Shown: positions 1-64,000 of the stretch, piece by piece | How positions within the stretch are numbered: the stretch's first letter is position 1 | How the letters are laid out: every line of letters begins with the position of its first letter | Source of the DNA: Euglena gracilis | Taxonomy: Eukaryota | DNA length: 64,000 nt | NCBI GenBank assembly: GCA_039621445.1 | Contig: CP154954.1 | Location: 38,363,703 to 38,427,702 of the forward strand | Reading direction: 5' to 3' | Translations under genes and position numbers: made by a program | The notes under the pieces: generated by a model | What the model was told of the DNA's origin: nothing | The model's input: only the letters and a program-made list of their open reading frames with translations | Databases searched by the model: none

Positions 1-146
1 TTTGGGTGGATGTGACCCCTGGGATCAGTGTAAAGAACTTTGTGCAGTCCCCCCCTCAACACGGTCTCTTTGAAGAAGCGACAGGGTGCCAAGCCCCCCT
101 CTTCTGGTGCAAATCCCAGGCACCCCTCCCCCGCCATCTTTGGCAA

Positions 147-280
147 CGGCCTGTCGCTGCCCGGCCTGCGGAGCCGCCTGCGCCGCCAGCCGCGCCGGCT
201 GTCGCGCCAGCTGCGCTGCCAGCCGAGCTGCCGGCCGCGCCGGCCGCTGAAGCAGCAGCGGTGGCGCAACCCCAGCCAGG
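147..280 (+). CDS. Putative Ala/Pro-rich exon (RPVAARPAEPPAPPAAPAVAPAALPAELPAAPAAEAAAVAQPQP), duplicated at ~3088-3240
   Basis: GC-rich block without homopolymers, conserved between the two duplicates. Frame, strand and splice sites are not established. Confidence 0.35.
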
Positions 281-329
281 GCACATAAAACATGGCACAC
301 CAAGCGCACAACAAAATACAATTTCTTTC

Positions 330-601
330 CAGGGGTTTTTTTCATCGTGGACTCCAGGGGGGGGGGGTAGGGTGGGTGGGTGGGGCCCCGGGACCCGGGG
401 GGGGGGGCCCGCCGGAGGGGGCTGGGATGTACTTTTCAGCGCTTTTGGCGCAGAAATTTTTTGAAAAAGTGCTATTTTTTTAGCACTTTTCGCGATTTTC
501 GGCCATTTTTTTTGTGGGTCCCCCGACCCCCCCCCCCCAGGGAGGCCCCTCCAGGGGTTGGTGGGCGGGGGACCTCCCCCCGGTCTTAAGAAAAACCCCT
601 G
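330..601. mobile_element. hAT-type MITE, family A
   Basis: TIR CAGGGGTTTTT...AAAAACCCCTG; TSD tttctttc/ctcctttc (6/8). The same insertion is present in copy B at 3289-3558. Confidence 0.8.
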
Positions 602-624
602 CTCCTTTCTAAATGAATGGGGAA

Positions 625-1478
625 CAGGGAATTTCTTAAGGGCCCCCCCGGGGGGGTCCAGCCCAGACAATTGCTTAAGCACTGTCCCACCCCCCCCCCC
701 CCGGGGGGGGGGGTGACTGGTTTTTTCAGAGTGACTGACTGGTTTTGGGCCCGGACCCCCTCCCCCCCGGGGGGGGTCGGCCAGGAGTGGGCAAAAGTGG
801 CTTGAGTGACCCCAGCGCCGAAGGCGCCGGAAAATTTTTTTTGACCTAAAATGGCCTAAAGTGACTGGAAAGTGGCCGTTTTTCTGAGTGGCCGACCCCC
901 CCCGGGGGGGGGGGGTAGTGACTGGCTGGTTTTTTGAAAATGAGTGACTGACTGGTTTTTAAAAAAGTGGAGTGACCCCCTCCCCCCCCCCCCCCCCCCC
1001 GGGGGTCGGTAAGCAATTGTATGGTCCAGCCTCCGGCTGGCAAAAAAGGCTGCTGGCTGGATTTGAGCTGCTGGCTGGAACGACCCCCCCCCCGGGGGGG
1101 GGGGGGGGGGTGGGGGGTCCGGGACTGGAGGGGACTGGGCTGGGCTGGGTCGAGGAAAAACAAAATTTTCTAACACATTTTTGTCATTTTAGACGTTTTG
1201 ATGGGTGGAGCTAGATCAAGGCTGGGGGGCTGTGATGGAGGGCTGTGATGAGGAGAAAAAAAGCAAGGATAAGTGAGCTGGGCAGCCCAGTTGGCTGGCC
1301 CGCCTGCGGTTGGCTGGCCCGGCCTCCAGTTGGGCTGGACCCAGTTTTATTTTACTCGACCCCCAGGAGGGGGGCTCCCAGCCCGAATTTGGGCTGCTGG
1401 CTGGATTTGAGCTGCTGGCTGGCTGGACCCCCCCCCCCCGCGGGGGGTAGGGTACCCTCCGGCTTACAAAATTCCCTG
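625..1478. mobile_element. hAT-type MITE carrying a nested MITE
   Basis: TIR CAGGGAATTT...AAATTCCCTG; perfect TSD atggggaa (617-624/1479-1486). Copy B has the empty site with a single atggggaa (~3574-3581). Confidence 0.92.
664..1023. mobile_element. hAT-type MITE, family B (nested in 625-1478)
   Basis: TIR CAGACAATTGCTTA...TAAGCAATTGTATG; perfect TSD gtccagcc (656-663/1024-1031). Near-identical to 10672-11018. Confidence 0.92.
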
Positions 1479-1885
1479 ATGGGGAAGGAGCAAAAAAAAA
1501 GACATTCAATGCATAACACATCCCATCTGGGGCTGGGGTTGAAAATCCATTTTTTCACTGAGGGCTTTCCAAAAGAGTTGCCAGAGCCCCCTGCTTCCCT
1601 GTCCAGGAAGTTTCTTCGCGTGAGTGATGAAGAATACTCGAAAACCAATGAAATTTTTACACGCAAAGTGAAAATTCAGCTCAAAAAACAAGAGAATGTT
1701 TTTTTGGAGATAATTAAGCATGGGGCGGTGTCTCTTTGGCTCGGGGCGGCTCACGGTTTTGATTTTTTTCCTCCTCGCCAGTGAACGTTTTTTGAGCCCG
1801 CCCAGCTTTGGCTTTGGTGGGGGATTGGCAATTTTCAGGTTGGGGCGCAGCTTAAGAAAATTTGATCCCATGGGGGGTTCCAGCC

Positions 1886-2032
1886 CAGGGTTCGATATAA
1901 GGAGGGCGCCCAGGGTTCAGGTGGGGGGTGTCCCCCCCCACCCCCCTCCTGGACCACCCTGCCAAGGGGGTCCGGACCAACCCTGGGGGGTTCCGGACCC
2001 CCCCCCCCCCCCTGCCCTGAGATCGAACCCTG
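1886..2032. mobile_element. Short hAT-type MITE (duplicate at 3971-4103)
   Basis: TIR CAGGGTTCGAT...ATCGAACCCTG. The TSD is eroded (ttccagcc/ctccaccc in copy B). Confidence 0.7.
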
Positions 2033-2035
2033 GTA

Positions 2036-2131
2036 CTGTGTCGTTGACACGGCGTGTCGTTGACACCCCCCCCCCCGTGTCAACGACACTTTCCTGGAAC
2101 ATTGGCGTGTCAACGACAAGGGGGGGGGAGG
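2036..2131. mobile_element. TA-flanked palindromic MITE remnant
   Basis: GTGTCGTTGACAC x2 followed by its reverse complement x2. The right end CAAG-Gn-AGG|TA matches the end of 17741-18139. Confidence 0.55.
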
Positions 2132-2150
2132 TATCCTTCCCAGCCACAAC

Positions 2151-2359
2151 CAGGGTTTTTTTTTGTTTTGGACCCCCCGGGGGGGCAGGGTGGGTGGAGC
2201 CCCCCCCCCCCCCCCCGGGGTTCCCCCAGGGGTGAAATATACTTTTCGGAGCTGAAGGTGCTGAAACTTTTTGAGAAATGCACTGTTCTTAGCATTTTTC
2301 GCAATTTTTCGGCCCCTGGGGTGGGTGGGGGACCCCCCCCAGTCTTGATAAAAACCCTG
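2151..2359. mobile_element. hAT-type MITE, family A-related
   Basis: CAGGGTTTTT...AAAAACCCTG with internal similarity to 14674-14939. No recognisable TSD. Confidence 0.65.
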
Positions 2360-2625
2360 ATCCCGACCTCACCCCAGTGAGGGACCAGTTTTTGGCCCCC
2401 CTCTGCCAGAAAATTTTTTACAGTTTTTTTCACAGTTGTGGTCTATTTCTATGTGGATTCCAGAGTGGCTGACTGGTTTCAAAATAAATCTGATTGACTG
2501 GTTATTGGGTGGACGTGGCCCGTGGGATCAGTTTTAAAAAAGTTTGTTCAGTCCACCCCTCCACAGGGTTTCCTTGAAGAAGCGACAGGGTGCCAAGCTC
2601 CCCCTCTTCTGGTGGAAGTCCCAGA

Positions 2626-3046
2626 CAGACTTTCAGTTAGTGCGCCGCACAAAATTTTTTTCTGTGCGCCGCAAGCGCCGCAGGAAAATTTTGACCATGC
2701 GCCGCAAGCGCCGCAGCAAAAAATCCACCATGCGCCGCATGCGCCGCAGCAAAAAAATTCCGAGCGCCGCAAGCGCCACAGCAACATTTTTTTGATAACA
2801 GTGAGGCTGGTGCTACCATGGTGAAGCACAGCTTTGCCCAAAGCCTGGGTGTGAGAGCGCCTTTGTGGTTCAAAGTGCACCACAATAAAATTTCAGGAAA
2901 AAATTGTGTACGCCCCAAGCGCCGCAGCAAAAAAAAATTTTGCGCCGCAAGCACCGCAGCAAAACTTTGTCCATGCGCTGCATGCGCCGCAGAAAAAAAT
3001 TTGTGCGCCGCACAGAACTTCCTGAAGCACACTAACTGAAAGTCTG
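2626..3046. mobile_element. hAT-type MITE with internal GCGCCGCA(A/T)GCGCCGCA repeats
   Basis: Perfect 17-bp TIR CAGACTTTCAGTTAGTG; perfect TSD gtcccaga (2618-2625/3047-3054). Absent from copy A (~112-120). Confidence 0.95.
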
Positions 3047-3288
3047 GTCCCAGACCAAATCCCACCCCACCCCCTCCATCTTTGGCAACGGCCTGTCGCT
3101 GCCCGGCGTGCGGAACCGCCTGCGCCGCCAGCCGCGCCGGCTGTCGCGCCAGCCGCGCCGCCGGCCGAGCCGCCGGCTGCGCCGGAGCCGCCGGCCGCGC
3201 CGGCCGCTGAAGCAGCAGCGGTGGCGCAACCCCAGCCAGGGCACATAGCACAAAACAAAATACGACTTCTGTCTTCTATCCTCCTTTC

Positions 3289-3558
3289 CAGGGGTTTTTT
3301 TTAAGCCGTGGACCCTTGGGGGGGGTAGGGGGGGTGGGTCCGGCTGAGCCCCCCCTGGGGGGGGGTCCCCCCGGAGGGGAACGGGATGTACTTTTGGGTG
3401 CCTTTGGCGCCGAAAATTTTGAAAAAGTGCCATTGTTAGCACTGTTCGCGATTCTTCGGCAAGTTCCCTGGGACGCCCCCCCCCCCCCCCCCCCCCGGGG
3501 GCACCCCCAGGTGGGTGGGAAGGGGGACCCCCCCTCCCCGGTCATAAAAATCCACCTG
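3289..3558. mobile_element. hAT-type MITE, family A
   Basis: CAGGGGTTTTT...CCTG; TSD ctcctttc/ctcccttc (7/8). Confidence 0.82.
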
Positions 3559-5579
3559 CTCCCTTCCAAATGGATGGGGAAGGAGCAACAATCGCATTCA
3601 ATGCATAACACAGCCCATCTGGGGCTGGGGTCGAAATCCATTTTCCTGTCAAGCGTTTTTCAAAAGAGTTGCTAGAATCCCCTGCTTTCCTGTCCAGGAA
3701 GTTTCTTCCCGTGGGTGATAAAGAATACTTGAAAACAAATAAAAATTTACATGCAAAGAAAATTCAGGTTAAAAAAATAGGAGAATATGTTTTTGGAGAT
3801 ATTAAGCATTTTTTGGGGGGTCTCTCTTTGGTCTCTTTGGCTCGGGGCGGTTCACGGGTTTGATTTTTTTTTCCTTTTCGCTGCCCAGCTTTGGCTTTGG
3901 TGGGGGGTTGGCAATTTTCAGGTTAGGGCGCAGCTTAAGAAAATTTGATCCCATTGGGGGGGTTCCAGCCCAGGGTTTGATATGAGGAGGGTGCACAGGG
4001 TTCAGGTGGGGGGGTGTCCCCCCTCCTGGAACACCCTGCCAAGGGGGGCCCGGATCAAGTTCCCGGGACCCCCCACCCCCAGCTGCCCTGAGATCGAACC
4101 TGGCTCCACCCAGCCAGCAGCCTTTTCCCAGCCAAGCCAGTTTTCCAGCCTCTGAGACCCCCGATCCTCAAGCTACCCCCTGGCCCAGGGAGATGCAACG
4201 GCGCATGGCGCTGTGCCCTGCGCACGGCCCAACGCCCTGAAAAGGGCGTGGCGGAAGCTGAAGCACAAGCTGCACCGGTGAACGCCGTGAGGCTGAGCAG
4301 CACGGTGCACGCAGGACCACAGGTCGATGGCCAGGGCGGAATGGGAATCCCGGAACCCCAATGAGAGTGGGGATGGGGGGGGGGAGGTTGACCCCCCAGC
4401 CTTTCCCAGGTTTCCACAGGCGCCAATTCTCGAGGTCGTTCCATTCGCTGAGCAGTCCAGCCAGCAACAAAGCCGGCTGGACCTTTTTTTCCCGATGCAT
4501 TGCGCCAGGACGTGTTTGCTCAAAAATGCCAAAAATGGCGTTTTTCGAGAGATTTTGGGGGTTCCTTGCCTCCAGATTTTGCCTGCCAAATGCCAACCTG
4601 ACTGGATTTGGTTTTTTTTTGCCTGTTTGGGGCATGACCTGGCCCAGCTGTCTGCTGGCTGGGCTCCTGGACACCGGGGTCCAGTCCTTGAAAAGCAAAC
4701 GTGCCCACATGGCTTTCCTTGTGCAGCCCTGTGGTTGATCCAGCGTTGTTGCCCACGCGCAGGTCCACCCACCCAAGGATTGTAATACATTGCATTACAA
4801 ATTTGTCCACCTTGCAAACATGCACTCAAAGACACTGACGTTTGCACACAAAAGATGCAAGAATGCACAATATGCACACCGATGGACATTGAGATAGAGA
4901 TAGATGGGCACACAGTGTAAAATATGCATTATATTTCACCTGCGCACACCACATATATGCATGCACATGTTTGCATATTGGTCAAATTATCAATTTTTGT
5001 TTCCTGAGAATGACCCTGCTTGCAATCCTTGGTTCAATCCGATCGGACTGTCTATCGATCAGACTGTGGGGCTGGCACCCAGTGTGCCCATGGGCGTGGT
5101 GGAGGAGCAGAATGGGGGGAACAACACCCCCCCCCCCCTGTGGCACAAAGTGGGGCCCATACCTGGGGAATGGCGGGGGGGGATGGGGGTATGGAGTTTG
5201 GGGGGGGGGGGTTTGGGGACGTTTTTTTATGAGGTTTATGGCCCCCGGACACACAAACAGTTTCATACGACGCGCGATTTGCCCGCAAAAAAGTCGGTAA
5301 ACAAAGATGAGGTTTATTTTTGTTGCTGGGTCCGCCCCCCCCCCTGCCCCCCAGCACCGGAACAGTTGCATACGTCACACGGGCATTTTTTGGCTCAAAC
5401 AGGTTTTTCGGGTTTGGGAGGCAAAAAAGATATGGTTTTCGGACACAATTTTTTGGATTTTTTGACTTTTTTTTGCCCCTTTTTGATTCAAACACCGAAA
5501 AGCACTTAATTTCAATGCGAAAACAGGTTTTATGGGTCCGGGAGGCCCAAAAAACATGGTTTCAGGCAAAAAAATTTGG

Positions 5580-5645
5580 GGGGATGGGGGGTATGGGGTA
5601 TGTATGGGGTACGGGGGGGGTATGGGGGGTATGGGGTATGGGGGG
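5580..5645. repeat. (TATGGGG)n-like G-rich microsatellite
   Basis: Repeated ggggtat / ggggtac units are read directly from the sequence. Confidence 0.7.
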
Positions 5646-5767
5646 AGCATTGGGGCTCCACTTTGTGCTATAATTCCCCCCGTGGCTGGGTACTCCCTGG
5701 AGGGTTGAGTTTTGACTGAATTCTCTTGTTGATTTTTCCCCTTTGGTGAAGAAACTGAGTTTGGAAT

Positions 5768-6011
5768 CAGGTTTGTGCAAAGTTGGGTGCCTGCCCTCCC
5801 CCACGGGGGGGGGGCACCCGACCGACCCCCCCCCCCCCCGGGGGTGGAGGTAGGGGTTTTCGGGGGTGCCCACAGCTGGCACCCCCCTCCGACCCTGGTG
5901 CTGAAGGTGCCGGGGGCCCGGAAGAGGCCACTTTTCAATGAAAAATTTTTGGGTCCCCCCGGACCCTGGGGGGGGGGGCACCTTCTGGCACCCACCGTAA
6001 GCACAAGCCTG
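5768..6011. mobile_element. hAT-type MITE, family C
   Basis: CAGGTTTGTGC...GCACAAGCCTG; TSD tttggaat/tttgggat (7/8). Related to 21868-22168 (internally reversed) and to 7540-7690. Confidence 0.85.
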
Positions 6012-7197
6012 TTTGGGATGCCACAAAAAAATATAACCGCTTTCAAGGCCCATGAAAGCCTGCACACATTCTGCACACATTGCAGGAAGAAAAGCAGTCG
6101 CAGGGGAAATTCGGCGTTTGGGAAGGCTGGGGTTTGGCCAATTACCACGTTCCCCCCATATGAGGCCCCGGAAGCCAACAACCCGGGGGGGTCTTATATG
6201 GGGGGCCTTGGTATTTGTTTGTTTCATCTTTGGCCATTGACGCAAACTCGTCTCTCGCGGTGATTAACCAGCCAGCTCCCCCCCCCCCACCTCTGTGCCC
6301 AGACCAGAACTGGAATGGCCTGGCCTTTTTTTGGGGTGGGAGGGTCCCCTTGTCCCCACATTGTGCCCCTCCTCATGTCCAACGATATTGTCTCCCCCCA
6401 ATCAGGTCAGGGGGCACCTTTTCGAACATTTGGCCAGATTTTTGGCCCGACGCAAAGTTCTGGGCCGAATAAGTTTGAGCCCAGAATCCACCAAGGATTG
6501 ATCAAAGTGCTAATTTTTTTGGTTTTTTTGCCCAAAAATTTCCCTGTCTCACCAATTTGCCCCCATCCCGTCTCATTCATGCTTCATGTTCCAAAGCGCC
6601 GAAAGGAAAAATTCGTCAATTGGGGTTGGGTGGCAGGTGGTAGTTGAATATTTCGCTTTACAAATTTGCCCCGGCACGTTTGGTGCCATGGTCTGAATTT
6701 TGTGAATCGCCGCAGACCTGTGCATGTGCATGGGTGGGAGGGTTGCAATCCCCAGGTTCCCTGTTCTGGCCTGGCCATGCCACGGGCTGACTGTGATGCA
6801 ATGCACCTCCGATTTGAGAAGCTTTTTTTTGGTTGGATTGGGGGGCAGGGTGGGCACCCCCCCCCCCCGGAGTGCCCCTCATTTTTGGCTCCGCAAAATT
6901 GCACCAAGCCAGCTCCCCCAACCCCCCTCCCCCCGGCAGCAGGTGCCAACTCTCCCACCTCCCCTGAATCCTGACTCAAATCCCAAGCCGGAACACTCCA
7001 AAACCTCCCCAGCAAAGGAGCGAACCGTGCACCCAACTTCAAACGCGGTGGATTTTTTCGGCAATGCCACAGGGACACCGCAGGGACACCTGAAACCCCG
7101 TGCTTCCCGTGGGGGGGGGCAAAAATGCGCAATGGACCTGCACTCCGATTGCTGTCCTCCCTGAATGGTGATGCATCACATCACAGCCAACCAGCCC

Positions 7198-7749
7198 CAG
7201 GGTTGTATGGGAAGCTCCGCAGACATGAGGTAAACCCTCCCCCTAAATATTCCCCCCTCCAAATAATCCCCCCCCCCCAAATAATAGTCCTTGGGGTCCG
7301 ACTTCGCCCCCCCCCCCCAATCTCGGGCCGACCCGGATTTTTTTTGACTGAAAAATTGGGTAAAAATCACAATCTCTAACAACAAATTACAAAAAAAAAT
7401 CGAAACCAAAGGGGGATTTGGTGCTAATTTGGGTCTTACGGAACTTCGAAAAATTTTGAAAATTTTGGGGTGCAACCCCCCCCCCCAAATAATGCCCCCT
7501 CCCCCCTCGGGCCGGGACTTCGGGCGAAAAAATAATCCCTGGTGCTGAAAGCGCCAGGGGCCCGGAAGAGGCCATTTTCAATGAAAATTTTCTGGGCCCC
7601 TCAAGACCCAGAGGGGGGGGTGCCCACTGGGGGCAGGCACCCTGTAGCACCCACCCTCCTCCCCCCCCTCCCGGTCGGTAAGCACAAGCAGTCCCCCCAC
7701 CCCCCAGTTTTTGGAAGGGGTCCCCCCCAGAGATTCCCATACAAGCCTG
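7198..7749. mobile_element. Composite hAT-type MITE
   Basis: TIR CAGGGTTGTATGGGAA / TTCCCATACAAGCCTG (15/16). No clear TSD. Contains a family C fragment. Confidence 0.65.
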
Positions 7750-7789
7750 CCCCCCACCCCCCACCCACCCCCCCACCACCACCAGGGCC

Positions 7790-8030
7790 ATGGGCACCAA
7801 GTGGTGCTGGCCCCCAGCGTGGCTGTGCGCCCTGATCCGGCGGCCGGACGACGCTGCCTCCGCCGACTGCCGTGGCCAACGCCGCCGCTGGACATCTCGC
7901 CCTTGGCCAACGCCTCCGACGCCTGCGCCACAGCATCGCCCACAGCTCCGCCGCCGACCACAGCGTCGCCCACCGGACATCTCGCCCTGCAGCCTTCAGT
8001 GCCCCCACCCCGGTTCCCCAGTTTCAGCCA
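7790..8030 (+). CDS. Putative low-complexity GC-rich exon
   Basis: Composition resembles the supported exons near 52-54 kb. Frame and strand are unresolved. Confidence 0.25.
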
Positions 8031-8922
8031 GGCCACTGTTTTTTCCCCCTTTGCTCAAAGGACTCGGCGGTCCTGGGAGGGGGTTGCTGGGGTTGGAACC
8101 AGGGCGTCGCTGAAACCGAAGGCCCCACCCCCAGGGACAGATGGGAAGCAGGCTGACTTTCTAAGGCGGTGCCGACCCCACCCTCGGCCCGGGCAGGCAC
8201 CTTGAGGCAAAACTGCCTGGGCACTTGGCCAAGGCCCTTCCAGTGCCTCAGGCGCCGGATGCCCAGAAAAACCCATTGTTGGGCGCTTTTTGGTCCACGG
8301 CCATGCAGGCACCGACCCCGGGGGGGGGGGGGGGCTGTCTGCCCAGGCACTCCACGGCACTCCGAGGCCCCCCTTCCCCCCCCCCAGGGTTGGGATTTCA
8401 GGCTGAATCCCATCCTGTCGGCATTAAGGAAGGTGGTGGGGAGCTGGATGTTGGGATGGGAGGGTCCGGACCTCCCTGCTCCCCTCCTCGGCAAGTCCCA
8501 AATCGGGTTTGTTTGCTTCTGATGGCAAATCTGCGGTCAAAGTTCCATTTTTGCAATTGACTGGCAATTTTTGATTGTGGTAATTGACAGTTTGTTGGAC
8601 ATTTTGGTGTTTCGATTATTTTTTGTTACCCGGTTCGACCCCAGGTTGGGCTCCAGCTGATGGGCCGCCATGGGAAGGTCAGTCAGCAGCCTTTTTCCAG
8701 CCAGCCCGAATGAACTCGACCCCCCCCCCAAGGTCGCTAAGCGACGCCCTGCTTTTCCCAGAAATGCTGGCACACACACACACACAGTGGTAGAGAATTG
8801 GCCAATGCTCTGTGCAGTTTTTGTTGTTGTTTTTGGTGGGTCTCTGGCAGGGTGCCGAGTGAGTTGGTTTTGTGTGCAGGGGGGGAGGGGTGCAGACCAT
8901 CCCCACCCTTCTGTCTCAAGAT

Positions 8923-9379
8923 CAGGGAAGGATGGGAAGCCCTTCGGTATTGAGGCGGTTTTGGGGGGGGGGGGGGGGGGTCCGGACCCCCCCCCCCCCC
9001 CCTAGATGTTGGGAGGGGGGTCCGGCCCCCCCACCCCCCCCTCCTTGACGGGTGCCAAAAATAGCAGAAAATTTTCTTCCGGCGCTGTGCGCCGGAAAAT
9101 GAGCAAAAAACACCCCTTTTGCTCACTTTTGGACATATTGCCCATTTTTTGATGTGTTGGTGTTTCCCCCCCAAAAAATGTTCAAAAAAATTCAAAAAAT
9201 GAGCATTTTTGGGTCGATTTTCAAAGAAAAATCAGGGATTTTTGACCAATTTCGACCCTTTTTCTGGCCCTTTGTCCGTCCATGAAATCGAAAAATTTTC
9301 CGCCCCCCCTCAGTTTCGAGGTAGGAGGGGGGGGTCCGACCCACCCTCCCCCCCCTTCAAGGCTTCCCATCCTTCCCTG
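8923..9379. mobile_element. hAT-type MITE
   Basis: Perfect 19-bp TIR CAGGGAAGGATGGGAAGCC; TSD ctcaagat/ctcaaggt (7/8). Confidence 0.92.
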
Positions 9380-9959
9380 CTCAAGGTGTTCTGCACCCCC
9401 GTCCAACCCCCAGGGGGGGTTGCCATGGGTGGACTTGCAACCAGGACCAGAAACACCTTCAGAAAATTTAACCTCCTCCGGGGGCCAACCTGCCAGCAGC
9501 CCTTTTCCCTCCAGGGACCCCTAGGGGGGTGGAAGGGGTCAGCCAGCCCTAATTTTCCGGCTTCTGAGCTGGATCCCCTGGGGGGTCATTTAAAAAAACG
9601 CTCTGTTTGCGACCCAAAAATTTTTTCCCCTGACATTTGCATTGAAAAACATGTTTTTTATGGTCTTTTATGTTTTCATCCCCCAAAAAAGAAAAGCACT
9701 AAAATACCCGTCGTGGGACGAAGCCCAAAAAGCCCAAATCTGAAACCGCGATTTTGGGGATACTCCAAATCTCAAAAAGATCTGGCGCTTTCCATAAAAC
9801 CCTGGCTGTGTTTGCAGAAGAAAACGGGCCTGCCTGTGAGTGAGCCCGCTGCATCACCATCCCCAACGCTGCCGCTGCCGCTGCCGCTGCTCCGCCACCG
9901 ACTGCATGGCCACAGCCCACAGCCCTCACCACAACCACCCACACCACCCACCCCACCCC

Positions 9960-11130
9960 CACCTGCCCCGGCCACCCTGGGCCCCAACCCCCACAGCGTC
10001 CCCGGCAACCCCGGGGCCGTGTCGGATGACCTCGCTTGGCCTCGGCTCGCCCTGGCCGAGCGAGGGTTCCCGGCGCGGCACCGGGGAAGCTACCCCGCAG
10101 CCCCGCCTCAGCCCCCGCAGCGTACCCGGCCCCCCTGGGCCCCGACCCCCACAGCCACCCTGGCCACAGCCCCCGCAGCGTACCCGGCCACCCTGGGCCC
10201 CTACCAGACCATTGCTTAACACCTGTCCCACCCCACCCCCCGGGGGGGGGGGGTTGACTGACTGGTTTTTTCAGGGTGACTGACTGATTTTTCCGAAGGC
10301 ACTGGAGAAAATTTTGGCCAAAAATGGTCTTGACAGGCCAAAAAGTGACTGGTTTTCCTGAGTGGCTGACCCCCCCGGGGGGGGGGTAAAGTGACTGACT
10401 GGCTTGGCTGAAAAAAGAGACTGACTGGTTTTTTCGGAGTGGAAAGTGACCCCCCTCCCCCCCGGGGGTCGCTAAGCAATGGTATGGCCCCAACCCCCAC
10501 AGCGTCCGTGGCAACCCCGGGGCCGTGTCGGATGACCTCGCTTGGCCTCGGCTCGCCCTGGCCGAGCGAGGGTTCCCGGCGCGGCACCGGGGAAGCTACC
10601 CCGCAGCCCCGCCTCAGCCCCCGCAGCGTACCCGGCCCCCCTGGGCCCCGACCACCGCAGTGACCCCGGCCCAGGCAATTGCTTAAGCACTGTCCCACCC
10701 CCACCCCCGGGGGTGGGTGACTGGTTTTTTTCAGGGTGACTGACTGGTTTTGGGCCCGGACCCCCTCCCCCCCCCGGGGGGGGGTCGGCCAGGAGTGGGC
10801 GAAAGTGGCTTGAGTGACCCCGGCGCCAAAGGCGCCGGAAAATTTTTTTTGGCCTAAAATGGCCTAAAGTGACTGGAAAGTGGTCGTTTTTCTGAGTGGC
10901 CGACTCCCTCCCCCGGGGGGGGGTAGTGACTGGCTGGTTTTTTGAAAATGAGTGATTGACTGGTTTTTAAAAAAGTGGAGTGACCCCCCCCCCCGGGGGG
11001 TCGGTAAGCAATTGTATGCCCCGGCCACAGCCCCCGGCCACCCTGGGCCCCCTTATCCTCCGCCATTCTGGGCCCCAGTCCCTATGGCCCCGGCACTTCT
11101 GGGATTCCTGGCCAACTGCGACGCACGATG
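9960..11130 (+). CDS. Putative Pro-rich internally repeated coding region split by two MITEs
   Basis: Removing each MITE plus one TSD gives a continuous frame: ...PATLGPNPHSVPGNPGAVSDDLAWPRLALAERGF...YPATLGP|..HSVRGNPGAVSDD...PTTAVTPA|TAPGHPGPPYPPPFWAP. The other two + frames hit stops. Confidence 0.4.
10205..10486. mobile_element. hAT-type MITE, family B-related
   Basis: CAGACCATTGCTTA...TAAGCAATGGTATG; TSD gcccctac/gccccaac (7/8). The empty site gccccaac is in the upstream repeat unit (~9981). Confidence 0.9.
10672..11018. mobile_element. hAT-type MITE, family B
   Basis: CAGGCAATTGCTTA...TAAGCAATTGTATG; perfect TSD ccccggcc. Confidence 0.92.
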
Positions 11131-11375
11131 GTGTGTGTCTGTCCTGGTCAAATTTTTGTGTTGATTGCCCTCTTTGATACTTGTTTTGTGTCTTCCTTTG
11201 GTTTTGAGAATGGGAGTCTGATGCTTTTTTTGCTCTCTTCGCACAATGTGGGTTGCAGGTTGCAGGCATCCCCCCCCTGTGTCCAACAAACCCCCCATGT
11301 CCAATAACCCCCCCAGGCGAGGACGCTTTTTCAGAGGGTTGGCCGAAATTTTGGCATGGCGCAAAGCACCCCAAG

Positions 11376-11808
11376 CAAGCATTTGCTTAAGGGATTGCAG
11401 TACCCCCCCCCCCCCCCCGGGGGGGCTGGACTGCAGCCAGTCCAAATTTGGCTAGTGGGATTTCTAGCAGACCCCCCGGGGGGGGGGTTTGCTAGCAGGG
11501 CTAGCCAGTGGACAAAAAATTCCCAGTGACCGGCGCAAAGCGCCGGAAATTTTTTTGGAACCCCCAAAAATGGCCAAAAAAATGGCCATTTTTGGGAATT
11601 TTTGGAACAAAATCAGCCAAAGACCTCTTAAAAACCTCATTTCCACCTCGGCGCGCAGCGCCGGAGGAAAACTTTTTCCCAGTCGGGGTGACCCCCGGAC
11701 CCCTTCCCCCCCGGGGGAGGGGGGGGTCTAGCTAGTCCATTTTTTTCCAGTGTCCAGCCGATTGGCTAGCCAGTACCCCCCCCCCCGGGGTCCTTAAGCA
11801 AAAGCCTG
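11376..11808. mobile_element. hAT-type MITE, family D (same family as the PDZ-splitting element)
   Basis: CAAGCATTTGCTTAAGG...CCTTAAGCAAAAGCCTG. Shares 'ggggggctggactgcagc..gtccaaatttggct' and 'ggggtctagct' with 54033-54340. TSD eroded. Confidence 0.85.
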
Positions 11809-14673
11809 CCTCAAACCCCGAGGGGGGGGGGGTGGCAGTCCATTTTTTCCAGTGTCCAGCAACGCGGCTGGCCCGTGGACCCCCCAGGCAATAATGCAGG
11901 TCCTAAGTTTTAAGAAGAATCAAACCAGGAAAATGGTGGAGATTTCACCCACTCGGCCCAACCATTGGGTGTCATGGGAAGGCCGTTTTGATAGATGGTT
12001 CCCCAACCTGCCAAGGGTGGAGTCCAGCCCAAAGTTCAACGTCCCTCTGAACATTAAGCCAAACAATCACTGGAAGCTGCTCAGGTCAAAGTGCCAGAAG
12101 TGGTATTCAGCACCAGGCCAAAACCAGAAAATTTTGCTGGGCCAGGGCCAAAACATGCTGGGGGTGTTGCTATGTTGTTTTTATGGCAAAAACAAATCTC
12201 CCGGACATTTCCAACAGAAGCCAGGGGGGGCATATTTGGGGATTCAACGCTTGGTTACGCAGCTCTTTTTTTTTTTTGCCTTGCAGGCCTCAGCAGCCGC
12301 GGAGCAGCTCTGCAGCGGGACAGCTCCGCAGCGGGACAGCTCCGCCCCCCACCATCTGCCAGGCCTCTTTTTCCCCCTCACCCGTGTTTTGGGACCACCG
12401 GATGGCACTCCCTCTCCCCCAGCGCCATTTCCCCGCCGATGGGGGAGGTTGGTGAGGGGCCCATCGGTTTATGGGCCACCCATCAGCCTCCCCCCTCCTG
12501 GTGTTTTTTTTTTGAAGGGGACGGTGTGACGCTCAGCCGTGTGTGCGTGTGCCCGGGGGCAGGTTGGTGGGGGGCCCACAGAGATGTGGGCTGCCCATCC
12601 CCCTCCCCCTGTCGCGGTGCCCCTTCCCCCCTCCATGTGCCGGGAGATGGAAAGGAGGCCGCCCCCGAGGCCGCCCCCCAGCTGCCCCCCCCCCCCCCCG
12701 CCACTAAGCGCGGCTGGGCCAGGGCCCTGGGCCTGGCATACCGGCAGACCGCGGCCAAGGGGAAGGGGGACCCCCTTGGCCTTCCGCCACAAGAAGGGCC
12801 GGTTGGGAGCGGGGCCGTAGGGGAGGGTGAGGGGGGACACCGTAGCCGGGATTCCCAACCGGCCCTTCGCTTGTCGCCTGACTGCCCCGCCTGGCGGGGG
12901 CTGTCACACAGGAGGGCCCCGGGGGGGAAGGGGTTGGGGGTTGGGCACGCGGGGGAGGAATGACAGCTCCCAGGATCGCCTCAGCCGCCACCCAACCCTC
13001 CCTCCCTCCCTCCCTCCTCGATTACAACAACATCGGCACCTTCACCAACACCATCTTTTTTATTTGCCGTGCCCGGGGTGTCATTTCGGGGTGTCTGTTT
13101 GTCAGGCAGGTGGAGCAAGAAGAATGGGTTTTCAATGAGTTGAGTGGGGTGTTTTGAAGGGTTTTGTGAGGCACAATGGTCATAGGGCCTGTTCATTGGT
13201 TTGAAAATAATGTGAAGTCAATCTTGAGCTTGTGGGCAAATGTCAGGGTACTTCTTTGGGGGTTTGAATGACAATTTAGTGTTGCTTTGTTCCATGTGTT
13301 TTTCCCCACGGTGTTCCCCCCCTCTTTGATCTGAGAGCCCTGGGCACCTCCCGTCATATGGTGGCAGGATTAAAAGGGCTATGGTGATGGGCCATTGGTT
13401 TTCATTTTTGTGCAATTATTCCATCAACCTTACGGCATCAAACGACATCCACTGCTGTGCTGTGAAAGGGGGATGGGCAGGAGAAAGGGGGGTGGGTTTG
13501 GGAAAGAGGATGTTATGGTGCAATTCACCATGAACTCTTTGCATGTCCAGTGTGGTCAAGGTGACATTTTCATGGTTCACCTGTGAGCACCAAAAATTTT
13601 CGTGGCTACCATTGGTGGCACCCAAAAGCATTTTGTGGCTCACAACCCTGATTTTGTGGATTGTCCGTGGGACAATTTTGTGCTTTTCAAAATTTTTGCG
13701 GATGGCATTGCAATTTGCCATTATTCAGCAGCAGCGGGAGTCGTTTGTGGCCATCATTTTTTTGGTTGCTTCTGTTGTTGACTCAGTTGTTATTTTATTT
13801 TACTTTTTTTTGAACTATTTGAATATATATGTGGTATTTTTATATTCAGTTGATCATTATGACAGTTTTTTGTTTCGATTGTTTGTCACAAGTTTGTGTT
13901 TTATGAAGTTTGGTTGTTCAACATCTTTGTAGCTAGCTGGCTCTCTTGGATTATTTTGGGCATATTGTCTGTTTGTTTTCATGAGAATTTTGGTCTTTGA
14001 CATTTGCATTTTTCCATGTGGTTATTTTTTCCCACTCCATTGGGTCGGCCTTTCACAACGTGGCCCTACCACAACCCAACACCTCCAAATCCAGTGCCCC
14101 GTGGCACTGCGCACAAATCCAGTTGGTTTGCAGCTCCCCTTCCTTTTTTTTGCTATCTTTGTGGAGTGACCCGCACGCTGGCACACGCATGCACACCCAG
14201 GTTGGGGTAGCAAACCATGGTGGTCATCGCATCGATCATGGTACTCGACACCTCTCTCTCTGTCTCTGTCTCCGTCTCTGTCTTGCGCCTTGTTCCCACC
14301 TCACGCAGTCTGCGCCGCCCCCCCACCCCCCATATGTCTTTGGCTTGCGGCGCACGACCAGGGGACACTGAAGACGCTGCGGCCGGCGGCGGCGGCGGTC
14401 TGAGCGGCGGGTGCGGGTGCAGGTGCGGGCAGCGCCCCCAGTCCCCGGCTACCCCCCAGCCCCCGCAACGCCAACCACCACTGGCCGGCCTGTCCGTCAG
14501 GTGCCTTGTGCATTGAACGCAAGGCCGCCTGGCATTACCCCACCCACAGGGAGCAGGCTTCTGCTCAAAGGTTCGCAGCCTCCGGGGGGATATTCAAGTT
14601 GCACAATTTGCTTTTTGCATCATCCAAAGATTTGTGATTTTGCATTTTTTGCACATGGTTCATTTTTTGATAC

Positions 14674-14939
14674 CAGGGATTTTTTTAAGTTTGGACCCCT
14701 GGGGGGGGTAGGGTGGGTGGGTCCGGCCAAGCCCCCCCGGGGGGGGGTCCCCCCGGAGGGGGGTGGGATATACTTTTCGGCGCCGCAGGCGCCGAAAAAA
14801 TTCTATTTTTAGCACTTTTCGCGATTTTTCGGCCACTTTTTTGTGGGTCCTCCGGGACCCCCTCCCCCCCGGGGGGCCCCCCCAGGAGGTGGGTGGGTGG
14901 GGGGACCCCCCTCCCCCCCGGTCTTAAAAAAAACCCCTG
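14674..14939. mobile_element. hAT-type MITE, family A
   Basis: CAGGGATTTTTT...AAAAAACCCCTG; perfect TSD tttgatac. Confidence 0.93.
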
Positions 14940-14946
14940 TTTGATA

Positions 14947-15366
14947 CCCCCCCCCCCGGGCAATTGACGCCCCTGGCTGTGCCGGCCAATTTTTCATTCC
15001 AGGAAATTGTCACCCCCCTCCGTGCTGCCCAATTTGTCACCCCCCACAGAAGATGTTTGTGAATTTTCTTTTCGCCGACACGACTCGATTGAACCTCTAT
15101 TTCGCTACAACGTGCTGAGAAATGTCACATACCAAATGCTATGCACAATATCGCAACCATAGCTGCATTTTTACATATTCACTGGTGTTTCAGATGGTGT
15201 TCTTGGTCATTTGTATGGGTTCTTTGCCTGCATGGGTGGGCAATTGACGCCCCCAGGCAATTGTCACCCCCCTCTGTGCCGGCCAAATTGTCACCTCAGG
15301 AAATTGTCACCCCCCTCCGTGCTGCCCAATTTGTCGCGTGACAATTGCCCGGGGGGGGGGGGCGGA
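14947..15366. mobile_element. TA-flanked MITE with C-run/G-run termini
   Basis: TA|Cn-GGGCAATTG ... CAATTGCCC-Gn..|TA, with internal repeats AATTGTCACCCCC. Confidence 0.65.
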
Positions 15367-15547
15367 TAACCAAAAACTTGCGAATCGCCTTTTTTTGCAT
15401 TTTTGGAGATGCTTTTTTTGCTGATATTTTTGGGGGCAACAATGCACAGGCAAATTGCTTCATTACCAGACAACAGAAAGTTGTACATACATTTCTTGGC
15501 ATTTTTGCCGTTTCCCCCCCCCTTTTCGGGCATTTTTTTTGAAGGTA

Positions 15548-15955
15548 CCCCCCCCCCTAGTCGTACGACCACCCCTCATTCATGACCACCCCCCGGTCAC
15601 AGGTTGCAGGTCATGGGGGTGTTATGACCACCCCCCCCGGTCACAGGTTGCAGGTTGCGAAAAATTTAACCCCCAAAAATAAGTCCCCCCCTGGCCGGTC
15701 CGAGCAAAAATCCATGAAATGGACCCCCCCCCCAAAATAAGGTCCCCTCTGCCGGCGCGAAGCGCCGGATTTTTGAAAAATGGGACATTTTGGGGGGGTA
15801 AATCTGCCATTTTGGGACAGTTTTCACACATTTCTACGACCGCCCCCTCATCTATGACCACCCCCCGGTCACAGGTTGCAGGTTATGGGGGTGCTATGAC
15901 CACCCCCCCCCCCCGGTCACAGGTTGCAGGAACCCGGTCATACGACTGGGGGGGG
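15548..15955. mobile_element. TA-flanked MITE (Tc1/mariner-type TSD)
   Basis: TA|Cn-TAGTCGTACGACC ... GGTCATACGACTG-Gn|TA, with subterminal repeats ATGACCACCCCCCGGTCACAGGTTGCAGG x4. Confidence 0.85.
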
Positions 15956-17740
15956 TACTTTTTTCCCAGGTCTAATGCGTTTTGTCAGAGAAGAGTGCAA
16001 ATAACTGTCCAAAAATGTGCCCCATGTTCCATAACAAATACTGCTGCAAAGTGCAAAAGGATTCATTTGAAAAGGCCAACAATTTTCTAACAGTACAGGG
16101 TGCTATTCGCATTTTTTGGGCATTTTTTTTGCATTTTTTTGCCTTCCATATCCTGAGGCACCTTGGTGCATGTCCTCCCCTGGTCTGTGCATTCCGGAAT
16201 GGAGGCCTCTCATTTGTCCCCTCCCCCTCCCTGGTTGGGTTCGTCTACCCCGCCGTTTCATTTGTTAATCCTTCTTTTCAGGTCGGCCTCTCGCGACGCT
16301 GGCGGCCACAGCACCCCGCCACCAACCCAGCACCCCGAGGATCCAGAAAAAAAATGTGTTGGGCACATTGGTGGGTGATGGCACAGGCATAGCTTTTTGC
16401 GCCATCATTTGTACGTGCGCGCACAGACGCACACATATTCTGGTTCTGAGAACATTTGCGCGTTCAGAATCACTCTTCACACACCCGGCACCAGTGTTTG
16501 TTTGCCTGGTTTGTGGTGAGCGGGGGGGGGGCAGTGGGCTGAAGTGGCGGGGCAGTGGCAGCAGCAGCGGCAGCGTCAGCAGTCCCATCGCCTGCAAAGC
16601 TGGCGATCCCGCGAAGCTCGCGCAGAGAATGGTGTAGAATTGCCTCTCCAGCTTCCAGGGATCCAGTTCGGTTGGGTGTTTTGCGGGCGTCACAGAGGGG
16701 TCGGCACGAAGGTGTGATGACAGGCAAGTTTTTTTGACACCGACAGGCGGCGAAAATTGGTGAAAGTGGCGTGGAAGGAATGGGTTTGCGAAATCCCGCC
16801 AAAGTAATAATTTGGCGACTTCTTCCCAAAATGGTATTTTGCCACTGTTTTGGGAGGAAATCACCAAATTTTCCCTTGCACAATTTTTTCAAATTTATTT
16901 CGAGCACGATCCCCCCAACCCCTGGTGCTGCCTCCCACCACCCCCGACACCATGTGCAACTTTTTAATTTCTGCATTTTTTCTTTTGTTTGCTTTCATAT
17001 CTTTGTTTTCCTGAAACTGTTTGTTTTCCCCCAAATTTTTGGCACTGACGTTCCAGCATTTCCCAGAGTTTCAGCCTGGGGTTTTTTTTTGCGATTTTTG
17101 CCAGGGTGCCAATGGGCCCACATACTGCCACCACCAGACGTATGATGTCCCGGCCAGGCACTTCTAACCTTTTGGCCCAAGGTGGCTGGAAACCTCAGTT
17201 GTAGTTGTAGGACCAAGGCAGGTGGCAGGTCCAACCTCGCCGAAGCAAGCAAATGGCCGCCGGCGCGGTCGAAGCAAGCAAATGGCCGCTGGCGTGGCCG
17301 AAGCAAGCAAATGGCCGCTGGCGTGGCCGAAGCAAGCAAATGGCTGCTGGCGTGGCCGAAGCAAGCAAATGGCCGCCGGCGTGGCCGAAGCAAGCAAATG
17401 GCCGCCGGCGTGGCCGAAGCAAGCAAATGACCGCCGGCGTGGCCGAAGCAAACAAATGGCCGCTGGCTTGGCCAAAGCAAGCAAATGGCCGCTGGCGCGG
17501 CCGAAGCAAGCAAATGGCCGCTGGCGTGGCCTAAGTAAGCAAATGGCCGCTGGCGTGGCCGAAGCAAGCAAATGGCCGCCGGCGTGGCCGAAGCAAGCAA
17601 ATGGCCGCCGGCGTGGCCTAAGTAAGCAAATGGCCGCCGGCGTGGCCTAAGTAAGCAAGTGGCCGCTGGCGCGGCCGAAGCAAGCAAATGGCCGCTGGCG
17701 TGGCCGAAGCAAGCAAATGGCCGCCGGCGTGGCCTAAGTA

Positions 17741-18139
17741 CCTCCCCCCCCCCCTTGTCTAAGCACCACCCTTGTCTAAGCACCGCCCCCCCGGTTCTTA
17801 CCCATCTTTTTAAAGGTGATCGTCACAGGGAGGTTTATTTTGTGTGCATTTTTAAGGGAAATTTCTCAAAATTTTCGAAATTTCTGCAACTTCTAAGACC
17901 CGATTTGGTGAGGTATTGTTGACTTCTGCATCCAAATGTGTGTAAGTTCAACAGTGGACCTCCAAAATAAGGGGAATTTTCCCTTTCGGCGCGAAGCGCC
18001 GGATTTTTTTTTTGCAGTCAAATTTTCCCCCCTTGTCTAAGCACCACCCCCCTGGTTCTTACCCATATTTTGGCAAAATAAGCACCACCCCCCCCGGTTC
18101 TTACCCATCTTTTCCGGTTCTTAGACAAGGGGGGGGAGG
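17741..18139. mobile_element. TA-flanked MITE inserted in the minisatellite
   Basis: aagTA|CCTCn-TTGTCTAAG ... CTTAGACAA-GnAGG|TAagcaaat. Removing it plus one TA restores the variant unit aagTAagcaaat. Confidence 0.92.
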
Positions 18140-18257
18140 TAAGCAAATGGCCGCCGGCGTGGCCGAAGCAAGCAAATGGCCGCTGGCGTGGCCGAAGCAA
18201 GCAAATGGCCGCTGGCGCGGCCGAAACAAGCAAATGGCCGCCGGCGTGGCCGAAGTA

Positions 18258-18649
18258 CCCCCCCCCCCCTATGTCCAATGACCGCCCCTCCGGTCAGAGG
18301 ACACCTTTTCGGAGGTTTGACCAAATTTTTGGTCCCGGCGTGAAGCGCCGGGACGAAAAATTTTGCCCAAAAATTGGCCAAGAATTTGGTCAAAATGCCA
18401 TTTTTGACACTTTTTGGACAAAAATTTGTCAAAATTGCCCAAAGTTTTCGGCGCAAAGCGCCGGAAGGGAAAATTTGGGCATTTTTGGGTGGGTAGGGAC
18501 CCGGGTACGCACCAACTTTCTTTTGACCTCATGTCCAACGACCACCCCCCCGGTCAGAGGACACCTTTTTGGTCACTACCATATGTCCAACGACCACCCC
18601 CCCGGTCAGAGGACAGAGGTTACCGGTCGTTGGACATAGGGGGGGAGGG
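18258..18649. mobile_element. TA-flanked MITE inserted in the minisatellite
   Basis: aagTA|Cn-TATGTCCAA ... TTGGACATA-GnAGGG|TAagcaaat. Confidence 0.92.
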
Positions 18650-20551
18650 TAAGCAAATGGCCGCCGGCGCGGCCGAAGCAAGCAAATGGCCGCTGGCGTG
18701 GCCGAAGCAAGCAAATGGCCGCCGGCGTGGCCTAAGTAAGCAAATGGCCGCCGGCGTGGCCGAAGCAAGCAAATGGCTGGCGGCGTGGCCGAAATAAGCA
18801 AATGGCTGGCGGCGTGGCCGAAATAAGCAAATGGCCGCCGGCGTGGCCGAAGTAAGCAAATGGCCGCTGGCGTGGCCAAAGCAAGCAAATGGCCGGTGTG
18901 GCCGAAGCAAGCAAATGGCCGCTGGCGTGGCCGAAGCAAGCAAATGGCCGCTGGCGTGGCCGAAGCAAGCAAATGGCCGCTGGCGTGGCCAAAGCAAGCA
19001 AATGGCCGCTGGCGTGGCCAAAGCAAGCAAATGGCCGGTGTGGCCGAAGCAAGCAAATGGCCGCTGGCGTGGCCGAAGCAAGCAAATGGCCGCTGGCGTG
19101 GCCGAAGCAAGCAAATGGCCGCTGGCGTGGCCGAAGCAAGCAAATGGCCGCTGGCGTGGCCGAAGCAAGCAAATGGCCGCTGGCGCGGCCGAAGCAAGCA
19201 AATGGCCGCTGGCGCGGCCGAAGCAAGCAAATGGCCGCTGGCGTGGCCGAAGCAAGCAAATGGCCGCTGGCGCGACCGAAGCAAGCAAATGGCCGCTGGC
19301 GCGGCCGAAGCAAGCAAATGGCCACCGGCGTGGCCTAAGTAAGCAAATGGCCGCCGGCGTGGCCGAAGCAAGCAAATGGCTGGCGGCGTGGCCGAAACAA
19401 GCAAATGGCCGCCGGCGTGGCCGAAGTAAGCAAATGGCCGCTGGCGTGGCCAAAGCAAGCAAATGGCCGCTGGCGTGGCCAAAGCAAGCAAATGGCCGGT
19501 GTGGCCGAAGCAAGCAAATGGCCGCCGGTGTGGCCGAAGCAAGCAAATGGCCGCTGGCGTGGCCGAAGCAAGCAAATGGCCGCTGGCGTGGCCGAAGCAA
19601 GCAAATGGCCGCTGGCGTGGCCGAAGCAAGCAAATGGCCGCTGGCGTGGCCGAAGCAAGCAAATGGCCGCTGGCGTGGCCGAAGATTTGCTTGCTTGCGT
19701 CGTGGCCGAAGCAAGCAAATGGCCACTGGCGCGGCCGAAGCAAGCAAATGGCCGCCGGCGTGGCCTAAGTAAGCAAATGGCCGCCGGCGTGGCCTAAGTA
19801 AGCAAGTGGCCGCCGGCGTGGCCGAAGCAAGCAAATGGCTGGCGGCGTGGCCGAAATAAGCAAATGGCTGCCGGCGTGGCCGAAGTAAGCAAATGGCCGC
19901 TGGCGTGGCCAAAGCAAGCAAATGGCCGCTGGCGTGGCCGAAGCAAGCAAATGGCCGCTGGCGTGGCCGAAGCAAGCAAATGGCCGCTGGCGTGGCCGAA
20001 GCAAGCAAATGGCCGCTGGCGTGGCCGAAGCAAGCAAATGGCCGCTGGCGCGGCCGAAGCAGGCAAATGGCCGCCGGCGTGGCCAAAGCAAGCAAGCGGC
20101 CGCTGGTGCGGCAAATGGCTGCGAGTGCGGCCGAAGCAAGCAAATGGCTGCCGGCGCGGCCAAGCGAGCAAGCAGGTGGTTAAAGCGCAGCAGCCACAAG
20201 CCACGCAACCAAAGCAATTGCTGTCCTCGGTGAGCAGGTTCAAACGGGTGGTGAACAAATTTCAGGGCAGGTTACAAGTGCCTGGTCGGCAGTTGCATTA
20301 TTGTGCGACGGACCCGTCCCTTCCTGAAAACCCTGCTGATGTCTGGTGGTGGTCAGTGTTGCGCCATAACTGGCAGCACCCACCGGTCACGTGGTGGTTT
20401 GTGTGTTGCCTGCTTTTTGTTGTTTTTTCTTTCGGAGCAACCGATTCCCCCCTGAAGTTCAGACAGGTTTGCCGGACGTCATTTACCCCATTTTGTTGGG
20501 GTTTTTGTGCGGTGTTGTGTTCCGTGGGACACATCCATTGGGGGTCGCCAG

Positions 20552-20699
20552 GCGGCAGTGGCGCCACCGCCAGCCGCCGCAGCGGCCGAAGCGGGCCCCG
20601 GCCGCAGGGCCCCGACCCCGCAGCTCGGGGCCGCCGCGCAGCGGGCGAAGGAGCCCGCCGTGCTGCTGCGGTGCCCCCCAGACGCCTGAAGACCTGAAG
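20552..20699 (+). CDS. Putative exon (RQWRHRQPPQRPKRAPAAG...QTPEDLK)
   Basis: GC-rich block bounded by 'gtcgccag|' and '|gtgtgg'. Only one frame is open to the donor. Confidence 0.4.
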
Positions 20700-21867
20700 G
20701 TGTGGCACTGCCCCGAAACTCGATGCCGTTCTTGCATCCATCCAACCCCAGGGTGCCAAGTGATTGTTTGGTTTTGCACAGTGGCAGTCATCCCCAACCC
20801 CCCCCTCAGGGTGAAGGGCTGAAGAAGGGGGGGGTCCGGAAACCCCTCTCAAAATTACCAGAAAATTTTCTTCCCCGGCGATTTGCATCGAGAGATGTAT
20901 GTCGTTATCGTCTTTTTGGGGGGGGGTTTCTGGGTCAAAAAAATCTATTTTTGGGCATATTTTGTCAGTTTTTTTTAAGTATTTTTTTGCAATTTCAAAG
21001 TCACAAAATTGATTTTTTTTGATCCTCGGCTCGACCACTGGTTTACCCTAGCTCCAGCCCAGGACTCCTTTTTCCTGTTTCTCTCAGGCATTTGTCAACA
21101 ATGTGGAAGCAATCGTGTCCTTCAACAGATCCTGGAGGCCCTGGTCTTCATCCATTCTCCCAAGTCACAGGCACACCCCCCCTTCGGCTGCGTGGTTTTT
21201 TTTTTCTGCCCAGGTCTCTCACCATTTTGGGAGTTACAGCTGATATATCCGCCGGAGACGCTGCAACGCTGTGAATAATTAACACCGCTGCACATGATCA
21301 TTAAACCTCCCCCCCCCCAAACTTATACCCCCCTTGGGCCACAGCAATTGCAGGAACCCCAAAACTGTCACGGCCCATGGTTTGTTTTTTTGACGTTTTA
21401 TTGACATACAATCTCAAAGGATTGTCATGTGGAGTCACAGCAACGCGGGAAATGTGCAGAGATATTTTCCGAAATTCATGCCCCCACGCCCCGATTTACA
21501 CCGAAAATTGCCAAATTTTGCAAAATTTCGCTATTCAGGGGTGTTTACCAGCAGCGGTTCTGACGATAAAGGGGTTTCTGGGGGCAGGGAAACCCAGCTG
21601 ACCTGGTCCCAGGGGGGTGGTCGCACTTTTTGGCACACCCCATTTCCTGGCATTGAGGCAATCAGGCCCCGAAAATGAGAAGTTCGGTTAATCAATCTGG
21701 GGTTATTCGCCTGGCCCCTGCTTTGGCAGTTAATTGATCATCCCTGCCACCCCCTGGGTGGGGCAGCACCTTTTCCCAACCGGTTCCTAATTTGGTGTCA
21801 AAACCGACTTTCGAGCGCGGGTATTGCAAGTTTATGGGAATTTTTTTTCAATACCTTGGGTTCGGTG

Positions 21868-22168
21868 CATGGTTGTGCTGACCGACCGGGGGGCGGGGGA
21901 GGAGGGTGGGTGGTATAGGGTGCCTGCCCCTAGCAGCACATCCCCCCCGGGGGGTAGGGGAGGGGACCAAGAAAATTTTCATTGAAAATGCCTTTTCCGG
22001 GCCCCCGGCGCCTTCGGCGCGGTCGGAGGGGGGTGCCTGCAGTGGGCAGGCACCCCCCAAAACCCTATCCCCCCCGGGGGGGGTCGGATCGGGTGCTATG
22101 GGGTGCCTGCCCCTGGCCCCCCCCCCCCCCCCCCCCGTTGGGTAGGCACCCGACTCAGCACAAGCCTG
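21868..22168. mobile_element. hAT-type MITE, family C
   Basis: CATGGTTGTGCTGA...TCAGCACAAGCCTG; perfect TSD gttcggtg. The other host copies have empty sites (~24175, ~30079, ~48970). Confidence 0.93.
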
Positions 22169-22925
22169 GTTCGGTGAATTTGGCAACGGACAATGTGGTG
22201 TTCCCCCGTGACCCGAACCACCCCCTGTGCATGTGACGCTTCCTTCCGCACCTTCTGCAGATTCAATTGCAAGATATGACAATACATTGAGATTGAGCAA
22301 TTACCACGCTTTGGATGGAACCTGACTTTGAAATAATTCCGAAGATTTGGATGTTGGATGATTATGAAGGCGATGTCTCTCAAAATGACAGTATCAAAAG
22401 TGTACTTGATTCAGCAAGGGAAAGCACGAGGTTTGTCGAAAATTGAAAACAGCAGCCAATTTTGTTTGTAACGGGTTCTTTGAACCCCGTTTTATTATGG
22501 GGTTTATTTTTTTTTGCCAATCGACGGGAACCAAAATCTTGTGAATGTGACACAAAGCTGTTGAAACGGCCCTCAGTGGGGACAATTGAAAAAGGTGTTA
22601 GGTGATGCAAAATGAAAACGGCAAATAGGTGAACTGGATGACATACTGGATCATTTTTGAAGTGAGATTGAGGCAAGCGTTCCAGGAAAAGCCGCCCGAA
22701 ATTTGCACCGAAAAATTGCCACAATTTCGCCATTCGGGGGGTGTTGAGCAGGAGTTGTTCCAGTGATAATCGGGTTTCTGGGCCCAGGAACCCAGCTGAC
22801 CTGGTGGCACTTGTCTGTTAGTCGATTCACGGCAGTGCATCAAGTCTGTTAGTCGATCCTCACCAATTACGGTTAGGAATCCGCCAATGATGACGTGCCC
22901 ACTGTGGTGGGGTTGACATACCCAC

Positions 22926-23455
22926 AGGGTTAGGGTTAGGGTTAGGGATTGGGTTAGGGTTGGGTTGGGATTATGGTTTAGGGATACGGTTTAGATAGGG
23001 TTAGGGATAGGGTCAGGGATAGGGTTAGGGTTAGGGATAGTGACCAGGGATTTTTTTTAAGTTTGGACCCCCGGGGGGGGAGGGGGGGTAGGGTGGGTGG
23101 GTGGGTCCGCCGGACCCCCTCCCCCCCCCCCCGGGGGGGGTCCCCCCCGGAGGGGGGTGGGATATACTTTTCGGCGCCGCAGGCGCCGAAAAAATTCTAT
23201 TTTTAGCACTTTTCGCGATTTTCCGGCCATTTTTTGTGGGTCCCCCGGACCCCCCTCCCCCCCCCCCCGGGGGGGGACCCCCCCCAGGGGGGTGGGGGGG
23301 TGGGGGGGGGCCCCCCCCTCCCCCCCGGTCTTAAAAAAACCCCTGATAGTGACAGAGTTAGAGTCAGAGTTAGGTAAACGGTTAGGGATAGAGTTAGGGA
23401 TATGGTTAGGGTTGGTTAGGGTTAGGGATAGGGTTAGGGATGAGGTTGGGGTTGG
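22926..23455 (+). repeat. Degenerate interstitial (TTAGGG)n tract
   Basis: TTAGGG, ATAGGG and TTGGGG hexamers at 22926-23040 and 23354-23455, split by a MITE. Confidence 0.9.
23045..23345. mobile_element. hAT-type MITE, family A
   Basis: CAGGGATTTTTT...AAAAACCCCTG; perfect TSD atagtgac. Confidence 0.93.
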
Positions 23456-26400
23456 TACTTGCAGCTCCACAAATTCTCTTGACCCTGTGCCGACACCAGC
23501 CGTATCTTCTGACCCTGTTTTGTGTTTCCCTGTCCATCAGTGACCCAAAGTCGGCCAAAAATGGTGTGGATCGACCTGTTTTGCCGTGGATCGACTAACA
23601 GACAAGTACCGACCTGGTCCCGGGAGGCTGGTCGCACTTATTAGCAACCCCCTTTTCTGGCCGTTGACGCAATCTGGCCCTGAAAATCACGCCCCCACGC
23701 CCCGATTAAGACCCCAAAATTGCCAAATTCCTGCATTCGGGGGGTTGAGCAGTTGTATTCCCCCCCCCCCCGAATGGCAGAATTTTGACAATTTTTGGGC
23801 GTTAGTCGGGGCGTGGTGTGTGCCAAAATGTGCCACCTGCCCCCGGGCAGGTTAGGGCTTAGCTGGGTTCCCCACCCCCCAAAAACCCCATTAATACCAG
23901 AACCCCTGCTGCTCCCGGGGACAGGTGGCACTTTCTGGCAACCCCCCAATCCTTGGGATTGTGGCAACCTTGCCCCAAAAATGAGATGTCTGGTAAATCA
24001 ATCTGGGACCCCCAGTTAATCGCGGTTATTCGCTTGGTCCCTGCTTTGGCGGGAAATTGATCATTCCTGCCACCCCCTTGGTGGAGCAGCACCTCTTTCC
24101 CAGCCGGTTCCTAATTTGGTTTCAAAACCAACTTTCGAGAGCGGGTATTCCGAATTTATGGGAAAATATTTTGGGTTTGGTGAATTTGGCAATGGAAAAT
24201 GTGGTGTTCCCCCGTGACCCAAACCATCCCCTGTGCATGTGACGCTTCCTTCCGCACCTTCTGCAGATTCAATTGCAAGATATGACAATGCATTGACATT
24301 GAGCAATTACCACGCTTTGGATGGAACCTGACTTTGAAACGATTTGGAAGATGATAACGAAGATTTGGATGATGATTGTTGTGAAGGTGATGTCTCTCAG
24401 GAGGTCAAAAGTGACAGTATCAAAAGTGTATTTGCTTCAGCAAGGGAAAGCACGAGGTCAACGGTTGAAAATTGTCAAAATTTTGCAATTCGGGGGGTTG
24501 AGCAGCTGTATCCTCCCCCGAAATTTTGACAATTTTTGGGTGTTAACCGGGGCACGGGGTGTGCCAAAACGTGCCTCCAACCCCCGGGACCAGATCAGCT
24601 GGGCCCCCCACCCCCCAAAACCCCCATGAATATCAGCACCACTGCTGCTCAACGCCCCCCAAATAGCAAAATTTTCACAATTTTTGGGTGCTAATAGGGG
24701 GGCGGCGTGGGGGCGTGATTTTCGGGGCCAGATTGGCTCAATGCCAGGAAATGGGGTGCGCCAAAACGTCCCACCAGCCCCCGGGACCAGGTCAGCTGGG
24801 TTCCCCACCCCCCAAAACCCCCATGAATATCAGCACCACTGCTGCTCAACACCCCCCAAATAGCAAAATTTTCACAATTTTTGGGTGCTAACAGGGGGGG
24901 GGGGCGTGGGGGTACCACCCCACATTCACAAAATTTTGCTTTTTTTGTGTAATTTGGGACCATCTGTGCGACCGCCACCCCCCCCCCAAACAGCAGGGTC
25001 AAAACGACAGGGTTTGGTTCGTGAAGGAACAGGGTTAGAGTTACTGTCAGGGACCCAGTCCGGGGGCTGGTGGCACGTTTTGGCACCCCGCATTTCCTCG
25101 CATTCAATCTGGCTTTGAAAACGCCCCTGCCCCCCCCTTCAACAGCTGGAAATTGTCAAAATTTTGCAATTCGGGGGGTTGAGCAGTTGTATCCCCCCCA
25201 AAATTTGACATTTTTTTGAATCAATCGGGGCATGGTGTGTGCCAAAACGTCCCACCAGCCCCCGGGACCAGGTCAGCTGGGCTCCCCACCCCCCAAAACC
25301 CCCATGAATATCAGAACCACTGCTGCTCAACCCCCATCGTCATTATCATCACACTCACAATGGTTTTATAAAAATAAATTTGCAATAATGCATGTTGGGC
25401 CAGCCCTCATTTGGCGAGGGCTGCAATCCCCACAACACCCACAAGTCGCCTAGCGGTTTGTTAGTTGTTTTTATTTTCTTTGGTCTTGGTTGTTCCCCCC
25501 CCCCAAATGCAACCCCCCAAACTTCCCCCCCCCCGCCCCCGAAGGCTTTTTGTTGAACCCCGGTGGAAACAATTGATTGAGTGAATCCACATGAAATGAG
25601 GACAATTACCTCTTTTTATCATTTTTTTTTAATTGCACCAAAAGCTGCCCCCAGACCAGCACACAGCAAAGCAAAACCTGCAGGGTTTGAATGGAACTCC
25701 ACTCCCTGAATTTTATGGATTTCTTTTAAGACCGGGGGGGGGGGTCGACCCCCCCACCACAGCACCATTGGTGCCACCAGTGCGGAAGGAAATTTTTGAC
25801 CAAAAAAATCGGTGCCCTTGAGAAGAATGCTCGACAGGGTTGTGTCCAGTACAACAGTACACCCCCAAAACAACGACTGGGGGGGGTCTGGACCCTTGCT
25901 TTTGGTGGGGGGGTTTGGGCTGCAGCCTGAGCATCATAATTGAGGGGTGGGTGATTGCCCCGCATTTTCAGGTCGACCTCTCAGCACGCGGGCGGCCACT
26001 GCACCCTGCTCCCCCGGCAATACAATATGGTCCGGGACAATGCGCGCGCACGTGCAAACATTCTGGGTTACGAGAACATGTGGTCACCATTAAAACAGAA
26101 GATCAGAAATTCAGGTGAACTGAGTTTTTTTTTTGAATGGTCGTGATTTTCAGGGAAAATTCTGGAAAAAAATGGAATACATGCAAGTATATTAAGTATA
26201 ATAAGAATAATGAATACGTCTTTTGTAAATATTAATGGGTTAATCTGACAGGAAATCTTTTCATTGCATCCTCCTCTGGCTGGGGACAATTTTGGTTGGC
26301 GTTTTGGTGAGGCATCTGCCAGTTTTTTTTCCCCCTTGGTTGCGGGGGTGAGCAGGGGATCGACACTCAGCCCCATCTCCAGTCCACCTCGGAGCCATGA

Positions 26401-28742
26401 TGCTGCTGCTGCTGCCATCGCCAACCGAGCACCCGTTCCCCACCCGCCAACTCAGGGCCCCCTGCTCCCACCCGGCAGCTCACCGTTGCTGGGCTTCCCT
26501 CTTCCAACCCGTGGACGCCTGTACCACACCCCCAGGAGTGTGCACCGAATGTGTGCGATGGACACGTGTGGGGGCATATGATGGTGGAGTGGAGTGGAAG
26601 CATGCTTTTCCCCCTCCTCAACCCAGCGAACCCGGCGTGGTATGAGCAGGGGTCACTGAAGGGATCCGGCAGGCGGCAGCGAAGGCACGGGTGGTAGGCG
26701 CAGGGGCGTGCGCGGGGGCATATGCGAAGCAGCACCTCTGCACACCTCTCGCCGCAAACCGCTCAGGTGTGCACTGCTGGATTGGCGGGAACACGCACAA
26801 AGAGGGGGTGTCGCGCTTGACTTCAGTCAAAAATGGCAGGATGGAAACAAGGAAGGCGGTGGAGCGCATGGATTCGAAGTTTCCAAAGGCATTATACTTT
26901 GCTTTTCATCCTCACCATGCAATTGTTCGATGTAGAGTGCAGCCCATACCGCCCAGTGTTCTTTTCCCATTCGGGGGGCAAGGGGTGACTGGTTTTTTCT
27001 GAAACTGGATTGCAAATTGGTGTGTTTTCCCTCATTATTTTGCATCATTGCCCCCCGGTACATTCAGGTCCTCTCCACCATGAAGTTCGACTTCGACGTG
27101 TCTGCTGCCCATGCCAGCCCAGCACCCACCCCCACCTGCGCCTGCCCAGTGCCCGATGCTGCCTCAACGGTTGTGCATGTTGTTCGCAGATCGCAGATGT
27201 GCATGTTTTTGGCAAACGCTCGCGCGCGCACACACACAGACACATACACACACACACACACACACAATGAAGGTTCAGCGTCCAACGCACGACACATGCA
27301 GTCCACCAGGGTTCGCATTTTTTTCCCCAGTTGGGTATGTTGCCAAGGAGCACTGAAGGCAGCGGCAACCACAGGAGCGCAGAAGCAGCAGCAACAGGAG
27401 CGCAGGAGCAGCAGCGCCTCCGGCCTGTCGTCCCCATCATTTTGGGGTTGGTTTGATTTGGCAGAGGTGTGGTGAAGGCTACAACGGGTTGGGCCAGCGG
27501 TTAACTTAAAGAAATTTATCACCAAGGTGCAGGAGGGGGGGGGCACAGTTTTTTTGTCTTTTGAAAACATCACCGATCCCTCAGTTTGTACCATCCCACC
27601 GATGCCCTCGGGGCAGGTGTGTTTGGTGTGTTCATAGAGAAGCCATGTGGCTTGTTCCTGTTGCCAATTTCCTGTGAAATTTCCTGTGAAATTTGTTCTC
27701 AGTTTTGTGATCTTTGATTTTCATTTTTAAGTTTTGTGAAAAATTTTTGATTTTTCCCATGTGGGCGGGGTTGCAGCCTGCCCATATGCCACCCCACCAC
27801 CAGACACATGATGTCCCGAGGCATTTATGATCCCCAGCCAGACAATGGGTGAAAGGTGGTTAGTGGTGGCCAATGGTCAACTGCTTCTGGCCGTGTTCTT
27901 GGCCTGCTTTCCTGTTCTTTCTGCCCTTCTTCCTTCGGCCACCCTGGCCGCCTCCTTTTGACGCGGTCTTGCGTCGTTCTGCAGCGCTTCAGCAGCTTTG
28001 AAGCAGTTTTGCCACCTTGGACCTGTCTTGAGGGCTTTGGTCTTGCACTTGCCGTGGCTCAGCTTTGGCTGCTTTGGACCTCTTTCCGCTTCGCAGTGGC
28101 CATCTTGGCCACATTGGGCCCTGCTCACCGTGCTTTGGCTGCAAAGGCAGCCAAAAGGTGTGCTTTGGCCAGCTCGAGTTTCTACCAGTGCTCTATCTGC
28201 TCCTCACATCTTGTGCCTGTTTTCTTTGGCCACCCTGTTTGTTTCTTGGGTCGTGCCAGAAACAAGGCCATTGTATGAGGTTTAGGTTCAGGCATTGGAT
28301 GATAAGTGCCTCGCCATGCCATGCATTTGATTTGATCCACTGACCAATGTTGATGTTGTCTCCTAATGTTTGGTGGTGGGTGGCATTGGGCCTGGCAGAC
28401 AATGCCGGCTGTGTTGACACACCACATGTGTTTTGTGTTTTTTTTTTGCGGCAACACACCTCCAGAACTGATCAGTTGGTTCCACCAGAACCCAACCCCC
28501 AGTGGGAAAGAGCCTCTCAGTGGTGGCTGTGTGCTTAGTCTGGGCGGGTCTTTTTTTCAGTCTAATTAGTTCAAGTGCCCCCCCCCTCCCCGTGCGATGA
28601 AATGGACTCCTCCTCTGTGGGGACTGAACCAAAGGGTTGGCCGTCCGTTTTGGTGATGGGTTGAAAGGAGGTCCGAAGCCGTACACAGAGAAACAGGCAC
28701 CAGTGCGTTCCACCCTGGGATGGGCAACACCGGGGTCGCCAG

Positions 28743-28823
28743 AAGGCAGCCCCGCCGCAGCCGCTGGCAGAGTGGCGGAGGCGGGCGGGCCGGAGCAGCA
28801 TGCGCCCAGCCGCGACGGCGAAG
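28743..28823 (+). CDS. Putative 81-nt exon (KAAPPQPLAEWRRRAGRSSMRPAATAK)
   Basis: Bounded by 'gtcgccag|' and '|gtgagg'. GC-rich, length a multiple of 3. Confidence 0.4.
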
Positions 28824-30734
28824 GTGAGGCGTGCGCATGTGGGGAGGTGTTTGGGTTTCCGTGTGAGGAGTTTTTTTTTTGTGGGGAGCTGGACTCCCCC
28901 CTCCGCACCGGAATTTTTTGGGTGTTTTTTGGCCTAAATCCATTGCTTTTGAGGCAGTTTTCCCTCGATGTCTCCAGAGCAACCGACTCCCCCCAGGTGG
29001 GGGGAGGGTGGGAAATGAGTGATTGGTTTTGAAAAGTGGCTGACCGGTTTTTTTTTCTGAAGTGGATGGTGACCTCGTTTCAAATGAACGACAGTTTTTT
29101 GAACATCATTCCGGTCTCCGCGTGAGCCCCTGCAAATTGTCGGCACTTGACAGTGACTTTTTTAAAAAAAATTTTAAAAAAAGGCCCGGCATATATTTTT
29201 CCTCCAAAAAAAGGGAAATCGTTTTGATGGGCAGGCAGTCATTGGTTGGGCTGCGGCCAGCTGTGGCCCAACCAAAACCGCAATCTTATCAAAATTTTCG
29301 AGTTTGTTGGGCTTCACTTGGCATTCTTTCATTCTCCCTCCTTGCCAATTCTTCTTTTTGCTGAAACGGAGGGCCTCACTTTCAGGGGGGTGTGGCTGTG
29401 CATGTGTTTGAATGTGTTTTTGATGGTGCCCCCCCCCCCCCCCACCGTTCATCTCCCCATTCTCCTCTCCCCCTCAGGGCTTCTCATACGCCCCTGCCAC
29501 ACTCGACGGACCGTTCTTCCCAGAGAAGGTGTGGCACTGCTGTTATGCGGCCAAGGAGCGCTGACCTCACATATGGCAGGCGTTTTCCTTTTGAGGGCGA
29601 TGCCAGTTGTGTGTTGCCCTGCTTGTTGGCCAAAGGAGCGGTTCGGCAGTCCAGGGCTCTAACAGGTGGGGAGAAGGGCCACTGGAGGCACCAATTCATC
29701 CCGAAAAATTTCTGAAATTTGCAATTCGGGGGTGTGGTTCCGGTAATAATGGGGTTTCCATGACGGGGAACCCAGCTTGGTCCTTGGGGCGGGCACCCCC
29801 CCAGGCACCTCTCACCACCCTTGGCATTTTGCCATTTCGGCCCAAGATTTTTCCGGTGTGGAAAATGCTTTGCATTGATGATGTGGTTTTCTTTGAGAAG
29901 TTTGGTTGATCAATTTGGGACCCCCAGTTAATCGCGGTTAATTGTTTATTCCCCGCTTCGGCCACCCTCTGTGGGGGTCCAGGCAGCACCTCTTTCCCAG
30001 CCGGTTCTCAAATTGGTGTGAAACCAAATTCCAGTAGTGGGCATGCCTGATTTTTGGAAAAAATTTTCCATATCTTGGGTTCGGTCGATTTGGCGACCGA
30101 AAATGTGGTGTTCCCCCGCTGGTCCAAACCACCCCCTATGCATGTGACGCTCCTTCCGCACCTTCTGCAGATCCATTGCAAGAAATGATGATTCATTGAG
30201 ATTGAGCAATCACCATGCTTCGGACGAAACCTGATTTCGAAACAATTGAATATTTGGAAGACGATGACGCAGATTTGGATGACGGTTGTTATGAAGGTGA
30301 CGTCTCTCACCACGTCAAAAGGGACAATATTGAGTGTTTTTGATTCAGCAAAAAAAGGCACAAGGTTTGTCGAAAGTCGAAAACAACCAGCCAATCTTGT
30401 TTTACCAATTTTTTGACCCCCATTTTATTTTTGCCAGTCAATGGGAACCAAAATGTCGTAAAATGTGACACAAAGCTTTTGAAGCAGCCCTCGTTGGGGA
30501 ACAATTGGAAAAGGACAACCCTGTGTTGGGGGATGCAAACAGGGAATTGGCAAACGGTGAATTGGATGAAATACTGGATCATTTTTTGAAGTGTGAGATT
30601 CAGGCAAGCTTTCCAGGAAAAGAACAGGAAAGATGTGTTTTAGAGAATTGGGAATGCCATCCACCACTAAGGTGTGTGTGGTCGACCACAAGCATTTGAG
30701 TGGGGTATTTGAAATTCGATCGAAGGTTGGAGAC

Positions 30735-33700
30735 AAAGTGCGACCAGCCCCCGGGACCAGGTCAGCTGGGTTCCCCACCCCCAAAAACCCCATTATAACT
30801 GGAACCAATGCCGAAAATACCCCACAATGGCAAAAGTTTGGCAATTTTTTGGTATAAATCGGGGCGGAAGGGGGGGGGGGGCGTGGTTCTCGGGACCAAC
30901 TGCCTCAATGCCAGGAATTGGGGGGTGCCAAAACGTGCGACCAGCCCCTGGGGCCAGGTCAGCTGGGTTCCCCACCCCCCAAAACCCCATAATGACTGAA
31001 ACCACTGCTGAAAACACCCCACAATAGCAAATTTTTGGCAATTTTTTGGTATAAATCGGGGCGGAAGGGGGGGGGGGCGTGGTTTCAAGGACCAGATTGC
31101 CTCAATGCCAGGAATTGGGGGGTGCTGAAACGTGCGGTACTTGTTCGCTGCACGACCGCCAGTGAATTATGGGGTTATTTGAAGGAGTAGGGTTAGGTGC
31201 GCAAATGGCCAGGTTGCGCAACATGGCCATTTTGCGCACATGGCCATGTAGCGCAACATGGCCATTTGCGCACCTGACCCTACTCCTTCAATAACCCTAA
31301 AAAATCCGACTTGTAAAAATTTCACTGGCGGTAGTGCAGCGAACAAGTACCAAATGTGCGGCCAGCCCCCGGGACCAGGTCAGCTGGGTTCCCCACACCC
31401 AAAACCCCACAATAACTGAAACCACTGCTGAAAACACCCTACGACAACAAAATTTTGGCAATTTTTTGGTATAAATCGGGGAGGAAGGGGGGGGGTGCGT
31501 GGTTTCAAGAACCAGATTGCCTCAATGCCAGGAATTGGGGGGTGCCAAAACGTGCGTGGGACCAGGTCAGCTGGGTTCCCCACCCCCAAAAACCCCATAA
31601 TGACTGGAACCAATGCCGAAAATACCCCACAATTGCAGAAGTTTTGGCAAGTTTTTTGGTATAAATCGGGGCGGAAGGGGAGGTGGCGTGGTTCAAAGGA
31701 CCAGATACCATTTTTTTTTGGTTTAAATCAGGGCAAAAGGGGGGGGGGTGCCGTGGTTCTCGGGACCAGATTGCCTCAATGCCAGGTACTGGGGGGTGAC
31801 AAAACGTGCGACCAGCCCCCGGGACCAGGCCAGCTGGGTTCCCCAGTTGTTCCAGTTATAATGGGGTTTTGGGGGGTGGGGAACCCAGCTGACCTTGTCC
31901 CGGGGGCTGGTCGCACGTTTTGGCACCCCCCCAATTCCTGGCATTGAATCAATCTGGTCCTTTAAACCACGCCCCCCCCCCTTCCGCCCGGATTTATACC
32001 AAAAAAATTGCCAAAAATTTGCTTTTTGCGGGTGTTCACCAGCAGTGGTTTCAGTTATTATGGGGTATTTGGGGTTGCCGAAAATAGGGGGGCGTGGTTT
32101 CAAGGACCGGATTGCCTCAATGCCAGGAATTGGGGGGTGCTGAAACGTGCGGTACTTGTTCGCTGCACGACCGCCAGTGAATTATGGGGTTATTTGAAGG
32201 AGTAGGGTTAGGTGCGCAAATGGCCAGGTTGCGCAACATGGCCATTTTGCGCACATGGCCATGTAGCGCAACATGGCCATTTGCGCACCTGACCCTACTC
32301 CTTCAATAACCCTAAAAAATCCGATTTGTAAAAATTTCACTGGCGGTAGTGCAGCGAACAAGTACCAAATGTGCGGTCAGCCCCCGGGACCAGGTCAGCT
32401 GGGTTCCCCACACCCAAAACCCCACAATAACTGAAACCACTGCTGAAAACACCCTACGACAACAAAATTTTGGCAATTTTTTGGTATAAATCGGGGAGGA
32501 AGGGGGGGGTGCGTGGTTTCAAGAAGCAGATTGCCTCAATGCCAGGAATTGGGGGGTGCCAAAACGTGCGTGGGACCAGGTCAGCTGGGTTCCCCACCCC
32601 CAAAAACCCCATAATGACTGGAACCAATGCCGAAAATACCCCACAATTGCTGAAGTTTTGGCAAGTTTTTTGGTATAAATCGGGGCGGAAGGGGAGGTGG
32701 CGTGGTTCAAAGGACCAGATACCATTTTTTTTTTGGTTTAAATCAGGGCAAAAGGGGGGGGGTGCCGTGGTTCTCGGGACCAGATTGCCTCAATGCCAGG
32801 TACTGGGGGGTGACAAAACGTGCGACCAGCCCCCGGGACCAGGCCAGCTGGGTTCCCCAACCCCAAATACCCCATAATAACTGAAACCACTGCTGGTGAA
32901 CACCCGCAAAAAGCAAATTTTTGGCAATTTTTTTGGTATAAATCCGGGCGGAAGGGGGGGGGGCGTGGTTTAAAGGACCAGATTGACTCAATGCCAGGAA
33001 TTGGGGGGGTGCCAAAACGTGCGACCAGCCCCCGGGACCAGGTCAGCTGGGTTCCCCACCCCCCAAAACCCCATTATAACTGGAACAACTGCCGAAAATA
33101 CCCTACAATGGCAAAAGTTTGGCAATTTTTTGCTACAAATCGGGGCGGAAGGGGGGGGGCGTGGTTTCAAGGACCGGATTGCCTCAATGCCAGGAATTGG
33201 GGGGTGCTGAAACGTGCGGTACTTGTTCGCTGCACGACCGCCAGTGAATTATGGGGTTATTTGAAGGAGTAGGGTTAGGTGCGCAAATGGCCAGGTTGCG
33301 CAACATGGCCATTTTGCGCACATGGCCATGTAGCGCAACATGGCCATTTGCGCACCTGACCCTACTCCTTCAATAACCCTAAAAAATCCGATTTGTAAAA
33401 ATTTCACTGGCGGTAGTGCAGCGAACAAGTACAAATGTGCGGGGGACCAGGTCAGCTGGGTTCCCCACGGAAACCACTGCTGAAAACACCCTACGACAAC
33501 AAAATTTTGGCAAGTTTTTTGGTATAAATCGGGGGGGGGGGGGGGGCGTGGTTTCAAGGACCAGATTGCCTCAATGCCAGGAATTGGGGGGTGCCAAAAC
33601 GTGCGTGGGACCAGGTCAGCTGGTTCCCCACCCCCCAAAACCCCATGAATAACTGGAACCACTGCTGCTCGAAAACACCCCCCAATAGCAAAATTTTGGC

Positions 33701-36700
33701 AATTTTTTGGTGTAAATCGGGGCGGGGGGGGGGGGGGCGGTGCCGTGGTTCTCGGGACCAGATTGCCTCAATGCCAGGTACTGGGGGGTGACAAAACGTG
33801 CGACCAGCCCCCGGGACCAGGCCAGCTGGGTTCCCCACCCCCAAAAACCCCATAATAACTGAAACCACTGCTGGAAAACACCCGCAAAAACAAAATGTTG
33901 GGCAATTTTTTTTGTATAAAATCCGGGGCGGGGGGGGGGGGGGGGGGCGTGTGTTAAAGGACCAGATTGATTCAATGCCAGGAATTGGGGGGGGGCCAAA
34001 ACGTGCGACCAGCCCCCGGGACCAGGACAGCTGGGTTCCCCACACCCCAAAACCCCATTATAACTGGAACAACTGCCGAAAATACCCTACAATGGCAAAA
34101 GTTTGGCAATTTTTTGCTACAAATCGGGGCGGAAGGGGGGGGGCGTGGTTTCAAGGACCGGATTGCCTCAATGCCAGGAATTGGGGGGTGCCAAAACGTG
34201 CGACCAGCCCCCGGGACCAGGTCAGCTGGGTTCCCCACCCCCAAAAACCCCATAATGACTGGAACCAATGCCGAAAATACCCCACAATAGCAAAATGTTG
34301 GCAATTTTTTTTTTTGGGTATCTGCCTCAATGCCAGGTACTGGGGGGTGACAAAACGTGCGACCAGCCCCCGGGACCAGGCCAGCTGGGTTCCCCACACC
34401 CCAAAACCCCACAATAACTGAAACCACTGCTGAAAATACCCCACGATAGCAAAATTTTGGCAATTTTTTGGTATAAATCGGGGGGGGGGGGGCTTGGTTT
34501 CAAGGACCAGATTGCCTCAATGCCAGGAATTGGGGGGTGCTAAAACGTGCGGCCAGCCCCTGGGACCAGGTCAGCTGGGTTCCCCACCCCCCAAAACCCC
34601 ACAATAACTGGAACCAATGCCGAAAACACCCCACAGTTGCAAAATTTTGGCATTTTTTTTATTACAAATCAGGGCGGAAGGGGGGGGGCGTGGTTCTCGG
34701 GACCAGATTGCCTCAATGCCAGGAATTGGGGGGTGCCAAAACGTGCGGCCAGCCCCCGGGACCAGGTCAGCTGGGTTCCCCACCCCCCAAAAACCCCACA
34801 ATAATCACCACTGCTGCTCAACCCCCCCAAATAGCAAAATTTTCACAATTTTGGGCGTGTGATCGGGGGGGGGGGGGGCGTGGGGGGATTGATTTCGGGG
34901 CCAGATTGGGCTCATGCCAGGAAATGGGTGTGCCCGCAAAACGTGCGACCAGCCCCCGGGACCAGGCCAGCTGGGTTCCCCAACCCCAAATACCCCATAA
35001 TAACTGAAACCACTGCTGCTGAACACCCGCAAAAAGCAAAATTTTTGGCAATTTTTGGTATAAATCCGGGCGGAAGGGGGGGGGGCGTGGTTTAAAGGAC
35101 CAGATTGATTCAATGCCAGGAATTGGGGGGGTGCCAAAACGTGCGACCAGCCCCCGGGACCAGGTCAGCTGGGTTCCCCACCCCCCAAAAACCCCATGAA
35201 TATAACTGGAACACTGCCGAAAATACCCCCCCAAATGGCAAAAGTTTTCACAATTTTTTGCTACAAATCGGGGCGGGGGGGGGGGGGGCGTGGTTTCAAG
35301 GAAGCGGTTGCCTGCATGCCAGGAAGTTGGGGGGTGCCAAAACGTGCGACCAGCCCCCGGGACCAGGTCAGCTGGGTTCCCCACCCCCCAAAAACCCCAT
35401 GAATATCAGCACCAATGCTGCTCCCCCCCCAAATAGCAAAATTTTCACAATTTTTTTGGTATAACAAAAATCGGGGCGGAAGGGGGGGGGGCGTGGTTCA
35501 AAGGACCAGATACCATTTGGTTTTCAGGGCAAAAGGGGGGGGGGGGCCGTGGTTTCCGGGACCAGATTGCCTCAATGCCAGGAATTGGGGGGGTGCCAAA
35601 ACGTGCGACCAGCCCCCGGGACCAGGCCAGCTGGGTTCCCCACACCCCAAAACCCCACAATAACTGAAACCACTGCTGAAAATACCCCACGATAGCAAAA
35701 TTTTGGCAATTTTTTGGTATAAATCGGGGGGGGGGGGCTTGGTTTCAAGGACCAGATTGCCTCAATGCCAGGAATTGGGGGGTGCTAAAACGTGCGGCCA
35801 GCCCCTGGGACCAGGTCAGCTGGGTTCCCCACCCCCCAAAACCCCACAATAACTGGAACCAATGCCGAAAACACCCCACAGTTGCAAAATTTTGGCATTT
35901 TTTTTATTACAAATCAGGGCGGAAGGGGGGGGGCGTGGTTCTCGGGACCAGATTGCCTCAATGCCAGGAATTGGGGGGTGCCAAAACGTGCGGCCAGCCC
36001 CCGGGACCAGGTCAGCTGGGTTCCCCACCCCCAAATCCCCACAATAATTGAAGCCACTGCTGAAAATACCCCACGATAGCAAAAGTTTTGGCAATTTTTT
36101 GGTATAAATCGGGGCGGAAGGGGGGGGGGGCGTGGTTTCAAGGACCAGATTGCCTCAATGCCAGGAATTGGGGGGTGCCAAAACGTGCGCCCAGCCCCCG
36201 GTACCAGGTCAGCTGGGTTCCCCACCCCCCCAAAACCCCACAATAACTGAAACCAATGCTGAAAACACCCCGCAATAGCAAAATGTTGGCAATTTTTTTG
36301 GTATAAATCGGGGCGGAAGGGGGGGGGCGTGGACCAGATTGCCTCAATGCCAGGAATCGGGAGGGTGGGGGGGGGGGGGGGGGTAGTGCCAAAACGTGCG
36401 GAGGGACCAGGTCAGCTGGGTTCCCCACCCCCAAAAACCCCACAATAACTGAAACCACTGCTGGTGAACACCCCACAATAGCAAATTTTTGGCAGTTTTT
36501 GGGTATAAATCGGGGGGCGGCGTGGGGGCGTGGGGGCGTGATTTTCGGGGCCAGATTGTCTCATTGCCAGGAAATGGGGTGTGCCAAAACGTCCCACCAG
36601 CCCCCGGGACCAGGTCAGCTGGGTTCCCCACCCCCCAAAAACCCCATGAATATCAGCAGCACTGCTGCACAACACCCCCCAAATAGCAAAATTTTCACAT

Positions 36701-50239: not shown

Positions 50240-51677
50240 AGAAGGTGCGAGGAACACAGCACATGCAGAGCAGGCAACATAGTTTGTTGTGGAGTTTGCA
50301 TTGTATGTCCGAGCTGGGAGCACTGACGGGAGGCAGCGGCGGCCAGGCGGCGCAGGAGCGGGGGCAAGTGAAGGAGCGGGGACGGGGCATCGAGCCATGG
50401 CCAGCCCCGATATCCGCCTCCCCCTGCCAGACCAGTGCCCCCTGCTATCACAGAACACGTTGTGGTCAACATTTTTTTTGTGAATTGCATTGCATTCCCC
50501 CCAGGTAACAAAGCTGAGAATATTTTTTTTGAGAATGCTTCCGCACACGCGCGCGCGCGCACACACACACCACACACGAGTGAATGCGGGCACGCATGCA
50601 TGCGCGCACACATATGCATAGGCATGCACAGAAGGTGTGTGGAACACATGCTTGCATCACATGCAGAGTGGACAACATAGTCTGTGGTGGTGTTTGAATT
50701 TGATTTGGACATGTTTGTGTGAGCAGGGGGACTGAAGGGAGGCAGCAGGCCAGGCAGCAGGAGCGGGGGCGCACTGTGCGGGCATGCTTCCCCCATCTCC
50801 ACCTGCCCGCCAGTCCGCTCGCTGCCAGGTGTGTGCTGCTGCCTCAGCAAGAAGGGGGGCTGGGTGTGTGCAACTGTGCGTATTGCATTTCAGCAGAAAG
50901 GAACCGACAATGATGCCAAGAAAAATATGCGGATATGCATAGCGGATTGCCAGGTTGCCCATTTTTCAAATCAGAAATGTTGTGCCCCGGACACTCTTTC
51001 GTTTTGTTTTTTTTGCTAGCTTTTGGATTTTGTTGGTGTTATCAGCTTGTGGACAATGAATGGCAAAGATTGCAAGGCACAGCCGTGTTCCTGAGGCCAA
51101 AGATGATTTTTGTCATTTTCGGATTTTTCACCCAAGAAATTCCATATTTCCAGAATCAGCATGTTCCCAAAATGACAAAAGGCAAGCTTTTGGACTTTTC
51201 TTTTTGGAAAGGATGTGAAAAATGGCTCAAAGCTTGCGCCCATGTTGCAAAACGACCAAATTTGTGAAATTTTCCCAAGTCCCCTCCAGTACATTCCCGA
51301 CATCAATTTTTCCTCGGTTTCTCAAAGGCCTCCAACATCAATCCTCCCCCCCTGTGCACTGCACAGAAGCTGGTCTGTGTGCAGACGGGTCTTTGTGTCA
51401 CCGGATGGCAGGGTGACAGGCATGTGGCTATTTGCTGATGTTTTGGTTTCATTGCTTGGCAGTTGGAAGTGCAGGAGTGAACTTTCTGAACACCCACCCA
51501 CCAGCACCTGGGAGAAAATGACCCAAAGTCAATGGGTTGGTAGCCCAAATCGGGGGGGGGGGGCGCTGGCGGGTCGAAAAACGCTCATTTTCGGCCCAAA
51601 AATGGTTTTTTCTGGGTCCGAGAGGGCCGGCTGGAGGTTCCGAGACCCAGCAAGGGATTCAAGGTGTGTCTGTTTCT

Positions 51678-51792
51678 GGATGGGGCGCCTGCCGCCACCG
51701 CTTCCCCTCGTGGCCCATCGCCCGACTGGGTGCTGATGGACGGCGAGCGATCCATTGCCCCAACGGAGAGGGACCTGGCGGAGAAGGAGCAG
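51678..51792 (+). CDS. Exon of coiled-coil/PDZ protein (DGAPAATASPRGPSPDWVLMDGERSIAPTERDLAEKEQ); 5' boundary uncertain
   Basis: Ends CAG|gtgtgc and joins in phase 0 to the exon at 52730, giving the coiled-coil-like TERDLAEKEQ|ELQRLEAE. Confidence 0.6.
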
Positions 51793-52729
51793 GTGTGCTC
51801 CGTCCATGCTTTGGCCTGAGTGTCCATCACACCGCCGCGTTGAATGGTCGACAAAGAGGACGTGGGGGTTTGAGCACCACAGCACAGCACAACACAGACA
51901 CACCTGATTGTCAAACCATCAAAACATTATTCTTCCTGTACCCACCCCGAATAACAGCGTTCATTTGGGTTTATTGTACATATTTGGGTTTTGGGTTGCT
52001 TTTTATATGTGGAGTTGTAATATGTAGTTTGCTTTATGTCGAAAATTTGGCCGTTCAAAGCACATTTTTTGAATGAAAATTTCATCTCTCATAAGAGTTG
52101 TTTGCATTTGGTGGTTGTTTGCAGTTCCCCCTTATGCAAGGTGTGTGTGTGTGTGTTTTTACGGTGCTGTGCCTGGGATGTGGGGAGGGGATACATATGT
52201 GTGTGCGTGTGTGTATGTGGCCCCAGAGCAAGGGTCTTGGTAAAAATCTGGTGAAGACAAAGCGGCATCAGCCCAGGATTTCAAAGCTCTCGGAGGGGTT
52301 GATATTTGAGGGGTTATAGTTGGACATGAAATCAAATTTCTGTGACAAAGCATTTGGGTTTCCGAACAGAATTTCGCAATCATTTTTTTGCCCAAATTCT
52401 GCCATTTTTAAGAGATATTGCACACCATTTTTTTTTATACCAACATTGTCAAGCTCATTGCCTGTAATGATTTCTGAAATCTTCACAAACCTGTCCATCC
52501 CACGCCGCTGGCGCTGTGGGCACTTCCCCAGAGGGGGGGCTTTGTATTTGGTTATTTGGAAGGTTAATTAATTGCCCATGTGCAACCGGCTTGGTACCCC
52601 CTCAATATGCCCAAAAAACCCACCAAATAACAAACACATTGTTGGAAGGATGCAGCTCTGTATTTTTCGGGTGATGTCCCCAAGTGCCATGCGGCAAGGG
52701 GAGAGTGGGACAGTATCTCCCCGCCACAG

Positions 52730-52816
52730 GAACTCCAGCGCCTGGAGGCGGAGATGGAGGTGGTCCGCGCCTTCGACACCCGCCGCCAGGAGCAGATCTG
52801 CGTGCTGGCGCAAGAG
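52730..52816 (+). CDS. Exon of coiled-coil/PDZ protein (ELQRLEAEMEVVRAFDTRRQEQICVLAQE)
   Basis: ccacag| ... |gtgagc; 87 nt; very strong G/C third-position bias. Confidence 0.8.
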
Positions 52817-53292
52817 GTGAGCCGTCTCCGCCCCTACGCCCCTGCCGGCTCTGCCACCCCCACCCTGGGCTGAACACTGAACTCCAGAGCCCAGGGGACA
52901 GGGGTGTTGCCAGGCTGGGGAAACAAGGGTTTCATCAAATTCGCATATTGTGCACACCACAGCCAACATATTTTCATTCCCCCCTCTCCGCAGCAAAAAA
53001 GCTTTCGGCTTGCTCCCCCTTACGCATTTTTGTCTGTTGAAATCCAAATTCTTTCCGAGGAACATGCACACCAACTGGGAATAATCCACCTAAGGCTCGT
53101 CATCTGCCCCTCCCCCAGCAAATTGCGCAGGTCTGCTCGGTTCTGCTCCTGTGTCGAAGAACCAGCTCCAGCGTGGTGTGGGATGCCCAAGAAGAGCTTA
53201 CTCTTCCGTGGGCGCCAAACCGAAGCCAGCCCGCTTTGGCTGGGCCAAGCCTGGGCCCCAAGCAACCCCCCCCCCCACGGTGGGCGCGGCAG

Positions 53293-53450
53293 TTCGGCCC
53301 GGCCCCCGCCGACGCGCTGCCGGAGGTCCGGGCCCTCGCCGCGGAGCTGCAGCACCGCACCGCCGCGCTGGACGACCTGAGGGCGGACCTCCGCTGCGTG
53401 GCGGACCAGCGCCGCCTGCTGCTGGAGGAGGAGGCGCTGCGGCAGGCGCT
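53293..53450 (+). CDS. Exon of coiled-coil/PDZ protein (FGPAPADALPEVRALAAELQHRTAALDDLRADLRCVADQRRLLLEEEAL...); boundaries uncertain
   Basis: Near-total GC3 bias and a heptad-like helix. No canonical GT donor follows nearby. Confidence 0.7.
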
Positions 53451-53939
53451 CACGCCTGGCGGGGAGCACGCGGGGGAAGGGGCGTCTCACCCGTCTCAAA
53501 CCTCTCTCCCACTGGAATTCCCGGCATCACTTAGAATGCTGCAGCAGGATACCGGTCATCGTTGTTCCAACCGAAAAGTGTTTCTGACGTTCTGCACCCA
53601 GTTCCCCCCATTTCGTCCCCAGGGTGGGCTAACTGACTGAGTGGTTGATCAACTGCCCCTCCCCATCCAAGTGACTTACTGGGTTTTTTTTCATCTTCGC
53701 TGTTCTTTTCCGAACAGTCAATTTTGATTTCTTCGTCTCCCTTCGGCTGCTCCACGCCGTCCCTGGTGCATTTGTATGAGGGTCAGAGATGGCATTTGCG
53801 GCATTTGTGGGCATTGCGCTTCGTTGTCATTCGGGGAGCAGTGATGACGTGCAGTGCACACCCGACGAGTGGCCCCCAACACCCCAACGTATGCGGACGC
53901 GGGGGTTAGGAACGGGGGGGGGGGGCACCCCCTGCCGGA

Positions 53940-54032
53940 TCCGCCCATCCCTGCGGGGGACCTCCTGCATGCCCTCGCGGCGATGCCGACCGCGCGGCCA
54001 AGGGTGGGCCCGCTGGGGTTGGCCCTCCAGAG
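53940..54032 (+). CDS. Exon with the PDZ N-terminal strand (..DLLHALAAMPTARPRVGPLGLALQS); 5' boundary uncertain
   Basis: The R..GPLGL motif resembles the PDZ carboxylate-binding loop and continues in frame after the MITE. Confidence 0.7.
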
Positions 54033-54340
54033 CAGGCTTCTGCTTGAGGGTTCTCAGCACCCTCCTGGGGGAGGGGGGGCTGGACTGCAGCTTGTCCAAA
54101 TTTGGCTGATGGAAACCCTACCCTGGCAGACCCCCCCGCCGGGGTCTGGCAAGGCTGGCTAGTGGAAAAATGTTTTCTTTTTCCAATGACCAGCGCGAAG
54201 CGCCAAAAATTTTTTGGACCCCCAACACTGGCCAAAAATGCCCATTTTCGGCTTTTTGGGGGGGTCTAGCTCCATTTTTTCCGTTGTCTAGCAAAATGGC
54301 AAGCCAGAGGACCCCCCCAGGGTCTTTAAGCAACAGCCTG
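54033..54340. mobile_element. hAT-type MITE, family D; candidate nonconventional intron (54030-54345)
   Basis: TIR CAGGCTTCTGCTTGAGGG / GTCTTTAAGCAACAGCCTG; perfect TSD ctccagag (54025-54032/54341-54348). Homologous to 11376-11808. Confidence 0.9.
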
Positions 54341-54348
54341 CTCCAGAG

Positions 54349-54403
54349 CACCCCCTCGGGGCTGGCTGTGACCCGCGTCCAGCGGCCGTCCGTTGCCCAA
54401 AAG
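54349..54403 (+). CDS. PDZ middle exon (TPSGLAVTRVQRPSVAQK)
   Basis: Ends AAG|gtgtgc; followed by a GT-AG intron at 54404-54678, phase 0. Confidence 0.8.
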
Positions 54404-54678
54404 GTGTGCCGACCCTCCTGTTTGCGTTTGTTTGCGCGTGCCTGTCGTGTATGAGAACGTCCATCTGGCCCATTTTCATGGAGGCGATCAGGAGAGTCGA
54501 CAAGGCGGGTGAGATGCTCTTAAGCAGCTTGGGAAGTGAATCGCAGGTTTGGGGGGTCCTTAGGACTGGAAGATGGCAGACGAACGGGGAGACAGGCGGA
54601 CGTGGATTTGATTCGTCCTGCGTTGAAGCCTGCATCGCCGCTCCGCATTGTGCCGTCCTCCAACGGACCATGTTCCAG

Positions 54679-54834
54679 GCGGGGCTGGAGGAGGGGGACG
54701 TCATCACGGCGTGCGCCGGCCACCCCGTGCACGAGGCGGCGCAGCTGGTCAACCTCCTTCGGGGACCCCAGGGGGCGACGCTGTCCGTCCTCCGGGATGG
54801 CCACCAGCGGGAGGTCCATGTCGCAGGGCCGTGA
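54679..54834 (+). CDS. Terminal exon, PDZ C-terminal half (AGLEEGDVITACAGHPVHEAAQLVNLLRGPQGATLSVLRDGHQREVHVAGP*)
   Basis: ttccag| acceptor; the S.A.KAGL..GD.I PDZ signature spans the junction; TGA at 54832-54834. Confidence 0.88.
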   Translation, partial: AGLEEGDVITACAGHPVHEAAQLVNLLRGPQGATLSVLRDGHQREVHVAGP

Positions 54835-56949
54835 GGGGTCGGAGGACTTCTGGACTTCTATCTTGCTTGACCTGCGCTGCCCGGCATATGTTTCCATCAC
54901 TCAGTGGCCCAGCGCCACCCCCGTTAGAGCCTGGCTGCCTTGCAGCACGTGTGTAAGCGGAATGGAAGGCGGAACGCTTAGCAGGCATCTGTGACAGCTG
55001 TTAGTAGTGTATCCCACTGTACACCCTGATCGATGTTCAGCACAGTTTTCAACACCGCACCTTGGAAAGTTCGCATCACAAAATAGAACAGATGAAGGTA
55101 AAACTGCACCCCAAGAGCTCCCAAGATGAAACAAGAGCCCCCAAGATACCAATCCCTTAAAATGAAAACTGTGGCGCTGAGCGGGGAGAAAAATTTCCCT
55201 GAAATTTTCTTCTTTTAGATTCTTTCGGGCACAAAAATGACAAAGGACGGCGTGTTATTTGTGCCCCCCCCTCCGCCAGGGGGGGTCAAGCTAGTGGCTT
55301 TTTTCTTCCCGGCTTGAGGCTTGAGGCTTGAGCTTGAGGCCTGGGGTCTTTGAGCAAATTAGGATTACAAAGTTCGGCCGGTTTCGCCTCAGTTTTTATT
55401 TTTGGGAGAGGGTCCAGGGGTCCCCCCCGCTGGAATAAATTTTTCTCCTTCACTGTGCGCCGAGGTGGAAATGGGGTTTTTAACGGTTTGTCCCCCACTA
55501 ATTTTGTTCAAAAAATCCAAAAATTGCTAAAAGGGGCATTTTTGGCGGGCTTTTGGGGGTGTGATACAAATTTTCCAGCAATTGCGCCTGCCGCTGGGGA
55601 AAGAATTACACTGGCTTGCCCTGCTAGAGACTCCCCCCCGGGGGGTTCACTGCAATTTGTGTGCATGGTGCAATTTCCGGTTTGTGAAGAAATCAACCAA
55701 AATAAGACCCCCCCACCAAGGTTTTGGACGCCCAGAGGTTTTCAGCAACCGGCCCAGAATGAAAATATGTGTGTGTTTTCCTTTGCTCAGGGTTCTGACC
55801 ACCGCTGCACCGCATCGTTTCACTCCCTTCCCTTAGAGCGAGCGTAAACCTTGCCCAACCAACTCTTATTGGCATAATTCATTGACGTGTTGTGCACGCT
55901 GGTTCCCCTCCGTCCCCCCCCCCCCCCCATCGCTTCTGAATCCCCTTGGATTCGTGGGTCAGCCAAAGGGGAGTTAATTAGTTGGGGATTTGTTGGTGAA
56001 AATCCGATCCCCAAATCCAAAATGACCTCCTCAACCCTGAAAATTGCCCATCATTTTTGAGCATGGTCAGACAAAGAAAAATCGCCAAAAAACCGATGCG
56101 GGGTTTGCGACCAAAAAAAAAAAGGAATAAAATTTTTTTTAAAGACGGGGGGTCGTCCACCCCCCCTTTCTCTTTTTCTTACAAAAACGAGAAGCAGGGA
56201 CACCTCGAAAGGCATTTTGCGCTTCGCCCTCGGCATCAGTTTTCCTGGAGGGAGCGCGGGAGTTTGAAAAAAAAAAAGCCAGGGAGGAATGGACACCCAG
56301 GGAAAGCAGCGTTTGTTTTTAATTCTAAAGGGGGGAATGGCAGTTAAGGCCATGGTGGAGATGATGCACCTCGCCCCGGGCGAGGCGCCGCTTCCACCAA
56401 AGGCTCCTCTTCCGTTCCTTCTCGGAACAGGCATGCACGGCACCAGAAAAGGGCTCAGCAAGTCGCACTCCCTCGCGGTAAACCAACAAGTGAGGAAGGG
56501 ACACCGAGGGCGAAGCACAAAGTCCTTGCGGGACAAGGAAAAAGTGAGGGGCACGAGGCTTCCAAAGAAATGTGCCACAAATTGACCATTCGGGCTCCGC
56601 ACTGCGAGATGGTGAGGTCCTGCTTTCCTTGCCGGCATCTTCTTGTGCTTCGCCCTCTTGGTCCCTTCCTCCCCCTTCCTCTGTCGTGGGAGTCCGATAC
56701 CTTAGGCTTCTCAAAAGTCTCCCTTTTTCTGGACACCTCGGGCTCCGCACTTTGCCATTGTGCTTCGCCCTCGGTGTCCCTTCCTCCCTTTTCGGCTTGC
56801 CTCAAGGGAGTACGAAAAAAGGGAAAAAATTCCTGCGCCGCCATTGGCTGTACCAAAAAAAAACCACTCAGCCAACTGTAAAAGCCAGTCACCCCTTTAA
56901 TAAGGGAGGAGTTGCGGCGCCATCTGGCCTCAGAAAGGACCTGCCTTCG

Positions 56950-57460
56950 AGACCGTTCCCCTGCACACGCTGAGCCACTTGTCCAGCCTGCCAGGGGCAG
57001 CCCGGCCCTCCCCATCGGAGCTTTGTAAAGCTTTTCCAACCGCCAGAAGGCCGGCTGGAAGTTTTTCTAACCTTCTCCGTTGATCGCGGGCAATGTCTTC
57101 TTTGTTTGTTTTCCAAAAACCAGTACCCGCGCCTGGTCGGTTGACTGACCATTTGGCCCTCTCAGCTCTCGTTCTTAGTCGACGGGAGCGTTTGCGCGTT
57201 TGCTTGCAAAAGGCTGTATCAATGATGTTGTTTCGCTCTGATTGTCTTCATGTCGCGCCAACTCTGCTAGGATTCGGGTGACCCCTTTCCTGGGGTGGGG
57301 GGGTAAGGCAGCAGTCCAGCAGGTCGTCAGACCCGCGGGGGTCCTCAACAGAGGCCCGTCTAGAAAGCAGTTTATCCCCGAAGGTGCTGCGATCGACCCG
57401 ATTCACCCGGCGCCTTTAACGTCGAAGGACACGCCGGGCAACGCACTTTGACAATTGTGA
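56950..57460 (-). pseudogene. Possible remnant of a second non-LTR retroelement ORF (zinc-finger-like VRCPACPSTLKAPGESGRSQHLRDK and a basic region)
   Basis: CxxC...H motif read by hand at ~57370-57450; the second His is absent. Confidence 0.25.
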
Positions 57461-58689
57461 GGCCATGCCTTGTTCGTGGCGACAATGGTGCTTTCTCTTC
57501 CTCTGTAGGGGTCCCCCCTCCTCTTCCCCCCTAGCCCCACTTTCTGGCCGAGGGCGTTTGAAGGCAATTTTTTTCAATGGGAGGGGGGGGGGTCGGGCTC
57601 AAAATGACTTTGTGCTCCGCCCTCGGTCTCCCTTCCTCCCTTGTTGGTCCTCCCCGAGGGAGTACGAGTTTCCATTCCATTTTCGCCCGCCCCGTCTCCG
57701 TGCGATCCGCGTCAGCAAGGGATGCGCTCTACTGCGCATCCTTTCCCCTGCCCCACCGTCCACCACCCAATCGCTCCCCCCACAGCGCGTACCTACCCTG
57801 CAGGCCAGCGTACCCCAGAGACCCGGTCGACGAACCTCCGTTGCCCACACGCATGCCGACCCGCTGCCAAGTTTTAAGTTTTGACATTGTTAGGGAAGAA
57901 TCTCTGTTGGCGGAAGAGCGTGGCTCTGAGAACGAAGGGTCCTTCACTGGCGATTTCAGCGAAAATCCTGTGGAAAAGGAATTTATTTCAAGCCAACAAA
58001 AAAGGGCCACGCTTTCGGAAATGGTTCCAAAAGATTCCCAAAATGTCCTGTATTTTTGGTCTTTTAGTTTATCAGCCCAACAGCAATTCAAGCTCAAATT
58101 GTTCGAAGAGACGCGTTGATGCCCCCATCATCTCAACCACACCTGTTAAATTTCTTACCGATTGACTATACTTGCTTCACGGCTGAAACCCTCACCTCAG
58201 CTTCCTTGTTTCCTCGTCTTGATCCCTTTGCTTATGAAACACCAGCAAGCCCACGCCAGCAAAGCGAAGAAAAATAACTGGGAGAGCGTGAGAACTTTTT
58301 TTTAGGGGCTATAGCCGGCTTGCTGGGTCGCGCGTGCACTCTCTTCTCACCTTGTGGAGTCCAGGTCGGGCGGGCTACACTTTGCGTGTGTCTTGCTTTT
58401 GCCGGCTCCACTCCCCTTTGTCGCCTCGTTGGCCGGATACCTTTCGCCTGGCGTGTAGGCTCTTTTTTTTTGGCGGCTTCTCTTTTATTTGGTTTTTTTT
58501 GTGCGGGGAGGTGTTTCCGTAGTGAACCTCCGCACTTTGTGGGTTGTGGCCCTCTTGGTCTTGGTCTTGCTCGCTTTTGGTGTGGTCTGCGGTGGGAGTT
58601 GGGGACTTACCATGGGTGCAGGGCCTCCTCCACGCGGTCCCTGGCGGATAGCTTCCGCGCCACGTGGCGCATGAGTGTCTCCGATAATG

Positions 58690-61092
58690 CTACCTGCATT
58701 TCTTGCAGGGCCCTTGTCTTTGCCATCCCCGCATGTCTGCGGTGGCCATTTTGGTGACCTCAGACAGCACCGCCTTGGCAGAGGTACCCAGGCCTCCCCA
58801 TGTGCTCAGGCCGAAGGGTGAGAAGCTCCACCCCTTTGCAGAAGGGGCCCATCCGTTTTGCACTTTCCTGGTTTCCACCTGGTTGCAATGCCTGCGGGCA
58901 TTGTCCACCACCAGTGGGTGCTCTCCCAGCCCCACGGGGTGGCTGTAGACGAAATCGACTGCCACTTGTTGCTCCCGTGACATGTTGATGAGGAGAACAT
59001 CGGCTGGTCTTTTGTTCGCCAAACACTCTACCTCCTTCTCCGCCGCAATATTGTACCAGGCACACATCGCCGCAAAAGCATCTCGGAATGCATTGTGCCG
59101 TTGGGTATTTCTTTTCTGCTCGCAGCAGACGAAGTGACCCCGGGACACGGGACCACCCCGGCAACGTGACCCCTGAAGGGAGGATGGGCAGGCCAAGCCA
59201 CCACCGCAGTAGTAGCAGCCAGTATTGGGTGTCCGAGAAAGCTGTGTGCTGTGCCTTGCTGGGCAAAGTCTGCAGCCATCCCGTTGCCACCGGTCCCTTT
59301 TGGCAAGCCCGTCTCACCCGGTCCCTGGCAGAGCCGACCGCGTCCACTCGCTGGCTCTGCTTTTACGCCACTTTCTACGCCCACCACCGTTGGGTGGCGT
59401 GTTCTGGTGCTGCGGAGGAGAGTGGGGTGGTGCCCGCGAGCCAGCTGGCCACGGGATCCATGTTGGGGCCAAGCTGTTGCCGCAACCGTTGTAGTGTCTT
59501 GCATGTCCGGGGATGGGGTTGCCAACGCCGAGGCTGGCACCCCCACCGCTTGGCTGCCGTGCATCCCCAGATTCAGCAAGGCCGCCATACGTGCCGCGGG
59601 TTGCAACACTTCGGGGTCCGAGATTCCGAGTCCTCCTTGGCGGATGGGCAGGGAGACCTGATCCCATGAACTTTCGGTGATTCCCAGTCCGAGGGGATCT
59701 TGTATGGCTTCCTGCAGCCGTGCCCTGAGAATGAGCGGGGAGTCCCGTGTGTTTTCTCTCTCTGTTGATCGGAGGAGCTGGACCACCAGACATCCGTCAA
59801 GACACTACCGCAAAAGTGGGTGCCGCACTTGCCCCTCTGGGTATCCCCTGAGCCGTTCCAAGAGCAAGGTCGCCATGTCCACGGTCTCTTCCTATACAGC
59901 TTGGCATTGCGGTGCTCTTGGCGTGTCCTCTTGTGCTGTGCGATGCTCCCGCGGGGCATCAATTGGGACGGCCAGGGTCGTGATGCCCCTCGGTCCTCCA
60001 AAGGGAATCACGGGCACTTGTCGTCCCAAGTGGCCTTTTGCCAAACCTTCTGGGTAATGTGGCCCGGCTTGATTGACCGTTTGCATCCCAGGTCCCCAAA
60101 ATTTGCACTTGGCCAAATTGAGGTGGAGGCCTACTCGCTCCCAGACCGTGCCGAGGCCATGGAGGCGGGCCAACACCAACGCTGGTTTCCCCACGATGTG
60201 GCCGTCGTCGAGGTACCAAGGCTCCCATGCCAAGTCCCGGGCAAATCACTGGTCAAGGGCGTAGTCCAAGCCCAGTGCAAAGCCCAATGCGTCGCATTGA
60301 TGCATTCCGATCTGGCTTGTACATAGGAAGCGCCCTTGGCAAAACAACGGACTTAATCCACTGTAGCAAAAGCGCAGCCAGTTGTACGCCGTGGGTACCT
60401 TGGCCAAGCACCCCCGGAGCATTGCATCCCTGCTGATGGAGTTGAAGGCATTGCGCATATCCACCTGCAACACCACGTAGTCGTTCTCCCCTTGGAGGTG
60501 GCTTGGCTAGACGCAGCGTTGCAGGCGCATGCCCACCATCTCGGCGGCGTTGCGCACTCCCACCCCGCACTGCCGCGGTTGTGGGGCTCCCAACTCTATC
60601 GTCACCGCTTCAGAATGGGGAAGGCACTTGCCCACCACTCGCCAGAGGGTGTCCCCGACAGCAATGAGCCGCACCCCCCCCATCCTTCTTGCGGAGCGGG
60701 ATGAGCGTGGAGGCGCATAGCACTTCTCGCACGCTCTCCGGGAATGATGTGGTCAGGGCCGTCGCAGCAAGCTTGCCGAGGGCTTGGACCAGGCCCCCCC
60801 CAGCTTTCGGCAACTTTCACTGAGGTGGATTGGACGCAGCCCAGATGGTCCGCCCGCTTGGACCACTGCTCGTTGCTCTCCTCTTCGTCCATGCCCTCGT
60901 CCACCAGGCGGCAGGCAATCGAGGTGGGCCAATCCCCTGCCGGGACCAAGTGTGGCTGTGCTGGGGATGGAGGTCCCTCAGTACGGCTTCCACACCTGGT
61001 TCCTGCGAGTTGACAAGCCCATTTGACACCAACAGCTTAGCGGCCTTGGACAGTGCGCCTTCCTCCACCAATGCCGTGAGAACATGGGCTCT
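58690..61092 (-). mobile_element. Degenerate CRE/SLACS-clade non-LTR retrotransposon (RT plus restriction-like endonuclease), frameshifted
   Basis: Ordered motifs: LVEEGALSKAAKLLVSNG; LIPLRKKDGGVRLIAVGD (frameshift in a G-run); QCGVG; LQVDMRNAFNSISR; WYLDDG (YLDD 60204-60215); GLHLNLAKC; LPIRQGGLG; RHNAFRD...EKEV...RPADVLL...VAVD; FSPFGLSTWGGLG. Confidence 0.9.
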
Positions 61093-61280
61093 TTTTTTTT
61101 AGTGATAACGAACACACGGTGGGTAGCACAGCTTCACCCAAACCGTCCCCCGGGCCCAGGTAAACGTCTCTTTTCGCCCTCGCCTTTTTTGCAGAAGCAC
61201 ACGGTAGGTAGCACAGCTTCACCCAAATCGTGCCCCGGGCCAGGGAAACGTCTCTTTTGGCCCTCGCCACAAGAGGAACC
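61093..61280 (-). repeat. A-tailed insertion interrupting the retroelement, with an ~84-bp tandem duplication
   Basis: A T-run at ~61093-61101 directly abuts the ORF. 'cacacggt.ggtagcacagcttcacccaaa...aacgtctctttt.gccctcgcc' occurs twice (~61113, ~61198). The far end is undefined. Confidence 0.55.
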
Positions 61281-62580
61281 CCCTTGTTACTCCCTGTGCC
61301 GCCACACGTCGCGGGTTGTTTATACTCTGGGTGTAATGTACAAAAGAGTGCTGAGTGATACTTGTTCAGGGTGCGGAGGTTAGTGGTTAGAGGAAGATGA
61401 GCAAAGGTCACCTTCAATATATTGGGCGGGGAGGGGGCGTTTGTACCTCTTTTGAAACGGGATGGCGTGTTTGTGTCGGGTTTTTGGCTGTTGTGTGTTT
61501 TGCTTCTCTCCGCGTCTTTGTGATCCGTTGATATGTTTTTGGCTCGGCGTGTGGCTCTGCTCAAGGGGTTACTAGGGGTTACTGAGTTGTGCCTTCTTTG
61601 CTCATTTTGTAATCTGAACTTGGGGTGTAAACGGCAGGTGAGAGGTCAATGTTGGTGATTTTTGTTGAGAGCTCAAAGGCCTTCAGACAGAATATGGTGA
61701 GTGGGCGGAAGACAGGGTGATCTCATATTTGGAAGAATACAAGCTCCGAACGAGCTATCTGCTGATTTCTCTCATTAGAGTGAAGGAAGGCCTTGCCAAA
61801 TGCCTGCTTCCGCGGCCGATGTCACCCTTCCCGCTGCCCCAAAAGGGCCTTGAGGAGGGTGGCCATCAAGGAGCGCGCTTCCTGTCGCATGCCCCCGTAG
61901 CAATCCATGACAAATGCCCTTTTTTGCTCTCAAATCTCCTCCAACGGTGGTGGGCCGACTTTTTTTTTAAAAACTTGCTGGACCCAAGCGTTTCACTTTC
62001 TCGGATGTGGAGCTACACTCCGCCAGGGGGCATTAGCCCTAGGGTTCGAGGCACTCGAAGTCCTCCATCCCTTGCCTCAGCTCCTGATGCTTGGCGATGG
62101 CGTGCTTGATAGGGGTTGCTTGTCTTTGGTGTCACTGCTCGGCCGAAGCCGCAATGGTTTAATCGTGACACGTCAGGTGGGCAAACGCCGTTGAATCTAT
62201 GGTTCGCCGGCCCTTACCCATCAGGCACGCCAGGGTCGAGCCTCTGGTTGCTGATTTCTACCTCGGCGCCATCGGAACTTCCCGCCATACGGCAACCATT
62301 CCTTACCCCGCCTGGCAGCGCCGTATGCCATGGCTGGTTCAAATCCCGTGCACCCCCGGATCGGAGTTTAGCTCATCGGGACTCGAAGCCGCGCGTCCAG
62401 AAGATGGTACCGATCGAAGCCGGCCCTCGGGATGTAAATTTGTGATGCTGGCGCCATGTCAACGTCCTCACCCGCCACCGACGGGGGCTCTGCGGGCGGT
62501 GGTGCAGCAGGAGGGATGGACATTTGTGATGCTGGCGCCATGTCAATATCCTCACACGGAACAAATGGTGGGTCTGTAGG

Positions 62581-62619
62581 AGGTCCGGGGTTACTTTCAA
62601 TGTCCCCGCAGCTGAGTAA
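62581..62619 (-). other. 2A-like (StopGo) peptide LLSCGDIESNPG/P
   Basis: Exact match to D(V/I)ExNPG-P with the typical upstream LLxxG context, in ORF 62368..62736. Confidence 0.85.
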
Positions 62620-63939
62620 AGACCGTCCTCGGCCCGCTCCCCCCGATGCTGCCAGTGTGAAAGATCCGGGCAGCATGCCCACAATGGCAATTGCTGGCAT
62701 GCAGATGGCAGCTTCCGCAACACTGGCATTCTTCAACCTTCAGAACACAGAACTTACACACCCAGCAGACTTTGCATAATCTCCCCTTTGAATTTGCCAG
62801 GCACTTGGGACACCCAATCCCAGGGGACTTTCCCAATTCTTCTTCCCCTTGGCGCGCAGCATAAGCCAAATGCACAAATACAGCAGAACACTCCTTCAAG
62901 TCCAGTCCACAGCGCCACGCAAACAAGTCATGGGATTTGCCCTACCAGCAAAATGAATTAGGAACTTGTCTGCTGGAAATCCTTAATTCACCAATCTGTA
63001 ATGCCACATGTTGTAATGCCACAGGCTGGCATGCCAAAAGTTGCTGTGCAGCAAGGCCACTCACACTCCCCTCTCCGGGCGAGCTTTGCTGGGTCCAACT
63101 CCCAACAAAGCGAGTCAAAAAATTAAAAAGTGGCCTTGGTTGCAGTCACACCCATAAAATAAAAAAATAGAAATTTTAAATACGGTTCGAAGTGTTGCAC
63201 CTGTCTTGGGGCAAAGCTCCCTCAGGTGGACACTCCTACAGCAAACACACAGGCAGGCTGCAGAGGAAGGGCACCCACACCCCCTTGGAACCTCCTCCCC
63301 TGATGACCTCTTCTTTTTCAGGGGAAGACATCCCAAAGATGCCCCTTGGACCATCATGGGTGGAAACCTACCCTTCCACCCAAAATGGCCCAGAGAGTTG
63401 GGTGGGGTCCCAAGCAGGGGGTGAAATGGGCAAACTGGGGCATTTAAATTCTAGTTAATTTGGTCAACCGCGGCTCACCACAACCCACTGTCGAGCCATT
63501 TAATGAGATTTCCACCCAGCAAACACCCACCGCGGCATGGCCACATGCCCTCAGCGGCCATCTCCCACAGACATGTGTAATTTATTGGGTTTACTGCCCC
63601 AGAATTGGCCACAGACACAGCACGCGGCATGCCACAAACATCAGCCAAATACCTCGAATCTGACCTGTCCAGCTTGCCATTACTTCCCCTTCACTTTCTT
63701 CCTCCTCTCTCTTCTTCCCCTTGTTCTGGCTTTTCCTTCTGTCTGCACCCCCTTGTCGCACATCTCGATTGCATGTCTGAATTTGGAATCTCCATGTCCA
63801 AAATTGTCTTCAACACTTCTGTCCGAAACCTTCCCATGACCAAATCTGGCATTGCAATCTTCAGCATGACTGCCCAGATCATGCACTTTCTGAGCATCTT
63901 GGGCAGAGAACTTGTTTGTACAGGCTGGACTGACTTGTT

Positions 63940-64000
63940 TGTGAAAGATCCGGGCAGCATGCCCACAATGGCAATTGCTGGCATGCAGATGGCAGCTTCC
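63940..64000. repeat. Direct duplicate of 62656-62716, running off the window end
   Basis: 61-bp identity tgtgaaagatccgggcagcat...ggcagcttcc. Confidence 0.92.

Follow-up and report, generated by a model that had tools for sequence, protein, structure and literature searches.

Short elements with CAG-type inverted ends (TIRs), each flanked by an 8-bp duplication (TSD), occur in a 64-kb stretch of Euglena gracilis DNA (hereafter the window), their TSDs share a palindromic target bias, and one of the copies splits a coding exon. We take these elements to represent at least 12 independent insertions of short, probably non-autonomous cut-and-paste transposons that would share the architecture of Euglena nonconventional introns. 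Our preferred explanation, to which we give about even chances as a whole, is that the junction consensus of real introns is the target bias of a hAT-like transposase sharpened by a splicing filter, with splicing as the reversal of insertion.

The origin and the removal mechanism of Euglena nonconventional introns, which make up about 72% of E. agilis introns, are long-standing questions. In the literature consulted on euglenid nonconventional introns (Milanowski et al. 2014, 2016; Nomura et al. 2025) a MITE origin is held as a hypothesis, and no superfamily, 8-bp TSD rule or target motif is named. The window contains intact TSD-flanked copies with the same ends as nonconventional introns, and the 3-nt and 5-nt spacers of these introns add up to the 8-bp footprint; thereby the idea of a MITE-like origin becomes a specific, testable claim, i.e. 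a hAT-type transposase with a defined target motif and splicing that exactly reverses insertion. R-A-C at exon +1 to +3 and the base at intron +1 could stem from target choice, and the pyrimidine at −1 and the near-absolute purine need a splicing explanation.

All 12 TSD 8-mers reported by the first-pass annotation were located at the positions given there, each bordering a short element with inverted ends that start with CAG or CAT. Directly inside the TSD, 11-14 of the first 14 TIR bases match in every one of the 12 elements. The two TSD copies are identical (8/8) in eight elements, agree at 7/8 positions in three (5768, 8923, 10205) and at 6/8 in one (330). A scan for inverted ends with TSDs gave 19 rows, namely these 12 elements and 7 tandem-repeat or weak pairs. 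A relaxed scan added no further clean elements, being dominated by noise (61 rows vs 77, 16 and 59 in shifted-flank controls). The elements are the following (unstranded unless a strand is given):

322..609: MITE 330-601, family with CAGGGG-T-run ends; TIR 12/14; TSD copies at 322-329 and 602-609, TTTCTTTC / CTCCTTTC, 6/8
617..1486: MITE 625-1478, host of a nested MITE; perfect TSD ATGGGGAA
656..1031: MITE 664-1023, nested in 625-1478; perfect TSD GTCCAGCC; TIR 13/14, ends starting CAGAC and CATAC
2618..3054: MITE 2626-3046; perfect TSD GTCCCAGA; TIR 14/14
3281..3566: element 3289-3558, paralogous copy of the MITE 330-601 insertion; flanks CTCCTTTC / CTCCCTTC, 7/8
5760..6019: MITE 5768-6011; TSD copies TTTGGAAT / TTTGGGAT, 7/8; TIR 11/14
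8915..9387: MITE 8923-9379; TSD copies CTCAAGAT / CTCAAGGT, 7/8; TIR 14/14
10197..10494: MITE 10205-10486; TSD copies GCCCCTAC / GCCCCAAC, 7/8; TIR 13/14
10664..11026: MITE 10672-11018, same family as 664-1023; perfect TSD CCCCGGCC
14666..14947: MITE 14674-14939; perfect TSD TTTGATAC
21860..22176: MITE 21868-22168, left end beginning with CAT; perfect TSD GTTCGGTG
23037..23353: MITE 23045-23345, nested in a larger non-CAG element; perfect TSD ATAGTGAC
54025..54348, + strand: MITE 54033-54340, in a PDZ-coding exon; perfect TSD CTCCAGAG

Element 3289-3558 sits in the second copy of a duplicated unit and results from the same event as 330-601, so it is not counted as independent; as the insertion is common to both paralogues, it is older than the segmental duplication. 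For two of the 12 elements an empty site is found in the paralogous copy of the surrounding 2-kb unit. Specifically, the empty site of 625-1478 has a single ATGGGGAA at 3574-3581 and that of 2626-3046 a single ATCCCAGG at 113-120, which after divergence agrees with the TSD at 6/8 positions. Since these empty sites hold one copy of the 8-mer, the 8-bp duplications are real. The authors of PMC4770533 put forward repair of double-strand breaks for the 8-nt direct repeats of a newly gained E. agilis gapC intron, and Euglena introns are often bordered by short direct repeats, 84% of introns being 'slidable'. Such repair, or chance microhomology, instead of transposition is a disfavoured origin of the repeats in the window and in our opinion a very improbable one. 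Besides the single 8-mers at the empty sites, the repeats are exactly 8 bp long and lie directly outside inverted termini, the 8-mers have a palindromic motif in common, and the elements form multi-copy families (for example, a BLAST alignment at 10666-11026 that spans 10672-11018, with the enclosing element 625-1478 as query, has 89% identity over 378 nt).

Among the TSDs, the first-pass annotation had counted T2, a pyrimidine at position 3 (Y3) and a purine at 6 (R6) in 10/12 sites each, and A7 in 7/12. These counts are right for the 8-mers listed, but the two TSD copies differ at two scored positions where the fitting copy had been chosen: position 6 of the 10205-10486 TSD reads T in the left copy and A in the right one, and position 7 of the 8923-9379 TSD reads A in the left copy and G in the right one. 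Counted conservatively, R6 thus occurs in 9/12 and A7 in 6/12. T2 in 10/12 has a binomial P of 1.3e-5. As a chance model, 12 random 8-mers were drawn 20,000 times from the non-satellite part of the window; a count of 10/12 for any one base turned up in 0.19% of the draws. The symmetrised count of T2 and A7 (17/24) was reached in 0.005% of draws and its conservative version (16/24) in 0.05%, so the T2/A7 bias clearly exceeds what chance would give (family-wise P about 5e-5 to 5e-4). For Y3 and R6 the respective values are 0.5% (20/24) and 2% (19/24), i.e. this bias is moderately beyond chance (P about 0.005-0.02). Y3 and R6 occur together in 8/12 TSDs (P = 0.003 vs 0.25), and a purine stands at the would-be exon +1 in 10/12 elements on the + strand and in 10/12 on the − strand. 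C8 is present in 6/12, positions 4 and 5 have no CG core, and the motif partly reaches beyond the TSD, with G at −1 in 7/12 and C at +10 in 6/12. The bias sample is made up of 12 sites from one 64-kb window. Two more degenerate copies found by BLAST (2151-2359 and about 11376-11808) were left out of the statistics; R6, Y3 and A7 are present in both of their flank copies, and T2 in one of the four.

How these insertions relate to introns is best seen from the spacers of the intron code. The published code of nonconventional introns is 5'-N3-CDG ... CH'G-N5-6|R (PMC12501133), and in E. gracilis the intron positions +3 to +7 read CCAGG and the positions −9 to −6 read CCTG (PMC11170887). Spacers of 3 and 5 nt sum to 8 nt and hence span exactly one 8-bp TSD. 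The 5|3 cut of the TSD that had been proposed in the first-pass annotation agrees with this code and also with the copy at 54033-54340, where the element and 8 nt have to be taken out. This copy lies in a gene with the following parts:

53850..54831, + strand: 3' part of a PDZ-domain gene (Pfam PDZ_6, E = 1.9e-5)
up to 54032 and again 54349-54403, + strand: PDZ gene exon cut by the MITE
54404-54678, + strand: GT-AG intron of the PDZ gene
54679-54831, + strand: last exon
54832-54834, + strand: stop codon

The gene has 230 PDZ-protein matches at E <= 0.001. Its frame is open only when the MITE and 8 nt are removed, and after removal the PDZ profile spans the junction (HMM positions 13-97, 81.6 bits); four controls gave 74.3-76.4 bits, with alignments starting only at HMM positions 24-30. 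We predict from the DNA that 54030-54345 is a nonconventional intron of 316 nt. Any 316-nt register within the TSD yields an identical mRNA, and in none of these registers are there GT-AG or GC-AG borders. The borders GAG|CAG...CTG|CTCCA|G are in line with the N3-CAG...CTG-N5|R code of the literature. The terminal helix is present in the RNA fold, in both the minimum-free-energy and the centroid structure (z = −2.8).

According to our preferred explanation, the elements would have been inserted by a dimeric transposase, most likely of the hAT (Ac/hobo/Hermes-like) kind, that favours palindromic targets of about nTYnnRAn(c). The intron would consist of the element and one TSD length, one cut lying 3 nt upstream of CAG and the other 5 nt downstream of CTG; nonconventional splicing would therefore exactly undo the insertion at the RNA level. 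TSD positions 6-8 would serve twice, as intron +1 to +3 and as exon +1 to +3, so that target preference would pre-load a purine at both junctions of a new insertion, and the symmetric pyrimidine at position 3 would supply it whichever way the element inserts. The exon +1 purine would be a functional requirement as well, and the pyrimidine at −1 would be owed to the splicing filter or to coding context rather than to target choice. We take the intron code and the purine requirement from the literature and infer a causal link between them and the target bias.

The first-pass annotation had suggested that the junction purine is a fossil of target choice. This claim stands in part. In 55 published introns, a set from three genes only that includes homologues from several strains, exon +1 is a purine in 55/55, +2 is A in 43/55 and +3 is C in 30/55 (PMC4770533). 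TSD positions 6-8 (R 10/12, A 7/12, C 6/12) appear to match these downstream-exon positions, with no significant difference as we grade it (Fisher P 0.03, 0.16 and 1.0, respectively). Together with the geometry and the symmetric Y3 this speaks for the claim. Against it are the functional requirement for the purine, its higher frequency in introns and position 5, at which the logos disagree: 4/12 TSDs have a pyrimidine there, whereas exon −1 and intron −1 have one in 49/55 introns (Fisher P = 1.5e-4). Moreover, although intron +1 is a purine in 51/55, intron +2 and +3 drift and are described as not conserved (PMC4770533), which counts against target bias, as A7 is one of its two strongest positions. 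The partial match between footprint and junction supports a transposon origin of nonconventional introns, but on its own it does not account for the junction purine.

It is possible, though we tend to doubt it, that a splicing filter is all there is, and that the purines at both junctions (exon +1, intron +1) reflect the needs of the splicing machinery. The intron +1 purine would then either be the counterpart, in the other TSD copy, of the exon base under selection or be recognised in its own right, and the R6/Y3 excess in the 12 TSDs would be sampling noise or a property of copies in transcribed DNA. Knock-in mutagenesis favours this reading, having shown that splicing depends on a purine at exon +1: A-to-C in EaNC-INT1 results in an unstable transcript, and with G-to-T or G-to-C in EaNC-INT3 the EgGSL2 transcripts fail to accumulate (PMC12501133). 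In E. agilis CAG-CTG introns exon +1 is a purine in 153,108/157,875 = 97% (Dataset S8) vs 75-83% in the TSDs (P(<=10/12) = 0.049; P(<=9/12) = 0.005); conventional GT-AG introns also have 80% purine at this position. A base that is both required and commoner in introns than in TSDs could therefore be produced by selection alone. The purine retained at intron +1 while +2 and +3 drift likewise suggests a constraint on +1, and the family-wise P for Y3/R6 is just 0.005-0.02. A splicing filter is one-sided, however, and predicts neither Y3 in 10/12 nor Y3 together with R6 in 8/12; a pyrimidine at position 3 alongside the purine at position 6 is what is expected of a palindromic transposase target. 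At least three sites lie in non-coding repeats (one nested in another MITE, two in a duplicated unit rich in C/G runs), and position 6 is a purine in all three. There is also a match of A7 and C8 to exon +2 and +3, which are not known to have a splicing role.

The elements in the window have short TIRs that begin with CAG and, in place of a GC-rich core, the motif nTnnnnAn, which is how classical hAT elements look. The proposed Ac/hobo/Hermes-type target motif, nTnnnnAn as in PMC3276498 Table 4, is borne out by T2 in 10/12 and A7 in 6-7/12; published hAT target motifs are NTNNNNAN and, for hobo, GTNCGNAC (PMC3276498 Table 4), and at hobo sites the motif likewise extends past the TSD (PMC3276498). 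Judging from footprint and ends, the elements are likely hAT-type, with P-type elements leaving the same footprint. In common with hAT-superfamily MITEs they have an 8-bp TSD, short TIRs and a palindromic motif reaching beyond the TSD; they differ in being known without a transposase, in their euglenozoan host and in putatively doubling as introns excisable at the RNA level. No transposase family and no hAT protein domain was found among the 137 ORFs of >=120 aa in the window, and collection scans for an autonomous hAT partner with the same termini gave chance matches only. The same mechanism driven by a non-hAT superfamily with 8-bp TSDs at a GT..AC-type palindrome, e.g. a P-type one, is a less probable version, and we rate its chances as low. 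The lack of a hAT domain in these ORFs would fit it, as would the D. melanogaster P element, which has an 8-bp TSD and the target GTCCGGAC with T2, Y3, R6, A7 and C8 (PMC3276498 Table 4). A further point in its favour is element 22806-23610, whose 8-bp TSD flanks different ends (GG-type TIR), i.e. more than one system with such TSDs is present. In our comparison with the P-element superfamily, which covers TSD and target, the TSD length and outer positions match the GTCCGGAC-like palindrome, but the GC-rich core of the P target, CG at positions 4/5, is missing, and the CAG start of the short TIRs and nTnnnnAn speak against P-type as well.

If a hAT-type transposase prefers a palindromic 8-mer, the TSD copies in the transcript can therefore pair and lengthen the TIR helix over both splice sites. 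In the helix of 54033-54340, TSD positions 6-8 pair with 1'-3' and 1-3 with 6'-8', with a 2x2 internal loop between. Splicing might thus be an RNA-level mirror of hAT-type insertion, and Y|R at the two junctions one symmetric site seen twice, an extension of our explanation that we regard as rather improbable. Given the 3-nt and 5-nt spacers, the cuts would be placed symmetrically, both of them immediately 3' of the loop and in front of a purine that pairs with a pyrimidine, and offset by a 2-nt 3' stagger. Such a geometry would be that of cleavage by a dimeric dsRNA endonuclease, RNase III for example, with subsequent ligation. The Y|R site would have been seeded by the target choice of the transposase and later fixed as a splicing determinant.

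With published euglenid nonconventional introns the elements in the window have in common CAG at positions +4 to +6, CTG at positions −8 to −6, pairing ends, the exon +1 purine and direct repeats at the borders; they differ in that most copies are outside recognisable exons and their TSDs are intact. Introner elements of Micromonas, dinoflagellates and others are likewise DNA transposons turned introns, with the TSD giving part of the junction signal; the spliceosome excises them at GT/GC-AG sites that have been recruited from the TSD (PMC11282704). In contrast, the borders of the Euglena copy are non-GT-AG (GAG|CAG ... CTCCA|G), and removal in Euglena yields circular introns. The window is taken to be nuclear DNA of the euglenid type, given its conventional GTGTG/GTGAG donors, C/G runs and CAGG...CCTG element ends.

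All 12 eight-mers that the first-pass annotation had listed as target-site duplications (TSDs) were found in place (12/12). They flank CAG-type elements at 330-601, 625-1478, 664-1023 (nested), 2626-3046, 5768-6011, 8923-9379, 10205-10486, 10672-11018, 14674-14939, 21868-22168, 23045-23345 and 54033-54340. The two TSD copies agree at 8/8 positions in 8 elements, at 7/8 in 3 and at 6/8 in 1, and a paralogous copy of this last one (330-601) at 3289-3558 shows a TSD of 7/8. The elements are 244-854 bp long, non-coding, nested in one another in places, and group into no fewer than three multi-copy families. When CA-starting inverted ends were sought together with flanking 8-mers of 6/8 or better, 19 rows came up, 12 of them these elements and 7 tandem-repeat or weak pairs. 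With the first bases left free, an exact 8-mer and a TIR of at least 12/14, 26 rows were obtained, of which 7 are elements from the same 12, 12 fall within tandem repeats (31.2-33.3 kb) and the other 7 are low-complexity or other pairs. A relaxed TIR/TSD scan returned 61 rows as compared to 77, 16 and 59 in shifted controls, the noise coming mainly from the 198-bp satellite.

BLAST of the window with 13 copies added 82 HSPs, among which the only degenerate full copies are at 2151-2359 and ~11376-11808. The remaining HSPs, at 7692, 25714 and 46926, are mutated or solo ends, none clean enough for counting. Two solo MITE ends lie near the satellite array, 46926 ~200 bp past its distal edge and 25714 ~5 kb upstream; pairing them was rejected because their flanks are unrelated, as was the candidate pair 6846-7626, whose flanks do not match. 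The end pattern of one family (family A) had single matches at 119 or more metagenomic loci (among the matches listed, one has a 34-nt chance similarity to the window) and in 32 genome contigs, all bacterial; viral contigs gave 0 matches.

The GC content across the 64-kb window is 50-61%, with abundant C and G runs. Tandem arrays, a 29-bp minisatellite (17.2-20.1 kb) and a ~198-bp satellite (30.7-46.7 kb), take up about one third of its length. No Rfam families were found in the window. Its conventional introns begin with GTGTG or GTGAG, intron starts of a type described for E. gracilis (PMC11170887). Together with the ends of the transposons, they suggest that the window is euglenid nuclear DNA. 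The larger repeats are:

8-2029 versus 2511-4100: segmental duplication at the window start, a diverged 2-kb non-coding unit with 77-85% identity
17239-20106: 29-bp minisatellite, 50 copies in the main block
30700-46700: ~198-bp satellite array of ~16 kb; its sub-variants measure 172-203 bp, and higher-order periods lie near 390-400 bp

The two copies of the duplicated 2-kb unit have one MITE insertion in common and two private ones, one per copy. Each private insertion is matched by an empty site with a single 8-mer in the other copy, which is direct evidence of 8-bp duplication upon insertion for 2/12 elements.

Regarding the target motif, the listed counts proved correct: T at TSD position 2 (T2) in 10/12, a pyrimidine at position 3 (Y3) in 10/12, a purine at position 6 (R6) in 10/12 and A at position 7 (A7) in 7/12. 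Two scored cells are ambiguous, since the TSD copies differ there and the fitting copy had been listed; conservative counts are 9/12 for R6 and 6/12 for A7. Chance was modelled by drawing 12 random 8-mers 20,000 times from the window outside its satellites. In 0.19% of the draws a single base came to 10/12 in any position; symmetrised base pairs attained 17/24 in 0.005% and 16/24 in 0.05%, and symmetrised purine/pyrimidine pairs 20/24 in 0.5% and 19/24 in 2%. Y3 and R6 occur together in 8/12 sites (P = 0.003). On account of these random-draw statistics the T2/A7 preference is solid; the Y3/R6 preference looks real and rests on a small sample. Part of the motif lies beyond the TSD: 7/12 sites have G at -1, and 6/12 have C at +10. 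In the degenerate copies at 2151-2359 and ~11376-11808, left out of the statistics, both flank copies show R6, Y3 and A7, whereas T2 occurs in 1/4 flank copies.

Judged from their sequences, the 8-bp TSD, the short TIRs starting with CAG and the palindromic target nTnnnnAn form a hAT picture. The hobo target motif NTNNNNAN, refined to GTNCGNAC, belongs to a set of palindromic motifs that reach past the TSD (PMC3276498, Table 4). The P element also makes an 8-bp TSD, at the target GTCCGGAC (same table), so the footprint alone is compatible with a P-type enzyme as well. A transposase, which the first-pass annotation had proposed to look for, did not turn up in the window: outside the satellites there are 137 ORFs with a length of 120 aa or more, and none contains a transposase domain, their only domain matches being PDZ and a weak LAB_N. 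The elements would belong to kinds already known, hAT-like MITEs and transposon-derived introns.

Mobile elements of other kinds are also present. Two MITEs within the 29-bp minisatellite (17740-18141 and 18257-18650) have TA duplication flanks and long C-run/G-run inverted ends. By sequence this is a Tc1/mariner or Stowaway-like footprint, which would imply a second DNA-transposon system active in the genome. An 805-bp element at 22798-23618, with a perfect 8-bp TSD (GACCTGGT) and GG-starting 21-bp inverted ends (20/21), hosts the CAG-type MITE 23045-23345. Its TSD does not fit nTnnnnAn, and the element is perhaps a member of another superfamily with 8-bp TSDs.

The genetically defined code of nonconventional introns is 5'-N3-CDG ... 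CH'G-N5-6|R(exon) (PMC12501133), and in E. gracilis introns CCAGG spans +3 to +7 and CCTG spans -9 to -6 (PMC11170887). The window's elements have a CAGG start and a CCTG end directly inside the TSD, and their ends agree with the consensus of Euglena nonconventional introns. Read in this way, the predicted intron consists of the element together with 3 nt from the upstream TSD copy and 5 nt from the downstream one. As 3 nt and 5 nt make up one TSD length, splicing would restore the pre-insertion sequence. The first-pass annotation had assumed a 5|3 cut of the TSD, making position 6 both intron +1 and exon +1; the 3-nt and 5-nt spacers of the published code do add up to one 8-bp TSD, a fit by sequence comparison. 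In the main texts searched (supplements and figures may differ) we found no mapping of a TSD to the intron code, no hAT name and no target motif. The nonconventional-intron literature calls the origin "MITE-like" and mentions "TSD-like" repeats, and the 8-nt direct repeats of a newly gained gapC intron were ascribed by its authors to break repair (PMC4770533). What this analysis adds is an explicit correspondence between the intron code and the 8-bp footprint with its motif.

Can the purine at the junctions be put down to target bias, as a fossil of target preference? In 55 published introns exon +1 is R in 55/55, exon +2 A in 43/55, exon +3 C in 30/55 and intron +1 R in 51/55 (PMC4770533; three genes and several strains, so the counts are not independent). 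TSD position 6 (R in 10/12), position 7 (A in 7/12) and position 8 (C in 6/12) agree with these exon positions and also with intron +1. The sequence symmetry argues for target bias too: that Y3 mirrors R6 would be predicted by a dimeric transposase and not by a one-sided splicing filter. At least three of the TSD sites lie in repeats, not exons. However, the purine is also functional, as its change at exon +1 abolishes splicing (PMC12501133). In E. agilis CAG-CTG introns exon +1 is a purine in 153,108/157,875 (97%; Dataset S8), which exceeds the TSD share (P = 0.049 for 10/12 and 0.005 for 9/12); conventional introns also have 80% purine at exon +1. Also against target bias, the text on the 55 introns describes intron +2 and +3 as unconserved. 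At one place the 12 TSDs and the published introns disagree: a pyrimidine stands at TSD position 5 in 4/12, compared with 49/55 at both exon -1 and intron -1 (P = 1.5e-4). Thus the observation of the bias is confirmed and its interpretation partly supported. In our reading the purine is more than a mere fossil: target choice may seed the junction consensus, which a splicing filter would then sharpen.

One of the elements splits an exon of a PDZ gene:

54033-54340, + strand gene: MITE with TSD CTCCAGAG
54404-54678, + strand: GT-AG intron downstream of this MITE

The last exon matches Pfam PDZ_6 (E = 1.9e-5) and 230 PDZ proteins at E <= 0.001. The best of these, among representative proteins, has 48% identity, and the species' own protein is not among them; longer proteins gave no match at E <= 0.001. 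With 150 of the matches tblastn found a single PDZ region in the window (184 HSPs, all at 54.4-54.9 kb). Removal of the element plus 8 nt leaves a frame that stays open through the junction; if the element is retained, the upstream frame meets a stop inside it. A PDZ profile built from 196 domains of the matches aligns to the product lacking element plus 8 nt over HMM positions 13-97 with 81.6 bits. The four controls (element only removed, element plus 16 nt removed, element retained, downstream part only) start at positions 24-30 and score 74.3-76.4 bits. The advantage of the +8 product is modest, and the C-terminal half matches by construction; it is nevertheless the only product aligned across the junction. 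This copy fits the published code as GAG|CAG...CTG|CTCCA|G, and its two ends are base-paired in the RNA fold (z = -2.8). It is thus a predicted nonconventional intron (54030-54345) of element plus 8 nt. Of the words in 52600-55000, 21-38% occur in six sequencing runs that we guess to be RNA. A spanning ORF says little about the remaining 11 elements, since in DNA as GC-rich as this one long ORFs are found in all frames.

In the predicted fold of the exon-splitting copy, a 2x2 loop is flanked by two short helices between the TSD copies, one joining positions 6-8 to 1'-3' and the other joining 1-3 to 6'-8'. The near-palindromic sequence of this 8-mer is what allows such TSD-TSD pairing. Taken together, the 12 TSDs show weak self-complementarity (pairs 2:7 in 6/12, 3:6 in 5/12, 1:8 in 3/12 and 4:5 in 2/12). 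If the fold is correct, the 3-nt and 5-nt spacers would correspond to two symmetric cuts with a 2-nt stagger and 3' overhangs. For such introns a published proposal combines RNase III with a ligase (PMC12621601; the word "overhang" is absent there); the stagger argument for an RNase III-type cut is our own inference.

Upstream exons of the PDZ gene (+) at 52700-53460 are rich in Ala, Leu, Glu and Arg and look coiled-coil-like by eye. A conventional GT-AG intron lies at ~52820-53293 in this upstream part, and 53460-53850 may contain an older, TSD-less nonconventional intron. A pair at 54817-56611 with CAT...ATG ends (11/14) and flanks of 7/8 is outside the published CDG/CH'G code and was not counted. 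It begins five codons upstream of the PDZ ORF stop, and its removal would extend the ORF.

Follow-up and report, generated by a model that had tools for sequence, protein, structure and literature searches.

The window, as the whole 64,000-nucleotide stretch of Euglena gracilis DNA analysed here is called, contains on its forward strand a gene that codes for a PDZ domain. One of its PDZ-coding exons is split by a 308-bp element with CAG...CTG inverted ends, which is flanked by a perfect 8-bp duplication, CTCCAGAG. The exons, introns and element parts at the locus are as follows.

52862-53307, forward strand: second nonconventional intron of the gene, ACC-CTG...CGG-CCCCC before G, placed from the joint between 52856 and 53303 in the RNA contig.
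53455-53943, forward strand: third nonconventional intron of the same gene, from RNA contig arithmetic and a register scan.
53944-54029, forward strand: exon X, the start of the PDZ domain with its GLGF-like loop, from the bin-depth arithmetic of RNA contig record 9 and frame continuity; the 5' boundary is placed to within 14 nt.
54025-54032, forward strand: copy 1 of the target-site duplication, CTCCAGAG; read in the splicing register, it consists of five exon nt followed by the three nt of the N3 spacer.
54030-54345, forward strand: nonconventional intron of 316 nt, GAG-CAG...CTG-CTCCA before G, in the published-code register.
54033-54340, forward strand: MITE (non-coding, with inverted ends) of 308 bp, starting with CAGGCT and ending with AGCCTG.
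54341-54348, forward strand: copy 2 of the target-site duplication, CTCCAGAG; it consists of the five nt of the N5 spacer followed by three exon nt.
54346-54403, forward strand: exon Y, the region of the second PDZ strand, from the depth of record 9 and the gain in PDZ score.
54404-54678, forward strand: conventional GT-AG intron; record 9 resumes at 54677, with 2 ambiguous letters.
54679-54966, forward strand: exon Z, the C-terminal two thirds of the PDZ domain, with the stop codon TGA at 54832-54834 and then the 3' UTR, from the record 9 piece 54677-54966 and Pfam.

A sequence-only reading of this DNA had described a 308-bp CAG...CTG element with a perfect 8-bp duplication, and this anatomy is reproduced at 54025-54348. 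The exact direct repeat is in fact 10 nt long (CTCCAGAGCA), with the two letters after CTCCAGAG, CA, agreeing too. Aligned without gaps, the inverted ends of 54033-54340 agree throughout the first 6 positions, at 11 of the first 13 and at 13 of the first 20; with the flanks included, the inverted arms measure 21 nt and are 81% complementary. Together with one copy of the duplication the element amounts to 316 nt (3 x 105 + 1) and shifts the reading frame. Unspliced read-through runs into stops inside the element in frames 1 and 2 and into a stop at 54107-54109 in frame 0, so that the frame shift and the in-frame stop described earlier are both present. When the 316 nt are taken out, a single open frame leads through the short exon, across the GT-AG intron 54404-54678 and into the next exon; the flanking exons are undamaged, as had been proposed.

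The code of nonconventional introns in Euglena, 5'-N3CDG-/-CH'GN5-6 before R, was set by knock-in genetics (Nomura et al. 2025, PNAS; PMC12501133); here and below, articles given by PMC number are cited for their accessible portions. The register 54030-54345 agrees with all positions of N3-CAG...CTG-N5 before a purine, the complementary middle bases included. This register, at a shift of -3, is the sole one that fits the code among the 11 equivalent registers of the element intron, and the purine, G at 54346, is the first base of the downstream exon. All 11 registers yield one and the same mRNA, and 0 of them have GT/GC...AG borders, in keeping with the earlier statement that no register of the duplication offers a GT..AG pair. 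The N3 spacer consists of the last three letters of repeat copy 1 and the N5 spacer of the first five letters of copy 2. Because 3 + 5 = 8, the code takes out the element and exactly one 8-bp repeat, an arithmetic already put forward in the sequence-only reading and matched exactly by the register 54030-54345. The RNA ends of the intron are predicted to pair, GAGCAGGCU with AGCCUGCUC, in a fold with an MFE of -148.9 kcal/mol (z -3.61; 0 of 100 shuffles as good), in which the GAG of the N3 spacer pairs with the CUC of the second repeat copy.

The element is a member of a repeat family. The family end motif has 6 matches in the window against 0.49 expected, a number reached in 0 of 100 shuffles. 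The homologues at 11376-11808, 14554 and 47256, on which the claim of a mobile family had been based, are recovered together with one additional end; the further family ends lie at 11796-11808, 14554-14566, 47244-47256 and 5999-6011, of which those at 14554 and 47256 are lone ends without a body. The longer relatives in the window are these.

11376-11808, forward strand: older homologous copy, 73-78% identical and homologous along its length, with an internal insertion of about 110 bp.
5768-6011, forward strand: element sharing the family end motif (ends only), with the duplication TTTGGAAT / TTTGGGAT, identical at 7 of 8 positions.

The copy at 11376-11808 has no recognisable duplication (4 of 8 positions). 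A reverse-oriented partial copy at 55404-55648, which resembles 11470-11708 (72% over 251 nt), lies in an apparently spliced stretch 3' of the stop codon. In a DNA run, bin 54042-54275 has a word depth of about 126,000, compared with about 130 for the bins that flank it; the former value is not a copy number, and it indicates that the core of the element is highly repeated. Record 4 of the DNA contigs from run X1 (54313-55482), which carries the same species label, has the 3' end of the element joined to this gene, and the insertion is therefore not private to the source of the window. Far greater word depths, about 880,000 against about 130 in single-copy flanks, are seen at 51468-51701 and 56382-56849, where the DNA run has many alternative joints.

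Elements of the same general build recur in the window. The scan took in pairs of CAG and CTG that are separated by 30-3000 bp and flanked by a perfect 8-bp repeat; its control was a set of 100 dinucleotide shuffles, which replaced a control with other trinucleotide pairs that was swamped by simple repeats. Eleven such pairs are found, against a shuffle mean of 1.96 and a maximum of 5. With at least 12 of 20 matching inverted-end positions in addition, 5 are left, against a shuffle mean of 0.03 and a maximum of 1, which excludes chance. Besides the element in the PDZ gene these are the following.

625-1478: CAG...CTG element with the perfect duplication ATGGGGAA.
2626-3046: CAG...CTG element with the perfect duplication GTCCCAGA and ends matching at 19 of 20 positions.
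14674-14939: CAG...CTG element with the perfect duplication TTTGATAC, nested in the repeat that begins at 14554.
23045-23345: CAG...CTG element with the perfect duplication ATAGTGAC.

The elements at 14674-14939 and 23045-23345 have a common end type, CAGGGATTTTTTTAAG. A looser scan that tolerated up to 2 mismatches in the repeat gave 21 candidates, mostly noise, against a mean of 5.9 and a maximum of 13 in 30 shuffles; the clear-ended candidates 5768-6011, 8923-9379, 3289-3558 and 32040-32895 were kept from it. The inverted ends of 32040-32895 match at 20 of 20 positions with 8-bp flanks that differ at 2 positions, and those of 8923-9379 match at 19 of 20 with flanks that differ at 1. Open frames across the other duplication-flanked elements are uninformative, long random frames being common in GC-rich DNA.

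The remaining content of the window is sparse in recognisable domains. Pfam searches with 10 long and the 150 longest open reading frames (ORFs) of the window returned only the PDZ domain and, in one of the 150, a weak LRAT match (E 5e-4). A reverse transcriptase considered for 3 ORFs near 60 kb is unsupported by any Pfam match, and Rfam finds 0 families in the window. Long CA/TG-type microsatellites at 49680-50900 read as Cys-Val and His-Thr repeats across all frames.

RNA-derived evidence was sought for the region 51000-58000 in run X15, which is RNA by guess only, and in runs X21 and X24, which are raw reads labelled as RNA; run X1 is DNA. Record 9 of the X15 contigs, 930 nt long with a depth of 21.5, matches the window in pieces at 51695-51789, 52727-52856, 53303-53454 and 54677-54966. 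The record skips four stretches and keeps one reading frame, and it is therefore RNA-derived; the X21 reads cover the same exons. Where adjacent pieces join directly, one joint corresponds to a GT-AG intron, 51793-52729 in the canonical register, and for another, between 52856 and 53303, none of 6 registers offers GT-AG. The latter joint demonstrates that the organism removes nonconventional introns from this transcript.

Record 9 has 142 letters between the pieces that end at 53454 and start at 54677, and with just 142 nt in this place the 308-bp element is absent from it. Of the predicted exons, 53944-54032 contributes 89 nt and 54349-54403 contributes 55 nt, together 144 nt, or 142 after subtraction of 2 ambiguous letters (AG). 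The length of 144 nt is a multiple of 3, and the exon before this stretch ends, as the exon after it starts, on a codon border. The arithmetic of contig depths, in which predicted and observed values coincide in seven bins (8.08, 11.9, 5.04, 10.6, 3.25, 6.15 and 20.5), assigns 67 nt of record 9 to bin 53808-54041 (depth 7.13) and 61 nt, corresponding to 54341-54401, to bin 54276-54509 (depth 5.6). From the 61 nt it follows that this piece begins at the first base of duplication copy 2, as exact removal predicts. The depths thereby place 128 of the 142 letters (67 + 61) and leave 14 nt unplaced. Strain differences may have caused these 14 letters to be clipped at the 5' end of exon X, or the letters may lie beside the element junction; if they lie at the junction, the removal might not be scarless.

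The raw reads give a compatible picture. In X21 the exon coverage is similar on either side of the element 54033-54340, and the coverage of the element bin is about that expected from some 16 reads of a 35-nt repeated core, 54073-54107, with loose ends on both sides. This 35-nt core also occurs in RNA reads from other copies, with the loose ends at 54073 and 54107. Run X24 has zero coverage on exons X and Y, and X15 includes low-depth contigs (depth 2-3.4) over neighbouring introns, an indication that unspliced RNA or DNA is present in it. The sequence-only reading had named transcripts as the check on an exact 316-nt removal. Record 9 excludes the element and the depths fit such a removal; from its letter count and the bin depths, with 14 of 142 nt unplaced, we infer that the element intron is apparently excised exactly from the mRNA.

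The other two nonconventional introns of the gene differ in how much of this layout they display. At 52862-53307 the flanks CCCCCACC and CCCCCGCC are identical at 7 of 8 positions (at least 7 of 8 is met at this spacing in 0.6% of the background), which gives the order CCCCCACC, CTG...CGG, CCCCCGCC, and 9 of 11 positions agree between the ends of the intron. This intron may represent a decayed form of the layout of the element intron; the repeat is C-rich and the evidence is weaker. In none of its 5 registers does the intron 53455-53943 have GT-AG borders or conform to the published code. Alternative borders for it that do fit the code were rejected, as they break the frame or the letter count of record 9.

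The protein encoded at the locus was compared with Pfam and with its relatives. Exon Z alone matches PDZ_6 (E 6.1e-6; 26.3 bits at a cut-off of 27) over profile positions 14-49 of 54 and PDZ_2 over positions 28-78 of 80. The start of the domain is missing from both matches, and the first third of the PDZ domain therefore lies upstream. A search of 1.84 billion representative proteins yielded 230 matches with E <= 1e-3, the best 51% identical and all of them multi-PDZ relatives; the three that were checked are multi-PDZ_2 proteins, and the organism's own protein is absent among the 230. Among metagenome contigs, 29 loci are related to the PDZ region, all of them PDZ relatives of 37-53% identity and none a transcript. 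A comparison of exon Z with longer proteins produced 45 word-sharing candidates, none significant.

A hidden Markov model (HMM) of 82 positions was built from 198 segments of 150 of the 230 relatives, each segment extended by 38 residues upstream. The joined peptide of exons X, Y and Z scores 80.1 bits and matches positions 3-80 of 82, Y and Z together score 76.0 bits, X and Z with the middle exon skipped score 62.0 bits, and exon Z alone scores 60.0 bits; the relatives were picked by their likeness to exon Z, and only the upstream gain of 20 bits counts as independent evidence. Removal of 308 nt or of 324 nt in place of 316 nt changes the outcome to -1.8 and -2.0 bits, respectively. The earlier proposal that removal of 316 nt leaves an intact PDZ domain is thus upheld by an end-to-end match. 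The element is inserted between the first strand with its loop and the second strand of the domain.

Which transposon superfamily the element belongs to is suggested by its ends and its targets. CAG-type ends are typical of hAT elements, and 8-bp duplications are made by other cut-and-paste superfamilies as well. T, which accounts for 22% of the letters of the window, occupies position 2 of the duplication in all 5 perfect and all 4 near-perfect cases, and position 7 is A in 4 of the 5 perfect and 3 of the 4 near-perfect ones. The hAT element Hermes makes 8-bp duplications and prefers nTnnnnAn targets (PMC10368747). A hAT transposase or dimerisation domain is found in none of the 150 longest ORFs of the 64-kb window. 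The element had been called a hAT MITE outright; the 8-bp duplication, the CAG ends and the nTnnnnAn targets support that name, none of those ORFs supplies a hAT transposase for it, and the element is likely a hAT MITE as judged from these sequence features.

The anatomy of the element, its fit to the code, the multi-copy family, the four other 8-bp duplications and the restored PDZ domain are seen directly. The explanation that we prefer, with a probability of roughly 0.7, is that a non-autonomous cut-and-paste MITE, likely mobilised by a hAT element, inserted into the PDZ exon and that nonconventional splicing removes it together with one copy of the duplication. The transposon would have entered the exon for the start of the C-terminal PDZ domain and duplicated its 8-bp target, most likely through the action of a hAT-type transposase; the exon would formerly have been uninterrupted. 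In the RNA, the CAG and CTG ends would pair and form the signal that euglenid nonconventional splicing reads, and the cuts would fall 3 nt ahead of CAG and 5 nt past CTG. The element and one duplication copy would be lost, and the coding sequence would return to its state before the insertion because 3 + 5 equals the 8-bp duplication.

The element could alternatively be a mobile element read as a nonconventional intron and yet come from another, or a euglenid-specific, superfamily that makes 8-bp duplications. Such an origin is favoured by the finding that none of the window's 150 longest ORFs has a hAT transposase or dimerisation domain, and the CAG-type ends, typical of hAT, speak against it. 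The targets do likewise, with T in 9 of 9 and A in 7 of 9 cases in agreement with the nTnnnnAn preference of Hermes (PMC10368747), and we regard a superfamily other than hAT as unlikely. A different origin of the 8-bp repeat, as a by-product of intron gain through double-strand-break repair and not as a transposition footprint, has a precedent in the proposal made for a newly acquired gapC intron of E. agilis and its 8-nt repeat (PMC4770533). Break repair predicts neither an insert that belongs to a repeated family with the same ends elsewhere, nor four more CAG...CTG elements with perfect 8-bp repeats (0.03 expected), one of which, 14674-14939, is nested in another repeat, nor a T common to position 2 of the targets. 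All of these are present and count against break repair, which appears very improbable at this locus.

It is also conceivable that the insertion is disabling, the locus being a pseudogene or an allele with transcripts that retain the element and undergo degradation, or that the removal is imprecise. The 14 unplaced nt of record 9 and the X15 contigs of depth 2-3.4 over neighbouring introns, from unspliced RNA or DNA, would be in line with this. Record 9, however, has a depth of 21.5 and in its 142 nt between 53454 and 54677 no room for the element; the 144 nt of the predicted exons keep the frame between codon-border exons, the joined peptide is an end-to-end PDZ match, and X21 covers the exons to the left and right of the element to a similar extent. 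A disabled gene is accordingly given little credence. Spliceosomal removal of non-canonical transposon-derived introns has been described in a tunicate (PMC11282704), and the ordinary spliceosome might in principle remove the present element through unusual splice sites. With no GT/GC-AG borders in the 11 equivalent registers and agreement at all positions of the nonconventional code, such a role of the spliceosome is hardly credible.

A MITE origin for nonconventional introns has been proposed since 2013, at which time no euglenid transposable elements had been identified (PMC3935182), and the idea has been restated for diplonemids (PMC12621601). A review describes CAG at +4..+6, CTG at -8..-6 and "TSD-like" junction repeats, and circular RNA release is known for other euglenid nonconventional introns (PMC11282704). 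In E. agilis, 71.8% of introns are nonconventional, of which 61.2% carry the code and 38.8% do not; repeats are present at 84.4% of introns, and the repeat-bearing "slidable" introns were set aside, with their origin called unclear in the accessible text (PMC12501133). In the openly searchable literature, subscription papers excluded and articles partly accessible, we found no identifiable multi-copy element caught as a nonconventional intron, no named transposon family and no link between 3 + 5 = 8 and the hAT duplication. The sequence-only reading had left the novelty of its case undecided. The MITE origin, the TSD-like repeats and one 8-nt repeat are already in print; what is new is the concrete case of an element intron and the arithmetic that ties the cut offsets to the target duplication, and the general idea is an established hypothesis.

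On a broader scale, euglenid nonconventional splicing may in effect be an RNA-level excision system for hAT-type transposons, a generalisation that we put forward tentatively and consider somewhat less probable than not. If it is true, paired CAG/CTG ends would be recognised, and an insertion into an exon would be erased from the mRNA at once, given a purine after it. It would account for the predominance of nonconventional introns in a Euglena genome and for the junction repeats that most of them have; "slidable" repeats should then be most frequent at a length of 8 nt when placed in the N3/N5 register, and young introns should fall into MITE families with intergenic copies. The present locus supplies a concrete example: a member of a repeat family whose 8-bp duplication is intact and which agrees with all genetically defined positions of the code. 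The link N3 + N5 = 8 makes the MITE hypothesis testable genome-wide, at about 650,000 annotated E. agilis junctions, and would lead to a new reading of the 8-nt gapC repeat as a transposition footprint. If general, it would amount to a second, spliceosome-independent route for transposon-made introns at genomic scale and would point to where the splicing machinery of nonconventional introns might be sought.

Compared with the euglenid nonconventional introns studied so far (Nomura et al. 2025; Milanowski et al. 2014, 2016), the element intron is alike in the absence of GT-AG, in CAG at +4..+6 and CTG at -8..-6, in the downstream purine, the paired ends and the direct repeats at the junction, and in the presence of conventional introns in the same gene. 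It differs in that the intron body is a member of a repeat family with copies outside the gene and that both 8-bp copies are intact; for the introns studied so far, a transposon origin is a hypothesis in PMC12501133 and in earlier papers. Intron 4 of gapC, recently gained and present in the single strain ACOI 323 of E. agilis, is likewise nonconventional with eight-nucleotide direct repeats at its junctions. In contrast to the present case, these repeats were put down to double-strand-break repair, and no repeat family or superfamily is named in the accessible text (PMC4770533).

The introner elements of Micromonas, dinoflagellates and Amoebophrya are, like the element described here, DNA transposons with inverted ends and target duplications that have turned into introns, and in them too the duplication supplies part of the splice signal, which leads to exact removal (PMC11282704). 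This is in contrast to the present case in the machinery and in the numbers: it is the spliceosome, or a variant form, that removes introners, and their duplications measure 3-5 nt, whereas the duplication here is 8 bp with offsets of 3 + 5 (PMC11282704). The system that would remove the element in the PDZ gene is euglenid and looks non-spliceosomal. Of the element family, this copy is the one seen within a transcript, the RNA comparison having covered 51000-58000. With hAT MITEs and maize Ds the element shares the 8-bp duplication, the nTnnnnAn target, the short imperfect CAG ends and a small non-coding body. Maize Ds is removed from RNA through cryptic spliceosomal sites and usually imprecisely, whereas the removal of the element at 54033-54340 appears exact.

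Follow-up and report, generated by a model that had tools for sequence, protein, structure and literature searches.

A 2A peptide relic beside a decayed RT-RLE copy in Euglena gracilis, and a family of R2-like non-LTR elements that would carry such peptides

The window analysed here, a stretch of 64,000 nucleotides of Euglena gracilis DNA, contains a 2A (StopGo) peptide motif upstream of a broken reverse transcriptase (RT), which raises the question of whether the two belong to one element. The APE-type L1Tc/ingi elements of trypanosomes are said to contain a 2A-like peptide (a finding attributed to Heras, 2006). In the consulted part of Odon 2013 (PMC3708506), 2A-like peptides are described in APE-type non-LTR elements and reported only there. 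The original prediction for the locus was of another kind, namely a polyprotein of a Cys-rich protein, a 2A peptide and an RT with a restriction-like endonuclease (RLE). The locus thus poses two questions, whether 2A peptides occur in RLE-type elements at all, and whether this particular 2A belongs to this particular RT.

The motif GRGRSLLSCGDIESNPGP is read from the ORF translation, and LLSCGDIESNPGP lies inside the surrounding stop-to-stop ORF (Table 1). In the six-frame translation of the window, it is the sole NPGP and the sole D.E.NPGP. Its end, DIESNPGP (62581-62604, minus strand), conforms to the C-terminal 2A signature D(V/I)ExNPG/P. According to the consulted part of Odon 2013 (PMC3708506), 2A activity needs a suitable tract of 10-14 residues upstream of the motif. 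The tract GRGRSLLSCG upstream of DIESNPGP agrees with the consensus of 21 related multi-2A proteins, and its conservation suggests function. The prediction that the motif lies on the same strand as the RT region and about 1.5 kb upstream of it is borne out, with RT-RLE homology setting in at ~61086-61098 on the minus strand. No long ORF with a downstream protein follows the 2A in the window, as a stop codon occurs 70 codons after NPGP. In relatives, e.g. P0045, P0050 and P0053, the 2A is in frame within a long ORF and is followed by a protein.

A HMMER search with the 123-residue ORF, run exhaustively, gave 24 matches at E<=1e-3, 21 of which contain two to five peptides of the form (G)RG..LLSCGD[VI]E.NPGP. 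Three of these multi-2A proteins (P0021, P0027 and P0028) run on into a homologue of the window RT fragment. The flanks of the 2A thus match a retroelement family, in agreement with the retroelement context proposed originally. The query used to collect long relatives was P0012, an RT-RLE protein that shares 37% identity with the window ORF. Of the 29 obtained, 13, among them all of the top 11, have at least one 2A-like motif that precedes the RT within a single ORF. Among these 13, the strict D[VI]E.NPGP is present in 11 and the endonuclease pattern CCHC..RH..RP[AG]D in 12, with a variant (read by eye) in P0046, and a precomputed APE domain is present in none. Pfam scans of eight relatives found no APE domain in any of them, RVT_1 in six and Dam in five (two above the curated cut-off); among the precomputed Pfam assignments of the long relatives, PF03372 occurs only in the insect protein P0070. 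Between their 2A peptides, many family members also encode a Dam-like methyltransferase and a small CxxC..H..C module, the Dam-like domain being found in relatives and not in the window. An N-terminal C2H2 zinc finger is present in P0041 and P0042. Judged by these predicted architectures, there are RLE-type non-LTR elements that contain 2A peptides, a combination for which we found no description in the literature searched.

The relatives are all unnamed predicted proteins from transcript-sized or metagenome contigs, some of which could be chimeric assemblies. No relative of P0041 was found in prokaryotic genome contigs.

The RT that adjoins the 2A in the window belongs to a 5'-truncated, decayed copy. 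Its alignment to the full-length relative P0041 (tblastn) falls into five segments in frames -2/-3/-1/-2/-1, hence with four frame changes, and includes at least eight in-frame stops. The first segment is 45% identical to P0041 and the four C-terminal ones 57-66%, and the 5' end is absent, so that the copy begins at residue ~326 of 1176. The window pieces and their relatives are both of the non-LTR RT type. The window RT pieces are 63% identical to the RT of the relatives (tblastn), and RVT_1 is matched by the window RT ORF alone at E=0.021 and by six relatives at 1e-10 to 6e-13 (Pfam). The presence of an RLE beside this RT, as originally proposed, is corroborated by a CCHC motif and a PD-(D/E)xK-type domain in which C54, C57, H60, C64, R72, H73, E94, RPAD 102-105 and D120 are invariant across 18 sequences. 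The AlphaFold model of the window endonuclease is mostly above 75 for residues 72-207 (10-residue blocks). Its top six Foldseek matches are R2 structures (E 3.3e-4 to 2.8e-2), and restriction enzymes and Holliday-junction resolvases come next; the TM-scores are modest (0.34-0.37), partly owing to 71 disordered residues. A family profile likewise has its best PDB matches in R2 proteins (3.9e-18), ahead of LINE-1 ORF2p, and phmmer with the single sequence P0041 gave no PDB match. The neighbouring RT is thus predicted to have a C-terminal restriction-like endonuclease of R2-like fold. The lack of an APE (Exo_endo_phos) domain is read from the relatives, the window copy being without its N-terminal third.

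The boundaries of the RT-RLE copy bear on its relation to the 2A. The repeat AAAAAAAAAGAGCC occurs in just two exact copies in the window, with 0.19 matches at no more than one mismatch expected per shuffle. One copy adjoins the first homologous codons of the RT-RLE copy, and the other lies 135 nt beyond its stop codon. The repeat looks like a target-site duplication, and because it brackets the RT-RLE copy in this manner, the latter is, to judge from its borders, an independent insertion. The 2A would therefore have lain in the former flanking DNA of a truncated insertion. The combination of 5' truncation at ~326 and an exact 14-nt flanking repeat makes a good, though in view of the A-rich repeat not conclusive, case for target-primed reverse transcription. 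The junction at 61087-61100 coincides with position 61093, from which foreign sequence had been predicted.

Most of the 14-nt repeat is an A9 run, and part of the repeat could represent a poly(A) tail or an accidental match instead of a target-site duplication. Two spliced-leader motifs, of dinoflagellates and of Euglena, had no match in the window, the flanks being A9GAGCC and unrelated sequence.

The 2A piece itself is an orphan of about 290 nt (62368-62655), comprising only the last 2A and some 70 subsequent codons, and this surviving segment is probably non-functional. Its post-2A flank resembles P0015 (60% over 38 residues) and P0050, in which 'EDVDMAPSA' comes after the last 2A. The duplicated EDxDMAPASQ motif noticed at the outset is real and stems from an 84-nt tandem duplication with units that are 79% identical. 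Comparison with the family proteins revealed no family homology past 62368, and neither the zinc finger nor the N-terminal domain of the family was found between the 2A piece and the RT copy. Elsewhere in the window there is none either, since only 2 of 174 HSPs fall outside both pieces, and these are mere overhangs of them. In a self-BLAST of 58000-64000 against the window, neither the 2A nor the RT turned up a second time. Pfam searches of 12 local ORFs and of 147 out of the 161 window ORFs with 130 or more residues gave only weak RVT_1, PDZ and LRAT matches, with no APE domain near the 2A and no viral domain in the ORFs around it. Rfam and tRNA scans of the window found nothing relevant, Rfam without any RNA gene. 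The window is very repeat-rich and contains an interstitial (AGGGTT)n repeat.

The Cys/His-rich frame upstream of the 2A is offset from the 2A frame by one base at the G6 run at 62639-62644 (minus strand), exactly as had been noted. A fusion of the two frames, also proposed originally, finds no support: it needs a frameshift, and the Cys-rich frame terminates exactly at the end of a 61-nt exact repeat, the second copy of which continues differently. No homologues of the Cys-rich ORF were found among proteins of 62-200 residues, and phmmer against the 72 proteins collected gave nothing at E below 0.8 (0.15 at best for the repeat copy at the window end). A profile of the inter-2A 'GPSG..CxxC..H..C' module, built from 17 family segments and run against 1579 six-frame pieces, did not match the Cys-rich ORF, its best match anywhere having E=0.12. 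Membership of the Cys-rich frame in the element is not supported by these comparisons.

Table 1. Features around the 2A remnant and the RT-RLE copy (positions in the window)
Feature	Position	Strand	Remarks
5'-truncated, decayed RT-RLE retrotransposon copy	58472..61086	-	aligns to ~326-1176 of P0041; stop codon 58607-58609, then 135-nt 3' tail
ORF with CCHC motif and predicted PD-(D/E)xK-type restriction-like endonuclease domain	58690..59313	-	invariant residues, AlphaFold, Foldseek
14-nt direct repeat, upstream copy (putative target-site duplication)	61087..61100	-	2 exact copies in window
14-nt direct repeat, downstream copy (putative target-site duplication)	58458..58471	-	abuts 3' tail
2A (StopGo) peptide core	62581..62634	-	NPGP codons 62581-62592; 0/300 simulations; matches 2A peptides of 21/24 database matches
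123-codon stop-to-stop ORF, 2A and ~70 codons of Pro/acidic linker	62368..62739	-	orphan 5' remnant of 2A-bearing retroelement; flanks resemble P0015, P0050
84-nt tandem duplication, source of both EDxDMAPASQ motifs	62429..62584	-	units 62429-62500 and 62513-62584
Stretch between 2A remnant and RT copy, 1.27 kb	61101..62367	-	no family homology; two ~85-nt tandem units, 61113-61184 and 61198-61268
Cys/His-rich frame, 114 codons	62597..62941	-	one base out of 2A frame; membership of element unsupported
61-nt exact direct repeat, copy 1	62656..62716		identity stops at 62656/63940, directly 5' (minus strand) of 2A-specific sequence
61-nt exact direct repeat, copy 2	63940..64000		clipped by window end; then, minus strand, unrelated sequence without 2A

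It is conceivable that the locus once held a single element, encoding a Cys-rich / 2A / RT-RLE polyprotein that was later broken by foreign sequence and a frameshift. The parts are on the same strand and in the right order, the Cys-rich and 2A frames are a single base apart, and some relatives have a 2A upstream of RT-RLE in one ORF. In addition, P0042, which is full-length and belongs to the lineage of the RT itself, has an N-terminus that resembles a degenerate 2A remnant when placed beside P0052 (by eye), so that the 2A-bearing and RT lineages may not differ in having a 2A. Nevertheless, we consider a single element improbable. The RT copy has its own bracketing repeat and begins deep inside the protein, about 265 residues of zinc finger and N-terminal domain are missing, and the intervening 1.27 kb is devoid of family homology. 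Moreover, NPGP is found in none of the 17 proteins of the window RT's own, closest lineage, and the Cys-rich ORF, for which the searches gave neither homologues nor a match to the inter-2A module, is part of a repeat with a second copy that has no 2A after it. The idea of 2A peptides in RLE-type elements holds for the family, in that 13 of the 29 long relatives have the 2A ahead of the RT in one ORF and 12 of the 13 match the RLE pattern. A polyprotein is not supported at the locus, where the RT copy is truncated and flanked by the 14-nt repeat and NPGP was not seen in the 17 proteins of its lineage.

Less probable still, in our judgement, is an origin of the 2A segment from an exon of a host polyprotein gene or from an integrated RNA-virus fragment. 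Such an origin would be compatible with the short ORF, with the lack of an RT joined to the 2A in the window, and with the supplement table of PMC12338488, the searched part of which lists the identical 13-residue core in an unclassified RNA virus and in an Ixodes protein; the core alone is therefore no proof of retroelement origin. However, the likeness to the family reaches beyond the core into flanks typical of its proteins, with the GRG prefix and a Pro/acidic 'EDVDMAP' linker of the kind seen in P0015 and P0050. The 21 of 24 matches that are multi-2A family proteins, the three that continue into a homologous RT, and the lack of a viral Pfam domain around the 2A also argue against a host or viral source. 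A chance motif in non-coding, repeat-rich DNA might be suggested by an ORF of only 123 codons in a window of this kind. This explanation is effectively refuted. D[VI]E.NPGP arose in 0 of 300 windows simulated with a first-order Markov model, in which plain NPGP occurred 6.1 times on average, and the 18-residue family match with its flanks has E=1.2e-12 against 1.8 billion proteins.

The 2A motif is thus genuine, but it is a short, broken retrotransposon leftover, separate from the adjoining dead RT-RLE copy. We think it probable that the motif once belonged to the N-terminal region in an RLE-type (R2-like) non-LTR family, of which it is a relic, and that the adjoining RT-RLE is a separate insertion from a related lineage. 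Members of this family have a single ORF in which one to five 2A peptides precede the zinc finger, reverse transcriptase and restriction-like endonuclease. If these peptides act like those already characterised, the Gly-Pro bond at each NPG/P would be skipped by the ribosome. One reading frame would then yield leader, methyltransferase, small module and ZF-RT-RLE protein as separate products, and a 2A near the N-terminus would detach the RT protein from anything translated upstream. The RT-RLE copy in the window would come from a related lineage without a seen 2A, inserted by target-primed reverse transcription with a 14-nt duplication, and later decayed. Non-LTR elements normally lose their 5' ends, and a 5'-only fragment like the present one would owe its origin to an extra, unexplained deletion or rearrangement.

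A more far-reaching version of this reading is possible, although we hold it only tentatively. The window 2A could be the fossil of an undescribed class of RLE-type (R2-like) elements that express a polyprotein with multiple 2A peptides in the manner of viruses (leader / Dam-like adenine methyltransferase / small zinc module / zinc finger-RT-RLE). In that case, 2A recoding would extend beyond APE-type lineages and perhaps be ancestral in the clade, and the 2A-less RT lineage would keep only a degenerate trace of it.

For the window itself, the result is modest, since neither piece is more than a dead fragment, and we take their proximity for a coincidence in a repeat-rich region. The presence of such peptides, often several to an ORF, in elements with a restriction-type endonuclease like that of R2 would extend StopGo recoding to the older branch of non-LTR elements, 2A having so far been tied to APE-type elements in the consulted part of Odon 2013 (PMC3708506). 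It would also present a cellular mobile element with a picornavirus-style polyprotein strategy. Release of a Dam-like module between 2A sites would provide a non-LTR counterpart to the DIRS and LTR elements with Dam that were reported recently, and co-expression tools could draw on the natural diversity of 2A peptides in the family.

The present family resembles the APE-type elements, L1Tc/ingi in trypanosomes and CR1, L2, Rex1 and Crack in animals, in having D(V/I)ExNPGP N-terminally in one long ORF, before the enzymatic domains, and it would share with them the presumed release of the RT protein from upstream translated sequence. The APE-type elements differ in their N-terminal APE and, as described, a single 2A, whereas the present family has a C-terminal RLE, no APE and often two to five 2A peptides around extra modules. 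An N-terminal APE downstream of the 2A was found neither in the 2A-bearing relatives scanned nor near the window 2A. The searched parts of two surveys (PMC12338488, PMC13405545) report 2A peptides both from TSAR protists, dinoflagellates among them, and from ORF2p-like RT proteins, with the Dualen/RandI clade represented, and describe the retroelement context as mostly APE-type. In the searched supplement table of PMC12338488, RDLLSCGDIESNPGP appears in one UniParc entry, as it does in P0015, and LLSCGDVEANPGP, LLSCGDVESNPGP, LLTCGDVEANPGP and LLSCGDIEANPGP, which are typical of the present family, are absent.

With R2, NeSL, CRE/SLACS, R4 and Hero, the family shares a single ORF in which a CCHC motif and a PD-(D/E)xK-type nuclease come after the RT, with a zinc finger in P0041 and P0042. 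In profile and fold searches alike, the best PDB matches are R2 proteins, and the window copy combines 5' truncation with a putative flanking duplication. The R2-likeness is one of profile and fold. In contrast to the present family, R2, NeSL, CRE/SLACS, R4 and Hero are not reported, in the literature searched, to carry 2A peptides or Dam-like domains. The site of the RT-RLE copy is A-rich sequence rather than an identified rRNA or spliced-leader gene. A Dam-like methyltransferase has been reported from DIRS and LTR elements in the consulted part of bioRxiv 10.64898/2026.05.21.726589, where, as here, a prokaryote-type N6-adenine domain (NPPF/Y motif, PF05869) is part of a retrotransposon ORF. 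In the present case it stands between 2A peptides, in RLE-type non-LTR relatives only and not in the window. Finally, the picornavirus multi-2A-NPGP polyproteins, according to the consulted part of PMC11512398, belong to RNA-virus genomes instead of a cellular retrotransposon and have unrelated flanking domains, but there, too, several StopGo peptides split the product of one ORF in the course of translation.

NPGP, and likewise D.E.NPGP, occurs a single time when the 64 kb window is translated in all six frames. When the window was simulated 300 times with a first-order Markov model, D[VI]E.NPGP never arose, while plain NPGP appeared 6.1 times per simulation on average. The two EDxDMAPASQ motifs that follow stem from an 84-nt tandem duplication (79% identical). 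Both features were correctly recognized in the original prediction. The 123-aa ORF around the motif was used as the query in an exhaustive HMMER search against 1.84 billion representative proteins (E<=1e-3), which gave 24 matches (best E = 1.2e-12; fetched database proteins carry handles beginning with P). Two to five (G)RG..LLSCGD[VI]E.NPGP peptides are present in each of 21 matches; the remaining three (P0020, P0030, P0034) have no such peptide and look like low-complexity matches. The likeness reaches beyond the 2A core: P0015 shows a 60% match across 38 residues, and in P0050 the last 2A is followed by 'EDVDMAPSA', as in the window. Judged by sequence, the window motif is real and retroelement-derived, and this copy is a 123-codon remnant that is probably inert.

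Features of the window discussed in the text
Feature	Position	Strand	Remarks
Stop-to-stop ORF with 2A, 123 codons	62368..62739	-	...GAGRGRSLLSCGDIESNPGPPTDPPFVPCEDIDMAPASQ...EDVDMAPASQ...
NPGP codons	62581-62592	-	six-frame translation
Cys/His-rich frame, 114 codons	62597..62941	-	one base out of register with 2A frame
G6 run	62639-62644	-	position as predicted
61-nt exact repeat	62656-62716 and 63940-64000		copy 1 stops exactly at start of 2A-specific sequence
14-nt repeat AAAAAAAAAGAGCC, upstream copy	61087-61100	-	abuts first homologous codons of RT-RLE copy
14-nt repeat AAAAAAAAAGAGCC, downstream copy	58458-58471	-	135 nt past stop codon of RT-RLE copy
Two ~85-nt tandem units	61113-61268		88-92% identical; directly 5' (minus strand) of A9GAGCC repeat
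~58-63-nt unit (TTGTGCTTCGCCCTCGG...CCTTCCTCC)	56463-56815, 57605-57667		direct and inverted copies, downstream of RT-RLE insertion
ORF, weak PDZ match	54292-54831	+	PF17820, E=1.9e-5, under curated cut-off
~198-bp satellite array, ~16 kb	30738-46710		up to 42 copies per TRF row, 84-95% matches
Related 195-203-bp satellite units	from 32.7 kb onward
Interstitial telomere-like (AGGGTT)n	22926-23040, 23380-23456		with degenerate derivatives
29-bp minisatellite, unit AAGCAAATGGCCGCTGGCGTGGCCGAAGC	17239-20171		~50 copies in main block
tRNA-Pyl call (ARAGORN)	8964-9041	-	anticodon CTA

In several of the 24 matches a C2H2 zinc finger comes after the 2A region, and P0021, P0027 and P0028 run on into sequence homologous to the window RT fragment. 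A search with P0012, an RT-RLE protein sharing 37% identity with the window ORF that had served as query, retrieved 29 long proteins. In 13 of these, among them all top 11, one or more 2A-like motifs precede the RT (11 of the 13 by the strict pattern). The C-terminal CCHC..RH..RP[AG]D pattern is found in 12 of these 13, and the last, P0046, has a variant of it, read by eye. In seven of the 13, an NPPF motif lies between 2A peptides, in a region that Pfam names Dam (matched in five of eight scanned relatives, twice above the curated cut-off), and a small module, GPSG..CxxC..H..C..H.TGRG, often stands directly before a 2A in the relatives. There is thus a family with a single ORF, ordered leader / 2A / Dam-like methyltransferase / 2A / small module / 2A / zinc finger-RT-endonuclease. 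The presence of 2A peptides in RLE-type elements is thus supported at the family level; linkage to an APE was checked, and the domain was absent from all eight relatives scanned with Pfam.

By analogy with characterised 2A peptides, we infer that at each NPG/P the ribosome would free the upstream chain and then carry on, yielding separate proteins from one ORF. With a 2A near its N-terminus, the RT protein would come free of anything translated ahead of it.

The neighbouring RT was aligned by tblastn with its full-length relatives P0041 (1176 aa) and P0042 (1178 aa). Residues ~326-1176 correspond to window positions 61080 to 58610, in five segments (frames -2/-3/-1/-2/-1) with 45% identity in the first and 57-66% in the four C-terminal ones, and there are at least eight in-frame stops. 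The late start, the frame changes and the stops indicate a 5'-truncated, decayed copy. C54, C57, H60, C64, R72, H73, E94, RPAD and D120 of the endonuclease region are invariant in 18 sequences. The AlphaFold model of the ORF at 58690-59313 has a mean pLDDT of 66.5, with residues 1-71 disordered and the remainder mostly >75. In a Foldseek search of the PDB with the endonuclease model, the top six matches are R2 retrotransposon structures (E 3.3e-4 to 2.8e-2, TM 0.34-0.37), ahead of restriction enzymes and Holliday-junction resolvases; the family profile likewise finds R2 proteins first in the PDB (3.9e-18), then LINE-1 ORF2p. Since both comparisons put R2 first, the element is R2-like, and its predicted RLE type stands.

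The original prediction tentatively joined Cys-rich protein, 2A and RT-RLE in one polyprotein at this locus, which the evidence does not support. Exact copies of the 14-nt repeat are limited to the two tabulated ones in the window (five matches with one mismatch allowed, against 0.19 expected per shuffle), and they have the hallmarks of a target-site duplication, with a 5'-truncated insertion from 61086 to 58472 between them. Before insertion, sequence from 61101 upwards would have joined directly that from 58457 downwards. As the putative duplication brackets the RT-RLE insertion, the 2A segment lies outside the element, in flanking DNA. The family zinc finger or N-terminal domain is absent between 62368 and 61101, and NPGP from all 17 proteins of the RT's own lineage (P0001-P0011, P0038-P0043). 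When all 72 fetched proteins were compared with the window, only two of 174 tblastn HSPs fell outside the 2A remnant and the RT-RLE copy, both mere overhangs. The RT lineage may once have had a 2A, since the P0042 N-terminus, set beside P0052 by eye, resembles a degenerate one. The tandem units at 61113-61268 could represent the 3' terminus of a different retroposed sequence.

The predicted frame offset and G6 run of the Cys-rich frame are present, and its fusion to the 2A finds no backing. The frame has no homologues among proteins of 62-200 aa, its ORF has no match below E=0.8 among the 72 fetched proteins (best E = 0.15 for the window-end copy), and it does not match the profile of the family inter-2A module. 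Because the 61-nt repeat ends at the junction with the 2A and its second copy leads into unrelated sequence, the junction looks like a breakpoint rather than a coding joint.

Elsewhere in the window, the 29-bp minisatellite accounts for the long multi-frame ORFs and strong AT skew at 18-20 kb, and the ~58-63-nt unit is possibly a small dispersed repeat. The tRNA-Pyl call is probably a false positive, as Rfam at its gathering threshold has no tRNA there. The PDZ match is the sole host-gene hint.

The sections covered of PMC12338488 catalogue 2A peptides from TSAR protists, dinoflagellates among them, and list RDLLSCGDIESNPGP for an unclassified UniParc entry and the 13-residue 2A core of the window for an RNA virus and Ixodes; the commonest 2A strings of the family are not in its 2A table. 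According to parts of PMC13405545, ORF2p-like proteins with 2A, Dualen/RandI included, mostly have an APE, and SymbioLINE-Dnmt is described as APE-type in part of PMC5890265. No paper came up in a literature search that paired 2A peptides with restriction-like endonucleases, and the family-level link appears to be undescribed. Among more distant RT-RLE-like proteins outside the window, P0058, P0062 and P0063 have fused deubiquitinase domains, OTU (PF02338) and UCH (PF00443), in precomputed Pfam annotation, which recall the OTU-ORF2p fusion in the covered text of PMC13405545. A Dam-like N6-adenine methyltransferase (NPPF, PF05869) lies between 2A peptides in the relatives P0037, P0044-P0047, P0049, P0050 and P0053, again outside the window. 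In the part covered of bioRxiv 10.64898/2026.05.21.726589, Dam domains are described for DIRS and LTR elements only, whereas in the present relatives they occur in ORFs of RLE-type non-LTR elements.
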